DNA of 64,000 nt from Rhodosorus marinus CCMP1338 (GCA_029953675.1 JAMWBK010000004.1:1116001-1180000), one strand, 5' to 3'; shown: positions 1-64,000, numbered from the stretch's first letter. The notes: a model not told the origin generated them from the letters alone. Translations and numbers: made by a program.

Positions 1-1383
1 GCCACAAAAAGCCGCAACCTCGAGCAATCTAGTTTATTTGATATATTTCAATCTACCGTATCTTTGAATTATATGTATCTACATACCTGGGGGTCGTGGC
101 GAACTATTTTATTGCTTTTATATACATACCTTTTGCGATGAATTATTACCTCTTTTACATTGTTCTTCATGACCGAGAATTTCTCGTTCCGCCCCCTAAG
201 GGTCTGACTCCACTCATCGCAACAAGAACTTCAACCCGCTGCAAACACTTCTCAATTTCGCAGCAGCATGAGAAGAATAAGTGTATATTCCTGATCCGAG
301 CTTATCAACTGTTTCGTATTTGGCAAGATAAGTCATCCCCATACATATCCTTAGACTAACGCACTCCATAAAATCACCTTCTCTAACCCCGGCCTTCTCT
401 CCTCTGCACCAAAGCCCTCCAGACTACCAAAATAAAGACCAAAAAGCTTGCCCACGTGTGGACCATTTCATTATACGAACTCAATTTTGTTTTCACAACG
501 AATGTTAATTACTAAAAACAAAAATGATACGTGTAAATTTAATTCCAATCTACACTTCTATCACTACAGTTTACAACTTTCAAAAACACTGATAGTTTCG
601 TGTATTTCGACCCACACATCTATTAGAAAACCAAAATTTCGGGAAGCTGTCAGACCATCTGCACCACGTGAATTGGGAACGGTTAAATGATACCTCCGAG
701 TTGTTACCACGTAAAACAAAAATAGATACGACGTGGTGTGTCGAATTTCTTTGCAATTAAATAAAAAAATTCTGTTGAGGAGGAATGAGACTTTTGAAGG
801 GGGAGGAAGGGGGTGGGGGAGGAGGAGAGTATTTGTTCAACAAGTACCAAACCCGTCCCCCCCTTCGACGTGTCTAGGATGATAAACTCTCAACAGACCT
901 AGCAAAATGTATTTCTTCATGGGAACAACGTACAAACCCTCACAGAAGGCTCTTATTGAGATATATATTCATGCTGCAAAACACAATCACCCCCCTTTGT
1001 TGCTGAATGCCAATTATCTCCAAGTTTCCATCCAAGGGGTTGGCGGGAGGAGGGGAGGGGATGGAGGCTTGGTGAAAATTGGCATCTTGCTCGGCTTTGA
1101 GAGAGTCAAGTCTTGGAGACAATTTTTGCTTTGCTTTCCTCTGGCTCTCGTTCAGATGATTGAGTTGAGGTGATGAGTTAGTGTTCACACTTGTGACTCA
1201 CTCTCTCTTCTCTCTCGCAGGACACCCACCCGGGAGTGTTAATTTTCCAGCAAACCAGAGTTGAGGTGCATTGGGAAGTTGTATAGAAATGGTTCATAGG
1301 TATATTGAAAGGCTGGGGGTGGAGACGGGAGTTGGGTGAGAGGAGAGTTGGGGTGAGCGAACCAATGGTGATATTTGCGCAAT

Positions 1384-1417
1384 GCGGTAGGTAGCTGCCT
1401 AGTACAAGGCTACTGGG
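1384..1417. repeat. Dispersed ~35-bp motif GCGGTAGGT.GCTGC..AT.AAGGCTAC.GGG, copy 1 of 3 (others at 13102-13134 and 34736-34768)
   Basis: Direct comparison of the three loci; weaker similarity extends ~40 bp to the left (GGGTG..GAG). Confidence 0.7.
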
Positions 1418-1459
1418 CGGGGGGAAGGTTTTGGGGTAATATATTAGGCTTTTTTCAAA

Positions 1460-4400
1460 ATGGGGAAATTTGTGTTTCTTGTTTTGGTTTTGTTGGGTTT
1501 GGTAGGATGGGGTGGGGTGGGGGGTGTGGTTGTGGAGATGGAGGATATTGTACATGAGACAGTTCTGGAGGGTGAGTTTGAGGTCCCAATAGATATTGAC
1601 TGGATTCCTGGGGATCCTCCGCGGATGATCTTGTGCGACAAGAGCGGGGTGATTTACTTGCAGATCGACGGGGTGCTGCAGTCGAAGCCTTTTTTAGATA
1701 TCTCGGATAAAGTCGTGAGCTTTGGCGATAGGGGGTTGGTGTCCTGTCTGATTGACAAGGAGTTTGAAAAGCGTCCGTTCCTGTACGTCTCCTACGTCGA
1801 CAACAGAGTCAATAATCCCGCGGATGGTCCCTTGTCCGGTAAGGTCGCCAGGTACGCAGTGGAGAGTGATCTTAGCTCTGCTTCGGAGGAGGAGGTCGTA
1901 TTGTTGGGTACGGAAACCCCGCCGCCGGAGGGATGCGGTACCACACCATCGATTGGAAAGAAGGACATCCTCTGTCTGGATACGAGACACCACAACCTCG
2001 GAGGATTGACGATGAGCCCGGGGGGAAATCTTTACGTGGGAATTGGAGATGCGGCGATGCCCGTGGTATTTGATGGGCTGCCCTTGCGGGCTCAGGATCC
2101 AGACTTTGCTGTGGGCAAGATCTACTGCATCATGCCGAACGGTTTGGCGTGTGCGGATAATCCCTTTGTGGATGACGAAGGTAACCGGACGTCGAACCGG
2201 GCAAAGCTCCACAATTATGGAACGAGGAATCCCTTCAGACTCAACTGGGACCCCGTACTTGGCGTCCCACTGGTCGGCCAGGTCGGGCACTCAACGATCG
2301 AGAGCCTGTTCCCAGGGTACCCGTTATCGAACTTTGGATGGCCGTGCATAGAAGGGAACGAGGTGAATGTAAAGACGACCGAGCAACCGGTCTGTGTGGA
2401 TATGGCGGATGGGGCAATCAAGGTGGAAAGTCCATTATGGGCATACTCCCACGACTTAGGCACGTCGATAACGGGAGCCGCGCGGTTAACCTCTTCAATC
2501 TGGCCGTCCAACCTGAGAGGTTTGATCGCGGTCTGCGACTATACTAAGCAATGGATCAAGCTCATTGAGGTGGACGAGGGTGGCATCGTCGGCAGACCTA
2601 AGGACTTGCTGTCGGACTTGAAGGGACCCGTACAGTTGAAGCAGGGTCCAGATGGGTGGCTATACTACCTATCGTTGGTTGGCAGGAAGGTGGTCAGAAT
2701 ACGCTACGAGGAGGATGAAAGCGTGCCCGAGGTGGTGAGGGTTCACCCGCCTGCCATGGCTGAGAACGTGGAGGTCACTGAGGTGTTGAGAGTCAAATTC
2801 TCCAAGCAGATCGACGAGCGGACAATCAGCGGGCAGAATATTTGGGCGGCCAAACGAGCGACCGAGGAGCGGGTGGAAGCGACGCTGGAATGGGATCCGG
2901 CGACGAAGGAAGTGGTTATTCGGCCTGTGAGTCGACTTTATAAAATGACATACTATGTGGTGACGGTGCTGGCGGACATTGAGGATGGTCGGGGCCAGAA
3001 ACTGAAGAGCAAATTTATGTCAAGCTTCATGACGGGAACTGGCCTCTCGGTCTACCTGTCGGACCTTCCTTTCCTAACGGAGCAAAACGGCATCAAGTCC
3101 GTGCCGGTGCTCCGTGACCTTCAGCAGTTTCTGGATTTGGAGCAAGTACAACCTCCCATATCCTTGCGGGGGGTGAGTTACGAAAAAGGTATTGGCGTGG
3201 TATGCCGTTCTACAGTTAAAGTTGCGCTTCCCGAGGAGTGCAAGAGGTTCCAGTCGTACGTCGGAGTGGATGATCTGAGGAAGGCGTTGGAGACCGTCGA
3301 GCTATTTTTCAAGGTGCGCAAGTTTTCTCCTGGTGCTGGTGCAGAGACGCTCTACGAGGACATATCTGCGTTGACCAGATCCAAACGGGCCAAGCTTATC
3401 GATGTGAATGTGAGAGGGGCGGAAACGGTGACGATAAGCTGCCGAAAGTCGGATGTAACGAGGTTCGGCCTGGCCATAGGATCTTGGGCCGATGCTAAGT
3501 TCAGATGCGGCGATTACGATAGAAATAGGCCCGAGGTTGTGAGGATGGAACCGGTGGGGCGCCTCAGGATATGGGAAGCCATCACCGTGGTCTTCAGCGA
3601 GCCCATGGACATAATCAGCTCACTAGAGGCCACTGAAATGCTGCTTCCTATTGCACTTGGCGGGTACGAGATTGGCTTTACCGCCAAGTTCAGTGCGGAC
3701 CAAACGCAGATGATCATCCAACCCAACCAGCAGCTGCTCTACGACACCACTTACCTGGTGACGATCAAATCGTCCGCGCGGGATCTTGCTGGGAACGAAC
3801 TTCGTGGCGACGTCAAGCACGAGTTTATGACGACGACCATCTACCCCCGGGGACTGAAAGTTCGACTAGCTGAGCTCACCGTGCAGGTGGTGGATCCGCC
3901 GGAAGCGTTCACCACTTCCAGCGAAGGCAGAAACGCGGTCCTCAGACTCAGATCCGATGTGAGCGTCGAGTACATGGCCCCCGGAGTATGCAGGACGCTC
4001 AAGATGAATGTCGCAGCAAATCCATCCGGCTCGGACCTAGACTTCAAGGTCACCGGCGACCGGGGACAGAGTCTCTGCCGGTCTCGTGGGATTCGTGGTT
4101 CGGATGAACCGATCCATCTGGAGTGCAGTCTCAAAGATCAGAACACGTTCAAGCTGGTCGCCACCGGCGGAACGGGCGTTGTGCGCGTCCTCGATGCGGT
4201 GCTGGAGTGTTCCAGCGAGGCCAAACAGTCGCGGTGCCTTTTCGACTCGGATATGCCAGAGTCCTTCCGCGTGCACGACAATATCAGCTTTGGCGCGAAA
4301 TGCTACAACTATAAAGGCGACCTGATCCCGGCGTCCATGTACGTATTCACAGTTAAGCTGATCCACTGCCAGACGATCTGTCATGCGCACGTTGAGCTCG

Positions 4401-4768
4401 TGCGCGAACGGCAGGACAACGGACAGTACACAGTTCCAGACCACGGCGATTTTTTCTTTGTTGAGATCGATCTCGCGATTAGCGACAACAGAAACGTGAT
4501 TGTTGCTTCGACACAGATTCGACCGCAGACCGTCACCGTCGGGGTTACAACTATGCCATCAGGTCTTAAGGTCGCAGTGGACTCCCTCTCAGGCCCATCG
4601 CCGCTCAAATCGATTGTAGTCGTCGGTGCGAACTTCACCGTGAACGTTCCGACAAAGTCTTACGGCGGAGACTTTCAGGGGTGGGATGACAACCCTAGCG
4701 TGGGCCCCACGAGATCGTTCCTGTTCAATACGCCGGGAACCAGAGACTACAACGCCTTCTATTCATGA
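1460..4768 (+). CDS. Secreted multidomain protein: PQQ-dependent glucose/sorbosone dehydrogenase-like (GSDH) beta-propeller, Big_5 Ig-like, NPCBM, second Big_5, degenerate NPCBM, bacterial-type C-terminal region
   Basis: 1102-aa uninterrupted ORF. Hydrophobic N-terminus (KFVFLVLVLLGLVG). GSDH-type motifs HHNLGGLTMSPGGNLYVGIGD, GKIYCI, NPF, YGTRNPFR, GPVQLKQGPDGWLYY. Big_5 motifs PEVVRVHP..VKFSKQID and ITVVFSEPMD. NPCBM motif VYLSDLP..LRGVSYEKGIG..FQSYVGVDD. Confidence 0.88.
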   Translation: MGKFVFLVLVLLGLVGWGGVGGVVVEMEDIVHETVLEGEFEVPIDIDWIPGDPPRMILCDKSGVIYLQIDGVLQSKPFLDISDKVVSFGDRGLVSCLIDKEFEKRPFLYVSYVDNRVNNPADGPLSGKVARYAVESDLSSASEEEVVLLGTETPPPEGCGTTPSIGKKDILCLDTRHHNLGGLTMSPGGNLYVGIGDAAMPVVFDGLPLRAQDPDFAVGKIYCIMPNGLACADNPFVDDEGNRTSNRAKLHNYGTRNPFRLNWDPVLGVPLVGQVGHSTIESLFPGYPLSNFGWPCIEGNEVNVKTTEQPVCVDMADGAIKVESPLWAYSHDLGTSITGAARLTSSIWPSNLRGLIAVCDYTKQWIKLIEVDEGGIVGRPKDLLSDLKGPVQLKQGPDGWLYYLSLVGRKVVRIRYEEDESVPEVVRVHPPAMAENVEVTEVLRVKFSKQIDERTISGQNIWAAKRATEERVEATLEWDPATKEVVIRPVSRLYKMTYYVVTVLADIEDGRGQKLKSKFMSSFMTGTGLSVYLSDLPFLTEQNGIKSVPVLRDLQQFLDLEQVQPPISLRGVSYEKGIGVVCRSTVKVALPEECKRFQSYVGVDDLRKALETVELFFKVRKFSPGAGAETLYEDISALTRSKRAKLIDVNVRGAETVTISCRKSDVTRFGLAIGSWADAKFRCGDYDRNRPEVVRMEPVGRLRIWEAITVVFSEPMDIISSLEATEMLLPIALGGYEIGFTAKFSADQTQMIIQPNQQLLYDTTYLVTIKSSARDLAGNELRGDVKHEFMTTTIYPRGLKVRLAELTVQVVDPPEAFTTSSEGRNAVLRLRSDVSVEYMAPGVCRTLKMNVAANPSGSDLDFKVTGDRGQSLCRSRGIRGSDEPIHLECSLKDQNTFKLVATGGTGVVRVLDAVLECSSEAKQSRCLFDSDMPESFRVHDNISFGAKCYNYKGDLIPASMYVFTVKLIHCQTICHAHVELVRERQDNGQYTVPDHGDFFFVEIDLAISDNRNVIVASTQIRPQTVTVGVTTMPSGLKVAVDSLSGPSPLKSIVVVGANFTVNVPTKSYGGDFQGWDDNPSVGPTRSFLFNTPGTRDYNAFYS

Positions 4769-5364
4769 GCGGGAAGAAGAGGAAGAGGAGGCACTGAGGA
4801 ACTCTCTTAGCTCTATAGAGAAATCCATACGATGGGGCGCTTGTGATGAGCTTCGCTGGGACCAGTGCAGATCTGAATTTGGACCTCCCTATGAAGCTCC
4901 CACGTGAGCTCTGAATACGTGTTAGTCAAATTCTGTAAGTTATGTGAAGTAGATATTCGGAATAGAACTTTCCTTCAGAACGCCCAACACGACGGCGCTC
5001 ATGAGTGTTCACAGCGATTGCCCAGATTCAGATCACACCCTAGGACTATAAAAAACGTGGCGTGGTGGTTTCAATCAGGGTGTAGAGGAGATTCTTCTCA
5101 ACACTTCAAAAAAGCCCTAAAAATACATCCACTTCATCTGTCCCTTTCCAGCTGTTCCATCGGACTAGCCACAGACCATCAAAACCTTATTTACATGAAG
5201 CTAAATCGCATTGGATGGGATGGTTTACATTGGCTATGAGAATGGTTGGATCGCTTGCACTCAATGGACCAGTATATCTGTGCTACTATAAGCAGTCAGC
5301 CGAGTCTCAGCTGCTCTACGTGCGGTGGATGAGGCCATCCACTCCTGGGATGGACTACTAAAAA

Positions 5365-5785
5365 ATGCAACTTCGGACACAAAGTTGCAGCGAAGATCGC
5401 GCCCCTCCAACATCAAATCACCGTTCATACGCCACAGCAAGAAACTTAAATGGGTAAACGAGGACAGACGGTCAGGGTGTTCGCGGAACACTTCTTCAAG
5501 CCAACGAGAACCAACAGAATTTGCAAACCCAAAGCACTCAATGACCACAGGTAGCAGACGATGAGCTAGAGCCGAAGCACGAATCCCTGGGGAAGATGAA
5601 GCCCCCGGATATTTCAACTCTTTGCGACGTCTCTTACTGGCACCGGAAAATCCACGGCACTCTCCCGCAGCCGGCAAATAACGACTCAGCTGAGGATTAG
5701 GAACAGCAAGGTCAATGTAAGTCGTACGGCTGTTATCGTCACAGGTGACCACGAGATCAGCCACGCGGCGTTCATCATTTTGGTA
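5365..5785 (-). mobile_element. CRE-like non-LTR retrotransposon family A, 5'-truncated copy (RLE endonuclease domain only)
   Basis: Translates to NDERRVADLVVTCDDNSRTTYIDLAVPNPQ..KELKY..PVVIECFG..RWLEEVF, the PD-(D/E)xK-type RLE layout; homologous to 35686-36084 and 39875-40215. Confidence 0.85.
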
Positions 5786-5796
5786 GATTATATTGA

Positions 5797-8700
5797 ATGA
5801 ATTGGTTTAATCGGAGGCTGAAACAAAAAAAAACTGAGGCTGTGGCGCGCCTCGGCGAGCATGTTGCTAGAATACGGCAGAAAGCGACATTTAGACGGCG
5901 GCGGAGCACCAGATATTCTTCAGGATGTTCGGTAAAACAGTTGCGCAGCCACTCCAAGCTTGACTTTGACAGATGTCCAAAGCTTTCCACAATGAAAGGC
6001 TGGACTTTACTAGCATAGCCTGAAGCGATGAAAGGCTGGAACCTGTGAGACCGGCCCTCTTCACGGAGAAGACTGGCCATGCTCTCAGCGTACCGTCGTT
6101 CCCTCACAAGGCGAAGTATAGAAGCTGCTGCCCCCGTGCGGGGCACCGCAGAAGGGAAATGGGTACTGCACACGGGGCAAGTAACAGCGAGGTCCAAATA
6201 TACTGAGCGTCTGGCGGCGGCCTTTGATACCAGAAGATCTTTGATGCAACGAGGAGATGTGGTTGCGGAGGGTGTACTAGGCAGTGCCGATTCCACCTCG
6301 ATCGTGTAGGCAACTCTTGTCAAGTGTTCGTTCAGGATGTATTTCAGGCGCGTGTGTCTCTTCGTACGATGACCCCGTAGCAGTTCACACGAGCGCAAAA
6401 ACGGTTGCCCACATCCGTCGATACGGCTCGCACAACCTTGGCAGAAGGCAGGGCGATTAGAATGCCAAGGGGCCGGTGGCAAACCCAGGTAGGTGCGTGC
6501 TGCAGTCCGGAACTGGAAAGCGTTCAGCGTTGGCCCCGTGACGAGGGCAGAGTGGTTAGACATAGGTGAAAGATAGATGACCTCCCATGCCCTGTAGACG
6601 AGCCGCAGTGGTAGGTGGTGTGAGTGGAGAGTTGAGCAAGATTGTGTGAGCAGCACTGTGTTGGTCCCAAGGAAGGCTATGTTGGATCACATCAGTGCGG
6701 GAGCTTCGCGATCTGCTTATTCCCGGGTAATCGGCCTCGAGTGACTGAGGACCGACTGGCGTAATCGTTGGCATCGCCACCTCTCCGCTAACTTCCGGAT
6801 GCTCTCAATCATTCCGATGGGCCGAAGACGCGGTTGCTCATGCGAATGATCGGCTTTCGCAAACAAGCAAAGCTGTGCCCGCCGTAAGTGTGCCTACGGT
6901 GTGGACGCGCGTACAGTTCCCTGCAAAAAGGCATTCAGAGTCTTCACCAATGCGCGTCGGCCCGTCTCGCTCAAAGCCTGCAATAATTCCGTGCGAAGGT
7001 CTGAAGGCCCAGGGGAACGGTCGCGGTGGGAGGTACGGAGAAGTGAGGCTATGTTGGATCACATCAGTGCGTGAGCTCCACGATCTGTTTATACCCGGTT
7101 AATCGGCCACGGGTGACTGGGGCCTGGCTCCACTATCGTCCGCCAGCACACGATTAACCGTAGATTCCACTACAGCCTCATTGCGTCCCCATAGCACTTC
7201 CTTCCAGGAAGTGAACTTAGATCGATTCTCCTCTGGCACGGCATTGCAAGGACGAAACGACTGGCGCAGGCCGTCGTAGATGCGCAGTAGCGGTCGCGGA
7301 AGGTTGACTGGGTCATCGTTCGTCAGTGCCCAAGTCAAAAGGCACGCACTGCGGAACCTAAATCCCACAAGGGAATGAAGAGCGGTGGCCCAGGAAGCCA
7401 CCGTCGCCGTCGACAAGACGTCGGTCACCCACTCCAAAGCCTCCCAGGCGCGCGCAGGGTAGAGCATCCGAGCCCGTACCAGGTCCCTATCAGGTGCCGA
7501 TGTCGAAGAAGTGGTTCGTCCAATAGTGTGCCCCAATATCGCCTCGTCCGACATAGCAGCAATCCACGCTCCCCGTTGGGGTGGAAGACTTCTCAGCCAA
7601 TAGTTGAGGAGGGACCCGCACAAAGTTGAGGAGGGACCCGCACAAAATCGAGAAATCAGGAACACCGATAGCAGCATACCATCAGGAAGGCCCTCAATGG
7701 CATATCTCAGCTGCCTTGTGCTTGGTCAAAACTCGTTCGCAGGAGGCTTGCGCGAAGCTATCACTTTCCAGCCTAATACCATGATGCATCAGACCCTCAG
7801 GTCGGCAAAGGTGCATGAGAGCGTCGGCCAGACTACCCGTAGGGCACCCAGTGAGGCCCCTACGGGGCCTCACTGGGTGGGGGAAAACAACACTTCTCCG
7901 GCACGACTGTCAACCCCACCTCACTTGCAATAGCTTGGATCCCGCCAACCCCGATCTAGATCCGAAGGGCTACCCATCAACGTCACATTATCATGATATG
8001 CACAGATTCGTAGGTCCTCCATCTCAATCGCGAGCTGCGAGGCACAGGCGTGAAGGACCGGCCCACAAGGATCCCCTTGTTGTATCCCTGTGTATGCTTC
8101 AAAAAATTTCACCCCCAGCAGGCATGTACGGGAGCACAGTAAATCCCAACTAAAAAAGGCCAAGCCTCAGGAAACACCCTTCGAACCACCTCCACTGCGT
8201 GCGTCAGGGATATTTCCGAAAAGCTGTTGAAAGCGCGCCGGAAATCAATAGCCAGGATGCCCCAGGCCGGCTTAGTGGCCCGTTCTAGCTCGATCGCATG
8301 GGTATTCGCATCCCCCAGAAAACCCCACCGCCACTTGGAGAGGAGCCAAAAAAAATTGTAACACGCTGGCCTGGTCGCTGGCGTAGCCACCTCCCCACTA
8401 ACTTCCGTATGCTCTCAATCATTCCGATGGTCCGAAGCCGAGGGTGCTCAGGCGAGTGATCGGCTTTCGCAAGCAAACAAAGCTGCGCCCGCTGTAAGTT
8501 TGCCCACGGCGTGGACGCGAGTAGAGTTCCCGGCATTCAGAATCTTCACCAATGCGCGTCGGCCCCGTCTCGCTCAGGGCCTGCAATACTCCCGTTCGAA
8601 GGCCTGAAGGCCCAGGGGACCTTCCGCGGCGGGAGGTACGGAGAAGTTCCTCCAAATCGAACTCGCGGGGCGTCGTATCTATGCGAAGGCCGGCCAACTC

Positions 8701-9410
8701 TGGTCGGTCGAGAAGGGCAGCGAAGTTGAGCTGGAGCTCCACATCAGACGACGGAAATAATGCTGATATCGGTTCCGCCAGCCGGTCATCATAGGGAAGG
8801 ACAGGCACTTGTCCCTCCAAAACCTGTGCCGCTCGACTCAAATCACCAACCTCCACCAACTTCTGCACCCGAGCCGTCATGTGCGAGGCACCCTCGGACT
8901 TGACCGTGCGTACCGAGGCCTCGAGCGACCTCATGTAAATACTTTGCATAACCTCAAGTTCCCCACGCAGGAACATTGCGAGCCGGTCCCGGACATGCCA
9001 GCTACGCGCTAATGTACGAGCGGGGCCAGGATCGAACGCGGCACGGAGGCCTCTGACAAGCCGATGTTCTGTCGAGACGAAGTCACCTGCCAGGTGATCG
9101 GTTTCTGGGAGCTCTACGTGGAAGTTGCTCCAGAACTTAGTAATCTGACCATCACCTTGATAGATAGATGCGCCCATGTTGCCGACTGCGAACGTGTGTG
9201 GTCATCAGGGGCCCGCACACGTACAGCAATCCGGAACAGATTGCAGGCGGAGCGAATTTTCATTGATTGAAACTGTGAAGTTGGGAACCACGAAAGCGAC
9301 TTGCCAGTCACGGGAGTTCATGTGGAACCCTTGTCCTGTTCGAAATACTGCTGGAATCCTCAGGTTTAGGACGGTAAACGGAGGGGGTGGTGCTAAGGCC
9401 TTGTAGAAGC
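5797..9410 (-). mobile_element. CRE-like non-LTR retrotransposon family B, degenerate composite copy (RT, thumb, CCHC knuckle, RLE) with internal duplications
   Basis: RT motifs RGRSPGPSGL, RLRTIGMIESIRKL, ILAIDFRRAFN, GIQQGDPCGP and AYHDN (catalytic DD mutated). Knuckle CQGC..DGCGQPFLRSC..RH. RLE YLDLAVTCP..FIVESFG. Block 6672-6745 repeats at 7046-7118; 6770-7045 duplicates 8385-8650. Frameshifts and stops throughout. Confidence 0.85.
6005..6027 (-). mobile_element. 23-bp family-B 3'-end stub with 13-bp TSD
   Basis: ATGAAAGGCTGGA at 5992-6004 and 6028-6040 flanks the insert, whose reverse complement is CGCTTCAGGCTATGCTAGTAAAG. The uninterrupted coding context is seen at ~9745-9780. Confidence 0.85.
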
Positions 9411-9499
9411 TTCTATAGATGTTCCACCGCCTCCGCAGAACTGCTTCCCCATCCTGTCAACGCACCGTTTTCAATCGCCTAAGCTTCCATAACTGTTGT

Positions 9500-9994
9500 T
9501 CCACTACAGACTCATTGTGTGGACATAGCATCTCCTCCTAGGAACTGAACTTAGATCGATTCTTTTCCGGCACGGCATTGCACCGACGAAACGCCTGTTG
9601 CAGGCCGTTATAGATGCGCAGTAACGGCGGCGGAAGGTTGACCTGGTCATCGTTCGTCAGCGCCCGCGGAACCTAAACTTCACCGCATGAGGGAACGACG
9701 GTACGCTCAGAGCATGGCCGGTCTTCCCCGGGAAGAGGGCCGGTCTCTCAGATTCCAGCGTTTCTTTGTGGAAACCTTTGGGCATCTGGAAAAGTCAAGC
9801 TTGGAGTGGCTACATAAGAGCTTTACCGAATATCCTGAAGAATATCTGGTGCCCCTCCGCAGTTTAAGAATCGCACTCTGGCGGTATTCTAGAAACATGC
9901 TCGCCACCGTCGCCTGGGTTTACATGCTCTCCTTCCTAGTCGCTAATTTCCTTCTACGTTTTCCGTAGCGCATCAGGCTATGTTAGTAAAACCA
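9500..9994 (+). mobile_element. Family-B copy with 5' inversion (antisense 9500-9683, sense RLE and 3' end 9684-9994)
   Basis: 9500-9683 matches 7165-7365 in the same (antisense) orientation. 9687-9968 encodes RERRY..FVETFGHLEKSSLEWL. Flanks CCATAACTGTTGT (9487-9499) and CCATCACTGTTGT (9995-10007) match at 12 of 13 bases. Confidence 0.8.
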
Positions 9995-10368
9995 CCATCA
10001 CTGTTGTGCGGCGCTCCCTTCAAAGAGCGATTCTGAAAATCAAAAAAACCCCTTACCCCTGAAAAGAGTTCCATTTTCCCGTTACCCACTAAAAACCCGC
10101 GATAGTCATTAAATGTTCATCGCCCAGCCACCAAATTCTCTACGGATGCACTGGAATCGCCTATTGCCCGCACTTACAGGCCCGCCCCGCCCTTAAACCC
10201 CCCTGTTTTCGCAGGTTTACCCACTTCTGGGTCGAAAACAGTCAAAAACCCAATGGGCCCAACCCTACTCCGAGTTGTTTTACTGTTTTGCAATAGTCTG
10301 CCCATCCGCTTGAAGAATTATCGGTACCTCCAGATAAACGTTATCCGCGGCACATGACAGCACAAGAG

Positions 10369-10998
10369 AACGAACGAATGGTTTAATCGGAGGCTGAAAG
10401 AAAAAACCCCGAGGGGAAAAAAAGACTATGTGCGGCGAAGAACTCGCGCCTCCAACATCAAAGCGGCATTCATGCGCCACAGCAGGAAACGTAAGCGGGT
10501 AAACAACGATTGAAGACGGTCAGGGCGTTCGCGGAACAACTCCCGAAGCCAGCGAGAACCAACAGAGTCCATGAACCCAAAGCACTCAATGATCAGGGGA
10601 CAAGAGAGAGGAAAACAACTCGAAAAAGGAAGAAATTTTGTACCAGACGGTGGCCTACTTCTAAATCACTTTCTACACGTTTGTCGTACATTTTGCACTG
10701 GAACCCTTTTTTTACCCGATGGTGATTGTCAATTCCAACCAGTCCGATCAAATTTTTGATGTCCTATAGAAGGCTACCAAAATGATGAACGCCGCATGGA
10801 TGACCTCTCGTGGTCACCTGTGGCGATAGCCGCCGTACGACGTACATTGATCTGTACATTGATCTAGCTGTTCCTAATCCTCAGGATAGTCACCATGTGC
10901 CGGCTGCGGGAGAGCGCCGTGGATTTGCCGCTGCCAGTATGAAACGATGCAATTAGTTGAAATATGCGGGGTCTTTGCTTCCGAACCTGGTACGCCGT
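10369..10998 (-). mobile_element. Family-A copy with inverted 5' part (3' half on minus 10369-10598; upstream half on plus ~10600-10998)
   Basis: The minus segment runs from PLIIECFG to the tail CATTCGTTCG. The plus segment carries NHFLHVC and NDERR..TTYID..KYAG. The two halves are complementary parts of one element. Confidence 0.75.
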
Positions 10999-13463
10999 CT
11001 AGGGAAGATTCTGCGTCATATCATGGGCTAGCCGCTGCTTGTCTTCGAACTGCTTCGGAATCTTCGGCATAACTAAGCCATATGCCCGTGATGGTCTCCA
11101 ACGGGTTATTTCATTGTCGAAAGTCGGCTGTGAATTGGGTTTTCTGCCGTACCTGGATTTGCGATGAGTATTTGCTCGTCGCTTTTGTAACTTACCGCTC
11201 CACAACATGTACATGTTTTCCCATACTCTTCGTACACATCTCGCTCCGAACCCTTCCCCCTTCACATGGTAATCGATATGTCTTTTATAGCCTTGTGCAA
11301 ACGTTCACATCCTAATCACCATCGTGCAAAAACGCAATAAATTTCTAATACTAGACAGCTCGCCCTCAACATCTTCCCAACGACAACGTTTTCGGTGGGC
11401 GCTACTTCTTCTGACTCAGATTACATTTAATCTTCTATTGTTCTGCTGAAATTTTCTTTTACAGGAACTTACGAAAGTGGCACAGTTGAGCCTTACAATC
11501 GGTTACCGCCAACTGGTAAGTCCTCCACGGGGACTCCTGCCGAGAATTGCTCGTCCGCGAAGGGGTACTTGGATTGGTAGACCGTTCCTAGCAGCTATTT
11601 TAGATAGCACCGCAACCCCCAAAGCGATGAAATTCATACAGCTGAGGCTCAATCTACAGGATACTTATCCCATGTTAGTGCTTGGGATCAGTCTGAATAT
11701 CGAGAATGTTTCGGATGCGTGAACGTGTTTGAACGTCCTGGTTCAAGAAATCAAAGCTTGACGACTATAATCCCACAGGAATTCCTTATCAGCCATCGAC
11801 AAGAATACATGACCTCCGCTTTTAGCAAGGATTATAAGGATCGCCTAGCGAGGCTCTCGAGAAAGTAAACCGGCTCTTTGCTTTATTTTACTTCCTCCGA
11901 AGCCGACATTGTCTGTTTACAGAATCATAGCAAGCGCTTAAGAACCGAATTCGAGCCACAGGGCACGTCCAAGTTGTGGCATATTGGGGGTGTTGAGCTC
12001 CCCTTGTCAGCCAAAAGAAGCGTATAAAAACGTCCGCCGCCGGAAAAAGAAGACACCCTCGCCCGGAACGGAATCACGTAGCGGGCACTAGCAGCAGATG
12101 TTGTAAAGTACCATCTCACCTGCTCCAGGAAAGCATATACTTGTAGTTTTGCACGCGGAGGAATATCCGGGCGGATGTTGACTAAAAAACCTAGCTGACA
12201 GGTTGTGCTTGCGGGTTTGATTTTGAATAAGTCATATTGACTGACTGAAAAAGAGATACAACAGACTGATAGTCGTGGTTCTGATTGTGTTGCGATGACC
12301 GTAACGCCGCTACATCAATATTCAGAGTCCGTTCAGTCATTTGCGGAAGCAGCAAACCTCACGGCGAGGATTCCACAAGCATATGGACTAGTTTTTTCAG
12401 CGGGCAGACTCTCTCAGTAATTCAATTAAAGCGACATCAAGGCCATTAAACTGACAAATTCATACAGAAACGTCGCAAAACTAGTTTCTTCAGCAGCTAA
12501 TATCCGGTAGTATCCCTTCAGTCCTTGCGTACAACGGCTATTCCCCACCAGCACACAGACTTCCCCGCGCTGGGAATCAAAAACTAACAAAAAACGGGAA
12601 GTAGTTGGGAGAGGCTTGTAAACCCGCAGGGCGAGGGCTCCACACACGCCCACAAAGTATTTGGTTGTTTTTTTGCAGGAATTCGTACCCCAGCCCGCAT
12701 GGCAAACCGCTTTAAGCGACGAATATGTTCCGTGTGATCCCCGAGCGGCTCTCCTCGCTGCTCACCCGTTTGAGTTTCCTGTTGTGGCATAATAACGCAG
12801 CTTTGATGTTGAAGGTGCATGGTCTTCGCCGTCACTAATCTTCCTCCAGCAGCCCCCCCAGCTTTTCTTGTTCATCCTCCGAACAATGATCTTCTTCTGC
12901 TTCTACTAAACGTGATCAGGATCCTTTCAGTCTTTGCTGAGACGGCAGGGATACCGCCGGGCGAGGACGAACCACCACCGGCACCACGCGCACGCGGGGG
13001 AGCGCCGGGGATTCAAAAAAGACAAAAAAACAAATATCTGGACCCCCTGGACATGGGGTGCAAGTGAGTTTAGAGCGAACGCGTAGTAGTGGTATTGCGC
13101 TGCGGTAGGTCGCTGCCGAATAAAGGCTACGGGGTCAAGGATGCGTAATCAGAGAATGATCAGGCAGCTAACTTCCTCATGGACATCACCTTGTGGACGT
13201 TTCTGCAGTGTAAATTTTCAAGCTGGTGACCTCTATCGTATGCCACGAAGTTCGGCTTAAGTAGAAAGTACCAACCCTTTCATCCCCCCTTCAAAAACAC
13301 TCCATAGGGATTTTTATAATATATTTCTGCACCCCAAAGAGGTCGGCTTTAGGTGGTCCAACAGGGGTACCCAGTCACTTCGTTAGTGAAACCACCAACT
13401 GGTTTCTTTCCGCTGCCTTAAAATAAATGGCTTACCTCCCCAATCACACACCCCAACGAAGCC

Positions 13464-13565
13464 GCATGAATGCCGCTTTGATGTTGGAGGCGCGAGTACT
13501 TCGCCGCGCTTAGTCTTTTTTTCCCCTCGGGGTTTTTTTTTCAGCCTCCGATTAAACCATTCGTT
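13464..13565 (+). mobile_element. ~100-bp family-A 3' stub with 10-bp TSD
   Basis: Near-identical to 36035-36135; CAACGAAGCC at 13454-13463 and 13566-13575. Confidence 0.9.
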
Positions 13566-14081
13566 CAACGAAGCCCAACCCGCTCCAGCATACACTGACG
13601 CTCAAACCCCGAACGACACTCAAATTACGCCCCATTCGATACAGTCAGTTGCTTTATTCTGGTCACTATCGTAAATTCATTTCATTCATCGTATTCACGA
13701 TAACACAAATCATTAACAAACGAAATATTTTCCCAATGTGAAAGCCTATGCGCTTTAAAACATCTATTATACGAATATAATATATCATAAAATAGTATTT
13801 ATTGAGTACACTCAAGAGTGTACACACTCTTTATTTGCAATCTATATTATCCTTATTTATTAAGCAATGGCCTGAGTCAGGTATCGCGATGCGTATTCTG
13901 AGGGGAATGTCTGTTGAATGAATTGAGGTACTGTTTAGAACGAACTGTTTAGTGTAACGAGCAGAAAGGGTTCATTGACTGAATTTGCATTTGGGTGGAG
14001 CAGTCGGAGCAGACTTGGAACTAAGAACCGAGAGATTAGCGGGATTTCATGGCATAATGAAATCTGGTGGGTAGTCTAAGA

Positions 14082-14121
14082 ACTTCCTTGCGTAGCGCTT
14101 CAGGCTATGCTAGTAAAGTCC
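14082..14121 (+). mobile_element. 40-bp family-B 3'-end stub with 9-bp TSD
   Basis: AGTCTAAGA at 14073-14081 and 14122-14130; insert ends CGTAGCGCTTCAGGCTATGCTAGTAAAGTCC. Confidence 0.85.
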
Positions 14122-14173
14122 AGTCTAAGAGCATATATATGTATTGGAGAGAACCCTAAAAGGGGTGGATTAG

Positions 14174-14617
14174 GTGGGTTTGGTGTTGGTGGCTTTGCTA
14201 CCGGGAGGTTGGGAAATCCAGATGCTCTGGCGAGACTTCATGGTCGGGCGTAGCTGGATTTGTGATATATGCTTCAGATCCTACGCGACCAAATGGAACC
14301 TGAAGAATCATAAACGTAAGCACAAGGATGAACGGACGTACGTCTGCAGCTGTGGGGAGCGCTTTCTATGGAAGCCGCAGCTGGACACCCACCAGCGGAG
14401 TGTAGTCTGCCAGGATATAGATGAGGTGATCGAGGAACTGTTTCTCGGCACTTCGGTAAGCGAGGACAATATTCTGGTCGAGGGACAGCGAGATATTAGC
14501 GATCGTGAAGCCAAAGAGGGAGGCAGCTCTGAGACAAGCAAACGGTGCATCAAGAAACGTCGAAAAAAATGGACTAGACGAGCACTTTCTGAGCAAGAAG
14601 ATTCCAGCGACGACTAG
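14174..14617 (+). CDS. C2H2 zinc-finger protein fragment (gene or N-terminus of a decayed transposon ORF); likely ATG at 14222 or 14240
   Basis: CDICFRSYATKWNLKNHKRKH is a canonical C2H2 finger, followed by a second finger YVCSCGERF..LDTHQRSVVC and a basic KKRRKK stretch. Downstream sequence has stops and a family-A insertion. Confidence 0.55.
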   Translation: MGLVLVALLPGGWEIQMLWRDFMVGRSWICDICFRSYATKWNLKNHKRKHKDERTYVCSCGERFLWKPQLDTHQRSVVCQDIDEVIEELFLGTSVSEDNILVEGQRDISDREAKEGGSSETSKRCIKKRRKKWTRRALSEQEDSSDD

Positions 14618-15039
14618 AGATACTGTTTCCCCGGCGCGCTGGCTTTGGTTTTGGGAACTAAAATACATGTCTGGCCTCCCTCAACGACAGTTCAACCAGG
14701 CATACTAGGAGTCAACAAGCAAGCTCACGACCCAGAAAAAAGGGTTGCAACGCTTGGCGTTCACTCATTTTCGTGCTATCTCATTTGCTGCGGAGGGAGT
14801 CGAACAAAGGCTAAGGAGTGCCGTGGAGCATCCGCTGATCGTACGGGTCCTCAAAACGAAGCCACGTTGCGAAGGTGCGCGGGACCGGGGGGGGGGAGAG
14901 TCCAGCGCAGGAGATCGGGCCTCAGCACGCTCTCCTCTTAGGAAAGGTGGAAGCGTCCATTCCTGAGGATGATCCCAGAAATCCAGCCACTACCGCAGAC
15001 AACGTTGGTGATAATGTTGCTCATCTGCATTGGGCCTTA

Positions 15040-15250
15040 GTTGGTAGCCCGGGATTACGGGTTTATTTCGCCTTTCTGGACTCTGCATGCTCACGCCGGC
15101 TTCTTGAATTTTGTCCAGGAGTGCCCAGATCAGCTCTGCTCTCCGAAAAGACTGCCGGGTTCTCTGCAGTGGCACGTGAATGTTGCTTTGATGTTGGAGA
15201 TGCGATTTACTCCTTAAGTAGTGTTTCATTCCCCTCGAGGCTTTATCTGA
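15040..15250 (+). mobile_element. Old diverged family-A 3' fragment
   Basis: Recognisable blocks GCCGGCTTCTTGAATTTTGT and TGCTTTGATGTTGGAG..CCCCTCGAGG. Confidence 0.6.
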
Positions 15251-15742
15251 TCTCAAAATAGACAGATTGACTAATCTTAGCTTGGCTGTCAGGAAAGCAG
15301 TCAGAGTTAGGTTGCTCCGGCAAAGCAGGAGCAAAGTATAATTCCTCCACCACTGTATGTTCTAACTACAATGGATAGCCCTCCGCAGTGGATGACGTGA
15401 GGACTGGAGGGCTAGTCCGAGATCTATCGCTTTTAGGGCTCTCGTTCTCGCTGCCTTGTGAACAATTAACACCTTTTCTGCCCTCAGAAACTCAGAGAGA
15501 GGAGTACGGACGGGCTGTAAGTCAGCTTTCAGACTAGCTAGGATTCCTCACCGTGCGTCTGAGAGGATCTGGATAAGTAATTCGTATTCGAAGAGGCTTG
15601 GAACTGAATAAAAAATAGATGCTCGTTTTATAGTCGGATGACCCGAGGTTTCCTAGCATTCGATCCCCCTGAAACTTTCACGAAAAGGTCAGGTCTCGTC
15701 ACCTTCGCAAACATCTCGGATCTTCCTCGGCGATCTACACGA

Positions 15743-18367
15743 TCAAGTCATCACCCGGGCCTCGAGCAGCGTATTTTCTCCTGTTCCTCCATCGAGCAAG
15801 TCATTGCCAGTCCCTCCACGCAGCTCATCATCGCCACCGCCTCCGAACAGCCGATCGTCCATGCTGCCGCCCAAGACCAGGTCGTCCCCACCCGAACCTG
15901 AGATCTCGTCATCACCAGACCCGCCAGATAATACGTCATCTCCCGAGCCTCCTATGAGGAGATCATTGTCCCCTCCTCCGTCCAATACGTCGGCTTCTGA
16001 TCCCCCCTCGATTCGATCCTCACCGTCCCCTCCCCTCAGAACATCCTCGTCGGACATCCCCAGAATCACATCATTCCCTTCCCCTCCCTCAATCTCATCC
16101 TCTCCATCCCCTCCCAACAACCTATCATCACCTTCGCCTCCGTCGATCCATCCCTTTCCGTTCAAGTTTTTTATATAATCATCCCCGCCCGCGCCGTACC
16201 CACGGTCCCATGCGCCGGAGCCGAGGTTCACTTCGTCATTTCCGCGTCCCCCGAAGACGATGTCGCTGCCTCCTCCGGCGTCTACCGTATCTGATCCATT
16301 GCCAGCCCAGATCTTGTCGTTGCCATCGAGGCCGTGTATGTTGTCGTCCCCGTCAAGTCCATAGATCCAGTCAACAAACTCAGTGCCGTACAGGGTGTCG
16401 TCCCGGTCGCTGCCTACGATGCGGTTGATGCAGTTGAGGCGGAGCGGGCATATTGGCCTGGATTCAGGGGAGACCGGACAGTCCTTAGAAGGCGTGACTG
16501 TCACCGTGGACGCTCCGCGAACGATTTTGGCCTCCAATACCATGCACAGCTCTCCATCACAGCAGTTGCTCGTTGACTCGATGGAGTCGGGACATATCGT
16601 CAGGCTGAGGTTTCTCCGAGTGTTCTCCACCTTCTTCCTTGCTCTGAACTTACGATTCCCGGCCGGTATGAGGTTGCAGTCCTGGTAGATTCCCATCTTA
16701 ACCGCTCGAAAAGTTCCAGTCTGCGCACTAAACCGGACCACCACGCACTTCATGCCGGCGACCGTCCTGTTCTTTGCACAGGCGGTCGCCAAACAGCTCC
16801 CTGTCCTCGTGTTGGTGAGGTCGTAACAGATTTCTCCAAAAGAAACCAGCGACTGGGTCTCGAGCAGCTCGGACTCACAACTCGTCCTCGGCAGCAACTT
16901 CTCCCGCTCGTCAACCTCGTCGTCCCCACTGCCACCATCAACCACATCAAACCCCGTCCCGGACTCGATCCTGTCGTCCCCCAGGTCTCCATTGATGGTA
17001 TCAACGTATCGATCCGCAGTACTAATCCTATCCTCGCCCGTTCCACCATCCACGCGACTCCCACCGCCCTCGTGGGAGATGTAATCCCACCCATTCCCGC
17101 CGTACACTCGTGCATACCCCCCGGAGCTGATTAACCGGTCATTTCCATCGTCCCCGAACACAGTATCCTCCCCACCGCTGCTTAGAATCACGTCCGGTCC
17201 TCCTCCACCTTTCAACACATCGTTACCACCGCCTTCGTCACGGATCCAATCGTAGTCTGCACCGCCCTTGACGTAGTCATCGCCGGATCCAGGAAGGATC
17301 CTGTTCACCCCGTCGCCTCCCACAATCCAGTCATTCTCGCTTCCACCCACCAGGTTGTCCACACCGAATCCGCCGCCGACGAGAAAGTCATCCCCCTGCT
17401 CCCCATTCGCGCGATCGAATCCGTCGCCGGTGCTGAGGTAGTCGTCGTCCTCTCCACCTTTGAGCCAGTCGTTTCCCAGCTCGCCGTAGATCCGGTCCTC
17501 ACCCTCCTGTCCGTCTATGTAGTCATCTCCGAGCCCTCCGAAGATCTGATCGTCTCCTTCATTACCAGTGGCATGATCTGACCCCCGTCCTAGGAAAACC
17601 AGGTCATCACCGCCGCCTGCAAAGACGCTGTCGCTGCCGTCGCCGCCAACAAGTCGATCGTTTCCGTCAAAGCCACGAAGCATATCATCACCACCGAGGC
17701 CATAGATGAAGTCGACGTATTTCGTACCGTCAAGCCTGTCGTTGCCGTCGGTACCAAAAATGTAGTTGACGCAGTTGTAGGCTATGGGACACGTTGGTCC
17801 GTCGTACCTGCCAGGAACTAGTCGCCTTCGGCAGGGTTTGGCATCAGGTCGAAGCGTTGGGCCGCGGTTCGCCGTCTTCGCTTCGGCGATCAGGCACTGA
17901 TCGCCGTCACAGCAATTAGTTTGAGTCCTGATTATGTCGTTGCAGTAGGTTAGAGACGCGGACCTGGGCTTCCAGGGCAAGTTTTTGCTTCGGTTGAACG
18001 GATCCCCCGTTTCACCCTCCAGCTTCAGGTCTTCACAGTCGTGGTACACGCCGAGGTAGATCCGGGAGAGCCTAAGCGATTCAAACGCAGTGAAGGTTGC
18101 TCTGATGCAGATTTTCCTGTCAATCTTCTCAGTCCTCGTGCAAAGCTCACCGGAGACGACGTCATCTCCTCCCATGAGCTTAAAGCACGTCTCTTCAAAG
18201 GAAACCGCTTCCTGACTACCCAACATCGTCTCCAAACAGTTGGAAAGGGCATCCACGGAATTAAAAACATATATTCCCATACCAAAAGTGACTACAAGCG
18301 TCCAGAAAACATCTCTCCTTACCTTCATCCTGCCCATCCTTCCCTCCTTCACCCCTGCAAACCTCAA
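15743..18367 (-). CDS. Secreted protein with two units of 8-Cys domain plus hemolysin-type (RTX) GGxGxD calcium-binding repeats
   Basis: 874-aa ORF. Hydrophobic segment VFWTLVVTFGMGIYVF. Many G.DG.D/GG.G.D nonapeptides in two blocks, each preceded by a Cys-rich domain and CP...NC[VI]N.I.G.D. Confidence 0.9.
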   Translation of the reverse strand: MRFAGVKEGRMGRMKVRRDVFWTLVVTFGMGIYVFNSVDALSNCLETMLGSQEAVSFEETCFKLMGGDDVVSGELCTRTEKIDRKICIRATFTAFESLRLSRIYLGVYHDCEDLKLEGETGDPFNRSKNLPWKPRSASLTYCNDIIRTQTNCCDGDQCLIAEAKTANRGPTLRPDAKPCRRRLVPGRYDGPTCPIAYNCVNYIFGTDGNDRLDGTKYVDFIYGLGGDDMLRGFDGNDRLVGGDGSDSVFAGGGDDLVFLGRGSDHATGNEGDDQIFGGLGDDYIDGQEGEDRIYGELGNDWLKGGEDDDYLSTGDGFDRANGEQGDDFLVGGGFGVDNLVGGSENDWIVGGDGVNRILPGSGDDYVKGGADYDWIRDEGGGNDVLKGGGGPDVILSSGGEDTVFGDDGNDRLISSGGYARVYGGNGWDYISHEGGGSRVDGGTGEDRISTADRYVDTINGDLGDDRIESGTGFDVVDGGSGDDEVDEREKLLPRTSCESELLETQSLVSFGEICYDLTNTRTGSCLATACAKNRTVAGMKCVVVRFSAQTGTFRAVKMGIYQDCNLIPAGNRKFRARKKVENTRRNLSLTICPDSIESTSNCCDGELCMVLEAKIVRGASTVTVTPSKDCPVSPESRPICPLRLNCINRIVGSDRDDTLYGTEFVDWIYGLDGDDNIHGLDGNDKIWAGNGSDTVDAGGGSDIVFGGRGNDEVNLGSGAWDRGYGAGGDDYIKNLNGKGWIDGGEGDDRLLGGDGEDEIEGGEGNDVILGMSDEDVLRGGDGEDRIEGGSEADVLDGGGDNDLLIGGSGDDVLSGGSGDDEISGSGGDDLVLGGSMDDRLFGGGGDDELRGGTGNDLLDGGTGENTLLEARVMT

Positions 18368-18561
18368 GCCCCGCCCCGGCTACCAGAGGCCCCCGAAATA
18401 CTCAAAAAGATCACTTCCAAACTCAATAATATGACACATACCTAAGGAGTTCAACTACCATCTAGTCCCAATACATAACACACTTTTCCCATCCCTCCCC
18501 CCCCCTCTCCGCCTCTCCTCCGAAAGCCTCCTCACCACCACCTCCTGGAAGTCCTTTGATA

Positions 18562-18657
18562 CGAACGAATGGTTTAATCGGAGGCTGAAAAAAGAAACCC
18601 CGAGGGGAAAAAAGACTAAGCGCGGCGAAGTACTCGCGCCTCAAACATCAAAGCGGC
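18562..18657 (-). mobile_element. ~96-bp family-A 3' stub with 5-bp TSD
   Basis: Near-identical to the family-A 3' end; TGATA at 18557-18561 and 18658-18662. Confidence 0.85.
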
Positions 18658-19220
18658 TGATAAAGGCAAGTTCTGCTCTGATGTCGAGCAGAACTTGCAA
18701 ATCTCTTTCGAGACTGTTGTGAATTCGAAAAAAGCGAAAGAATCTCAGCTTCGAAAAAGAAATTCTTGTTTGGGGACACAACGTCTCACTGTAGGACTGT
18801 GACCCGACGTAAACATATTTCATAATCTACGCACAGATTCTTGATTATAGAACCTGATGAAATGTTTCCAAATAAAAAAAAATCCCCGACAACAATCCCC
18901 AGATTAAATTGCGACTTCAATATTTAGATGAAGAATTCTCATTCATTCTGTTCACGGCATTGGACTCTCTCCAATTGTCCCCAGAACCGGTGGGGTACCC
19001 CGTCTGTATTGATCCTTACGTGCTATGTACCTACAATTCACCAAGTACTCGATCGGGTAGTCACCAGTCGGACGACGAGGACGAACGATACAGTTCAATC
19101 AAGTTACGATCGTTTACGCTACTACGTACCGGTTATCTACTAACTACCTACGATACTGCTCTATAAACCAATTGATTTCCCCTAGTACCCCGCAGGGATC
19201 CCGAATGGCCTTCCCGGCCA

Positions 19221-19311
19221 AACATTCAAAACCTCCAACCCAGGGATGGTAAAACCATGGTGAAAGATTTTAAGGGTGGTTTTACCCCCCGGTTTGGAGG
19301 TTTTGAATGTT
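19221..19311. repeat. Imperfect foldback (18-bp outer arms, 10-bp inner arms)
   Basis: AACATTCAAAACCTCCAA (19221-19238) pairs with 19294-19311; GGTAAAACCA (19248-19257) pairs with 19277-19286. Confidence 0.8.
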
Positions 19312-20939
19312 CGGTCTTAGAACGCGTCTTTTTAGCGCAGTTTAGTCTTCACTACAGATTGATCGTTGAAAAATATTTAATTCAATATCTATTTACGGAA
19401 AGTTACCCCAGATATGTGTTGTTTTGCAAAGGGTACAGATACCCTGAGGGGGCAATGGCAGAGGCTCTTGGGTGTTTGTCGACGAGGCGGTTGGATGGGT
19501 TGGATGTAGCTAAGGATGCTCCTTTGCTTAGCAACGACGATATACATGCTTTTAAAGCTATGAGTTAAAGCCCTAAGCAATCCTGGAATGCAGGTGTGTT
19601 TGGATCCTCGACGAACAAAGGAAAGCGGTGCAGGGGCCGTGTTGTCGTCGACAGTTTTGCCATCTGCACGGGAATGCCGTAAGGACGTTGGAAGCGTAAT
19701 GAGCGGCCAAGAAAATAATCAAGTACTGATAAAGCTCTCATGCTGGAGCTGCGAGATTGTAAGGATGAGCAGGACAAACGAGTCGGGATCCCTCTGGAGG
19801 GCGGAGGTACGCGGATAGCGCCACCCCAGATGCCTTTCTCCATTGCTCGCCAGCCAGCATTGAACCCGCAACAAAAGGCGAGTGAGTACCTTGCGCTTTG
19901 AATCATCGTACTCCGCGTTCTTCTTGACCTCCTCTCAGCGATCTAGCCGATCGATGGAGCAGTTAACCTCTCAACCACCGCTGAACATCCATAGCACTGT
20001 AGCACACAACCAGATCGTTCGCGCACATCACTAGTTCGTACGAATGCACCGCGACCCAGTTCATGGAGGTTTTCCTCATTTCATGCGCTAGTTGAGCACC
20101 TCGATATAGCAGTGAGGGTTCAGCAGACCACATGCCAGTGCAAAGTGGTCCCCCTCTGAAGAGTGTATGCTCTAAGGAACCATACGCTACAGCGTTCGGT
20201 GGCGGTTTTCCTAACATAGCCTGACCCGCCGCGCACCTCGTAATGAGAAATAGAGGCCGTTTACTTCAACCTAATATTGGGCTGGGGATGTGCAACAAAA
20301 TCAAATTGAGCTCGGCGAGGGAAACCCCAGAGCGTGGTACAATACTACATTCTACGGGAAACATTTTCCGGTCATTAGCATTTGACGCATGGCATGGACC
20401 GTCAAGCGAGCCGTACCACTCCATACTTGTCGATTCAAATCCAGTCGCGCGAGGGCTTGTGGGTCGGCGTTGCGCTCTTCAAGTTCCGCAGCTTTTGTGA
20501 AGAAACATTTTGCGGCTTGCCCAAGTCTACAGAAGCCCTTCCACGGCGAAAGGTACAAATTGGAGGTCATTGGGATCGCCGATGGCATCACAAGATTTAG
20601 CTCGTCCTTTTGTTTCAGCGCTGGCAGCGGCGGCATAAGCGACTTGATGGGCCCGTAGAGGGAACTCCACCTCAGCATCAAGAAGATTCCGCTTACAGGT
20701 ACGATGACGACCAACAACAACGTCTGTTTGGAGAAGGCGGTCCGAAAAGACGTTGCTTGTGAGGGCTCAGCATGAGTCTCACCGTGTTAAATGACGCAAA
20801 AGTTCAACATTAGGAATGTGATTATGTCTCGAAGTCCAATCTCCGGCCGATGTTGAGCAGTGGAAGCGTTGAAACCCATCCTGAGCATGGGGATTGGCAA
20901 GTGCCGACATACGGGTAGTATCTGTAACTAAGTACTAAG

Positions 20940-21240
20940 AACCAAAGAGCGCAAATCAAGGCGGTGGTGGCGAACCTCTGCTAGCATGCTGCTAGAATAT
21001 CGCCATAAAGGGATACTGAACGGGCGAAGGAGTACGAGATACTCTGCAGGATGGTCAGTAGAACAACATTTGCGCAGTCATTCCAAGCTTGACTTTTCAA
21101 GATGAACAAAACTCTCCACACTGAGAGGCTGAAACCTTTGCGACCTGTCATCAGCGCAGGGTTCGCTAGCCCTTTAAACCGATGAAATATAGAGGGGACG
21201 GGTAGGAGGAAGATACGAAACCTGCAGGGAATTTCACACG
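20940..21240 (-). mobile_element. Diverged family-B RLE fragment
   Basis: Homologous to 5860-6180 (GCTAGAATATCGCCA, CCAAGCTTGACTTT). Confidence 0.65.
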
Positions 21241-21440
21241 ACGGCGGCTTGATGTTTGTTTTACACGTTTTTATTGTCTGCAAAATTTAGGAAGAAGAAG
21301 GAAAGGGGAAGCGTATGTCTGTCTGCAACCTGCGCGGGAGAGGCTAAACTCATTAATAAACTCGTCGCCGTGAAAGTCAATCGGTACTGACTGCCCCTTG
21401 AGAACGGCGAGCATTCTTCGGCAAGGGAAGGTCTGGCCAC

Positions 21441-22781
21441 CTACGCTAGAGGGCGCGTGCCGCACTGTATTTCAACCTTGCTGTTTTCTTCAGAATTGCT
21501 GAATACTCCCTCGAGCTTGACGTTGGCAGTGACCGCGAAACCTCCCCCGTAGTCGTCCCGGCAGAATTGTACTAGGGTGGATCCACCATCAGCGCTGTTG
21601 TGGGAGAAAGTCCCCAGATTGTAGTCGACTCCCTCAACATTCAGGTTAAGATCTTCCACAGATATTTTGGTGTTCTCCCCCGATGCTGCCTCAGCTCTAA
21701 TGAACAACTCACAGATTTCGTGTTCCTTAACATCACCCGTAACAGGGTCTATCATACTATTATTACTGGTCCGCGGAAGTCTATGCATCTGCATGGAAGT
21801 ACAGCCCACAGAGTTTTCAACAAACCCCTCAACCGACTTGCCCGATTCATCGTAAGAAAGGGTCAGGGACATTGTGCTCGTGATAGGCACGTTGGCGCCT
21901 TGAGCTCGATTTTCCGGCTGGTCAATGTCCCCAAAGCCGGTAAAGACGGTTTGAACCTCGGTCTCCGTCGACTTCCTCAGATTTCTTAGGCGTATGCCCG
22001 CCCCCTTCACGTCAACATAGCATGGTCTAGGGCATGTGACATCGATGCCTAGGATCTTCCCGGGCACTTTCTCACATTTTGCGGTCTCTCCCGCCTCGCA
22101 CAGTACCGTCAGTCGCTCGAAGGATGCTGAAATGAACTGTGCCTTGTTCGTACTTGGAAGCCATCTTCGGCAGTCCGGCGTCTTCTCGTTCTCATACCAA
22201 CCTCTGCATTTGAGGTCGCGAGTGAACTCACAGGAGTCCCCGGACGAAGTTACAGCGACCTCGCAGGTACTGCATTGTCTATTGATGCGATCGGGTCCGC
22301 ACAAATCATCATCACCAATGCTGAGCACGGCACCATCCGGCAGCTTACTCTCCAGCTCAGCCTCCAAGTCTGCATTCCAGCCCTCGGGTACCGTGCAAAG
22401 TCCACATTGACGTACTCCATCAATTTCGCAGCATTGCAAGTCGTAGCTTTCTGTCGACTCGGCTTCGCCGGGGCCGTCGTAGCATTGATTGCAGCTCTCG
22501 CCAGTGCAATTTGGGAAAGTCTGGATGGAATTGCATTGTTCATCACAACACTGGGTGCAGATCTCCTCCGGGTCGGGATTCGGCAGACCAATCTGCCCCC
22601 AGTACAAATCGTCACAATCCTTGTGGAAGTTCACAATTACGGGCTCGCAAGAGTCGTCGAGGATGCAGGTGTCTACGCAATTGAACTCGTTGCACGGCTG
22701 CGCACTTGTCCAATCCCACGCACCAAGCACAAACATCGGCAACACAAAAAGCAACCCCACCCGCAACATACCGGCTATCAT
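21441..22781 (-). CDS. Secreted Cys-rich protein of unknown function (ORF call begins 22811; likely ATG 22781)
   Basis: Long ORF with signal peptide (MLRVGLLFVLPMFVLGA), an N-terminal half with over 20 Cys, and a beta-rich C-terminal domain. Confidence 0.82.
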   Translation of the reverse strand: MIAGMLRVGLLFVLPMFVLGAWDWTSAQPCNEFNCVDTCILDDSCEPVIVNFHKDCDDLYWGQIGLPNPDPEEICTQCCDEQCNSIQTFPNCTGESCNQCYDGPGEAESTESYDLQCCEIDGVRQCGLCTVPEGWNADLEAELESKLPDGAVLSIGDDDLCGPDRINRQCSTCEVAVTSSGDSCEFTRDLKCRGWYENEKTPDCRRWLPSTNKAQFISASFERLTVLCEAGETAKCEKVPGKILGIDVTCPRPCYVDVKGAGIRLRNLRKSTETEVQTVFTGFGDIDQPENRAQGANVPITSTMSLTLSYDESGKSVEGFVENSVGCTSMQMHRLPRTSNNSMIDPVTGDVKEHEICELFIRAEAASGENTKISVEDLNLNVEGVDYNLGTFSHNSADGGSTLVQFCRDDYGGGFAVTANVKLEGVFSNSEENSKVEIQCGTRPLA

Positions 22782-23269
22782 TTCACTACTAACTACCTGC
22801 CAGGCAAACAAAAACGCAGTCTCCTTCGTCTGTCGCCCTGCACAACGCCGTCACTCCCATAACCATTACTACCACTGCATCCGAATCCTGTCCACCCTTA
22901 AACGTTTCCCACCTCCACGAAACATATCTTTCAGACCTCATTTTCTTGACTTGCAACAAGTGCGTAAGCGGATGTTTCTACGTCCTTGACGCCTCACCTA
23001 TCCCAGCCCCTTTCACGAAGACACTTTGGTGCGGAGTGACCTGTTTTCCTGTCTCCACCGAACGTTTGATCTGGAGCAACTGTCAAATTCAAGGCCCCTA
23101 GTCCTCATCGAAGGACAGAAACTGTCAGATTTCCACCCCTCAAACCCAACGATCTCCTGAAGCGGGAAAGGGGTGGGAAGGCAGGAGAGAAAATGTTTCA
23201 CAATATATGTGTATGTGCTCTCGATGGACCCTCCACCCTCTTTACTTTGCAAGTACTGTAAGAGTTTTT

Positions 23270-23460
23270 GCCCGCGGACTTCCACTTGATCTGCAGGAGA
23301 GCTCCATCGCCCTCTCCGCGGAGTCCGCAAAAACGTTCTCGTTCGTACCCGTTTAAGCTTTCTGTTGTGACTTTGATGTTGGAGGCACGATATGAGCAAC
23401 TTCCAGGAACCTTTCCCTTTTATCCCGTCGTGTTTTTTCTTTCTTTTTAGTCTCGGGTTA
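23270..23460 (+). mobile_element. Old diverged family-A 3' fragment
   Basis: CCCGTTTAAGCTTTCTGTTGTG..CTTTGATGTTGGAGGCAC plus a T-rich tail. Confidence 0.6.
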
Positions 23461-24937
23461 TAAATTTCTTTGCGACTCCGCAAATTGTAGAGCCTTAGGC
23501 CAGCCCTACACCAGGATTCTTGAACAAAAACCCTTGGGGAAGTCGCGAACGGTTCGAAGGCCGCCGCAGCACAACACAAACACTTTCAGAGCACCAAAAA
23601 CCAAAGTGGACGTGAGGAACGGTGCACCTGAAATTCGGATTAAACGAATACATTCAATGTGGTCAGCAATGTGGGACGAATTCTATTTTGGGCACCATTT
23701 TTCTTGATTCCACTCTCCGAAATCGCATCATATTTTACGGGGGATGTTTGAAAACAATGAAAAAACAATGAGCTACCCTATTTTTTTGTTAGAATACTGG
23801 AATGTAGGGAGTTGGCCAGTGAAGAGGGTAGGTGGTACAGGGATTTTGTGCACTGCCCGCCAGTGGTGGAAGGCGGGGGGTGAGTGGCGATAGAGGGTTT
23901 TAGGGTTTGGTAACGATCGCTGATCTTCCACTGGGATAGATGAGGGGAGCTGAGGCTCGAGCTGGAAAGAGAAAACCAAGATCTGGGTGGGCACTTGTCT
24001 CTGTTATGCCTGTTTTGTCTTTGGCATCTGGCCGGCTGAGTGCTCTCGAGGCGCGATGGGTAGACTATCCTCACCTGGGATCGCCCGTTTTAGTTCCTCG
24101 CTTCCTAGTTCATACTACGCCCGGTGCTGTACTTAAGGCTATGCTATCAATATTAGTATGTACGGGCTGTTTTTCTTGTATGAGGCGTTTTCTAATAACG
24201 CTACTAAGTTATCCGGGACTTTTCAATAACCACTGCATCCACCTCAGGTACACGAGTCAGCCTTACCATGCTCCGAACCAAAATTACGGCAAAACCTTTC
24301 AGGTTTCTGGTGTAGTGTTCTAATGCTGCTTTAGTTTTAGAGGCCCGTTTTCTGGGTTTAATCCAGCCTTCTTCCTCTCAGGATTTTTGTCTCTGAAAAA
24401 ACGATGATGAGAAAACTAGAAAAAGTACTTCTGGATCATGGGTGAGGATTGGTGAATCACCTCGAACGGGTTGCTCTTGGAGCCAGCGATCTGTGGCTCA
24501 ACAACCTCAGAAGCTGAGTATCAGTATTGAGCGACATGCTTACCACTCAACGTGGATCTCAGACTGGAAGAAAGCGACAGAGAACGCAATCAGCAATCAT
24601 TAGCTTGATGTGACAATGATTGCGTTTATGGACAACAAGCGTTGGAGTCTCAAGGAGATAGCCGAACGTCGCGGACCGTTTGGCAGAGACTAAAATCTGC
24701 CAGTACTAAACTACCGAAAACACAACCTGACGCTCTCCGAAGCGGGTTTTTTAACCTATCAGCTCCCCTTATCATTAAGAAACCCGTATGAATCAATCAC
24801 GAGCGGGAGTCGACGGTGCGCATGGCAGATTCCCGGAGTTCCTCAGTTCCTCCTAGTTCGGTACTAACGGTACAATTATACTGACAATTATACTAACGCA
24901 ATCACTACGGTACTCACTGTCAGCCGGGACCAAACAC

Positions 24938-25306
24938 TCAACCCCGGGAAGGATGTAGTCCATCAAAGTTAAAATCATTTTTAATAAATATATTTTGAAT
25001 GTAATTTTCTTCTCCTAAACCCGTAGCGAGTTTTCGAAGGGGGTGGTTGTGGAGTGGATATATTTGCAATGGGAAAGCTCGACTGAGGGGGTGGGCAAAG
25101 TTCGTCACGAGCTGCCGAAATGCTTTCAACTGCGACCCCTCTTGGAGCGTTTCAGAATAGGGATTGATAGAATTACGAACAAAATTCAAACGTTTAAGAT
25201 TGGAAAGAGCACGCACGCCTATCCTGAGGCAAAGCAAGATGTTCTCTTGAACAAACCGCGCAAGTTTTAATTTGGTCGTCTGAGCAAGTTTCTCCGAAAC
25301 ATACAT
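24938..25306 (-). pseudogene. Possible leucine-rich-repeat gene relic
   Basis: LSNLKRLNFVRNSI and LQIYPLHNHPLRKL resemble LxxLxLxxN repeats; no intact long ORF. Confidence 0.35.
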
Positions 25307-25763
25307 GACTCACGTAATAATTGGTCCGCTTTCTGATTGCTGGGCGTCTATTATGCCTAAAAGATTGCTTGATTTAGTAGGAGAAGTTAGTAAACAACTT
25401 TTCTACGTCCTGACGATGAGGTATATATAGCTGCGTTGTGGAGAAGTCCATAGATTTTCAGACGTGTACTACGCAAACGATAGAGTACTATACGCTTGCT
25501 CTGCATGCAATGAGATCTCCTTATCGGATGCATCGTAACAAAAGAGGAGGAAAAACATGTTCGTGATCAACAGCGTACCGTCTGGAGTTTGATTTTGGGG
25601 CTTGATCGACGTCCCAAAGTCCGTGAAAAAGGTTTGAGCTGGTCAAGATCATAATATGCTTTATTCTATGTGCAATGCTATGATTCATGTGTACACTGTC
25701 TGTTCATGGGAAATATTCTGCTAAAGGAAACACGTAGAAGTCTCAAGTTCAAGTGCTTTTGTC

Positions 25764-27824
25764 TTACTCAAGGGGAATTGGCGTTGGTTCAGGCCTCAGG
25801 AATCCTGAGTCGTCGCTCGGCTTGCAGGGACCTCTGTTCTTCCTGTTTGCCAGGACGCAACAGGAGGAACCCTTGCATTGGTCTATCTCCACAACGACTG
25901 AGGTAGACCAACCGCCGCCGTCAGGGTAGGAGACTGAGACCTTCGCAGTTTTCCTGCTGGTAAGCTTCTCGAGGTTGTAGTAGACGAGAAAAGTTCCAAA
26001 GTAGTCACCGTCGCCGAACTCCTTGTATCCTCCGGCAACGTCGGCGCTGAAGGACTCCGGTGAGAGACGAACGTCATTGATGTACACGTCGGGTTTCTCG
26101 GCCGTTCCGAACGGTCTAGAGTGAGAGATTCGAATGGCCGCGACACCGCCGCGAGTGCTCGGGAGGTCCCGGAAAAAGTAGTGAACCTTCCTGTCCCGCA
26201 AGATACCCGCCGGGAAGTCTGCTTTCTCGTTCTCACTGTCCCTCACGGACGATGTGTAGTGTCTGGACCTCTGGACCTTCCTGAGATCGCGAGATCCCGT
26301 CTTGAACTCGACCTCGATCACGGTCATCTCGAACCTGTCCAGGGTTATGGTCTGTGGAAGCTTGATGCTCGCACCCTGCTCTGCTTTCTCGGTTGTAATC
26401 GTCCAGTTCACGTCTCCCCCTACAACGATGTTCTGGCGTTTCTCCTCCGCCGTGACCCTTTTCTTGTCAATTCGAAGTCTACGGACCTCGAAGCCTCGGA
26501 GCTGCTCCCTTCCGTAGGGAAACTCAAACTTGACTTCCGCCTCTATGTCTGCAAGGTTCTGCATGATGATGTATCCCCTCTTCTTAGTCGCCATGGCGTT
26601 GACGCTAAGGTCAATATTGTCCGAGTTCGAGTAGACGAACTTCCCATCCATACCCTTTAGAAGCTCAAAGTACCTCACAAGGTTGGAGAACTCGACGCTG
26701 CCGTCATCCTTTTCGTGGAGAAGACTCCATGGGTAGGGGTTTCCATTCTTGATGTCCCTCTGTGCCTGGGTCTCCAGGTTGATGAAGGTGATGACCTGAA
26801 GCAGGTTGTCGGGGATCTTCATCATCGTCATCAGGACTTTCATCGCCTCGCTCATAATCGAAAAATCTCTCGAAGGCAGGTGTTTAGCCGCGAAGCCCCT
26901 ACCACGGTTGTACCAGGAGGCCACATATTGTCCCATCTCACTAACCAAGTAGGGCTGTGGCTTTCCGTCCTCACTGAGCATGGCGCTGTAGGTCTGAACA
27001 AGATCGAGGTTGGCCTCACCATAGGAGCCCCCAACATTGTAGACGTGCTCGGAGATGAAGCCTTGACACCCGCCCTTTGCCGCAGTATCCATGTAGACCT
27101 TCATCCGACTCCTGAACATGTCAAAGTTGTCAAAGGACGGGCGTACGAACTCGTTTGCCGGACCACCGGTCAACATCTTTGTGTGCTTGTTCACCTCCTT
27201 GCAGAGGTCGGTACAGAGCTCGGATACCCTCGTGATATACTCCCGCTGACTCTCTCCTTTATTCCTGAGTTTGGAAAACTTTCCCATGGGCTCGTTGAAA
27301 CACTCGTAGTAGTCGGGAAGGAGTAACTTGTCGTCGAAGAAGTACCTGAAGAAGAAGCCAGCGTACGTGATGGCCCTCGAACGCGTCTGCTCGTTCTCAT
27401 CGATCTCCGGGATCTTGTGCGGGTCGTCAGTGACGACACGCTGCTTGCTGAGGAATCGAAACTGGTACTGGTCACAGTCCTCGCATCGCTGATCTTCAAG
27501 ATCATTTTCTCCGTCGATCTGTACACTGGATTGAGTTGTTCTCGCCGGGAACGTCGCCTCCTTGAACGGTCCTCTCGTTGACCGACTGAAAGATACGTGC
27601 AGTTCGGTGGTCAAGTAGTCCATCATATCCCGAGGAACAACCTTTGGACTCTTCTTAAACGAACCGTGTCCATTGACGTACTGCCTCCTCGAAAATTCTT
27701 CAACCTCCCCTGTCCGAAGGGTCGTCCCGAAGTCGACCCTTACATTGGCCTCGTAGGACCTGAGGCCCATGACACTCGAAAACAGTGCCACTAGCGCCAT
27801 CAAAAGCACGCTCCAAACCTTCAT
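25764..27824 (-). CDS. Secreted GH86 beta-porphyranase A/agarase-like glycoside hydrolase, paralogue 1 (likely ATG 27824)
   Basis: Signal peptide MKVWSVLLMALVALFSSVMG. Clan GH-A acid/base motif YYECFNEP and nucleophile motif YLVSEMG. FISEHVY..GGSYGEANLDLV resembles the GH86 HLY..GSN.EA.LD motif. C-terminal beta-sandwich domains. Confidence 0.8.
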   Translation of the reverse strand: MKVWSVLLMALVALFSSVMGLRSYEANVRVDFGTTLRTGEVEEFSRRQYVNGHGSFKKSPKVVPRDMMDYLTTELHVSFSRSTRGPFKEATFPARTTQSSVQIDGENDLEDQRCEDCDQYQFRFLSKQRVVTDDPHKIPEIDENEQTRSRAITYAGFFFRYFFDDKLLLPDYYECFNEPMGKFSKLRNKGESQREYITRVSELCTDLCKEVNKHTKMLTGGPANEFVRPSFDNFDMFRSRMKVYMDTAAKGGCQGFISEHVYNVGGSYGEANLDLVQTYSAMLSEDGKPQPYLVSEMGQYVASWYNRGRGFAAKHLPSRDFSIMSEAMKVLMTMMKIPDNLLQVITFINLETQAQRDIKNGNPYPWSLLHEKDDGSVEFSNLVRYFELLKGMDGKFVYSNSDNIDLSVNAMATKKRGYIIMQNLADIEAEVKFEFPYGREQLRGFEVRRLRIDKKRVTAEEKRQNIVVGGDVNWTITTEKAEQGASIKLPQTITLDRFEMTVIEVEFKTGSRDLRKVQRSRHYTSSVRDSENEKADFPAGILRDRKVHYFFRDLPSTRGGVAAIRISHSRPFGTAEKPDVYINDVRLSPESFSADVAGGYKEFGDGDYFGTFLVYYNLEKLTSRKTAKVSVSYPDGGGWSTSVVVEIDQCKGSSCCVLANRKNRGPCKPSDDSGFLRPEPTPIPLE

Positions 27825-28395
27825 TTTTGATTCTTTTGTCTCTTTCTTTGTATTCTCTGGTGTTATCTCTGTATACTCATCTGCCGTCCTCACAACCCAA
27901 ACGGGATCCAGTCGCCGGTGACTGACTTCTTATAGTTGACGTTCCAGCCTCCGACCCCATTGTCGTGCGCGATGACGACAGTAAAGATTATTGATCATTG
28001 CAGAGTGTTTTGGACTGTAAGGTTCTCCCCACATAATGCATTGATGAAAGAAAGCTAGTTTTGGAGTTGGGCAATTCAACCCTCGACGAGGGCTCTAAAC
28101 AACTGGGGCAAGTCTACCTGACTCTCAGCTGAAAAGGAAAGACAGAATATTCGTCCCGTTGATGGGACTTAGCACAGCCACAGAGTCCCAGTGGCGCTTT
28201 TTTTTACAGCGGTTGCCATCAACCCGGTAGGATGTTTTAAATCCCTACGTGGGTGTCAGCTGCAGGAGGGTGAGAGCAGCAGGATCAAAGCTTTGATCAA
28301 CTCATCGCGTTTTTCGACGAGGAAAAAACGCAACGAACCCTCGACTATCTCGCCTAGCACGGGACGTCGTAAAATTATTGCTTTTGGTGTAGCGC

Positions 28396-28422
28396 GACTA
28401 TCGACCCCAGAGGTCGATAGTC
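28396..28422. repeat. 11-bp-arm hairpin
   Basis: GACTATCGACC-CCAGA-GGTCGATAGTC. Confidence 0.7.
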
Positions 28423-29332
28423 ACGATCCGCAGCTCTCCCACCCCTCACTAGTGCTGTCAGCATCATGGGGAAAAGTCTGTTCTACCCACACCCACTGCC
28501 CTCCCCCCGCATGTCTAAATCTCGCCCCTCAATGTAAGTACTCAAACCCACAACAGCCTCATTCACCCCCTTCTTATCCTCATCCCCAATGGTATGCGAA
28601 AAGCATGGAGAGAGAAACTTTGCGGACATGGATCCATCATCAAACCCTCCCTAGCTTTGAACCATTTTCTAACAACTCCTACATAACCACGTGTCCTTAT
28701 ATTCTAATCACTGAGTAATCATTGGTTATTGACTAGACCAGGAGGGAACGCGGAATTCAGAGAGCTAGTTTTAGGACAGCCCTCTCCGCGTTTCGCGTTT
28801 GTCCATTCATATATAAGCACGTGTTTTACATTATATTTCCATTTTTCATAAGTTGAAATACAAGAATGGTTAGAATCAATACATTATGAGAAGCAAGTGT
28901 AGTTACCGTCGAACACTGCGCCGTGCCCGAAAACAGACGAAAAAAAATAATATTTCATTTTTTTGGCCTATGGTCTCCATTTTCTGCGACGCCGACCGTC
29001 GGCAAGGAGAAGTGGGGCAAGAAACTTCCTTTTTATGTTTATAAACTTTTTAAAAAGGAGAGAAGAGATCGCGAAGCTGAAAAACACAAATGTTTTATCT
29101 ACGTCCACGAATTAAGATGAAAAGTTTAAGAATAATAAGTCAATACTACCAATCGCAGATAATTACGTTGGGAGGGATACGATATGGTAAATATATAGTA
29201 TTATTCAAGATGCTAATTTTCGGAATGCAAAGACCGCGCGGAGGAGAACAGTTAGTTTCGATTTTAGCGGGAAAAATCCGTTGAAAAGGGTACTAAAGAA
29301 ATCGGGCCATTTGAGTTTCTTTTCTCTAAACG

Positions 29333-29570
29333 ATGGTCTTCTCCTCCTTTAGGCTAAGAAGATCAAGTGCGGTGGTTTCACTAGATCAAATGTAGTGTAA
29401 CTGTTCTTGGGGCTATTAAGCGTAACAACTTGACGCTATCTAAACTTTAGATCCTGTTGTACAAAACTTTTTCCTGGAAGTGGTTTTATGCTTGGTTAGT
29501 GGCTTGCCCCTGCCTCGTTTACCGCGCATCGCTCAGATTTAGCACTGCTTTCTGTTGCGGAGCGCACTTT
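29333..29570 (+). ncRNA. U2 snRNA-like sequence, probably a pseudogene, interrupted by a 13-bp insertion
   Basis: CTTCTC..CCTTT.GGCTAAG, ATCAAGTG/TAGT and CTGTTCTT match the conserved U2 5' region. Stem-loop III with GG-CTTG-CC (29500-29509). A 13-nt loop TTTAGCACTGCTT sits in a terminal stem ending GAGCGCAC. Branch-recognition GTAGTA is altered to GTAGTG and the Sm site is poor. Confidence 0.72.
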
Positions 29571-29582
29571 GTTTTACGCCCC

Positions 29583-29827
29583 AACGCCCTGACCATCTAC
29601 TTCTCGTTTGTCTACCCGTCTATGCTTCCTGAGGTGGCAGATGAACGCTGCTTTGATGTCGGGAATTGTTCCGCGGACGCCCTGACCGTCCGTCCTCGTT
29701 GTTTACCCGTTTTAAGTTTCTTGCTGCGGCGTATGAACGCTGAGTTGATGTTGGAGGCGGGCGTAGTCTATTTCTCCACTCGCCTTTTTTTTTTTTTTTC
29801 CGGTCTCCGATGAAACAAATTCATTCA
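29583..29827 (+). mobile_element. Family-A 3' region (older fragment 29583-29659 joined to a younger copy) ending in a TTCATTCA tail
   Basis: Matches 40130-40330; tail CCGATGAAACAAATTCATTCA. Confidence 0.8.
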
Positions 29828-31007
29828 ACTGATGGGATACAACCTCGCAATTTCATAGGCTGGACGGGACGGGCCGGGACAGTGTAGTATCGGGAGGGCA
29901 TTATTTCCATTTCCTCTTGAATTTTGAGGAATTTATTGGGACAAAAAAGAGCGGAGTTCGGTGAGGAATTTGTGATAAGCGCGAGGCCTGCTGTTCCCTC
30001 GGGAGATAGGGAAGGGAATGGGAGGAAATTAGACCGAGCGGGCAAAAGGCTGTGCTCGATCTGATAGTTTCCGGTGTAAGTTTTGGAGATTACGGTTGTA
30101 TATCTGGCGTATGGGGCGAGTGGCAGGCTTAGCAATGCATGGGATCGGCTGTTTGAGTGGTCTAGGATTGCGAAGTCGCAAAGCGCTCGCCACCAAGACT
30201 GCTTAAGTAAGGTGCCAGCGTTTGATGACTCAGCAATGTACGTGAACATGAAATTTGTTGACGGTCGGCCGTCAATGCTCTGTCCATGTGAGACAGAAGT
30301 CGGGTAGGCTTGTTTCGAGTCCTACTCTCCTTGAGCAGAGTATCCTAGTAAAACTGACTGTGCTCATGCAGTACCTCGAGATTACTGAATCGTCGGAGTC
30401 AGGTTGAACTGGAAAATCGCGAATGAATTCGGATAGCGGAGGGAGGGGCGAGAACCCTCGACCTCGAGGGCTCTAGCCTCTACCTCTCGTCAGTAGGCGC
30501 ACGTCCAAGATTTTCACTCTTACTGGGATTTTCGTGCATTACCGCTCCAGGCACAAATTGGACAGTCCCTGGGATGAGAAGGAGAAGGTTCAGAGGGGCA
30601 TAGAGTTCCGGCTACTATTCGAGCTGGCTTGGCTTCATGCGAATCGAAGGATGCAGAGGTTAGACTCTTGCAACGTCATATTGGAGGATGAGAGAGTGGA
30701 TGCGTCGGTTGGCGCTTCTTCTTGCGTTCGTGTTAACATATTTCAGGCTTTGGTAAAGGAACAAGGGCCCATTTACCTCGGCAAAGAGTGAGATGGTACG
30801 GAGTCACTCGAATCCTTTGTAAGTCGATAACATAGAAAATCTCCGAGGCGGTCAAGAGGCGAGCTGTTTACATGGTCAAGACCACATTTCTGCTTTAAAT
30901 TAGAAGCCAAAAGGAACTGTTGGCTATGGTTCATATGGGCACCGCATGTTTCATGTGAGGTACTCAGTATCCAAAATTCACACTTCTGCCTGACGTAGCA
31001 CGTGTAC

Positions 31008-33068
31008 TTAGCTACTGGGGATTGGAGTGGGTTCAGGTCTCAGCTTTCCAAAGTCACGGCTCCGCACGCAATCAGATGCGTTCGTCCTGTTTGCTAGGAC
31101 GCAACAAGAGGAACCCTCGCATTCGTCTATCTCGAGGACAACTGTTGTTGACCAACCGCCGCTGTCAGGGTACGAGACTGTGACCTTGGGTGTTTTCCTG
31201 GCGGTGAGCTTCTCGAGGTTGTAGTAGACGATAAAGGTTCCGAAAAAGTTGCCGTCGCTGAACTTTTTGTAACCCCCAGCAACGTCTGCGCTGAAGGAGT
31301 TGGGTGAGATCCGAACGTCATTGACGTAGACGTCGGGTTTTTCTTCTCTTCCGACGGGCCGGGAGTGGGAGATCCGAATCGCTGCGACGCCTCCTTTAGT
31401 ACTCGGCAGCTCACGGAAGTAGTAGTGCACTTTCTGATTCTTCTTAATCGGCGCCGGGAAATCCACCTTTTCGTTCTTGTGGTCCCTGACGAACGCTGAA
31501 TAGTTCTTGGTCCTCCTGATCCTCCTGAGATCGCGAGATGCCGTCTTAAACTTGACCTCGATCACAGTCATCTCGAACTTGTCCAAGCTGATGCTTTGTG
31601 GGAGCCTTAGGCTCTTCCCATTCGTCGCTACCTCGCTCGTAACCTTCCAGTTAATGCTGCCACCCACGACAATGTTCTGACGGCGCTCCTCCGAGGTGCG
31701 GCTCTTCCTGTTAATTCGAAGTCGTCGGCGCTCCCATTTCTTGAGCTCATCCCTTCCATGCGGAAACTCAAAGTTTAGCTCTGCCTCCTTGTCGTCAAGG
31801 TTCTGCATTATGATGTAGCCCCTATTCTTAGTCGCCAAGGCGTGGACAGTGAGCTGAACGTTGTCCGAACTTGAGTAGACAAACTTCCCGTCCATGCCCT
31901 TGAGCAGCTCAAAGTACCGCACAAGGTTGGAGAACTCGACACTGCCGTCATCCGTCTCTTGGATAAGGCTCCACGGGTAAGGGTTTCCGTTCTTGATGTT
32001 TCTGTGGTTCTGGTTCTCCAGGTTGAGGAAGGTGATAACCTGAAGCAGGTTGTTGGGGATCCTCATCATCGTCATCAGAACTTTCATCGCCTCGCCCATG
32101 ATAGAGAAGTCCCTCGAAGGCAGCGGTGGCGCGGCGTAGCCCCTATTGCGGTTGTACCAGGAGGCCACGTATTGTCCCATCTCGCTGACCAAGTAGGGCT
32201 GTGGCTTCCCATCATCGCTGATCATTGAACTGTAAGTTTCGACGAGGTCGAGGTTGGCCTCACCATAGGAGCCCCCAACATTGTAGACGTGCTCGGAGAT
32301 GAAGCCTTGACACCCGCCTTTTGCTGCAGTATCCATATAGACCTTCATCCGCCTCCTGAACATGTCAAAATTTTCGAAGGACGGGCGTACGAACTCGTTT
32401 ACCGGACCACCGGTCAACATCTTTGTGTGCTTGTTCACCTCCTTGCAGAGGTCGGTACAGAGCTCGGATACCCTCGTGATATACTCCCGCTGACTCTCTC
32501 CTTTATTCCTGAGTTTGGAAAACTTTCCCATGGGCTCGTTGAAACACTCGTAGTAGTTGGGAAGGAGTAGTGTGTCGTCGAAGTAGTACTTGAAGAAATA
32601 GCCAGCGTACGTGATGGCCCTCGAACGCGTCTGTGCGGTCTCCGTGATCTCTGGGATCTTATACGGATCATCAGTGACCACCCTTTGCCCGCTGAGGAAT
32701 CGAAACTGGTAAGTATTGCAATCCTCGCATTGCTGGTCGTTAAGATCAATCTCTCCGTTCGTCTGCACTGCGGACTGTGTCGTGTCTTCCGGGAACGTCG
32801 CCTCCTTGAACGGTCCTTTCGTTGAACGGCTGAAGGACACATGAAGCGTAGTAGTCAAGTAGTCCATCATATCTTGAGGCACCACCTTTGGATCCCTCCT
32901 AAACGAGCCGTGCCCATTAACATACGTCCTCCTCGAGAAATTCTCAACGTTCCCTGTCCGAAGTGTCGTTCCAAAATCAACCCTTACATTGGCCTCGTAC
33001 GATTTGGCCCCTATGACACTCGCAAGCAGTGCCGATACCGCAACCAGAAACAGTCCAAACAGCTTCAT
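31008..33068 (-). CDS. Secreted GH86 beta-porphyranase A/agarase-like glycoside hydrolase, paralogue 2
   Basis: 686-aa ORF collinear with paralogue 1; signal peptide MKLFGLFLVAVSALLASVIG; NEP and SEMG motifs intact. Confidence 0.82.
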   Translation of the reverse strand: MKLFGLFLVAVSALLASVIGAKSYEANVRVDFGTTLRTGNVENFSRRTYVNGHGSFRRDPKVVPQDMMDYLTTTLHVSFSRSTKGPFKEATFPEDTTQSAVQTNGEIDLNDQQCEDCNTYQFRFLSGQRVVTDDPYKIPEITETAQTRSRAITYAGYFFKYYFDDTLLLPNYYECFNEPMGKFSKLRNKGESQREYITRVSELCTDLCKEVNKHTKMLTGGPVNEFVRPSFENFDMFRRRMKVYMDTAAKGGCQGFISEHVYNVGGSYGEANLDLVETYSSMISDDGKPQPYLVSEMGQYVASWYNRNRGYAAPPLPSRDFSIMGEAMKVLMTMMRIPNNLLQVITFLNLENQNHRNIKNGNPYPWSLIQETDDGSVEFSNLVRYFELLKGMDGKFVYSSSDNVQLTVHALATKNRGYIIMQNLDDKEAELNFEFPHGRDELKKWERRRLRINRKSRTSEERRQNIVVGGSINWKVTSEVATNGKSLRLPQSISLDKFEMTVIEVKFKTASRDLRRIRRTKNYSAFVRDHKNEKVDFPAPIKKNQKVHYYFRELPSTKGGVAAIRISHSRPVGREEKPDVYVNDVRISPNSFSADVAGGYKKFSDGNFFGTFIVYYNLEKLTARKTPKVTVSYPDSGGWSTTVVLEIDECEGSSCCVLANRTNASDCVRSRDFGKLRPEPTPIPSS

Positions 33069-33163
33069 CTTTCGTATCTTCTATTTTGTCCTCGATGCAC
33101 GGTTCTCCGCTTTGTTCACAACTCGAGCAAGTTTCCACTCCCAAATGCCTTGTAATATGGAGC

Positions 33164-33171
33164 TATTTATA
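33164..33171 (-). promoter_or_regulatory. Candidate TATA box (TATAAATA) of GH86 paralogue 2
   Basis: About 96 bp upstream of the ATG at 33068 on the coding strand. Confidence 0.45.
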
Positions 33172-35685
33172 CCGCACTAATCGTCCCATTCTCGTCCAGG
33201 TGGATGTTGGAACGGACAGTGCTCCTTGTACCCGGTTTTGCGAAGAATTCACAGCACGGTGAAGGAACTTTTCACAATTGATTTGAGCAATTTACTTCAC
33301 GGGGCTGTGAAGATTAGGCAAAGGTCAATGGATTCTAAATTGAGAGTGAACAACAGACGATTCTTCTACTCCCCGGTGGTAGCTTGCTACCATCGACAGA
33401 AATTCGGTGGTATGGATGTATTCTAGGGTTGTCCATGGAGGTACTTGTTTCTCAAGCTGCAATCACCTACCTCTTCCTCATGGGGCCTGGTACAGGAGAA
33501 CCGACTGGCTGAGTGTCGGACGGCCCCCGTTGGCTCTCTCTGGATAAAATTTTTCCAGTACACACACGTCATCCTCAGCCTTGCGGGGCGGAAACGACCG
33601 CACCCTATAGATCAACTCCTCGGTCATCTACAAGTCCGTTTTACGCCGTCAGCATTTATTTTGGAAAACGTCTTCCTCATCCTTCGCCTGCAGGACAGAC
33701 CATCCACGCTCCGCCTCCGCCCTTCTGGCGTCCGTACCGCCCTCAAACCCGATGCCGCCCTGAAACAGAAGAAAACCATTCCAAAGTTCGCCCCCAAACT
33801 CCGTCATTGGTCGTCTAATACCACAGTCTGTCATCCCTGTACTGAAGATATCTATTTTTAGGTCTCCTAAAACGCCTTATTTTTTGTCCAGTAATTTCAA
33901 TCCACGTGTCCATTCCGCAAAATCAATTGTGCTGGAAAATATTCTAATATTTCATGACGTGATCTGTACAACGGTGAAAAACAAACGAACTATTAAACGT
34001 GGATTGACGAAAGCTCCATTTCTCTTTGACGGGTGAAATACATAGAAAATTAGTGTTTTTTTGCATCAGTTTAGTCGCAGATACTTTCCAATCAGAATTA
34101 TTATTAAAACTACTGTTAGTGTGGAGGTTGTCTTGTCGATTTTCCGAGCTAATTTCTCTAGGAAAGGAAAACAAGAGCGGGCAAATGCATCTTTTTCTTC
34201 CAAAAATGGGTTGGCAAACGGCAGAAAAAGCGAGGTATATATTAAACATATTCATTCATTTGTATGAGAAAGATAGAAGTTTATTTCCAGTTTGGAAGAA
34301 AGCCCACAAAACTGGAATTAAACTATAAAAGTAGATCCATTCATACATTAATACGTGTCCTTTTAGTTTCTCGGGGGGGGGGTAGAACTTGGATATTTAT
34401 ATCCATCTATTTTTGTCCAGAACGGTTGTGCTAAATTTAGGTTTTGTAGGTAATTAAATTGAAGCGTCTGAAACTGTTCTAAAAGTTTGACTTTTTCTAT
34501 CCTTTGAAGTGAGGGAGAGGAAATTGGAGAATTGTGCTAACAGGCGTACTGGGGAAAAGGTACATTATCGAATGCTCTCCTGATGGTCCTCCCAAGCAAG
34601 TTAGACTCAAAGCAGGGTTTGTATACGTGTGGGAGGAAAACTCGTTGGTGAACTTTTATAGGACGAACCCAATCAACGTGGTTGCTGAGTGACTGGACTT
34701 AGGCTTTCGGCCTTGGGTGAGTTTTTGGTTCGCTACGGTAGGTAGCTGCTGAATATAGGCTACTGGGGTATTGACAATGTACTAAACGTGTCTCGCGAGT
34801 ACTAAAACATGAAGAATACAATCAGGATAGACACTCGCAGTTCGCCGGGGCAAAACGGCAATACTATTCAGGCCCGGGTAGGGTTAGGTTTTTGGACGCA
34901 TGAGTCGGCCTGAACGGTTTCCTAGAAGTCCTAAAACCTCAGAGCAATGGATAGGAGGATATTTGACATACCTCCCATGACGTGGAGGAGGTAATAGAAG
35001 TAAGAGTGGAAGCAACGAATGACGGTTGGAAATGCAAAGAATAAATGTACAGTCACCTTAATTTGGCAACAAAAATTGGACCTACTTCCCACTTGTTCTC
35101 GTTTTGCTCGGTTGTAGCTCCTGCTTTGAATGGTGAGGAGACATCTGCAGAAGAGACACGCATTCTACTTGGAGCTTTCACTGCCTTGTCTTCTCTGTGC
35201 TCGGTTTTCTTAGCGCCACCGTCCGTGGACGATGGACACGCTCTAGAATTCGAGCTTGTCGTTCTCAGTGATTTCTTGGGTGTGGTGAATGTGGAACAGA
35301 TCAGTTTAATCTGAGGTCAAGGTCGACGAATGAGGTAAGGCGGAGAGGTTGCAGAGAGCCCATCTGCAGAGCTAGGGCAGTGTTACAGTACATATAATTG
35401 CTTTTAACAGATTGATTCCAGTATAAACCTGTCGCGTGCTCCCCTGAAGATCCAAGTAAACGTTTTCGGCATCGAGAGAGGTTATGGTATAAGCAAGGTG
35501 GTAACAGGGCCATAGGGCGATAGATCCAGCCCTATGTAGGTTTCGATAGGGCACCGCCATAGTGAAAAGAATTCATGGGGTACCCTTCGACTCTGAACAA
35601 TTTTCATAGGCATCGGGCAATTTTTAATGCTATATCATTGCCCAATGCGGTGTATATATTTCTAATTCATGCCTTTATGGTAAAT

Positions 35686-36140
35686 GATGAACGCCGTGTA
35701 GCCGACCTGGTGATCACCTGTGACGACAGCCGCCGTACCACATACGTTGACCTTGCTGTTCCTAATCCTCAAGCTAGTCGTTATCTCCCGGCTGCGGGGG
35801 AGCGCCGTGGATCTGCCGCCGCCAGTATGAGACGCCGCAAAGAGATCAAATACGCGGGGGCTTTGTCTTCCCCTGGTGTTCGTGCTTCGGCACTAGCACA
35901 TCGCTTGGTACCCCTGATCATTGAGTGCTTTGGGTTCATGGACTCTGTTGGTTCTCGCTGGCTTCGGGAGTTGTTCCGCGAACGCCCTGACCGTCTTCAA
36001 TCGTTGTTTACCCGCTTAAGTTTCCTGCTGTGGCGCATGAATGCCGCTTTGATGTTGGAGGCGCGAGTTCTTCGCCGCACTTAGTCTTTTTTTCCCCTCG
36101 GGGTTTTTTCTTTCAGCCTCCGATTAAACCATTCGTTCGT
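35686..36140 (+). mobile_element. Family-A 5'-truncated copy with an intact RLE reading frame and a CATTCGTTCGTTCG tail
   Basis: NDERRVADLVITCDDSRRTTYVDLAVPNPQ..KEIKY..PLIIECFG..LMLEARVLRRT has no stop; 3' UTR TTTTCAGCCTCCGATTAAACC. Confidence 0.9.
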
Positions 36141-39100
36141 TCGTATGGTTGTATTGTTTTTGTTGGTAGAATAGGCTATTTGAAGTGCATTCGTATTATG
36201 AAGAAAAAGCAGTGCCCTATCTACATGTGGTTTGTGATAGTTTATGGTGTTGGGTTGGGTGGGTTTTTGGTTATCATAGTGTTTGTTCGTGGGAGGCGCT
36301 GTCTTCCGTCGTCTTTCCCCGACTTTTTTTTTGTGTGTGGCTTGTCGGCGGGCTTTCTCTCCTTCTCTTGGGTTGTGGTGGAGGTTTCGGGGTGCTTTGT
36401 ATTGGGTAATAGCCAGTTTTTGTGGGGCTTTTGTGGTGAAATTTCTTCTCGCCACACTCTTTTGTGATAGCTGGGGTCTCCCCACCTCTTCCGGTGGCCG
36501 GTGCTGCCGTATCTCCGCTCGTGGAGCTGCGCGTGAGCGCATTCAGCACCCAGGCCACTGTCAGCAACTGCGACGAAGCGTCGTCGCACGTACTCGTCTC
36601 AAAACTGACCAGTCTTCTTCTCGTTGCTTCGCAGGGGAACACCCCGCTGACGGCGTACCTGGAGAACTTTCCTGCTAACGCGGGTGCCTCTGTCCTCCCC
36701 CCCATCGCTCCTGCTGGGGGGAGCTCTGCACCCCGCCCTGTGGCCGGTGCTGCCGTATCTCCGCTCGTGGAGCTGCGCGTGAGCGCATTCAGCACCCAGG
36801 CCACTGTCAGCAACTGCGACGAAGCGTCGTCGCACGTACTCGTCTCAAAACTGACCAGTCTTCTTCTCGTTGCTTCGCAGGGGAACACCCCCGCTGACGG
36901 CGTACCTGGAGAACCTTTCTGCTAACGCGGGTGCCTCTGTCCTCCCCCCCATCGCTCCTGCTGGGGGGAGCTCTGCACCCCGCCCTGCCTTCAGTCGTCC
37001 GGCGCTATCCGGCCTGGCCATCTCTCCTAATTCTGCTGTACCGAACCAAATATCTGGCCAAAACCCCCCTGGTCTTTCCTTGGGACTGAATCCTGCCTCT
37101 GCGAGTGTCTCTTGGCCCTCCTATTCCCAACTCCTTCGTCGTGGCTCCTCGGAAGAACGCACGACGGCCATGGTGCGTATGATTCCTTACCCCGTGGCCA
37201 CTCCTGCATTCTCTCGCCCGCTCTCTCCGTATCATCTCGTCTGGATGACGAACATGCACCCCCAGACCCCTTCTCGTGGTCGGGGTCGAGCGCCGGTTCA
37301 CTACCGTGATTTCCCCGGTACGATGGTCCCCTCGCTTGGTGTCCCTCCATCTGAGTTCCTCTATGTGCATTTCACTGGACATCATGCCTGTTTCCCGTCA
37401 CAGAGTCGGCTTATCAATTCCTTACCTCGCTTGTCGCCACTCCCCCTGAGCCTCAGCGCTCTGCCCTTGCCAACATGATACTGAGTCGTGCCCACGTCTC
37501 ATTGTATGTTGAGTTTGACCGCTTCGACGCAGGCTGGGTTCCCCCGTCGGCGCTGCGCGGCCACCCTGCCACGCAAGCTCCTGCTATCGCGCCAAACTCA
37601 TTCGGCGCGACTTTCACGCATCCAGTCGAGCCTCTTTGCCCGTTTCCCCCCCCGGTGGTGTTCTCCGCTCGGCGTTGGAGGACTTCCTCTCAGCTGAGGC
37701 CGCCCTGATGGAAGTTCATCCGGCCTTTGAGCTCTCCAAAGCGACTCCTGACCGCCACTCCTCGCCTCCTCCGGCAGCTGCAGTTCCTGATGCCAACATG
37801 TCGGCGGCCACATCGTGCTCTCCGAATCCGCTGGCTTTGGACACCCTCAGCGAGGACTCCGTTCCTGAAAATTCTGTATCTGCATTCTTTTGGTCCTTTA
37901 GTTCCTTCGCTCGTCCACCCGTAAGCGCCGCGCCGCCGCTGAGTCACCCTCAGAGGGCCTCCCACCGGATACCCGGTAACGCCTCCCCGACTGAATGTAG
38001 GCCTGATATCTGTGTCCTCTTCCCCCGCCCGTGTGTCACCCGTGTCTGTCCTGTTCGCCGATGCCTCCTCCACCTGGCGCGAGCGTCTTTTCTCGTGGTT
38101 CTCTGACCTTGTCGCCTCCTTACCGGGTGGTGCCATTCCCTTGTGCCGTCAGAGCCCAGCTGTACGACTCCCTCGTCGTCTGCACACGCCTCTCGCGTTG
38201 GTGTTGGATTTTTATAACAGGAAGTTTCCGATCACCCTCAATGCTCTCTTCGCTGGGATCTCCTTTCTTTTTTCCTCGCCTCGTGCTCACTTTCTGGGAT
38301 CTCCTTTCTTTTTTCCTCGCCTCGTGCTCACTTTCTCTACTGTCTCGAGCCTTTCGCCTTCCCGCCGTATCCACCCTCGGCGCAAGATGCATTTGTTCCT
38401 CTCCGGTGACTTTGCAGAGCTCGAACGTCTCTACTTCGCTTCCCTCTCTTCATGTCCCCCTTCAGACTTCAGGTCTAGTCGCCAACAACGGGCGCGTCAC
38501 GCTGTGGCATGCGGTGATCTCCGGAGGGCTGCCGGTATCCTCCAGCAACGGCAACCTGTGGTCGAGTATTCTGACAATCTTGTTTCTCCGCTACGCTCGC
38601 TTTTTCCCGCAGCAGGCTCTGGGTGGGACCCGTCTTTTGACGCGGTGCTGGAAGCGTTCCAAGTAACGTCCAATGAAGATGAGCGGCTGGTGGTCACCTC
38701 GGAGGCTGTGCGTGAGCTGATCCAGTCTGCTCCAATGCGTCGTTCTCCTGGGCCCTCAGGTTTGTCGCTGGAATACCTCCGTTTTTTGGGTGAGGACGGT
38801 ATGAAAGTGTTTTCGTCCGTGTTGGAGGGAATCGTCAATGGCGATCCTTTTTGTGATCGCGCATGGTTTGGCCAGGACGGGCGCAGCTATTTTGGCTCTC
38901 CAAGTCGGGTCACACTGCTTGGACTCCAGCACTTCGCCCTATTGGCATGGTGGAAGTGGTCCGTAAACTGCCAGCTCCGTGGTTGGTCCAGATTTTGGTC
39001 CTCGAATCCCCTCGCTTTTTTGGACAAGCGCAGTTAGGCGTGGGCTATCGTGGCGGCTGTGAATTTGCTATCCATACTTCTTCGCTCGGACCTGGCCTCC

Positions 39101-40330
39101 TCGCCGGATTACCGGTTATCATCTGTAGACCTTGTAATGCTTTAATCGAGTCTCTCGACTAGCCATTATGCATGTGGTGCGCGAGGTCTTCCGGGTAGCT
39201 TTTCCCTTTTTTAGCAGTCTTTACTCTTTGATGGGTCAAGAGCCAACTTATGACACCCCCCCTCGGCCCTTCCTCGCACTCCTTCGAGGCGCGGACCGGG
39301 GTTCAACAGGGTGACCCGTTGGCGCCTTTTTTGCACGCCTGTAGGCTTCAAGTCGTTTGCTTGGCCTGCGTTCAGAGGTCCCAGAGGTCCGCGCAGTGGG
39401 TTGCCACGATGACTCTGCCTCATTGGACCTCCAGGTACCCTCGCGGAGGCGTACGATCGTCTCCGCACACTGGCATCCCTCGTCGATCTCGAAATCAATC
39501 ATGCGAAGTTGTTCTACTCGGGAGGAGCGGATATTCAAGAGCATCAGGTCCCTGCGCGTTTCCAGTATATTTGGCGTAGGGGAGGTTTTGTTCATCTGGG
39601 CATCCCATATGGGTCCGCGTCTCTTGTGGAGGTTGAGTTGTCGCAGATTCTGAGTAAGCACCGGCAGTTGGTCTCGGAGCTCCGCCGGCTGCCTCGCGGC
39701 TTCTTGAAAGCCGCGGGGCAGCTCGTTGTGCTCGTTGTTGCTAATAGTTCCGCTCGCTCCCGACTCGCTGGGGCAACCCTTGCCAACAACGAAAGCTTTC
39801 GTGAGCTGGGATTCTTCTTAGATGAGGAGTTGGGTCATCTTCCGCGCCCCACCCGTGATATGGTTCGTGCCCTGTGACGATAGCCGCCGTACTACGTACG
39901 TTGATCTTGCTGTTCCTAATCCTCAGGCTGGTCGCTGTTTGCCGGCTGCGGGAGAGCGCCGTGGATTTGCTGCTGCCAATATTAGACATCGCAAAGAGTT
40001 GAAATATTCCGGGTCCTTATCTTCCCCAAGCATTCGTGCTTCGGCTCCAGCTCATCGCCTGGTACCTCTGGTCATTGAGTGCTTTTGTTTTATGGATTCC
40101 GTTGATTCTGGTTGGCTTCGGGAATTGTTCCGCGAACGCCCTGGCCGTCCGTCCTCGTTGTTTAGCCGTTTAAGTTTCTTGCTGTGGCGTATGAACGCTG
40201 CTTTGATGTTGGAGGCGCGCGGCCTTCGCCGCGCTTAGTCTTTTTTTTCCCCTCGGTTTTTTTTTTTCTGTTTTTTTTTTCTGTTTTTTTTCTTTTCAGC
40301 CTCCGATTGAACCAGTTCATTCATTCATTC
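36141..40330 (+). mobile_element. Near full-length, inactive CRE-clade non-LTR retrotransposon, family A
   Basis: G/T-rich 5' region, a 246-bp tandem duplication, and RT motifs RRSPGPSGL, LRPIGMVEVVRKL, QLGVGYRGGCEFAIH, GVQQGDPLAP and CHDD. A 41-bp duplication at 38253-38334 shifts the frame. An internal deletion near 39870 joins the RT region to the RLE. Tail (TTCA)n at 40316-40330. Confidence 0.88.
36495..36987 (+). repeat. Two tandem copies of a ~246-bp unit in the 5' part of the element
   Basis: TGGCCGGTGCTGCCGTATCT starts at 36495 and 36741; the units are nearly identical, with one extra C in unit 2. Confidence 0.95.
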
Positions 40331-40675
40331 AGTAAAAGCATCGTAGACAGTGTCTCTGGAAACTGACAACGTTGACTGAATACGCAATCGTTATTCTTTA
40401 TTTGATTGATCAAAAGAAAAGCCAGCTCGGTCAGAGAGAGAGCAGCTGAGCGAGGCGCTGAGTTGAGGGGGTGTTTGTCCTAAGCATTAGAGCTGATTTC
40501 AGCTTAACGGGTATCTGATTGTGCTAGAATAACAATCAGTATGCAACCCTTGGAATCTGCATCCACCCCGAAGACAGGGATGGTAGACGGGTCCCATCGC
40601 CACCGCGATGATGGTGATGCATCAGTCCCAAGGGGTGCTCGCATGTGGAGGGGTACCACATACAAAAATACGAGC

Positions 40676-41012
40676 AGAAAAAAGCGTAAAAGTGTAAAAA
40701 AGAGTAAAAAAGTGTGAAAAAGTGTGAAAAAGTGTGAAAAAGTGTGAAAAAGTGTGGAAAAGTGTAGAAAGTGTTAAAAGCGTAAAAGTGGAAAAAGTGT
40801 AAAAAAAGTGGAAAAAGTGGAAAAAGGAGAAAGTGGTAAAAAGTTGTAAAAAGTTGTAAAAAGTGGTAAAAAGTGGAAAAAGTGGAAAAAGTGGAAAAAG
40901 TGTAAAAAGTGTGAAAAGTGTAAAAAGTGTAAAAAGTGTAAAAAGTGTAAAAAGTGTGAAAAGTGTGAAAAGTGTGAAAAGTGTGAAAAGCGGGTAAAAG
41001 TGTAAAAAGTGT
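40676..41012 (+). repeat. Strand-asymmetric minisatellite of ~9-bp units (AAAAAGTGT, AAAAGTGTG, AAAAAGTGG)
   Basis: About 35 degenerate units with almost no C on the plus strand. ORFs across it are low-complexity artefacts. Confidence 0.95.
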
Positions 41013-41022
41013 TTCACGTCCA

Positions 41023-41062
41023 CACAAAATTTGAGTCCCCGGGGGGGGACTCAAATTTTGTG
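41023..41062. repeat. Perfect palindrome with 18-bp arms and a GGGG spacer
   Basis: CACAAAATTTGAGTCCCC-GGGG-GGGGACTCAAATTTTGTG. Confidence 0.95.
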
Positions 41063-41390
41063 CGGCCATTGATCAGCCCAATCCAGCGTGTCGAAAATGG
41101 GTCCTCCTCTATATGTCTCTCCACGAAAGGAGGAGGAGTAGGTACAAAGCTGAAGTATGGCCAAGTTCATGGCACCGGAGGGTGTAATTTTTTTGACCAG
41201 GTTACGTTTTTACTGTAAACAAGCCTATTTTAGGGGGTATAACGCACAACATGCTCTCACGCGAAGTAGCGTATAGGGACTCTAGTATAACTGTTGAGCG
41301 TACTAGCATAACCACCATTGGATACGCGATCCACGCTGTACCCACTCCCGCCACAGGTACTCCCGTGAGGAAGGAGATCTGCGGTCTGCC

Positions 41391-42275
41391 CTACCAGTGT
41401 GGTGGCCCGTGGCGCTCGTTGGAGCACTTTAGAGGCGCAGAGCACTTGTAGTAGAAGTCCCACTTCGGGCAGACGTCGCCGGATGGGTATCCCCAGTATT
41501 CGGTGGTGTCGTAGTAGCACTTGTAGTACTTGTAGTACTTCCCATGGTAGTTGTAACTGGGGTAGTGCTTGCCGTGGCCGCCATACTTCCTGCTTGCGAG
41601 CTTGCCGGAGTACTTGTGGTACTTGTGGTGCTTATAATAGTAGTACTTCTTGCCGTACTTGTCGTAGTAGTACCTGTCGTAGCCGTAGTAGCCGTACTTG
41701 TCATGCTTGTACTTCTTGTAGTAATCATAGTACTTGTAGTACTTGTCGTAGACGCCATATTTGTCGTGGTAGTCGTAGTAGTACTTGCAGACGTATTTCT
41801 TCACGTCTACCTTGAAATAGAGACAGATATCCGAGTTGCAGCACCCGGTATCGCCATATGCGTAGAAGGTATCCAGACAGACGTAGAGTGTGTGCCCGTA
41901 GTAACCCTTGACGGTGTACGGTTTCTCGACCGGTTTCGAGCAATCCGAGCTGGCGCCAGCGTACAATCCCGTGAATTTGTACTTGTCGGCAGCGTAGAAC
42001 TTGAAGGCAATACAAGTCTTGTGCTTGTACCACACAATAGAGACGCACACGTAGCCAACCTTGGTCGTGCCGTCAATGTAGAGCTCGTAGCACTTCTTAT
42101 TCTTGTAATCATACAGGAATACGTATTTGTACATGTCTGCATAGTAGCTGCAGAGATGCTTCTTCGGAGGAGGGGGACCACCCGCCCTCAATGATACGTT
42201 CTCAGTCAAACTTGCGTCCTGGGCAAAAGCCATGCCCAGGACTGCCAGAACCGCAACAATCGCCACTGCCTTCAT
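41391..42275 (-). CDS. Secreted Tyr/Lys/His-rich protein with an 8-Cys domain (likely ATG 42275)
   Basis: Signal peptide MKAVAIVAVLAVLGMAFA, a PPPP linker, the Cys domain, then ~85 aa of YYKY/HKYHKY low complexity. Codon usage is strongly biased (TAC/AAG). Confidence 0.88.
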   Translation of the reverse strand: MKAVAIVAVLAVLGMAFAQDASLTENVSLRAGGPPPPKKHLCSYYADMYKYVFLYDYKNKKCYELYIDGTTKVGYVCVSIVWYKHKTCIAFKFYAADKYKFTGLYAGASSDCSKPVEKPYTVKGYYGHTLYVCLDTFYAYGDTGCCNSDICLYFKVDVKKYVCKYYYDYHDKYGVYDKYYKYYDYYKKYKHDKYGYYGYDRYYYDKYGKKYYYYKHHKYHKYSGKLASRKYGGHGKHYPSYNYHGKYYKYYKCYYDTTEYWGYPSGDVCPKWDFYYKCSAPLKCSNERHGPPHW

Positions 42276-42361
42276 TGTGCCTTGCGTACCATCCACTTGG
42301 TTTTCACCCGCACTGACCAAGTCTCCTATCGAACTCCACTAGCTCTGCCGCTGTTCGCGTC

Positions 42362-42369
42362 GTTTATAT
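42362..42369 (-). promoter_or_regulatory. Candidate TATA box (TATATAAA) of the Tyr-rich gene
   Basis: About 90 bp upstream of the ATG at 42275, the same spacing as for GH86 paralogue 2. Confidence 0.5.
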
Positions 42370-42963
42370 AGCGTTCGTCTAGGCCTCCCGCGGCTCAATG
42401 GCTAGTCGCGTCTATAGACTTGTATCCTTGCTGCTGATATTTTTGCCGCTTCACAACCTGTTTTCGACGCTGCAGTTCCTCGAAAAAGGCCTCATCTCCG
42501 ATCGCCAAGGGTATGAATTTTTCCGGAGTAAGTCCTCCTGCATCCAGCTCGGTGAGGAAGTTTGTCACCTCGCGCTAGGGAAGAGAAGGGGGGTAGGAGG
42601 GCCCTGGGGTTTGAGGTTGACGGATCGTTTGATATCTCAATCGGCTGAAGAGGATTGGCCAGTTAGACTTGTCCTATCGTGAACCTCCGAGCTGCACGCT
42701 ATCAACTTGGCCCTGTCTATGGTTTACTTGAAAGGATATGACCATACTCAATAGACTTGGAAATTTGGCTTTGGAGGTTCCCTGCTCATGTGTTGTGGTG
42801 GGAATTCCGGACGGGCTGGAGAAGTGGAGGACCACGTAGGCGCGTGAACAAAGAAGAGAACGAAAGCATTTTAATCAAATTTGCAGGATTTTGTTTCGAT
42901 TTTCATGTGCATAGATCCCGTCTCTTTATGGCAGTCCTTAACGTGTTGCTGGGCGTGAACAGG

Positions 42964-43058
42964 AATAAGAGCCCCTTTTTTGACGTCGTCCAGCTCAAAA
43001 AAGTTTCCTCAATAAGAGCCCCTTTTTTTGACGTCGTCCAGCTCGAAAAAGTTTCCTC
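42964..43058 (+). repeat. 47/48-bp tandem duplication containing TGACGTC
   Basis: AATAAGAGCCCCTTTTTT(T)GACGTCGTCCAGCTC(A/G)AAAAAGTTTCCTC occurs twice. Confidence 0.9.
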
Positions 43059-43699
43059 TAGAAATTGATGGCGAAACAGCCCCGAGTTTGTCCCCGTCTT
43101 GCCGTACGCACTCGTGGCGTGGATAGGTCAACTCCGTGTGTCGACAGATGCCGGTGTCTATTCATGGCAGACGTTTCACTTCTAGAGCATCCTGTTCAGT
43201 GCATTTTTTTGTTTCGTTTTTGTTTTCGCCGGAGGATGCGGCAGAATATGCTTCACAAAGTCAGTACGTAAGTGAACATGAACAGCTCCAACACAAGGAC
43301 ATGGACTTGTCAGACAGCATATTTCTACGCTCTGTCAGAGGAGCCCCAAAACGGCAGTTGTTATTGGGAGGCCTCAACCCTCAGCTTCAGTGGTTTGAAG
43401 AAACTGACAAGGAAAAAGCGAATGCACAGTCGATCTTCAATGAGATGAGGTGAGGGGTTGTGGGAAGTGAATGAGGTGGATATAGGAGTGTGCTATTGTG
43501 GCAATAGCGGTAGGTCATTCTCCCCATTTAGCGCTCCAAAAAGCGTGGATAGAGGAGGACCGATTGGGGCTTCTTTGTCCAGCGTCCTGACCGACCGCTG
43601 TCGAGCATGTAGACGTTAAACCCATTAGATTGCTTTTGGTAGGGACAAGTGGCCTCCTGAGACTTTCAAAGCGTCATACCAAAGCTCACATGATGCTCG

Positions 43700-44200
43700 A
43701 AAGCTCGCAGAAACCGGCTCTGGGTTTCAGCCGACAAAGTCGTAGGGCAACCGCAGGAGACATCCCAAAATCAATTTTTAGCCGCATGAGAGCACGAGCG
43801 TCAACAATTAGCGCTCTTTTTATCAAGTATCCCTCGCAGTGGAGTGTTAAGGAAGTCCATCCCTTGCGATCCCTGTAGCCAACCGTTTGATTCGTCGAAC
43901 AATTCCGGATAATCTATAGAGATATCTTACCACATGCGAGCATGGAAGTCCATCCGAGGCGATCCATGTAGCCAACCGTTTAATTCGTCGAACAATTCCG
44001 GATCTAGAGAGATAGCTTACCACATTTACGAAGGGCTCTGCACACCTCGCCTTTCATTTGCAGTGGTTTCCGGAAGGTTTTCCACGAGCCAAAATATCGA
44101 TGCTCAACAAGTAAGATACAAGCTACCCCATGTCGGACTTTCATGATTTTCAACGGTCCTGGAGTGTTAAATCCGAAGGAGCCCCGATGACGCGGTTGTT
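43700..44200 (-). mobile_element. Possible Ty3/gypsy integrase relic
   Basis: Minus-strand fragments SGIVRRIKRL (SNGxxER-like, duplicated at ~43870-43925 and ~43960-44020) and NTP..FGMSPA; heavily degraded. Confidence 0.35.
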
Positions 44201-45032
44201 TTGTGTTAGATTCGTTCTTTATAACCGTAGAGAAGAGCCCAGACTGAACTGTTCAAGAAAGGGGCGAGAACCCTCAACCCTGTCGTGACGAGAAAACCTC
44301 CAAACCGAAAGTTATAGTGGCTAGGGAACGAAAAAGGGTGTCAACCTGCTACGTCCGTTCCACAACCAGAACATGCTTGACACGTAATTCAGTTAATAGA
44401 TTTTCAGTGGAGCTTGAGTGTAAGTCAAAATAGGGAGAGTCCCATTTCGAGGGGATAGACCTTGATCATGCTGAAGCGCTCCAGATATTCAAAAAAACTC
44501 TGTCCTTGTCTTTTTACCCCGACGACACTGGAGGGCGAGCTTTGATGAATCCACGAGAAAAACGTGAATGATTTCAACAACTCTCAAATTGAAAATGGAT
44601 TCGTTCAAGTCCCTGGAGAGGGAGTTGCGTCCACTCCCTGCTCTTATCCTCATTAGTTGCGGTCGCTGAGGAGAAAATTATTCGAGACAGTAGTGGTCGC
44701 AAATGAATTCCTCAACCTTTTGGGTAGGGGTTTTCTGCAATGCTTTGTGTTCGTAAAGCCGGCTAACGTTGAGGGAAAAACTAGATGATGATAATCATTG
44801 ATAAGGCACCGAGCCAAAAACTCCGTCCACCTTGCTCCTTGACAATTGGCCGCCCCAGGGACACACAGGAACAGGGAAGCGGTGCCGGTTCCCTGGAATG
44901 AATTGGAACAGCTTTAGGAGAAGAAATTAATTGGATCTTCCGCTTCCAACAAGGACTTTGTCGAGATACGTTCATCGCCGAATAAAAGCCTTTCACTGTA
45001 ACATCCTTTTGAGATTTTTCAATGCTTTTCAT

Positions 45033-45065
45033 GAATATACTCAGGCTATGCTATTAAAGCCCAGC
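45033..45065 (+). mobile_element. Older family-B 3'-end stub with 8-bp TSD
   Basis: CTTTTCAT at 45025-45032 and 45066-45073 flanks ..TCAGGCTATGCTATTAAAGCCCAG. Confidence 0.65.
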
Positions 45066-47699
45066 CTTTTCATCAATGAGAGAGAGTTCAACATGTTGTC
45101 TGATGAGTCGCTGCCACGCCAATTGGATGGAAAGAGGTACGGAGAGCCTAGAGAGCTACTTTGCGCAACTCAATTGGATGGAAAATGGATAACAGGAGTT
45201 TGAGGTCATGGACCAGTCGGCAAGGGACTGCCGTGTGAATCTTAGTTTTATGCTGACATAATCTCGTCCTGGACACACTGCTTCTCGTCCAATGGACCCA
45301 AAACCAACCAGGGGAGTCGATAGAGGTGTATCTGAATCGAGAGGTGGCCCAGAAGCAGCGTGGGCAGCGTTGAATAACAGCTGGAAACAACTTGAAGTTT
45401 TCTTTTGGTTTTCATGGAAGGAATTTTGTCGTCGATCACCGGCTAAAGAATCCCGGATCATCATCATCATCAGCTGGAAGGGATATCTGAGAAAGAAACT
45501 GCAAGGGTTAATCTTATTGAGGGCGTGGAGAGGCCTCAAGGTCTCAATACTATGCGAATTTGATTGGGCGTACAATGACTAGTTTCACAACTTGAGAGAA
45601 CGAGCTTCGACCGTTACTTTTCCTATCAAGAAGGGAACGAGCCCATGCTTAATCCTTATCTCAAACTCTATGAGTATCCTCAAAGCAACCTGAAAAACAA
45701 CCAGGAAAAGAATGTACTCGTATATTTGGCGAGCAAGACAAAGCCTTTCCTTGTCGCCAAGGAGAACAGAGGGGAGAGTCCCACCTTGGTCTTGGATTCG
45801 ATTTCCATTATTGAATCCTGTTCCGTTTGTTGATTGTTGAATTCATCATGTCCGGACAACTCGAGCGTCGATTGGTAAGATTCAGATCAAGAAGCAACCC
45901 TTATTTTCGAACTGTGAAAACAACAGTCTATTACATAACTTGGTCGTCCACCACGACTAATCTCCTCCAAAAAATTACATTTCCAGCCCCAATGACTATC
46001 CGCCAAACTCCCTTTTCTCAACCTGCATGCTCGCTTGACGCCACGCGCAAGTGTTGCCAAATGATGATAACCAAAAGAGGATTCCAAACACTGCCAACAT
46101 CATTCCGTTCAGTCCACTCCGAACTCATCCTACCATTTCTATTGGATACGATGGCAATTTCATATCGAATATTATCCAATGTACATACGCAGTTGCTACT
46201 AGTCTAGTCAACAACTCAACTCTTCCAGTCAATTTGTGTCAGCTCTGTTCATCTCCGATTAAAAAAAAAAATGACTGATATTTTGATTGGGACGGAGATG
46301 CGGGAGCGTGGACTTCATAGGAACCTCCAAGCTGATGGCAGTATCTGAAGATGCTGATTCGAAGAAGATATGCCATCCAATGGTCCTGTTCGAACCAGCT
46401 TCCGCATAACCTACTTGTTCAATCGGATACGATGATAAAGTCCAGTGCTAAGATTCTAAAAGCATTTTGGAGCGGGAGCTTTGGTTGTTGACCAGGGTAC
46501 CCAACGATCCTTTATGTAACTTGGGTCCCTTGGGGAGCTGAAGAGAACCAACGGATTCGTTGCGACTCCCTATATTGCGAGTACTTCAAGAATACCACTG
46601 TCGGAGTATTCCGACGAGCAGACGCCGCACACTGGATGCCTTCACTCGGCCTGGACAAGCACCTCGTCAACCCACCAACAATCTTTCCAAAACCCTTGAA
46701 TTTATCCTCGTCAAATAGATATCCAGCTCATCTATCGCTTCTCCCCTCACCCTCTACTAGCCTTCTACTACAAGGCCTTCTACTACCCCAACTCGAACTC
46801 CGCATAACATTTCTGCGGAGTTCGAGTTGGGCTACACATTACGATGAGAGATTTTCATCGTCATCACCACCCAAAAATTATTCGACAGCTGTCCATCTCA
46901 AGAAACTCCTAAAATACAAATCTAATTTTCAAAATCATTTTAGAAATATGTTGTGTACAATTGGACATGATTTTGACTGATGTTCTAAATTGCCCAATGT
47001 TCGTACGAGAACTGTGGAATCTCCAATCAATACACAGAATTCTCAATCAATTGCAATCAGTTCAGCCAGTGAGCAGCTCGAACAATGAAGATTGATATTT
47101 TGGTTCGAACAGATGGGGTCTCACGTGGGGTCCCACGTGGACTTTGCCGGGAAGCCGACCAGTCAATTTCAACCTGATTCAGTCAGTTCGCGTCAGATAC
47201 GTCGAGCAATTTTTTCTCAAGGCGATAGTGACTGATATCTTGATTGGTATAGCGTTGGGGAAGGTGAGGGGGGCGGGCTGAATGCAAGCGTCCTCTTAAG
47301 AAAGTAGATAGAGAAATCCTGTGCACCGTGCATGCCGATGTGTTGATCTTTGCAGAATTCGATGTCCCGTTCTGTAGTCCACTCCACGGTTGGTTATGAA
47401 CCGACAACGGGGTGAGGGCCACGGTGAAGAGCTGAAAGCGTTGTTCAAGAACGCGGGGCCTGACGCGATGTTCGGCTTGTATCTGCGTCTGATCCGGTGG
47501 CTGGAGCCCTGAGAAAGAGTTGCTGCTTTGGAATTGGCTAGGTAATCTCAGGTCTCCAACGGGAAAACTTTGCAATTAACACGCAAACTGGAAGAAAACG
47601 AGCGGACTTTCAGGAACAGCGCCGCGCTGCTCGACCAGAGCAAACAGCTGCGTTGTGACTCTGAACTTGTAAAACTACGGTCCTACGGAAGGAATCAAC

Positions 47700-47900
47700 A
47701 GTCCCCGTAACCAATTAGTGAAGCACCACTTGCTTCACTAATTGTTCGTGAAGCCAAGACACTCAATGACCAGAGAACCGAAGATGTGCTCCAAGAAACA
47801 GGCAAGCACGGTCAGAGTTCCTGGGACTCATCATAAACGAGCTGTTTGTGGCTATGCCATTAGTCGCAGCAGTTGTGCCCTTAGGCGCTCGGGTATCTCG
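47700..47900 (-). mobile_element. Old diverged family-A RLE fragment
   Basis: GAAGCCAAGACACTCAATGACCAG resembles the LVIECFG-coding segment. Confidence 0.5.
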
Positions 47901-49337
47901 TTGAAGGGTACTGGGTCCAACTATACCATACCTTCTCACCCATATCTTGGCCCAGGTTTCACGGAACGGCCAACTACGGCAAGTAGCTAAACGGAAACGC
48001 AGGCAAAGCAAATTCGTTTATCGAGATCCCATAGTCTTTATTCGACAGGTACCTACTGCAGCGCATCACTGCACTTGAGTACGCACTACACTTCCCCAGA
48101 CCCCCTGCCCAGGGGTCTCCTCTCCAACAGTTCTAGAAGCTAGGTAACGGAAGCCACGGCCGATCAGCACGATCCTTCTCAATTGCATGTTGGACCGACC
48201 GTGCGTTGCGTTGCCATAGAGTGCTGACCTCTCGCAGGGATGGGTGTGTGTATCGCCGTCATAGAAGAGTGCGCTGGTCGCCCGGAGGAGCTCCAAGCAT
48301 GTTTGTTCCTAGTCGACCGTACGTCTCGAGAATAAACGAGACCAATCTCATATCGCGTCGCTCCATGGCAGTCACATCCCATAATGCAGGTCTTCTTCCT
48401 TGTCTGCTTCACCTCCACAGCATAACTGTTGCGCAAACTGCTCCTTTAAAGCGGTAAGGTATTGTCACTTTAACCTTTGCATGTCTGGGTTAGAATCAAC
48501 TGATCTGACCATTCTCCAGGCCAGGCTTCTGTACAAATCCATAAAGGTATAAGAACCTGTAAAACTACCACCTGGTCCAGTTGAAGAATATATTATCCGC
48601 TCTTTGTAGCACATGAATTTGAAGTGGGCATGCCGAATCTTGTAGGTGGATGGAGCAGGCTCAAACCGCCTATATATGTGAACTGATTTAGTCCACCTTC
48701 TCACTTACTGGACCAGTTCATTCAGAAACAAGCTGCTTTGAGGAGCGTGCGAGAATAAAAAACGAAACCGAGGACACGGAACCAGGAGAGCCCAAGCTTC
48801 AACAAGCAATGCGGCCGAAGGCGAACAACTGAGTTGTGACAACGGACGGCGAAGACCACGAGTCTCGGGAAGGACGTAATCAGTGGAACCGATTGGCACC
48901 CTCAATATCCATCCGACCCAGACATTTCATGACAAGGAGTACAGTACCCGTTCCAGAGCAGACACAACGCGGCCAGCGATGCCCAGAGTATCATCATCCA
49001 ACCTTCCGCTGCCCCCAGAAAGCAATGGCCATCGTCCGAACTCTATGCTCCACGCAGTCGTCGATCGGACAAAGGTCATAGACGAAAGTGGTTACCATTC
49101 AGCTCTCGAAGCTTTGAATAAGAGGAAGGGATGCGGTGGTTTTTCAAACCCAGTAGGAATTGTAATGAAGCAAAAACTGCTAAACGCTAACTCGCAAGCC
49201 TTTTAGTATTCAAAAACTCCGGCCATTTCAAACAGGGAAGGTAGCCGACAAAAGCAATAAGAATCCGGTTGGTGCCAAACATTGTTTTTTCCCTGAACAT
49301 AACCAACCGAGTGTAATGTGTGGTCCCTCCTCACTGT

Positions 49338-50345
49338 CTATGTGGAACCGAAAAATCTATAAGTGTATGTAAAGTCCTCAGTATCGAAGACGAGCGTTGC
49401 AGTAGCGTTGCTCACTGGCTCCCTCGGGCTGAAACGAACGATCAGTTCGACGGGATCTTTGCCCCTGCGGTTCATGGTGCCGCTGTCTGGTGCGACGGAA
49501 AAGGCATGGTGCGAGTCGCTCGTGAAGGCGCAGCGGTACGGTGCGAAGGTCATGTACTCATTGTCCACTCTGATTTCGGTGACCGCCGTCGAGTCAATGT
49601 TGGTCTTCAGCTCATATGTCCCGGAAGGTTCCTTCGATGGGTCAACTTTCAGGTCACCCCAATCCTGACCATCGCGTCGCTGCCCAGCTGGCTGTTTCAC
49701 ATTTCGCTTAATTATTGTCGGCTCCCACGGCTTTTCCCCAAACATTTCACCAGTCTGGCGCCCCTCCCTAGTTTGGTGCATTGCACGCTGGTTGTGCCAA
49801 TTTTCTATCTGCTGTGCTCGAACCTCGTCCATTCTATGTGTCCTTCTCTGTTCGTCGGTGATGTTCTCTATCAACTTTTCGGCGTAACCCGTAGTACGAC
49901 CAAAGTAGTTCGCTCCTGCCGAGGCCACACGCGAATCCATTGCTGACTTAACCTGCCCGATTTGCTCAGTCGGGATGTCCTCAAGGTTTTTCGACTCCAA
50001 GAAACCTCCCCGCAACATTTCCGTGGAGTTATGCTGATCCTCAAGATCCATATTTCCATCCCCAACAACACCACCACCAGAGTCACCCCCGTCAAACTCC
50101 ATATCACCACCTCCTTCCAGGAAGCTATTCATGCCCTCCTCAGCCTGCTTCATCGTGCCCCCATGGTACTTTCCGGTCTCCCGCGACCGGATATAATCCT
50201 CATATGAGGTTGGGGTCCCTTCAGCTGCCACTGTGACGAATCGACGCGACACTCGAGTCGCAGACCGAGAAGGCCGTCCATCCACAGGCGAGACAGTTGA
50301 TTTGAAAAGTGTCGCCGGGGTTTGAATAAAGAGTACCCGCTCCAT
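49338..50345 (-). CDS. Probable plastid-targeted protein with a C-terminal Ig/PapD-like domain; function unknown (likely ATG 50345)
   Basis: Ser/Thr/Arg-rich, acid-poor N-terminus typical of a transit peptide (MERVLFIQTPATLFKSTVSP..RRFVTVAA). Gly/acidic motif EFDGGDSGGGVVGDG. Beta-rich C-terminus FSVAPDSGTMNRRG..LVFDTED. Confidence 0.8.
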   Translation of the reverse strand: MERVLFIQTPATLFKSTVSPVDGRPSRSATRVSRRFVTVAAEGTPTSYEDYIRSRETGKYHGGTMKQAEEGMNSFLEGGGDMEFDGGDSGGGVVGDGNMDLEDQHNSTEMLRGGFLESKNLEDIPTEQIGQVKSAMDSRVASAGANYFGRTTGYAEKLIENITDEQRRTHRMDEVRAQQIENWHNQRAMHQTREGRQTGEMFGEKPWEPTIIKRNVKQPAGQRRDGQDWGDLKVDPSKEPSGTYELKTNIDSTAVTEIRVDNEYMTFAPYRCAFTSDSHHAFSVAPDSGTMNRRGKDPVELIVRFSPREPVSNATATLVFDTEDFTYTYRFFGST

Positions 50346-52754
50346 AGTATATGCACAGTCAACTATTTTCAACTCAGACACAAAAATCAAAGGTGATGTT
50401 TTCGCGAACCGCCCGTCCAAAAACCCTTAGCCCTGCCTTTACTCTTTCCAAAACAAAGGTCCACAAAACCCGTCCTCCTCCTCCTCCTCTTCCTCTTCCT
50501 TCTCGTCCTCCTCCCCAGCAAAGCAGACCCTTATTTCCTTTTATATACTCTTCCTCATCCCAAGGCTCCCAACCCCCCAAAACAACTCGTCCAAGATAAA
50601 ATTTGGTTCAAGTCAAACGCGAGTAACAATTCCTAACGAAATATATATCTGAGGTCCAAATTTTCATCAAAAAGCAAGCCCTCTTCTCCCTGCATACCAC
50701 CCCCCCTCCCTCCCTCCTCTCCTCGTCCCAGCCAGAAGATACGGGCTTGCAGGAGAGCGGATCCAATCTGCTCCTTCCACAAGGAAACACCACGGCCATA
50801 ATCTGGAGAGATATCATCTCCAGTAGTCATCATTGGGCACTGAAAAGCGATATTCAAAAGCGGCTGTTTTATTTTCAACAAGACGAAAACATATCGCTCA
50901 AAATATTCCAAAAATATTTTGCCACGTGTTTTATAAAAATACATTAGCCAATAAAAAAGCTAAAAAACGCGTCGTTCAGTCATTAACCGCGCATCAATCA
51001 TTTGTGAAGTGAATGAAGACCCCACATTTCTTTATATGCACAAAAAATAGTAAAACACGATGTAAAATTCTGTTTGGTGTCTTTTTATGCGAAAATCTAA
51101 GAAAAACAAAAAAATTCGGAGGCGGTGAGAAAAAGGGGGGGTGGGGGGTATGTGTGTGTGTTGCAGTCGTATCTGAAAAGAGGAGCCTGAAAAGTACGTG
51201 ACCGGGTACAAATTTGGCTGAACGTCAACTGTTGTGTAGTGTGCCGGCAAAATTTGAGTATTTATGAATCCACATTTGGATCTATTTTTCATAATTTCTT
51301 TCTTTTTTTGTCGCTTAGCTTCGGTTTTATGCTCGTGTTGCGTTTTCCCGCACGTTTAAGCCTCTGAGGGATACGTAATAAGGAAACGATGAGAAAAGAA
51401 AGCAATATATTAAAGAGCGCGTATGTTTTAGGTTTATCTTAGTATTTTTAACTGAGCTAGATCAACAACCTTTGCTCTAAGTCTACTTCGTATAGTCCAC
51501 CTGAGCATAACAATGCGGCAAAAACCGCAAATTCCAAACTCAGATTTCTAAAACCACACCGCACGTCTTTAATATATCCCCTCATCCTCGTATCCGTTCG
51601 TACTAATGACCAGTTTTACCATAAACCCTGCGCAGTGCTGTGGCTATTGTTTGTTGAATTTGGGATGAAAAACTTTGGATTATGAGCGTACGAGGGAACA
51701 AATTTGGCAGACTTTTAAAGATTCGCGAGGTATATAGTCAAAATCTGTGCACTGCTATCCCAATCTTCTTGGGCCGTTTGCGGCCCTTGGACTGATTTTT
51801 GCTTTAACACCGTCTTTTAGACCGTATTTTATACCGTCCAATGCCTCTTTATGAAAGCTGATCTTTCCTGCCCATGCGCTCGCAAACAAGCGACCAAGGA
51901 AGAGTTTTCTGGTTAGTATGCCAGCTTTTTATTGGTGCCGGTGGTAACTTGAGAAAACCTCTCCGGCGCCTCCGAGTGCCAGATTTCGGAATTCTTCAGT
52001 TTGATTGGCGCGAGATCTACCGGTTCGATTGGGCCTGTTTTGACGATCTGCTGGATATACCTCAATTCGACATGTTTGCGATGTCATGGTTTCCAGTTGA
52101 CTATCTGAATATCTTGCTTTTTAGGGTTTTCATGCATTTAGGAATATCGAAATTCTATAGTATTTTGCTGTTCTTTTGGGGATCCTCGCTCGGAAGTTTG
52201 ATGGGAGATTCGGCATTTCGTGCCTGGTTGGCCTCGAAATAATATAATAATAGTTGTTTTTTCGTTTGTTGGCCAGAAAAAGAACCGGAAATCCAAATTA
52301 TGGTAGAATGTCAATGACTTGTGTTTCTTTTAAGGGTTTCGGAATGAGATTTGTCCCGTATCTGCTGGGACATCCTAACCCCGCTCATGTGGCTTGCGTG
52401 CGTCAAATTGGATGTTTCATGTGACCATCATCATCATTTATTTAGAGGAAGAAGGCTTTGCTAGACCGAGAGAACTGACTTCCAACACGAGTGACCGGAT
52501 CAGCTTAATCGAAGGGGCTAAGGCCCCCAATCGAGGTACGCTAGGAAGAGTGCAGAGAGCCCACCTCCAAAATCGCGACAGCGTTGCCTGGTGATCTTGA
52601 AGCGTCAAGCTTGGAGTTCCACTGACGATCCTCCCGAGTACCTTGTACTCATACAACGGTTCATTTTCGCTTTATGGCGAATTTTCTACCAGCATGCTAG
52701 CCGAGCCTCGCCATCGACGCCTTGGCGTCCACGCCTAGATCCCGTTGCGGTATG

Positions 52755-53166
52755 AAATGAGATAGCCGCAGTACGACGTACTTTGATCTTGCTGTTCCTC
52801 ATCCTCAGGCCAGTGGTTCTTTGCCGGCTGTGGGAGAGCGCCGAGGATTTGCCTCTGCCAGTATGAGACGTTGCAAGGAGTTCAAATACGCGGGGGCTTT
52901 GCCTTCCCCAGGCATTCGTGCTTGGGCTCTAGCTCATCGCCTGGTACCTCTGGTCAATGAATGCTTTGGGTTTATGGATTCCGTTGGTTCTCGTTGGCTT
53001 CCGCGAACGCCCTGACCGTCTGTCCTCGTTGTTTACCCGTTTAAGTTTCTTGCTGTGGCGTATGAATACTACTTTGATGTTGGAGGAGCGCGATCTTCGC
53101 CGCGCATTGTCTTTCTTCGAGCTTCGAGGTTTCTTTCCGTATCTCTCCGATTAAACCAATTCATCC
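52755..53166 (+). mobile_element. Family-A 5'-truncated copy
   Basis: Homologous to 35720-36140; tail CCGATTAAACCAATTCATCCA. Confidence 0.85.
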
Positions 53167-53178
53167 ATTACGACGACT

Positions 53179-53262
53179 GACGAATGGTTTAATCGGAGGC
53201 TGAAAGAAAAAACTCCGAGGGGTAAAAAGACTAAGTGCGGCGAAGAACTCGCGCCTCCAACG
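53179..53262 (-). mobile_element. ~84-bp family-A 3' stub, tail-to-tail with the previous copy
   Basis: Reverse complement of the young-subfamily 3' end; the tails are about 12 bp apart. Confidence 0.85.
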
Positions 53263-53695
53263 CTTGAAATACGTATCTTGACTGAAGCACTTACTAATTT
53301 TCCATTATATGATATTGGTATTAGCTGTATTTCTAAAATGGATTGATTGACTTTAATTGAGTTGACCAACGCTAGAAGTTCTCGCCTCCATCACCTGTGA
53401 GCAGCTCGTCAAGAGCGTAAGGGGCGAGTCCATGGAGTGATGACTCGAGCGGTGATGCTTACGACGACAACTTCGTCGTGTAAACCCATAAGATTGATAA
53501 AATTATCCCATTCCGCTCTTGTTTTACGCCCGTTTTTCCGTAATCCAACAGTCTCCTATCGCCCAACCGCATCGGAACTGGCAGCTCACTTCAAGGGATC
53601 CCCAGAAGCTTTTTCTTTATCAGAGCTAAAAAACTTCAACCCCTCAACGAGGTATCTGCAATAACATCAGGGCATGCACGGAATCCACAGTGATC

Positions 53696-55812
53696 CTAAA
53701 CCGGGATAAGCATCAGCTCACACCTACTAGTCTTCTTTCTTGATCCTTCTGCTTCAACCTGCCCCTTCGCCGAAACCATTAGACAGCCGGCGTTTCCCTT
53801 CGTGTTTACGGGAGTTAGTATGGTATAGCCGTTTGTCGTGATAGTCACCTCAAAATGGGTCGCTTGCCAGGGCGTTGCAATGGCAAATATCCTGTTGGTT
53901 TCGAGGCTTGTGCCAGAAGCCACAAGGTACATTCCAGCTTTTGCTTTGAGGATAACGAGTCCCTTATCTATTATTGGGCCGCCCTCAAAGGACGTTCCCT
54001 CCTCTGGCAAAACTTGGAAGACAAACCGATCCCTGAAGCCTTGCAATGGAAACGTCTCCCTCTCTGCTACGATTTCTGAGTATTTCGGCGTAGTCTCCCA
54101 CAGTTTGTTCTGAAAGCTATCACGAATCACGACTTCGCTCCCCATTGAAGGGTAACCCGAACGAATCCTCGAGACTTTCATCTTACTAGCTGCCGATTTG
54201 CGTATCTTAGCCTCGATTCTCTCCTGCCATGCTAATCTGAGGTACCCATACTTTTCGACTCTAGATTGAAAAGCAAGCGACGTCCACCCGAAATCCTTAA
54301 TCTGAAACCAGAATCTCTCCGGAAGACTTGAAACATAGAATAAGAACCGATAGTTATCTACAGCTTTCAGTAACACCCTCGACGCAGGGTCGGGGAACCC
54401 AATTGAGGCGACCAAGCCGGTTTTCGCGCTGGCAGTACAATCGAGCCCTCGCTCCCAGATGACGCAGCTTGTTCGGGAATAGCTGACACAACCATCCACT
54501 GTGCGGAGATGTCGGTGGTATTAGAGTCTGCTTTGACTCCGTTGGCTACCGCTATATAAAATTTGTTCTTCACAACTTGGATTGCGATAGTGTCACCAGG
54601 ATTAACATCTTGTCCGGTTTCGATATCCTTTGGTTCCCGGAAATCAGCAGTTACGAGCTCGTGGATAGATGTTCCAAGATATGTATGGGTCAGGTACCCA
54701 CGACTGCTCCTCCTCGCGCAGTCACCGTATGGTGATACGAAATCCCATTCGACCAGGCCATTTTCGCTCACCTTGACAAACCATGACCCCGTTCCCTCCG
54801 CCATCTTGTCGCCTCCTTTTGGTGAATCAGAGCTTCCTACTAGAAGAAGGCCACCATCCTCTTCAGCAACAATCGACTGGAGAGTCTCATCTCCACTGGT
54901 CTGAACCGTCCTTTCCAATAAATGTACCCCTTCAGGAGACAATGTGTATATCCTATAAGCACCTGCTTTCACTTTGCCACCACCAGGAGAGATTTCGCTG
55001 TACCCTGTAGTGCATCCAATATAGTAGTTACCGGCCGTCGATAACGCGGGCCTTAAGTTTCGTGCTGCCCTACAGCCCCTGCTCAAGTAGCGGAGCCACA
55101 CTTTCTCGCCTCTTATGTTATACTTGGCGACCGCCACACGATTTTCAGAGTCATTGACTGCAATGATTACGCTCTCGTTCTCAACTTCAAGAATTCCACC
55201 GCCACGGGGAACATCGTAGTTCCTGGGAATCACAGCGGGCATTTCAAACAAAGGCTTCCCGTCGGCGCTATACTTTACGGGAAGGTAGTCGTCTGACACC
55301 ACGGATCCATCCCTTAGCACAACGACATCACCAACAGAGTCATCTTGATGATGTACGAATGGTGCATACCAGAGACTGCTCCCAGTTGAGCTATATCTCG
55401 TGATCAAGCCTCCAGCGAAATCTTTGAATTCATCTTTCTGCTGGGGAAAAGCTTTTGCGTATTCCTCAATTGGATCTAAACCGCCGCTTTCATATCCCTT
55501 CGCTACAAAGCCACCCTCTTCACTCGTCGCAACCCTTTCACATCCATTCCATCGTATCCTATTCTTGACAAGAGCTCGAAGAGTATCCCTCCCTTGCACA
55601 AAGTACGTGCAACGCGACTTTGGTGGTCTAGAGCCAGCAATCCCCCGAGAAACGCCAGCAAAGTTTCCATCGGGTAAGGTCCAAACATCTACTAAATGAG
55701 GGAGAATCTTCCCTTCATCTGAGAAGGTCAGAAGAAAGTCCTTCACCTCCCCATCCACAACAACAGCAGCAACCGCCACAATAACCGCCCAAAAGAATCC
55801 ATACCCCCTCAT
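53696..55812 (-). CDS. Secreted beta-propeller plus fascin-like beta-trefoil protein, split by a probable 1-bp frameshift near 54431 (or a short intron)
   Basis: Signal peptide MRGYGFFWAVIVAVAAVVVDG. Repeat SGDETLQSIVAEEDGGLLLVGSSDSPKGGDK..WFVKVSENGLVEW resembles Bacteroidetes extracellular propeller repeats. Trefoil-like motifs DTIAIQ..KFYIAV, VLLKAVDNYRFL, VILKAKAGMYLVA. Two overlapping ORFs lie in different frames. Confidence 0.7.
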
Positions 55813-56559
55813 TTTAAGATTCTCCAGCGCCCTCCCCCTGGTAACCATATGATCAACCACAAACCTCCCCACGACAAATCTGTTTCAACTCATAGAACTC
55901 ACCCTCTCTCCTCCCTTCCCAACCCTTCTCAACCCCCTCAACCCTTAGAATAAATACTCTCAAATCGGACACCTAACAATACCGGATCTTACCGTTCCCA
56001 AACTAAGCTAGTGCGCCATGAGAAAAAATACTAAGGAGCCCTTTGACCGAAGTTAAAAGCTTTACCCTAAAAGCATTAAAACAAATTCATTCAAGACTAT
56101 GTCACCAAAGCAAAGCATATCTCGTCCCCGAAGGTATAACCCCCCCCGCGCGCATGCGCACTCTCCGAGCTATTGGTCCGAGGGCATGTCCACTGAGGAT
56201 ACACACATAGACAAAACCCAAGAATTGGCTGTTCTTCAAAGAATTAGCAGTCAAGAAATTCTACAGAAAACATAAAATAGTTTCTTAAATTTATTACTGT
56301 TAATTGAGAAACTAGATACCACGTGAAATATATATGAATTCATAGTTTGTGTATATTAATTTCCAAAATAATATCTTGTATGGTCTGAATATTTCTTTTA
56401 TACAGTTCGCCGCTGCTAATGGATTGGGAAGTGTGTTGACTATTGATTTTTTTGTTTAGTTTCCGCGATGGATTGGAAGTGGTGTATTGATGATTGACTT
56501 TTTTGTTCAGTTCCACTAAACAAATCTCCCGATTGAAGAAAAGCACCTCTAGGGAAGAG

Positions 56560-56830
56560 AAACCGACTACGCCCGGCTGGCGAGAAGGGGTATCGCGCGC
56601 TTTTCGAGTATCAAGTCAGCGTTGAAACAGCATAGCAGGAAACTTTGACGGGTAAACAAGCGAGGAGAGGTTGTCAGGGCGCTCGCGGAACAACTCCCGA
56701 AAGCCAACGAGATTCAACGGAATCCGTAAAACAAAACACTAAATGACCCGAGGTACCGGGTGATGAGCAAAAGCCGAAGCGCGAATGACCGGGGGCAAGA
56801 CAAAGCCCCGGCCATATTTGCCAGCCTGAA
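56560..56830 (-). mobile_element. Diverged family-A 3' fragment
   Basis: Reverse complement contains GGGAGTTGTTCCGCGAGCGCCCTGAC and CTTGTTTACCCGT. Confidence 0.7.
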
Positions 56831-56944
56831 TTAATGGATTTGTGAAAGATTGTCAAGTTGCTTTCTCAAAGGGGTAAATATTCATGAAACCTCCTGGGTT
56901 GAATGAATTTTGAATTAATATTCAAGGCTCCCACTTTTTTGAGA

Positions 56945-56990
56945 AGGGGGTGTAAAGACCCAACCAACAAGTTGGGTCTTTACACCCCCT
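56945..56990. repeat. Perfect palindrome with 20-bp arms and a 6-nt loop
   Basis: AGGGGGTGTAAAGACCCAAC-CAACAA-GTTGGGTCTTTACACCCCCT. Confidence 0.95.
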
Positions 56991-57289
56991 GACGTACGTA
57001 GAAAAGAGTTGGGCCAACCTTTGAGGAGGTGGGAAACACCATCAAAATTTTATTTCATTACACTGATTTGATCACTCATGTCCCAATATTCACCTGGTCC
57101 CCCTCCCGCCCCCCTTTACTTCCCCTTTCCCTTGCCACACAGACCATTCTTTCCTGTCAGTTTACCCTCTGGTCACCTTGTGCGGAACGTCCAAGGCAGC
57201 CATGTTTCATCGAGGAGAGGCGGTCAGAGGGCCGTGCTCAGAATTTAGATTGCTTACTTCTGCGGAGCACCTCTTTTACGCCTCCACAA

Positions 57290-57560
57290 AGAAGTTAAAT
57301 ACGCGCTGGCTTTGCCTTCCCCTGGAATTCGAGCTTCGGCTTTTGCTCATCGTCTAGTACCCTTGGTAGTTGGGTGTCCCCGATTGCTTCGCGGGGGACT
57401 GTTCCGCGAGCGCCGCGACCGGCTTTCCACGTTGTTAACCCGTTTGAATTTTCTGTTGTGGCGTATGAGCGCTGCCTTGGTGTTCGAGGCGCGTGATCTT
57501 CACCTTTCCTAGAATTGTTTTCCCCTCGACTTTTTTTTTCAGTCTCCAAATAAACAGATT
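57290..57560 (+). mobile_element. Family-A 3' fragment
   Basis: KYALALPSPGIRASAFAHRLVPLV..; tail CTCCAAATAAACAGATTCA. Confidence 0.75.
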
Positions 57561-57889
57561 CATCTCCACTGAAAGACATCAAGCCAGGGTTTTAGTCCCC
57601 CTAAGGCTCCCTTCACAAGACAAACGAAAATGCTTACTAAATTTTTTGTTAGCTTTTTACGCACTGTAGCGAAATTTTGGTGTGCATTTTTTTCTGGAAT
57701 GAATGGTTTAATGGCGCATTCGTTGAGCATCCGGTAAATTCTGGATTTAGATTGGTGAAAATATATCACAAAATGGATGTTGGGATTTGTTGGGCTTTAC
57801 TAGGATTTGTTTGCATCGATCGAAGTGAAAATGGGAGACAGAGTATATCTACCACACGCCGGCTAATCTAGTGGAAGAGCTATGTATGA

Positions 57890-58360
57890 AGGGCAAACCG
57901 GTCTTGAAGTTGAATGTGAGAAGTCCTTGCCTGTGGTGGACTAGTAGAGTGAAGGGATCCGTGTTCCCGACCTCGTTGTCACCTGTGAAGATAGCCAACG
58001 AACTACGTACGTTGACCTCGCTGTTCTCAATCCCCAGGCTATCCGTTATCTGCTGGTTGCGATGGAGCGCTGTGGATCTGCAGATGCAACTATGCGACGG
58101 CACAAGGAAGGGAAATACGCCGGGACTTTGTCTTCCCTGGAATTCGAGCTTCAGCCTTAGGTCATCGCCTGGTAATCTTGTTAGTTGAGTGTTTCGGATT
58201 TATGGACTCCGTTGGTTCCAGCTGGATTCGCGAATTGTTCCACGAGCGCCGCGACCGGCTTTCCTTGTTGTTAACCCGTTTGAGTTTCCGGGGTTGTGGC
58301 CGTATGAACGCTGCTTTAATGGTGGAGGCGCGTGATCTTCGCCTTCAGCAGTCTTTTTTT
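57890..58360 (+). mobile_element. Family-A RLE fragment showing the canonical RxPD motif
   Basis: GLEVECEK..RVPDLVVTCEDSQRTTYVDLAVLNPQ..KEGKY. Confidence 0.75.
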
Positions 58361-58630
58361 CCAGGCTCCGAATAAGCACATTGATTCAAACCACCCCCCC
58401 ACGCCTCATCTACAAACACAAACAATGCCCTCAGTGCAAACGCTTCAGGGTACCTAGCAAATCCATCGAATTCATTCAGTCTAGCGAAGTTTTGGGTGGA
58501 ACGGCGTATTGTTTGACCATCCCGCAAAATCTGGATTTAGTTCGTCGATTCAGATCTCAAAATGGATGCCGAGAGTCATTTTTCTCAGCAAGCGTTTACA
58601 ATCGAATCGATTTCAAGCCGTATAAAGGCT

Positions 58631-58646
58631 ATGCTAGTAAAGTCCA
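58631..58646 (+). mobile_element. 16-bp family-B 3'-end stub with 11-bp TSD
   Basis: GTATAAAGGCT at 58620-58630 and 58647-58657 flanks ATGCTAGTAAAGTCCA. Confidence 0.8.
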
Positions 58647-59948
58647 GTATAAAGGCTTGTTAGAGTTGCTGATGGATTTGACGTCCCTGTACATGTCCCA
58701 GAATCGTGTTGACGGGAACAATGAACGTGCAGACCCTGGATGAAAACGTGTTGAAGCGATAATTATACGCATAGACTCTGAGGTGACTGAGGAGAGCTGG
58801 AGGAAACGATGTGATACCTGCATGTAAGCCAAACTCGTTGGCGTGCTAGTGAGGGATACTCCAAGACAAGGAACAAGACAGAACAAGCAAAAGGGCAAAT
58901 ACCTGAATTTTGTTAACAGGTTATGAGCATAGCCTGCGATTAAAAACAAATTCGAAGCAAGGCACTAGGAGGGTGGACTAGGTCACATGCTTTTTGAGAT
59001 ATGCCAAACTGACGGGACCCGAGAGACGACATTTACTGCAGAGCACTACTGTTAGACTAAAGCTGACAGGCCTGCACCAGCAGTCTGTTGGGAGGACAAT
59101 AACGAAGGAAAAAGGGTTCAACCCGTGTCCCTCCTCAACCTAAACCTAGCAGCAGAAGCTATGCTAGTTACCGGACAGACTATAGATGCTAAAGACCTGA
59201 TGAACAAACTGGAAAAGAAACACGTTGCAAAAAAGATAGCAGCACAAATTGAGAGGTAAGTGAAGATGCTGACGAGAGAGCTGAAACCAGACGAGACAAC
59301 GCTCGGGCTCCTGACGTGCTTGAAGAATATTACTCCGAAATACTCAAGCTCGACACTACAGAGTATAAGCCCATGGAGAGATTGGGTCGCATATGACTGA
59401 TCCTGAAGGACGAAGGAAATTTGCCGAGATCATTGAAGGGTTGAAGAATATCTCCAAGGATCAGCTATGCCCGGAACCATCTATTTCAGCTTTCTCTTCA
59501 GTAGTTTCACTTACCTCTCGATCTGTGTGCTATCGTTTTGTAACATATTTATTTTCCAGTTTGTTCATCAGTTTTTTAGCATCTGTAGTCTGTTCAGCAA
59601 ACAGCGTAGCTTCCGCCTCTAAGATTAGTTTGATAAGCGACGCCGCTTGAACTCCTTTCTCTTCGTTCTCTTCCTTCCCAAAGCCTGCTTCGTGAAGGTC
59701 CGCCAGTTTTTGTCTTTCAGTAATGCTGGCTCTCCGGTACTTGTAGTCGTCGGGTCCCGTCAGCTTGAACCATCTCAGGAAACATGTGACCTAATCCATA
59801 CTCTTTGCTTTGTTTTCATCATCAGCAAATTCTGGATTTAGATTTTGTTTTATATCACAAAATGTATATTGGGAGTCTTTTCATACATCGACATGAAAAC
59901 AGGGTACAGAGCCTGTCTACCATATGAAGAGAATCTAGTGCAAGCGCT

Positions 59949-59989
59949 TCACGCCTTACGTAGCGCTTCAGGCTATGCTAGTAAAGTCC
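59949..59989 (+). mobile_element. 41-bp family-B 3'-end stub with 12-bp TSD
   Basis: AGTGCAAGCGCT at 59937-59948 and 59990-60001. Confidence 0.85.
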
Positions 59990-60190
59990 AGTGCAAGCGC
60001 TACGTAGGGCGTAAAAAGGAACTAGGAACTAGGGAAAAGCGTGCAACCCCGGGCGGCGCGGTGGCGCGAACTCAGTGAGTATGCTGCTAGAATATCGCCA
60101 GCGAGCGAAGCTTTAACTGCCTAGGAGTCTGAGACATTCAACAAGATGGTCAGTAAAAACGTTTCCGCACTCAGCTGGGTCAAGCACCTA
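59990..60190 (-). mobile_element. Family-B RLE and 3' fragment
   Basis: GCTAGAATATCGCCAG and AAGCGCTACGTAGGGC match the family-B C-terminus and 3' UTR. Confidence 0.65.
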
Positions 60191-60611
60191 TGACTGCTAT
60201 ATTGTGGTGCGTTCATTGAAAGAGCGAAAGAGAGAAAGAGAGAGTGGGGCTGGATAAATGCTTAGCCTCTGCATTAGCCGATCTGAAGACGTTCGAAAAT
60301 TTCGAAGGACATGTCGTCTTACGCTTGGTTTAGCCAACTGTAATGCACATAGTTTAATGCCCTGCTTCTCACCGCCTGAAAGTTGAATGCCGAAATGCTC
60401 GATGTAGAGGGCGATGCTTTCAAACAGCGGTGCTGAGCTGGCAATCAATGTTGCCCCAGCGCGGCTAGTGTACCACGTCACCCATCGCTGATTGAAATCT
60501 TGTGCTGCGGTGCTGTACATGCTCGACAGATTTCAGCAGTATGTGATATTGCGATTTGCTAAGCAAACTGTACTGTCCTCCCCTTCTATCGAACCATACT
60601 CACAACGAGCT

Positions 60612-61050
60612 GGTAGTGGTGGTGGTTTTTTACTTGCATAGAGTTCAGCGCTACGCAGGGCGTAGTTTAAACTAGGAACGAGGAACGAGGAACGAGGAAC
60701 GAAATTGTGCAAGCAAAGGCGACGGTACAGAGCCTCGGCTAACGTCTAGAATATCGCCATAGGCGACTCTGAACCGGCGATAAGGACAAAATACTGGGCG
60801 GGAAGGTCAGTGAAACATTTACGAAGCCATTCTAACCTTGGATTTTCAAGGTGACCACAGCTTTCCACGATGAAACGCTAAAACCTTTGGGCCCTGCCCT
60901 CAGGAGGAAACTGGCCATCCTTTCCCAGCGTATCGACGCTCCTTCTGTCGGCGGGGCATAGCAGCTGCTGCAACCTGGCATAGCGCAGCAGACCGGAGAT
61001 TGATATTTTGCACTGGGCAAGTGACGGCGAGGTCATCATATTCACAGTGT
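60612..61050 (-). mobile_element. Family-B 5'-truncated copy with an AGTAAAAAACCACCACC end
   Basis: Homologous to 5860-6200; includes (GGAACGA)n at 60675-60702. Confidence 0.7.
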
Positions 61051-61108
61051 GGGTCGCACTATCCAAAAATATTAGTCCAACGGATTTATTCGGAAAGTGT
61101 ACTAATAG

Positions 61109-62518
61109 CTAGTTATCTATAATCCCAACAATGTCACCATATAGTCCCAATATTAGGGCCGTCAGTCCAAACATGATTATTACCACGCTAAGTACAGTGA
61201 AAAGATGCTCCTTTCCCTTTCTCTCTCTGGCAAACGTATAAATATCAATACCCGCAGGCCAAAGCATCATGGTCTGAGAGGCAATCAGAGAAGAAATAAG
61301 AGCTAGATAGATCTGAAAAGATGGAATTACAGTATTCACAAGGGTTTCTAGTACAATCACAATGAGGGCCCATAAGAACCACCACAACAACGCCGCAGGT
61401 TTCAAACTCGTCAGTTTTGCAACTTCGTATGGACCGTTGTCTTTGCCAAAAACAATCCGTTTAACAAACGGTTCAGCAGCCCTCTGGACCCCATAGATCA
61501 GCACTTGACCCGTCACAATTACCGCAATCGCTGCGTGTATAACAACACAGACATCGGCTACGATCGCAGCTGCTCCTAGCTGAAGCGAGTTCGTGAATGG
61601 AGACACCAGCCATGTCGCATCTCCCGCAAGCCCGTACACTACAGAACCAGTAGTCGCGTAGAACAGGTATGCAAAGGTCTGAGAAAAGACCAACGAGTAT
61701 GGAAAATTCTTAACAAACTTCATCGCGCTCATAATCTCGAGGAATACGACCGCGCCGGCAAAAGCGTACAGCATATCCATTGCGGCGATTACGCAATCCG
61801 ATGTTCCGTAATACGAAAACAGTACTCGTTGCCCGACCGGATACGCCACTGGATCCTTCACCATGTTCGCAATCACGAAGAAGGAAATTACAACTGGAAC
61901 AATAATACTCACAATGGCGATGATAGAAGTGAACGCCATTGCTTTGAAGCTCCTGAGCTGCAGTACTACAAGTGAGACGAATCCAGCGATGACCATCCAC
62001 TCCGTGAGAGATACTGCGGATCCGCTGAAAAGTGCACTCCATGCTTTAGCTTGCGTGTAGCTGAACGCGGCGGAGTACAAGAATAGGAGTGGGTATGTGT
62101 TGAATCGGGCGAAAACCAACCCCTTCTTCCCAAAGGCACCGTTGAACAATTCCGGGTACGAATGCACTCCTTCGTACTTCTGGTATCGCAAGCGCCAAAG
62201 AAGGAAACCCGCACACATCGAGAGCCCCCAGCACAGCAAAAGAGTAAGATGTCCTGGTATCCATCCTAGCGTCGCGAAAGCGTTTGGAATGCTCAGCACT
62301 CCCGTACCAACCATGTCCACGATCAGCAAAAGCATTGCAAGCGCAACGCTCAGATTCTCGCAGGTGTCATCTACGGCGTCCCCACTCTCTATGTCTTTCC
62401 TGAGTTCCGCTGCTTCCTTCAAGTCATTAAGCGAGTCATCGGTGACATTGCCCACGTCCACAACAACGGCGCTCTTCAAGGTACACTCCTCACCAAGCTT
62501 TGAATCAATTGATGCCAT
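61109..62518 (-). CDS. Amino acid/auxin permease (AAAP, Aa_trans family) transporter
   Basis: 469-aa ORF with about 11 hydrophobic segments; motifs DMVGTGVLSIPNAFATLGWIPG, SYPEL and YAFAG..FLEIMSAMK..F..SL. Confidence 0.92.
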   Translation of the reverse strand: MASIDSKLGEECTLKSAVVVDVGNVTDDSLNDLKEAAELRKDIESGDAVDDTCENLSVALAMLLLIVDMVGTGVLSIPNAFATLGWIPGHLTLLLCWGLSMCAGFLLWRLRYQKYEGVHSYPELFNGAFGKKGLVFARFNTYPLLFLYSAAFSYTQAKAWSALFSGSAVSLTEWMVIAGFVSLVVLQLRSFKAMAFTSIIAIVSIIVPVVISFFVIANMVKDPVAYPVGQRVLFSYYGTSDCVIAAMDMLYAFAGAVVFLEIMSAMKFVKNFPYSLVFSQTFAYLFYATTGSVVYGLAGDATWLVSPFTNSLQLGAAAIVADVCVVIHAAIAVIVTGQVLIYGVQRAAEPFVKRIVFGKDNGPYEVAKLTSLKPAALLWWFLWALIVIVLETLVNTVIPSFQIYLALISSLIASQTMMLWPAGIDIYTFARERKGKEHLFTVLSVVIIMFGLTALILGLYGDIVGIIDN

Positions 62519-62840
62519 TTTTCTGCACTATTTTCATTCACAATATGTCTCAGCCACTGATGCCGTCCTAGACAGCAGGTCACTCTTCAACGCTGATGAA
62601 GAGTGACTATAAATCCTCTTCGTGAGAAGTTCGCATAGCGTGCTCGTTCCGGGGCTCGCTGTTGTGTCCGAGGGTAATAGCTGATCTAATCTACTGGAAA
62701 CCTGCAAAATCCCAAAATAGCACCCAAGTACACTCATAGCGCTCCGGGAAAGAGCCCGAAGTGATCAGCCCATTGCGTATGCTTACCGCCGTGAGCTAAG
62801 AGCATATTGGTTTAACTTGCTAGTCGCAATTGGCGGGTTC

Positions 62841-62928
62841 ACATGTTTGTCAATCGATGGAGTTTCTTGACAACATGAGTGGACACATGTTTATCAATCG
62901 ATGGAGTTTCTTGATAAGATGAGTGGAC
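62841..62928 (+). repeat. 44-bp tandem duplication upstream of the transporter
   Basis: ACATGTTT(G/A)TCAATCGATGGAGTTTCTTGA(C/T)AA(C/G)ATGAGTGGAC occurs twice. Confidence 0.9.
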
Positions 62929-63289
62929 TGCTGACTATCTCAGCTGACAGCAGTCCGTTTCTAACTATCCCGTTTTCCTAGCGCTATATGGGTTGAACTT
63001 CAAAACTCGAGAAAGTCTTCCAAACACGCACAAGTCTCATCTTGTGCTGACTTGTTTCTACGAATATTCCGCAGATCATGTGGTCCGAAATACAACTTGT
63101 TACTCCTAAATTCCATCTGATTGTCACGTAATAATGCTATTCTGGACTGTACACAAATAATATTTCTTAAATAATTAACAGATATCAATATCAGAATACT
63201 CAAAATAAAGTGGCGACACTTAAAAAATTGAAAGCATCCTCACCCCAAGAAAGGAATTACACCTTTCTGTCCCTAATCAGTCTGTCAGC

Positions 63290-64000
63290 AAAGAAGCAGT
63301 TTTTGGTTTCGTGAGGGTGTATGGTGCTGGCTTTTGGTGGTTTTGAGTCGCAATTGTGTTCTTCGGTGGGAGGCGCTTCTTTCTGCAGCCTTTCCCCCGC
63401 ATCTTCTAGTGGTGTGGTGCGTGCTGGGGGTTGCTAGCGCCCCTTGGAGGTCGTGGTGGTTTTTCTTTGGTTGCAAACGTTGGGAACAAGTTCTCTTTTT
63501 GGGGGTTTCGTGGGGGAATCGGTTTTTCACACCTTCCAATCGTTATGGTTGGGGTTTCCCCACCCATTCCGGCGGACGGAGCCGTTCTCTCAGCGCGCGT
63601 GGAGCTCAGCGTGGGCGGGTTTAGTACCGCGGGCACCCTCACGGACTGCGCTGACGAGTTAGCCCATGGGATCTGCTCGAAACTGACGAGTCTTCTTGTG
63701 ACTGCTTCCCAGGAACACCGCCTGCCCCTGCTGATCGCCTATTTGGAGCGCTTCTCCGCCTCCGCGCCTGCCCCATACCCCCCGGTGCCCGTCCCCGCGG
63801 ATCCGCACGGTACAGCGGGGCCTGCCTCCACCCGACCCGAGCGCTCCGCTCCGGTCATTCCTGATTCCGACTGGCCTACCCCTATTCAAGGACAGACGCC
63901 TCCTGGGCCCGCGTCGGGCCCGAATCCTGCTCCCTCCAGTGCCCCACGTGCGACCTATTCGCAGGTCCTACGCAGGGGCTCTTCTGAACAACGCACGACG
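63290..64000 (+). mobile_element. 5' part of a second long family-A-related element, cut by the window end
   Basis: Similar to 36150-37170 (GTGGGAGGCGC, AAACTGAC.AGTCTTCTT, ..CTC.GAAGAACGCACGACG). Confidence 0.7.

Follow-up and report, generated by a model that had tools for sequence, protein, structure and literature searches.

The window analyzed here, i.e., the whole stretch of 64,000 nt, is nuclear DNA of Rhodosorus marinus (contig JAMWBK010000004.1). It carries six very short insertions, hereafter called stubs, each flanked by a duplicated target sequence (TSD), together with longer and older copies to which they are related (Table 1). Five of these stubs had been located in a preliminary description; their insert and TSD lengths were reproduced exactly by a script, and the observation is confirmed as real at exactly the same coordinates. 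The sixth and shortest is newly detected. An additional candidate (L011, 17261-17282) has no TSD and was left out of the count. A search of the window against Rfam gave no match and no rRNA.

Table 1. Stubs and longer or older copies in the window, with their inserts and duplicated flanks
Feature	Coordinates	Strand	Insert or copy	TSD	TSD coordinates
Stub 1	5992..6040	-	insert 6005-6027, 23 nt, CGCTTCAGGCTATGCTAGTAAAG	13 bp, TCCAGCCTTTCAT	6028-6040 and 5992-6004
Stub 2	14073..14130	+	insert 14082-14121, 40 nt (4 filler nt, ACTT, and 36 nt of 3'UTR)	9 bp, AGTCTAAGA	14073-14081 and 14122-14130
Stub 3	45025..45073	+	insert 45033-45065, 33 nt (~7 filler nt, GAATATA, and ~26 nt of tail)	8 bp, CTTTTCAT	45025-45032 and 45066-45073
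Stub 4	58620..58657	+	insert 58631-58646, 16 nt	11 bp, GTATAAAGGCT	58620-58630 and 58647-58657
Stub 5	59937..60001	+	insert 59949-59989, 41 nt, 3'UTR nearly complete	12 bp, AGTGCAAGCGCT	59937-59948 and 59990-60001
Stub 6 (newly detected)	57783..57811	-	insert 57792-57802, 11 nt, TAGTAAAGCCC; arrangement AACAAATCC/TAGTAAAGCCC/AACAAATCC	9 bp, AACAAATCC	57803-57811 and 57783-57791
Long degraded copy	5843..8337	-	~positions 1-2075 of the L014 reference; pieces 7043-8337 and 5843-6745; hosts stub 1		
Older 5'-truncated copy, same family	9678..9997	+	~320 nt; end of nuclease-like ORF, stop codon 9966-9968, 3'UTR end GTTAGTAAAACCACCATCA		
Older copy	59997..60169	-	~190 nt; received stub 5 in its 3'UTR		
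Older 5'-truncated copy	60621..61040	-	~410 nt; 3'UTR end CAAGTAAAAAACCACCACC; 7-bp tandem repeat in the ORF end		

The 18-mer GCTATGCTAGTAAAGTCC, with up to three mismatches allowed, has five matches in the window (6002-6019 on the minus strand; 14104-14121, 45045-45062, 58628-58645 and 59972-59989 on the plus strand) compared to 0.03 expected from shuffles. A flanking repeat of at least 8 has a probability of 0.023 per site (200,000 random positions), and the five site-specific TSD probabilities of stubs 1-5 multiply to ~4e-11. Four of the stubs are identical in sequence, all within one 54-kb stretch. Stub 3 is older (two mismatches in the 18-mer) and its tail has a CCTCAGG loop variant that is also present in L014, a contig described below. 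The six targets are mutually unrelated, non-rDNA sequences; stub 5 is antisense to the older copy whose 3'UTR it entered. The duplicated flanks had been reported to begin with AG, G or TCCAG; this needs correction for stub 3, where an element-derived AGC precedes a TSD whose first base is C.

The sequence shared by the stubs belongs to a non-LTR retrotransposon family encoding a reverse transcriptase (RT), of whose ~48-nt 3'UTR it forms the terminal part. The ORFs whose stop codon precedes the tail by 30-48 nt have RVT_1 further upstream in the same copies (L002). Furthermore, in L014, a foreign-binned contig from a related sample, an intact ORF of at least 701 aa precedes the exact 18-mer and GTCCAGTCCAGTCC. 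The 3'UTR ends with AAAGTCCA(GTCCA)n, and reiteration and slippage of the terminal repeat unit are visible in copies. The related ends previously noticed at the family-B copies, 9949-9997 (+) and 60621-60671 (-), align with the stubs across the entire 3'UTR. A 7-bp hairpin (GCGUAGC/GCUAUGC) is plausible within the 3'UTR, with a fold z of -1.29 and a covariation no better than that of shuffles.

An origin outside retroelements, i.e., nuclear copies of mitochondrial minicircle DNA, excision footprints of DNA transposons or mere chance, could be envisaged, all the more since NUMTs deriving from minicircles are reported to be abundant in the R. marinus genome (PMC10250338). However, in many copies the stub sequence runs on directly from the stop codon of a nuclear ORF that encodes an RT, terminal inverted repeats are absent from the stubs, TSD length varies, and the motif is found five times where 0.03 is expected, so that such an origin has almost no probability. 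A MITE or DNA-transposon footprint was rejected on the same grounds (no terminal inverted repeats; TSDs of 8-13 bp, not of fixed length), and a cyanobacterial small dispersed repeat, prompted by bacterial-type domains, was dropped since the window belongs to R. marinus. The exact 18-mer has no match in a metagenome scan; a 21-mer covering loop and tail has four, all in unrelated bacterial genes and due to chance. In a scan of genome contigs, L014 was one of three matches, the other two lying in bacterial genes and being due to chance. Two candidate master copies were discarded, L009 because it is a contig with 78% GC from another organism and L010 because it belongs to a different RT family. 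Within the ~160 kb of R. marinus sampled, none of the long copies is young or bears the exact tail, and 97 kb elsewhere contain none of the exact type.

Judging from sequence, the element looks like a single ORF encoding an R2-like RT, a CxxC..H..C knuckle and, C-terminally, a domain resembling a restriction-like endonuclease. The RT is of LINE type, its best PDB matches being L1 ORF2p and R2 proteins. The L014 ORF matches RVT_1 (4.8e-12), and its sole matches among PDB sequences are R2 proteins (2e-9); no named LINE clade appears among the matches of the RT homologue search. The C-terminal motifs FCQGC..H..C, ADLLV, VDLAI, KERRY and E are conserved, and it is by motifs and domain order that this region looks like an endonuclease. 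The nuclease-like domain belongs to no Pfam family, its profile retrieved nothing relevant among PDB sequences (spurious bL20m matches only), and a homologue search yielded only four proteins, of Rhodosorus type. An AlphaFold prediction of this domain (nine-row alignment) has a pLDDT of 41, with a secondary-structure order (alpha-beta-beta-beta-alpha-beta) that is compatible with PD-(D/E)XK but is not evidence for it. L014 is truncated at its 5' end, so the N-terminus of the stub family is absent from the data. The room for an N-terminal AP endonuclease is probably small, to judge from sister family A (its ORF has ~95 aa before the RT), and the homology between two long copies stops at ~2.6 kb.

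The long degraded copy that hosts stub 1 has lost its own 3' end, which is replaced by family-A insertions (5386-5837). Stub 1 sits in frame in the ORF of its nuclease-like domain and adds 12 aa. Nine paralogous or orthologous relatives of the interrupted gene are devoid of these 36 bp and therefore serve as empty sites. Relatives lacking the insert, which bear out its reading as an insertion, were found for stub 1 only and act as paralogous, not allelic, empty sites. A look-up of other strains found a single NCBI assembly, and the left-edge gene of the window is not on record.

The 16 copies with an intact 3' end measure, by comparison with L014, 11, 22, 25, 28, 38, 45, 57, 70, 110, 196, 323, 352, 410, 455, 531 and at least 2165 nt. 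These lengths, like the tabulation that had been proposed for the whole genome, come from a sample of ~160 kb of the 31-Mb genome that is skewed to repeat-rich regions. The preliminary description had put forward a sharp length peak as the mark of a distinct micro-element; in this sample, lengths grade continuously, with a clear excess below 60 nt (seven of the 16 copies do not exceed 57 nt). A constant stop rate is rejected (8e-6), which means that synthesis is prone to abort early and is processive thereafter. Longer copies also show head-to-tail tandems and reiterated terminal repeats. TSDs range from 7 to 14 bp across copies, including GTTTAAG for a 108-nt copy and the 14-bp AGTAAATCCATCCA for a copy of ~70 nt. 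Sister family A, whose tail is unrelated, likewise has stubs of ~40 nt.

The stubs are co-linear with the 3'UTR and have one common 3' end but six different 5' ends (3'UTR positions ~38, 31-34, 27, 23, 13 and 8). This pattern bears on the proposal of a non-autonomous micro-element that would, like a minimal SINE, produce its own RNA of 40-50 nt (3'UTR hairpin and repeat tail) and be mobilised in trans. Such an element would explain why three copies of 38-57 nt are close to the full 3'UTR, and why four stubs are identical while the sampled 160 kb contain no long copy with their exact tail. However, there is neither a defined 5' end nor a unit length, the shorter stubs were integrated without the putative hairpin that RNA recognition would require, and lengths run into copies of 70, 110, 196 nt and more that include ORF sequence. 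Furthermore, the exact tail also belongs to an intact autonomous copy (L014), and no promoter-like unit is present. We thus regard a micro-element as very unlikely. Between the two origins initially suggested, abortive TPRT or a tiny separate RNA template, the former fits when the abortion is early, whereas the latter is disfavoured, since no two of the six stubs have the same 5' end and their lengths pass continuously into those of longer copies.

The 3' junctions support, and sharpen, the earlier suggestion that priming involves 1-5 nt of complementarity between RNA and target. Since the intact relative ends with (GTCCA)n, the overlaps between RNA tail and target are 5, 4, 1, 2 and 3 nt for stubs 1-5 (P ~1.2e-6), that of the sixth being 1 nt. 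At the 5' junctions, three stubs display microhomology (GGCT, i.e., 4 nt, for stub 4; T and C for the others) and two display filler (ACTT and GAATATA). Both features are also typical of end joining (PMC2912911), and stray cDNA or RNA fragments could have been captured at random double-strand breaks independently of any endonuclease. However, all six stubs have a TSD of 8-13 bp, which requires staggered nicks, all share the exact 3' end of the element, oriented in the same way with respect to the TSD, and at the 3' junction they overlap the (GTCCA)n tail far more than chance predicts. This renders capture by end joining extremely unlikely.

The early end of the copies could also originate from the template. 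The RT would copy 3'-terminal RNA fragments, degraded from 5' to 3' or cleaved down to a protein-protected 3'UTR, and then jump to the target DNA. Enzymes such as the R2 RT add untemplated bases on reaching the end of their template, and untemplated filler is present at the 5' junction in two of the six stubs. Furthermore, the six stubs and the ~57-nt L002 copy all stop inside the 48-nt 3'UTR or slightly upstream of it. However, the 5' ends are evenly spread from ~8 to 38 and do not stack at one protected boundary, and three stubs have microhomology in place of filler. Template decay is therefore rather unlikely in our opinion. It should also be emphasized that premature stopping of the RT and copying of a 5'-degraded RNA cannot be told apart.

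Taken as a whole, the stubs are very probably completed TPRT events of an R. marinus non-LTR retrotransposon that halted after ~11-45 nt of cDNA. As we infer the nicking enzyme, the order of events and the cause of the early stop, the element endonuclease would first cut the bottom strand, and the RNA would base-pair through its (GTCCA)n terminus with 1-5 nt at the DNA 3' end thus released. Synthesis of cDNA would then begin and halt early, inside or just past the 3'UTR. The short cDNA would join the upstream target end through the microhomologies or fillers mentioned above, and cleavage of the top strand 8-13 bp downstream would generate the TSD.

LINE integration can thus be completed, with cleavage of the second strand, joining and a TSD of normal type, after only 11 nt of cDNA, which implies that the finishing steps need neither a long cDNA nor the putative 3'UTR hairpin. 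The overlaps with the (GTCCA)n RNA end constitute a natural record of primer/template alignment. Such genomes may carry many retroelement scars shorter than 50 nt, some of them in frame in ORFs, that are missed by repeat maskers. A more radical reading, for which the four identical stubs and the lack of young long copies in the sampled 160 kb would speak, is that the currently active subfamily makes almost only stubs, its TPRT being cut off routinely at initiation (by a host restriction factor, template decay or a crippled RT), or that the 3'UTR alone is a minimal trans-mobilised template; if this quite unlikely regime were true, scars of 10-45 nt with TSDs would accumulate densely, invisible to ordinary repeat annotation.

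The family shares with the RLE LINEs (R2, R4, NeSL, CRE, Utopia and HERO) a single ORF in which the RT precedes a Cys/His knuckle and, C-terminally, a nuclease-like domain, the lack of poly(A), frequent 5' truncation, head-to-tail tandems and filler at the 5' junction, the RLE fold being putative here and proposed from motifs and domain order. R2 leaves a deletion or duplication of a few bp at its target, whereas the TSDs of the stub family reach 7-14 bp. R2 inserts in 28S rDNA, and repeats are the targets of most RLE clades (PMC4640811); in contrast, the stub family is devoid of site specificity, with six unrelated targets outside rDNA. The likeness to stringent LINEs lies in a short 3'UTR with a candidate hairpin followed by a reiterated 5-nt unit, here (GTCCA)n, and in the severe 5' truncation of most copies. 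In that group, UnaL2 from eel and ZfL2 from zebrafish have a 3' stem-loop and (TGTAA)n-type tails, CR1 has an 8-nt repeat, and the families encode an AP endonuclease. By contrast with them, the candidate hairpin is weakly supported here and stubs without it were still integrated.

L1 primes with its poly(A) at a T-rich nick and is typically truncated at hundreds to thousands of nt, whereas seven of 16 3'-intact copies here have at most 57 nt and the shortest has 11. The stubs nevertheless resemble 5'-truncated L1 insertions in their single 3' end, their differing 5' ends, their TSDs and the microhomology or extra nucleotides at the 5' junction (PMC2912911). The R. marinus elements combine a LINE-type RT, one 3' end with variable 5' truncation and TSDs, and an empty site for stub 1. 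They constitute an undescribed LINE family, R2-like but non-site-specific and perhaps active, in an early-branching red alga. LINEs are already well known for 5' truncation, for microhomology at junctions and for priming by tail repeats, so nothing is conceptually new in the stubs: they are an extreme but ordinary outcome of LINE copying, i.e., a known phenomenon in a new LINE family.

The present analysis identified six extremely short 3′-end copies of a LINE (stubs) flanked by target-site duplications (TSDs) in the window. The 18-mer GCTATGCTAGTAAAGTCC has five matches there with at most three mismatches, four of them exact, compared to 0.03 expected. A script seeking the longest direct repeat bracketing each 18-mer copy gave the same five inserts and TSD lengths as the preliminary description. 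When this script was applied to 200,000 random positions, the probability of a bracketing repeat was 0.023 for ≥8 bp and 0.0046 for ≥13 bp, and the joint probability of the five TSDs (product over sites) is ~4e-11. Stub 6, in which two copies of AACAAATCC bracket TAGTAAAGCCC, was recovered by a less stringent search based on the terminal 14 nt of the tail. Furthermore, a scan of ~160 kb of R. marinus DNA for CTAGTAAAG (≤1 mismatch) and a subsequent TSD of ≥7 bp gave 11 matches, whereas 40 shuffled suffixes gave 2.6 on average and 6 at most; the clean matches are the six window stubs. In another R. marinus sequence (L011 17261-17282(+)), GCTATGCTAGCAAAACCACCAG has neither upstream element sequence nor a TSD that could be recognised; this possible remnant of an old, decayed stub was left out of the count.

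Location of the stubs, of the copies of the sister LINE family (family A) and of other features (window coordinates unless a locus is named)
Feature	Position	Strand	Insert (nt)	TSD (bp)	Tail overlap
Stub 1	6005-6027	-	23	13	5 nt (TCCAG)
Stub 2	14082-14121		40	9	4 nt (AGTC)
Stub 3	45033-45065		33	8	1 nt
Stub 4	58631-58646		16	11	2 nt (GT)
Stub 5	59949-59989		41	12	3 nt (AGT)
Stub 6	57792-57802	-	11	9	1 nt
Family A	5386-5837	-
Family A	10368-10599	-
Family A	13463-13566	+
Family A	18561-18657	-
Family A	29659-29828	+
Family A	35682-36142	+
Family A	39871-40323	+
Family A	52761-53158	+
Family A	53180-53261	-
Family A	57969-58362	+
Head-to-tail tandem/reiterated end	L002 13150-13240	-
Head-to-tail tandem/reiterated end	L002 20480-20580	+
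Head-to-tail tandem/reiterated end	L004 1004-1211
Amino-acid transporter gene (JAMWBK010000004.1, ~1.17 Mb)	61109-62518	-

Stub 1 lies in ORF 5775-6656(-), whose few homologues are all Rhodosorus-type proteins. With its TSD it amounts to 36 bp and adds 12 residues (IASGYASKVQPF) between RFQPF and IVESFGH. Each of the eight relatives aligned in A1 is devoid of these residues, as is the intact ORF of L014, a contig from a related sample. The relatives devoid of stub 1 are paralogous or orthologous empty sites, which demonstrates the insertion. Stub 5 is integrated antisense within the 3′UTR of an older copy (59997-60169(-)). Its entry created an inverted repeat at 59950-60008 (arms of ~18 bp, ACGCCTTACGTAGCGCTT and AAGCGCTACGTAGGGCGT; loop of 26 nt), which is a by-product of this event rather than a designed hairpin.

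At the homologous genomic and transcript loci, the ORF ends in ...LGLHASLPSS*, the motif is found 30-48 nt further on and the consensus 3′UTR is TTCCTTTTCACGCCTTGCGTAGCGCTTCAGGCTATGCTAGTAAAGTCCAG. In L002 (contig 13), Pfam RVT_1 domains are located upstream within the same copies that bear the motif, and the solved proteins nearest to their reverse transcriptase (RT) are LINE-1 ORF2p and R2. L014 (JBCBSJ010000274.1, 2400 bp) came from a single scan of a prokaryote genome collection, where it is binned in a cyanobacterial MAG, the GTDB representative 'Cyanobacteria bacterium J06638_20'. It shares 79-87% identity with R. marinus copies and 99% over 113 nt with an R. marinus-type transcript contig, and is almost certainly a eukaryotic contamination from a Rhodosorus-like alga. 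Its uninterrupted ORF (at least 701 aa) encodes an RT domain (RVT_1, 4.8e-12; PDB matches solely to R2 proteins, 2e-9) followed by ALPLRLGGFGV, a knuckle FCQGC..H..C, the motifs ADLLV, VDLAI, KERRY and FQPLIVESFGH, and the stop codon. The 48-nt 3′UTR that follows includes the exact 18-mer and terminates in AAAGTCCAGTCCAGTCC. Given the RT-bearing copies and this layout, the stubs correspond to the last 11-45 nt of an R2-like, autonomous non-LTR retrotransposon with an RNA predicted to end in a (GTCCA)n repeat. The ends previously assigned to a 'family B' (9949-9997(+) and 60621-60671(-)) belong to diverged members of this family. Its C-terminal domain would be a nuclease, judging from its motifs and position; neither a profile search of PDB sequences nor an AlphaFold model (pLDDT 41) gave anything usable about a nuclease fold. 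The 3′UTR would fold into a 7-bp hairpin (MFE -11.3 kcal/mol, z = -1.29); 87% of cells conserve it, and its covariation was non-significant.

The 3′ overlap was defined as the bases opening the upstream (unambiguously target-derived) TSD copy that continue the tail, the reference being ...AAAG(TCCAG)(TCCAG)... from L014. All six stubs show such an overlap, with P ~1.2e-6 for the sum under a null of one in four per base. This supports the initial proposal of ultra-short but completed target-primed reverse transcription, primed by a few complementary bases. It also explains why the flanks start with AG, G or TCCAG and why a pyrimidine always follows CCAG. The 5′ junctions display microhomology (4 nt, GGCT; 1 nt; 1 nt), filler (ACTT, GAATATA) or, for stub 1, no overlap. 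Longer copies behave like the stubs at their junctions: a 108-nt copy has the TSD GTTTAAG and a ~70-nt copy nested in the tail of another one has a 14-bp TSD (AGTAAATCCATCCA). Furthermore, L002 and L004 carry head-to-tail tandems, in which a truncated copy directly follows the tail of another copy, and the terminal unit CTAGTAAAACC is reiterated 3-4 times at one L002 locus (13150-13240(-)). Reiterated ends and head-to-tail copies are signs of RT slippage, re-priming or template jumping.

The stubs could alternatively derive from a separate 'micro-element' with its own small RNA. The 3′-intact copies of the window and of a further 96.6 kb from R. marinus (the part of L001 outside the window, L002, L011, L012 and L013), a small sample enriched for repeats, have lengths against L014 of 11, 22, 25, 28, 38, 45, 57, 70, 110, 196, 323, 352, 410, 455, 531 and ≥2165 nt. 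No gap separates stubs from ordinary truncated copies, and the stubs start at six different 3′UTR positions (immediately 3′ of the hairpin, within its 3′ arm, within its loop, at the top of its 5′ arm, or upstream of it by 4 or 8 nt). Since there is neither a common 5′ end nor a length gap, a discrete small RNA template is disfavoured and the micro-element finds no support. The stub phenomenon is an extreme of known 5′ truncation. In this same small sample, a constant stop rate fitted to the seven of 16 copies ending by 57 nt predicts 7% of the remainder above 320 nt, whereas six of nine were observed (P = 8e-6); synthesis therefore appears abort-prone at its start and processive later. The stubs may result from RT stopping early or from RT copying 5′-degraded RNA, and the DNA is compatible with either.

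Family A is more abundant than the stub family and has a different tail, TTTCAGCCTCCGATTAAACCA followed by (TTCR)n, i.e., (TTCG/TTCA)n. The nuclease-like domains of the two families share ~38% identity at the protein level. Family A copies range from ~35 to >2500 nt. Only two of 21 are shorter than 60 nt, including a 44-nt stub at 5794-5837(-), compared to seven of 16 in the stub family (P = 0.024 in a small repeat-enriched sample). Two family A tails face each other at 53141-53202.

The four exact stubs share one and the same sequence, which makes them young, and are confined to a 54-kb stretch (6002-59989). None of this exact type is present in the further 96.6 kb (Poisson ~0.002), and the ~160 kb sampled contain no long copy bearing the exact tail. 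The clustering may reflect a local hotspot or an undetected source copy nearby; alternatively, young copies of greater length may be infrequent or counter-selected.

The R. marinus assembly (GCA_029953675.1) comprises 31 Mb in 13 large contigs, with 15% repeats (PMC10250338). Among public records, the amino-acid transporter gene of the window was found solely on its nuclear contig JAMWBK010000004.1. The window (GC ~50%) shows sparse long ORFs, several bacterial-type domains and numerous dispersed repeats. Two long intronless ORFs, 1460-4768(+) and 15743-18367(-), have bacterial-type domain sets (GSDH + Big_5 + NPCBM, and 11 RTX calcium-binding repeats) on this red-algal nuclear contig and are possibly old horizontal acquisitions. 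Tandem paralogues at 25764-27893(-) and 31008-33068(-), with porphyranase beta-sandwich and BPA_C domains, share 81% nucleotide identity over 2 kb and have three further paralogues elsewhere in the genome (L011, L012 and L013); in L013, a GSDH/Big_5/NPCBM paralogue also adjoins the porphyranase-like one. ORF 40536-41069(-) contains a tandem array of 36 copies of the 9-bp unit AAAAAGTGT (40679-41012).

Our literature search found no paper linking Rhodosorus with retrotransposons. Microhomology and filler have been described at the junctions of 5′-truncated L1 insertions (PMC2912911), and the 5′ junctions of the stubs are alike. Overall, the parent of the stubs is a new, uncharacterised LINE family that shares the architectural type of R2 but is devoid of its rDNA specificity.
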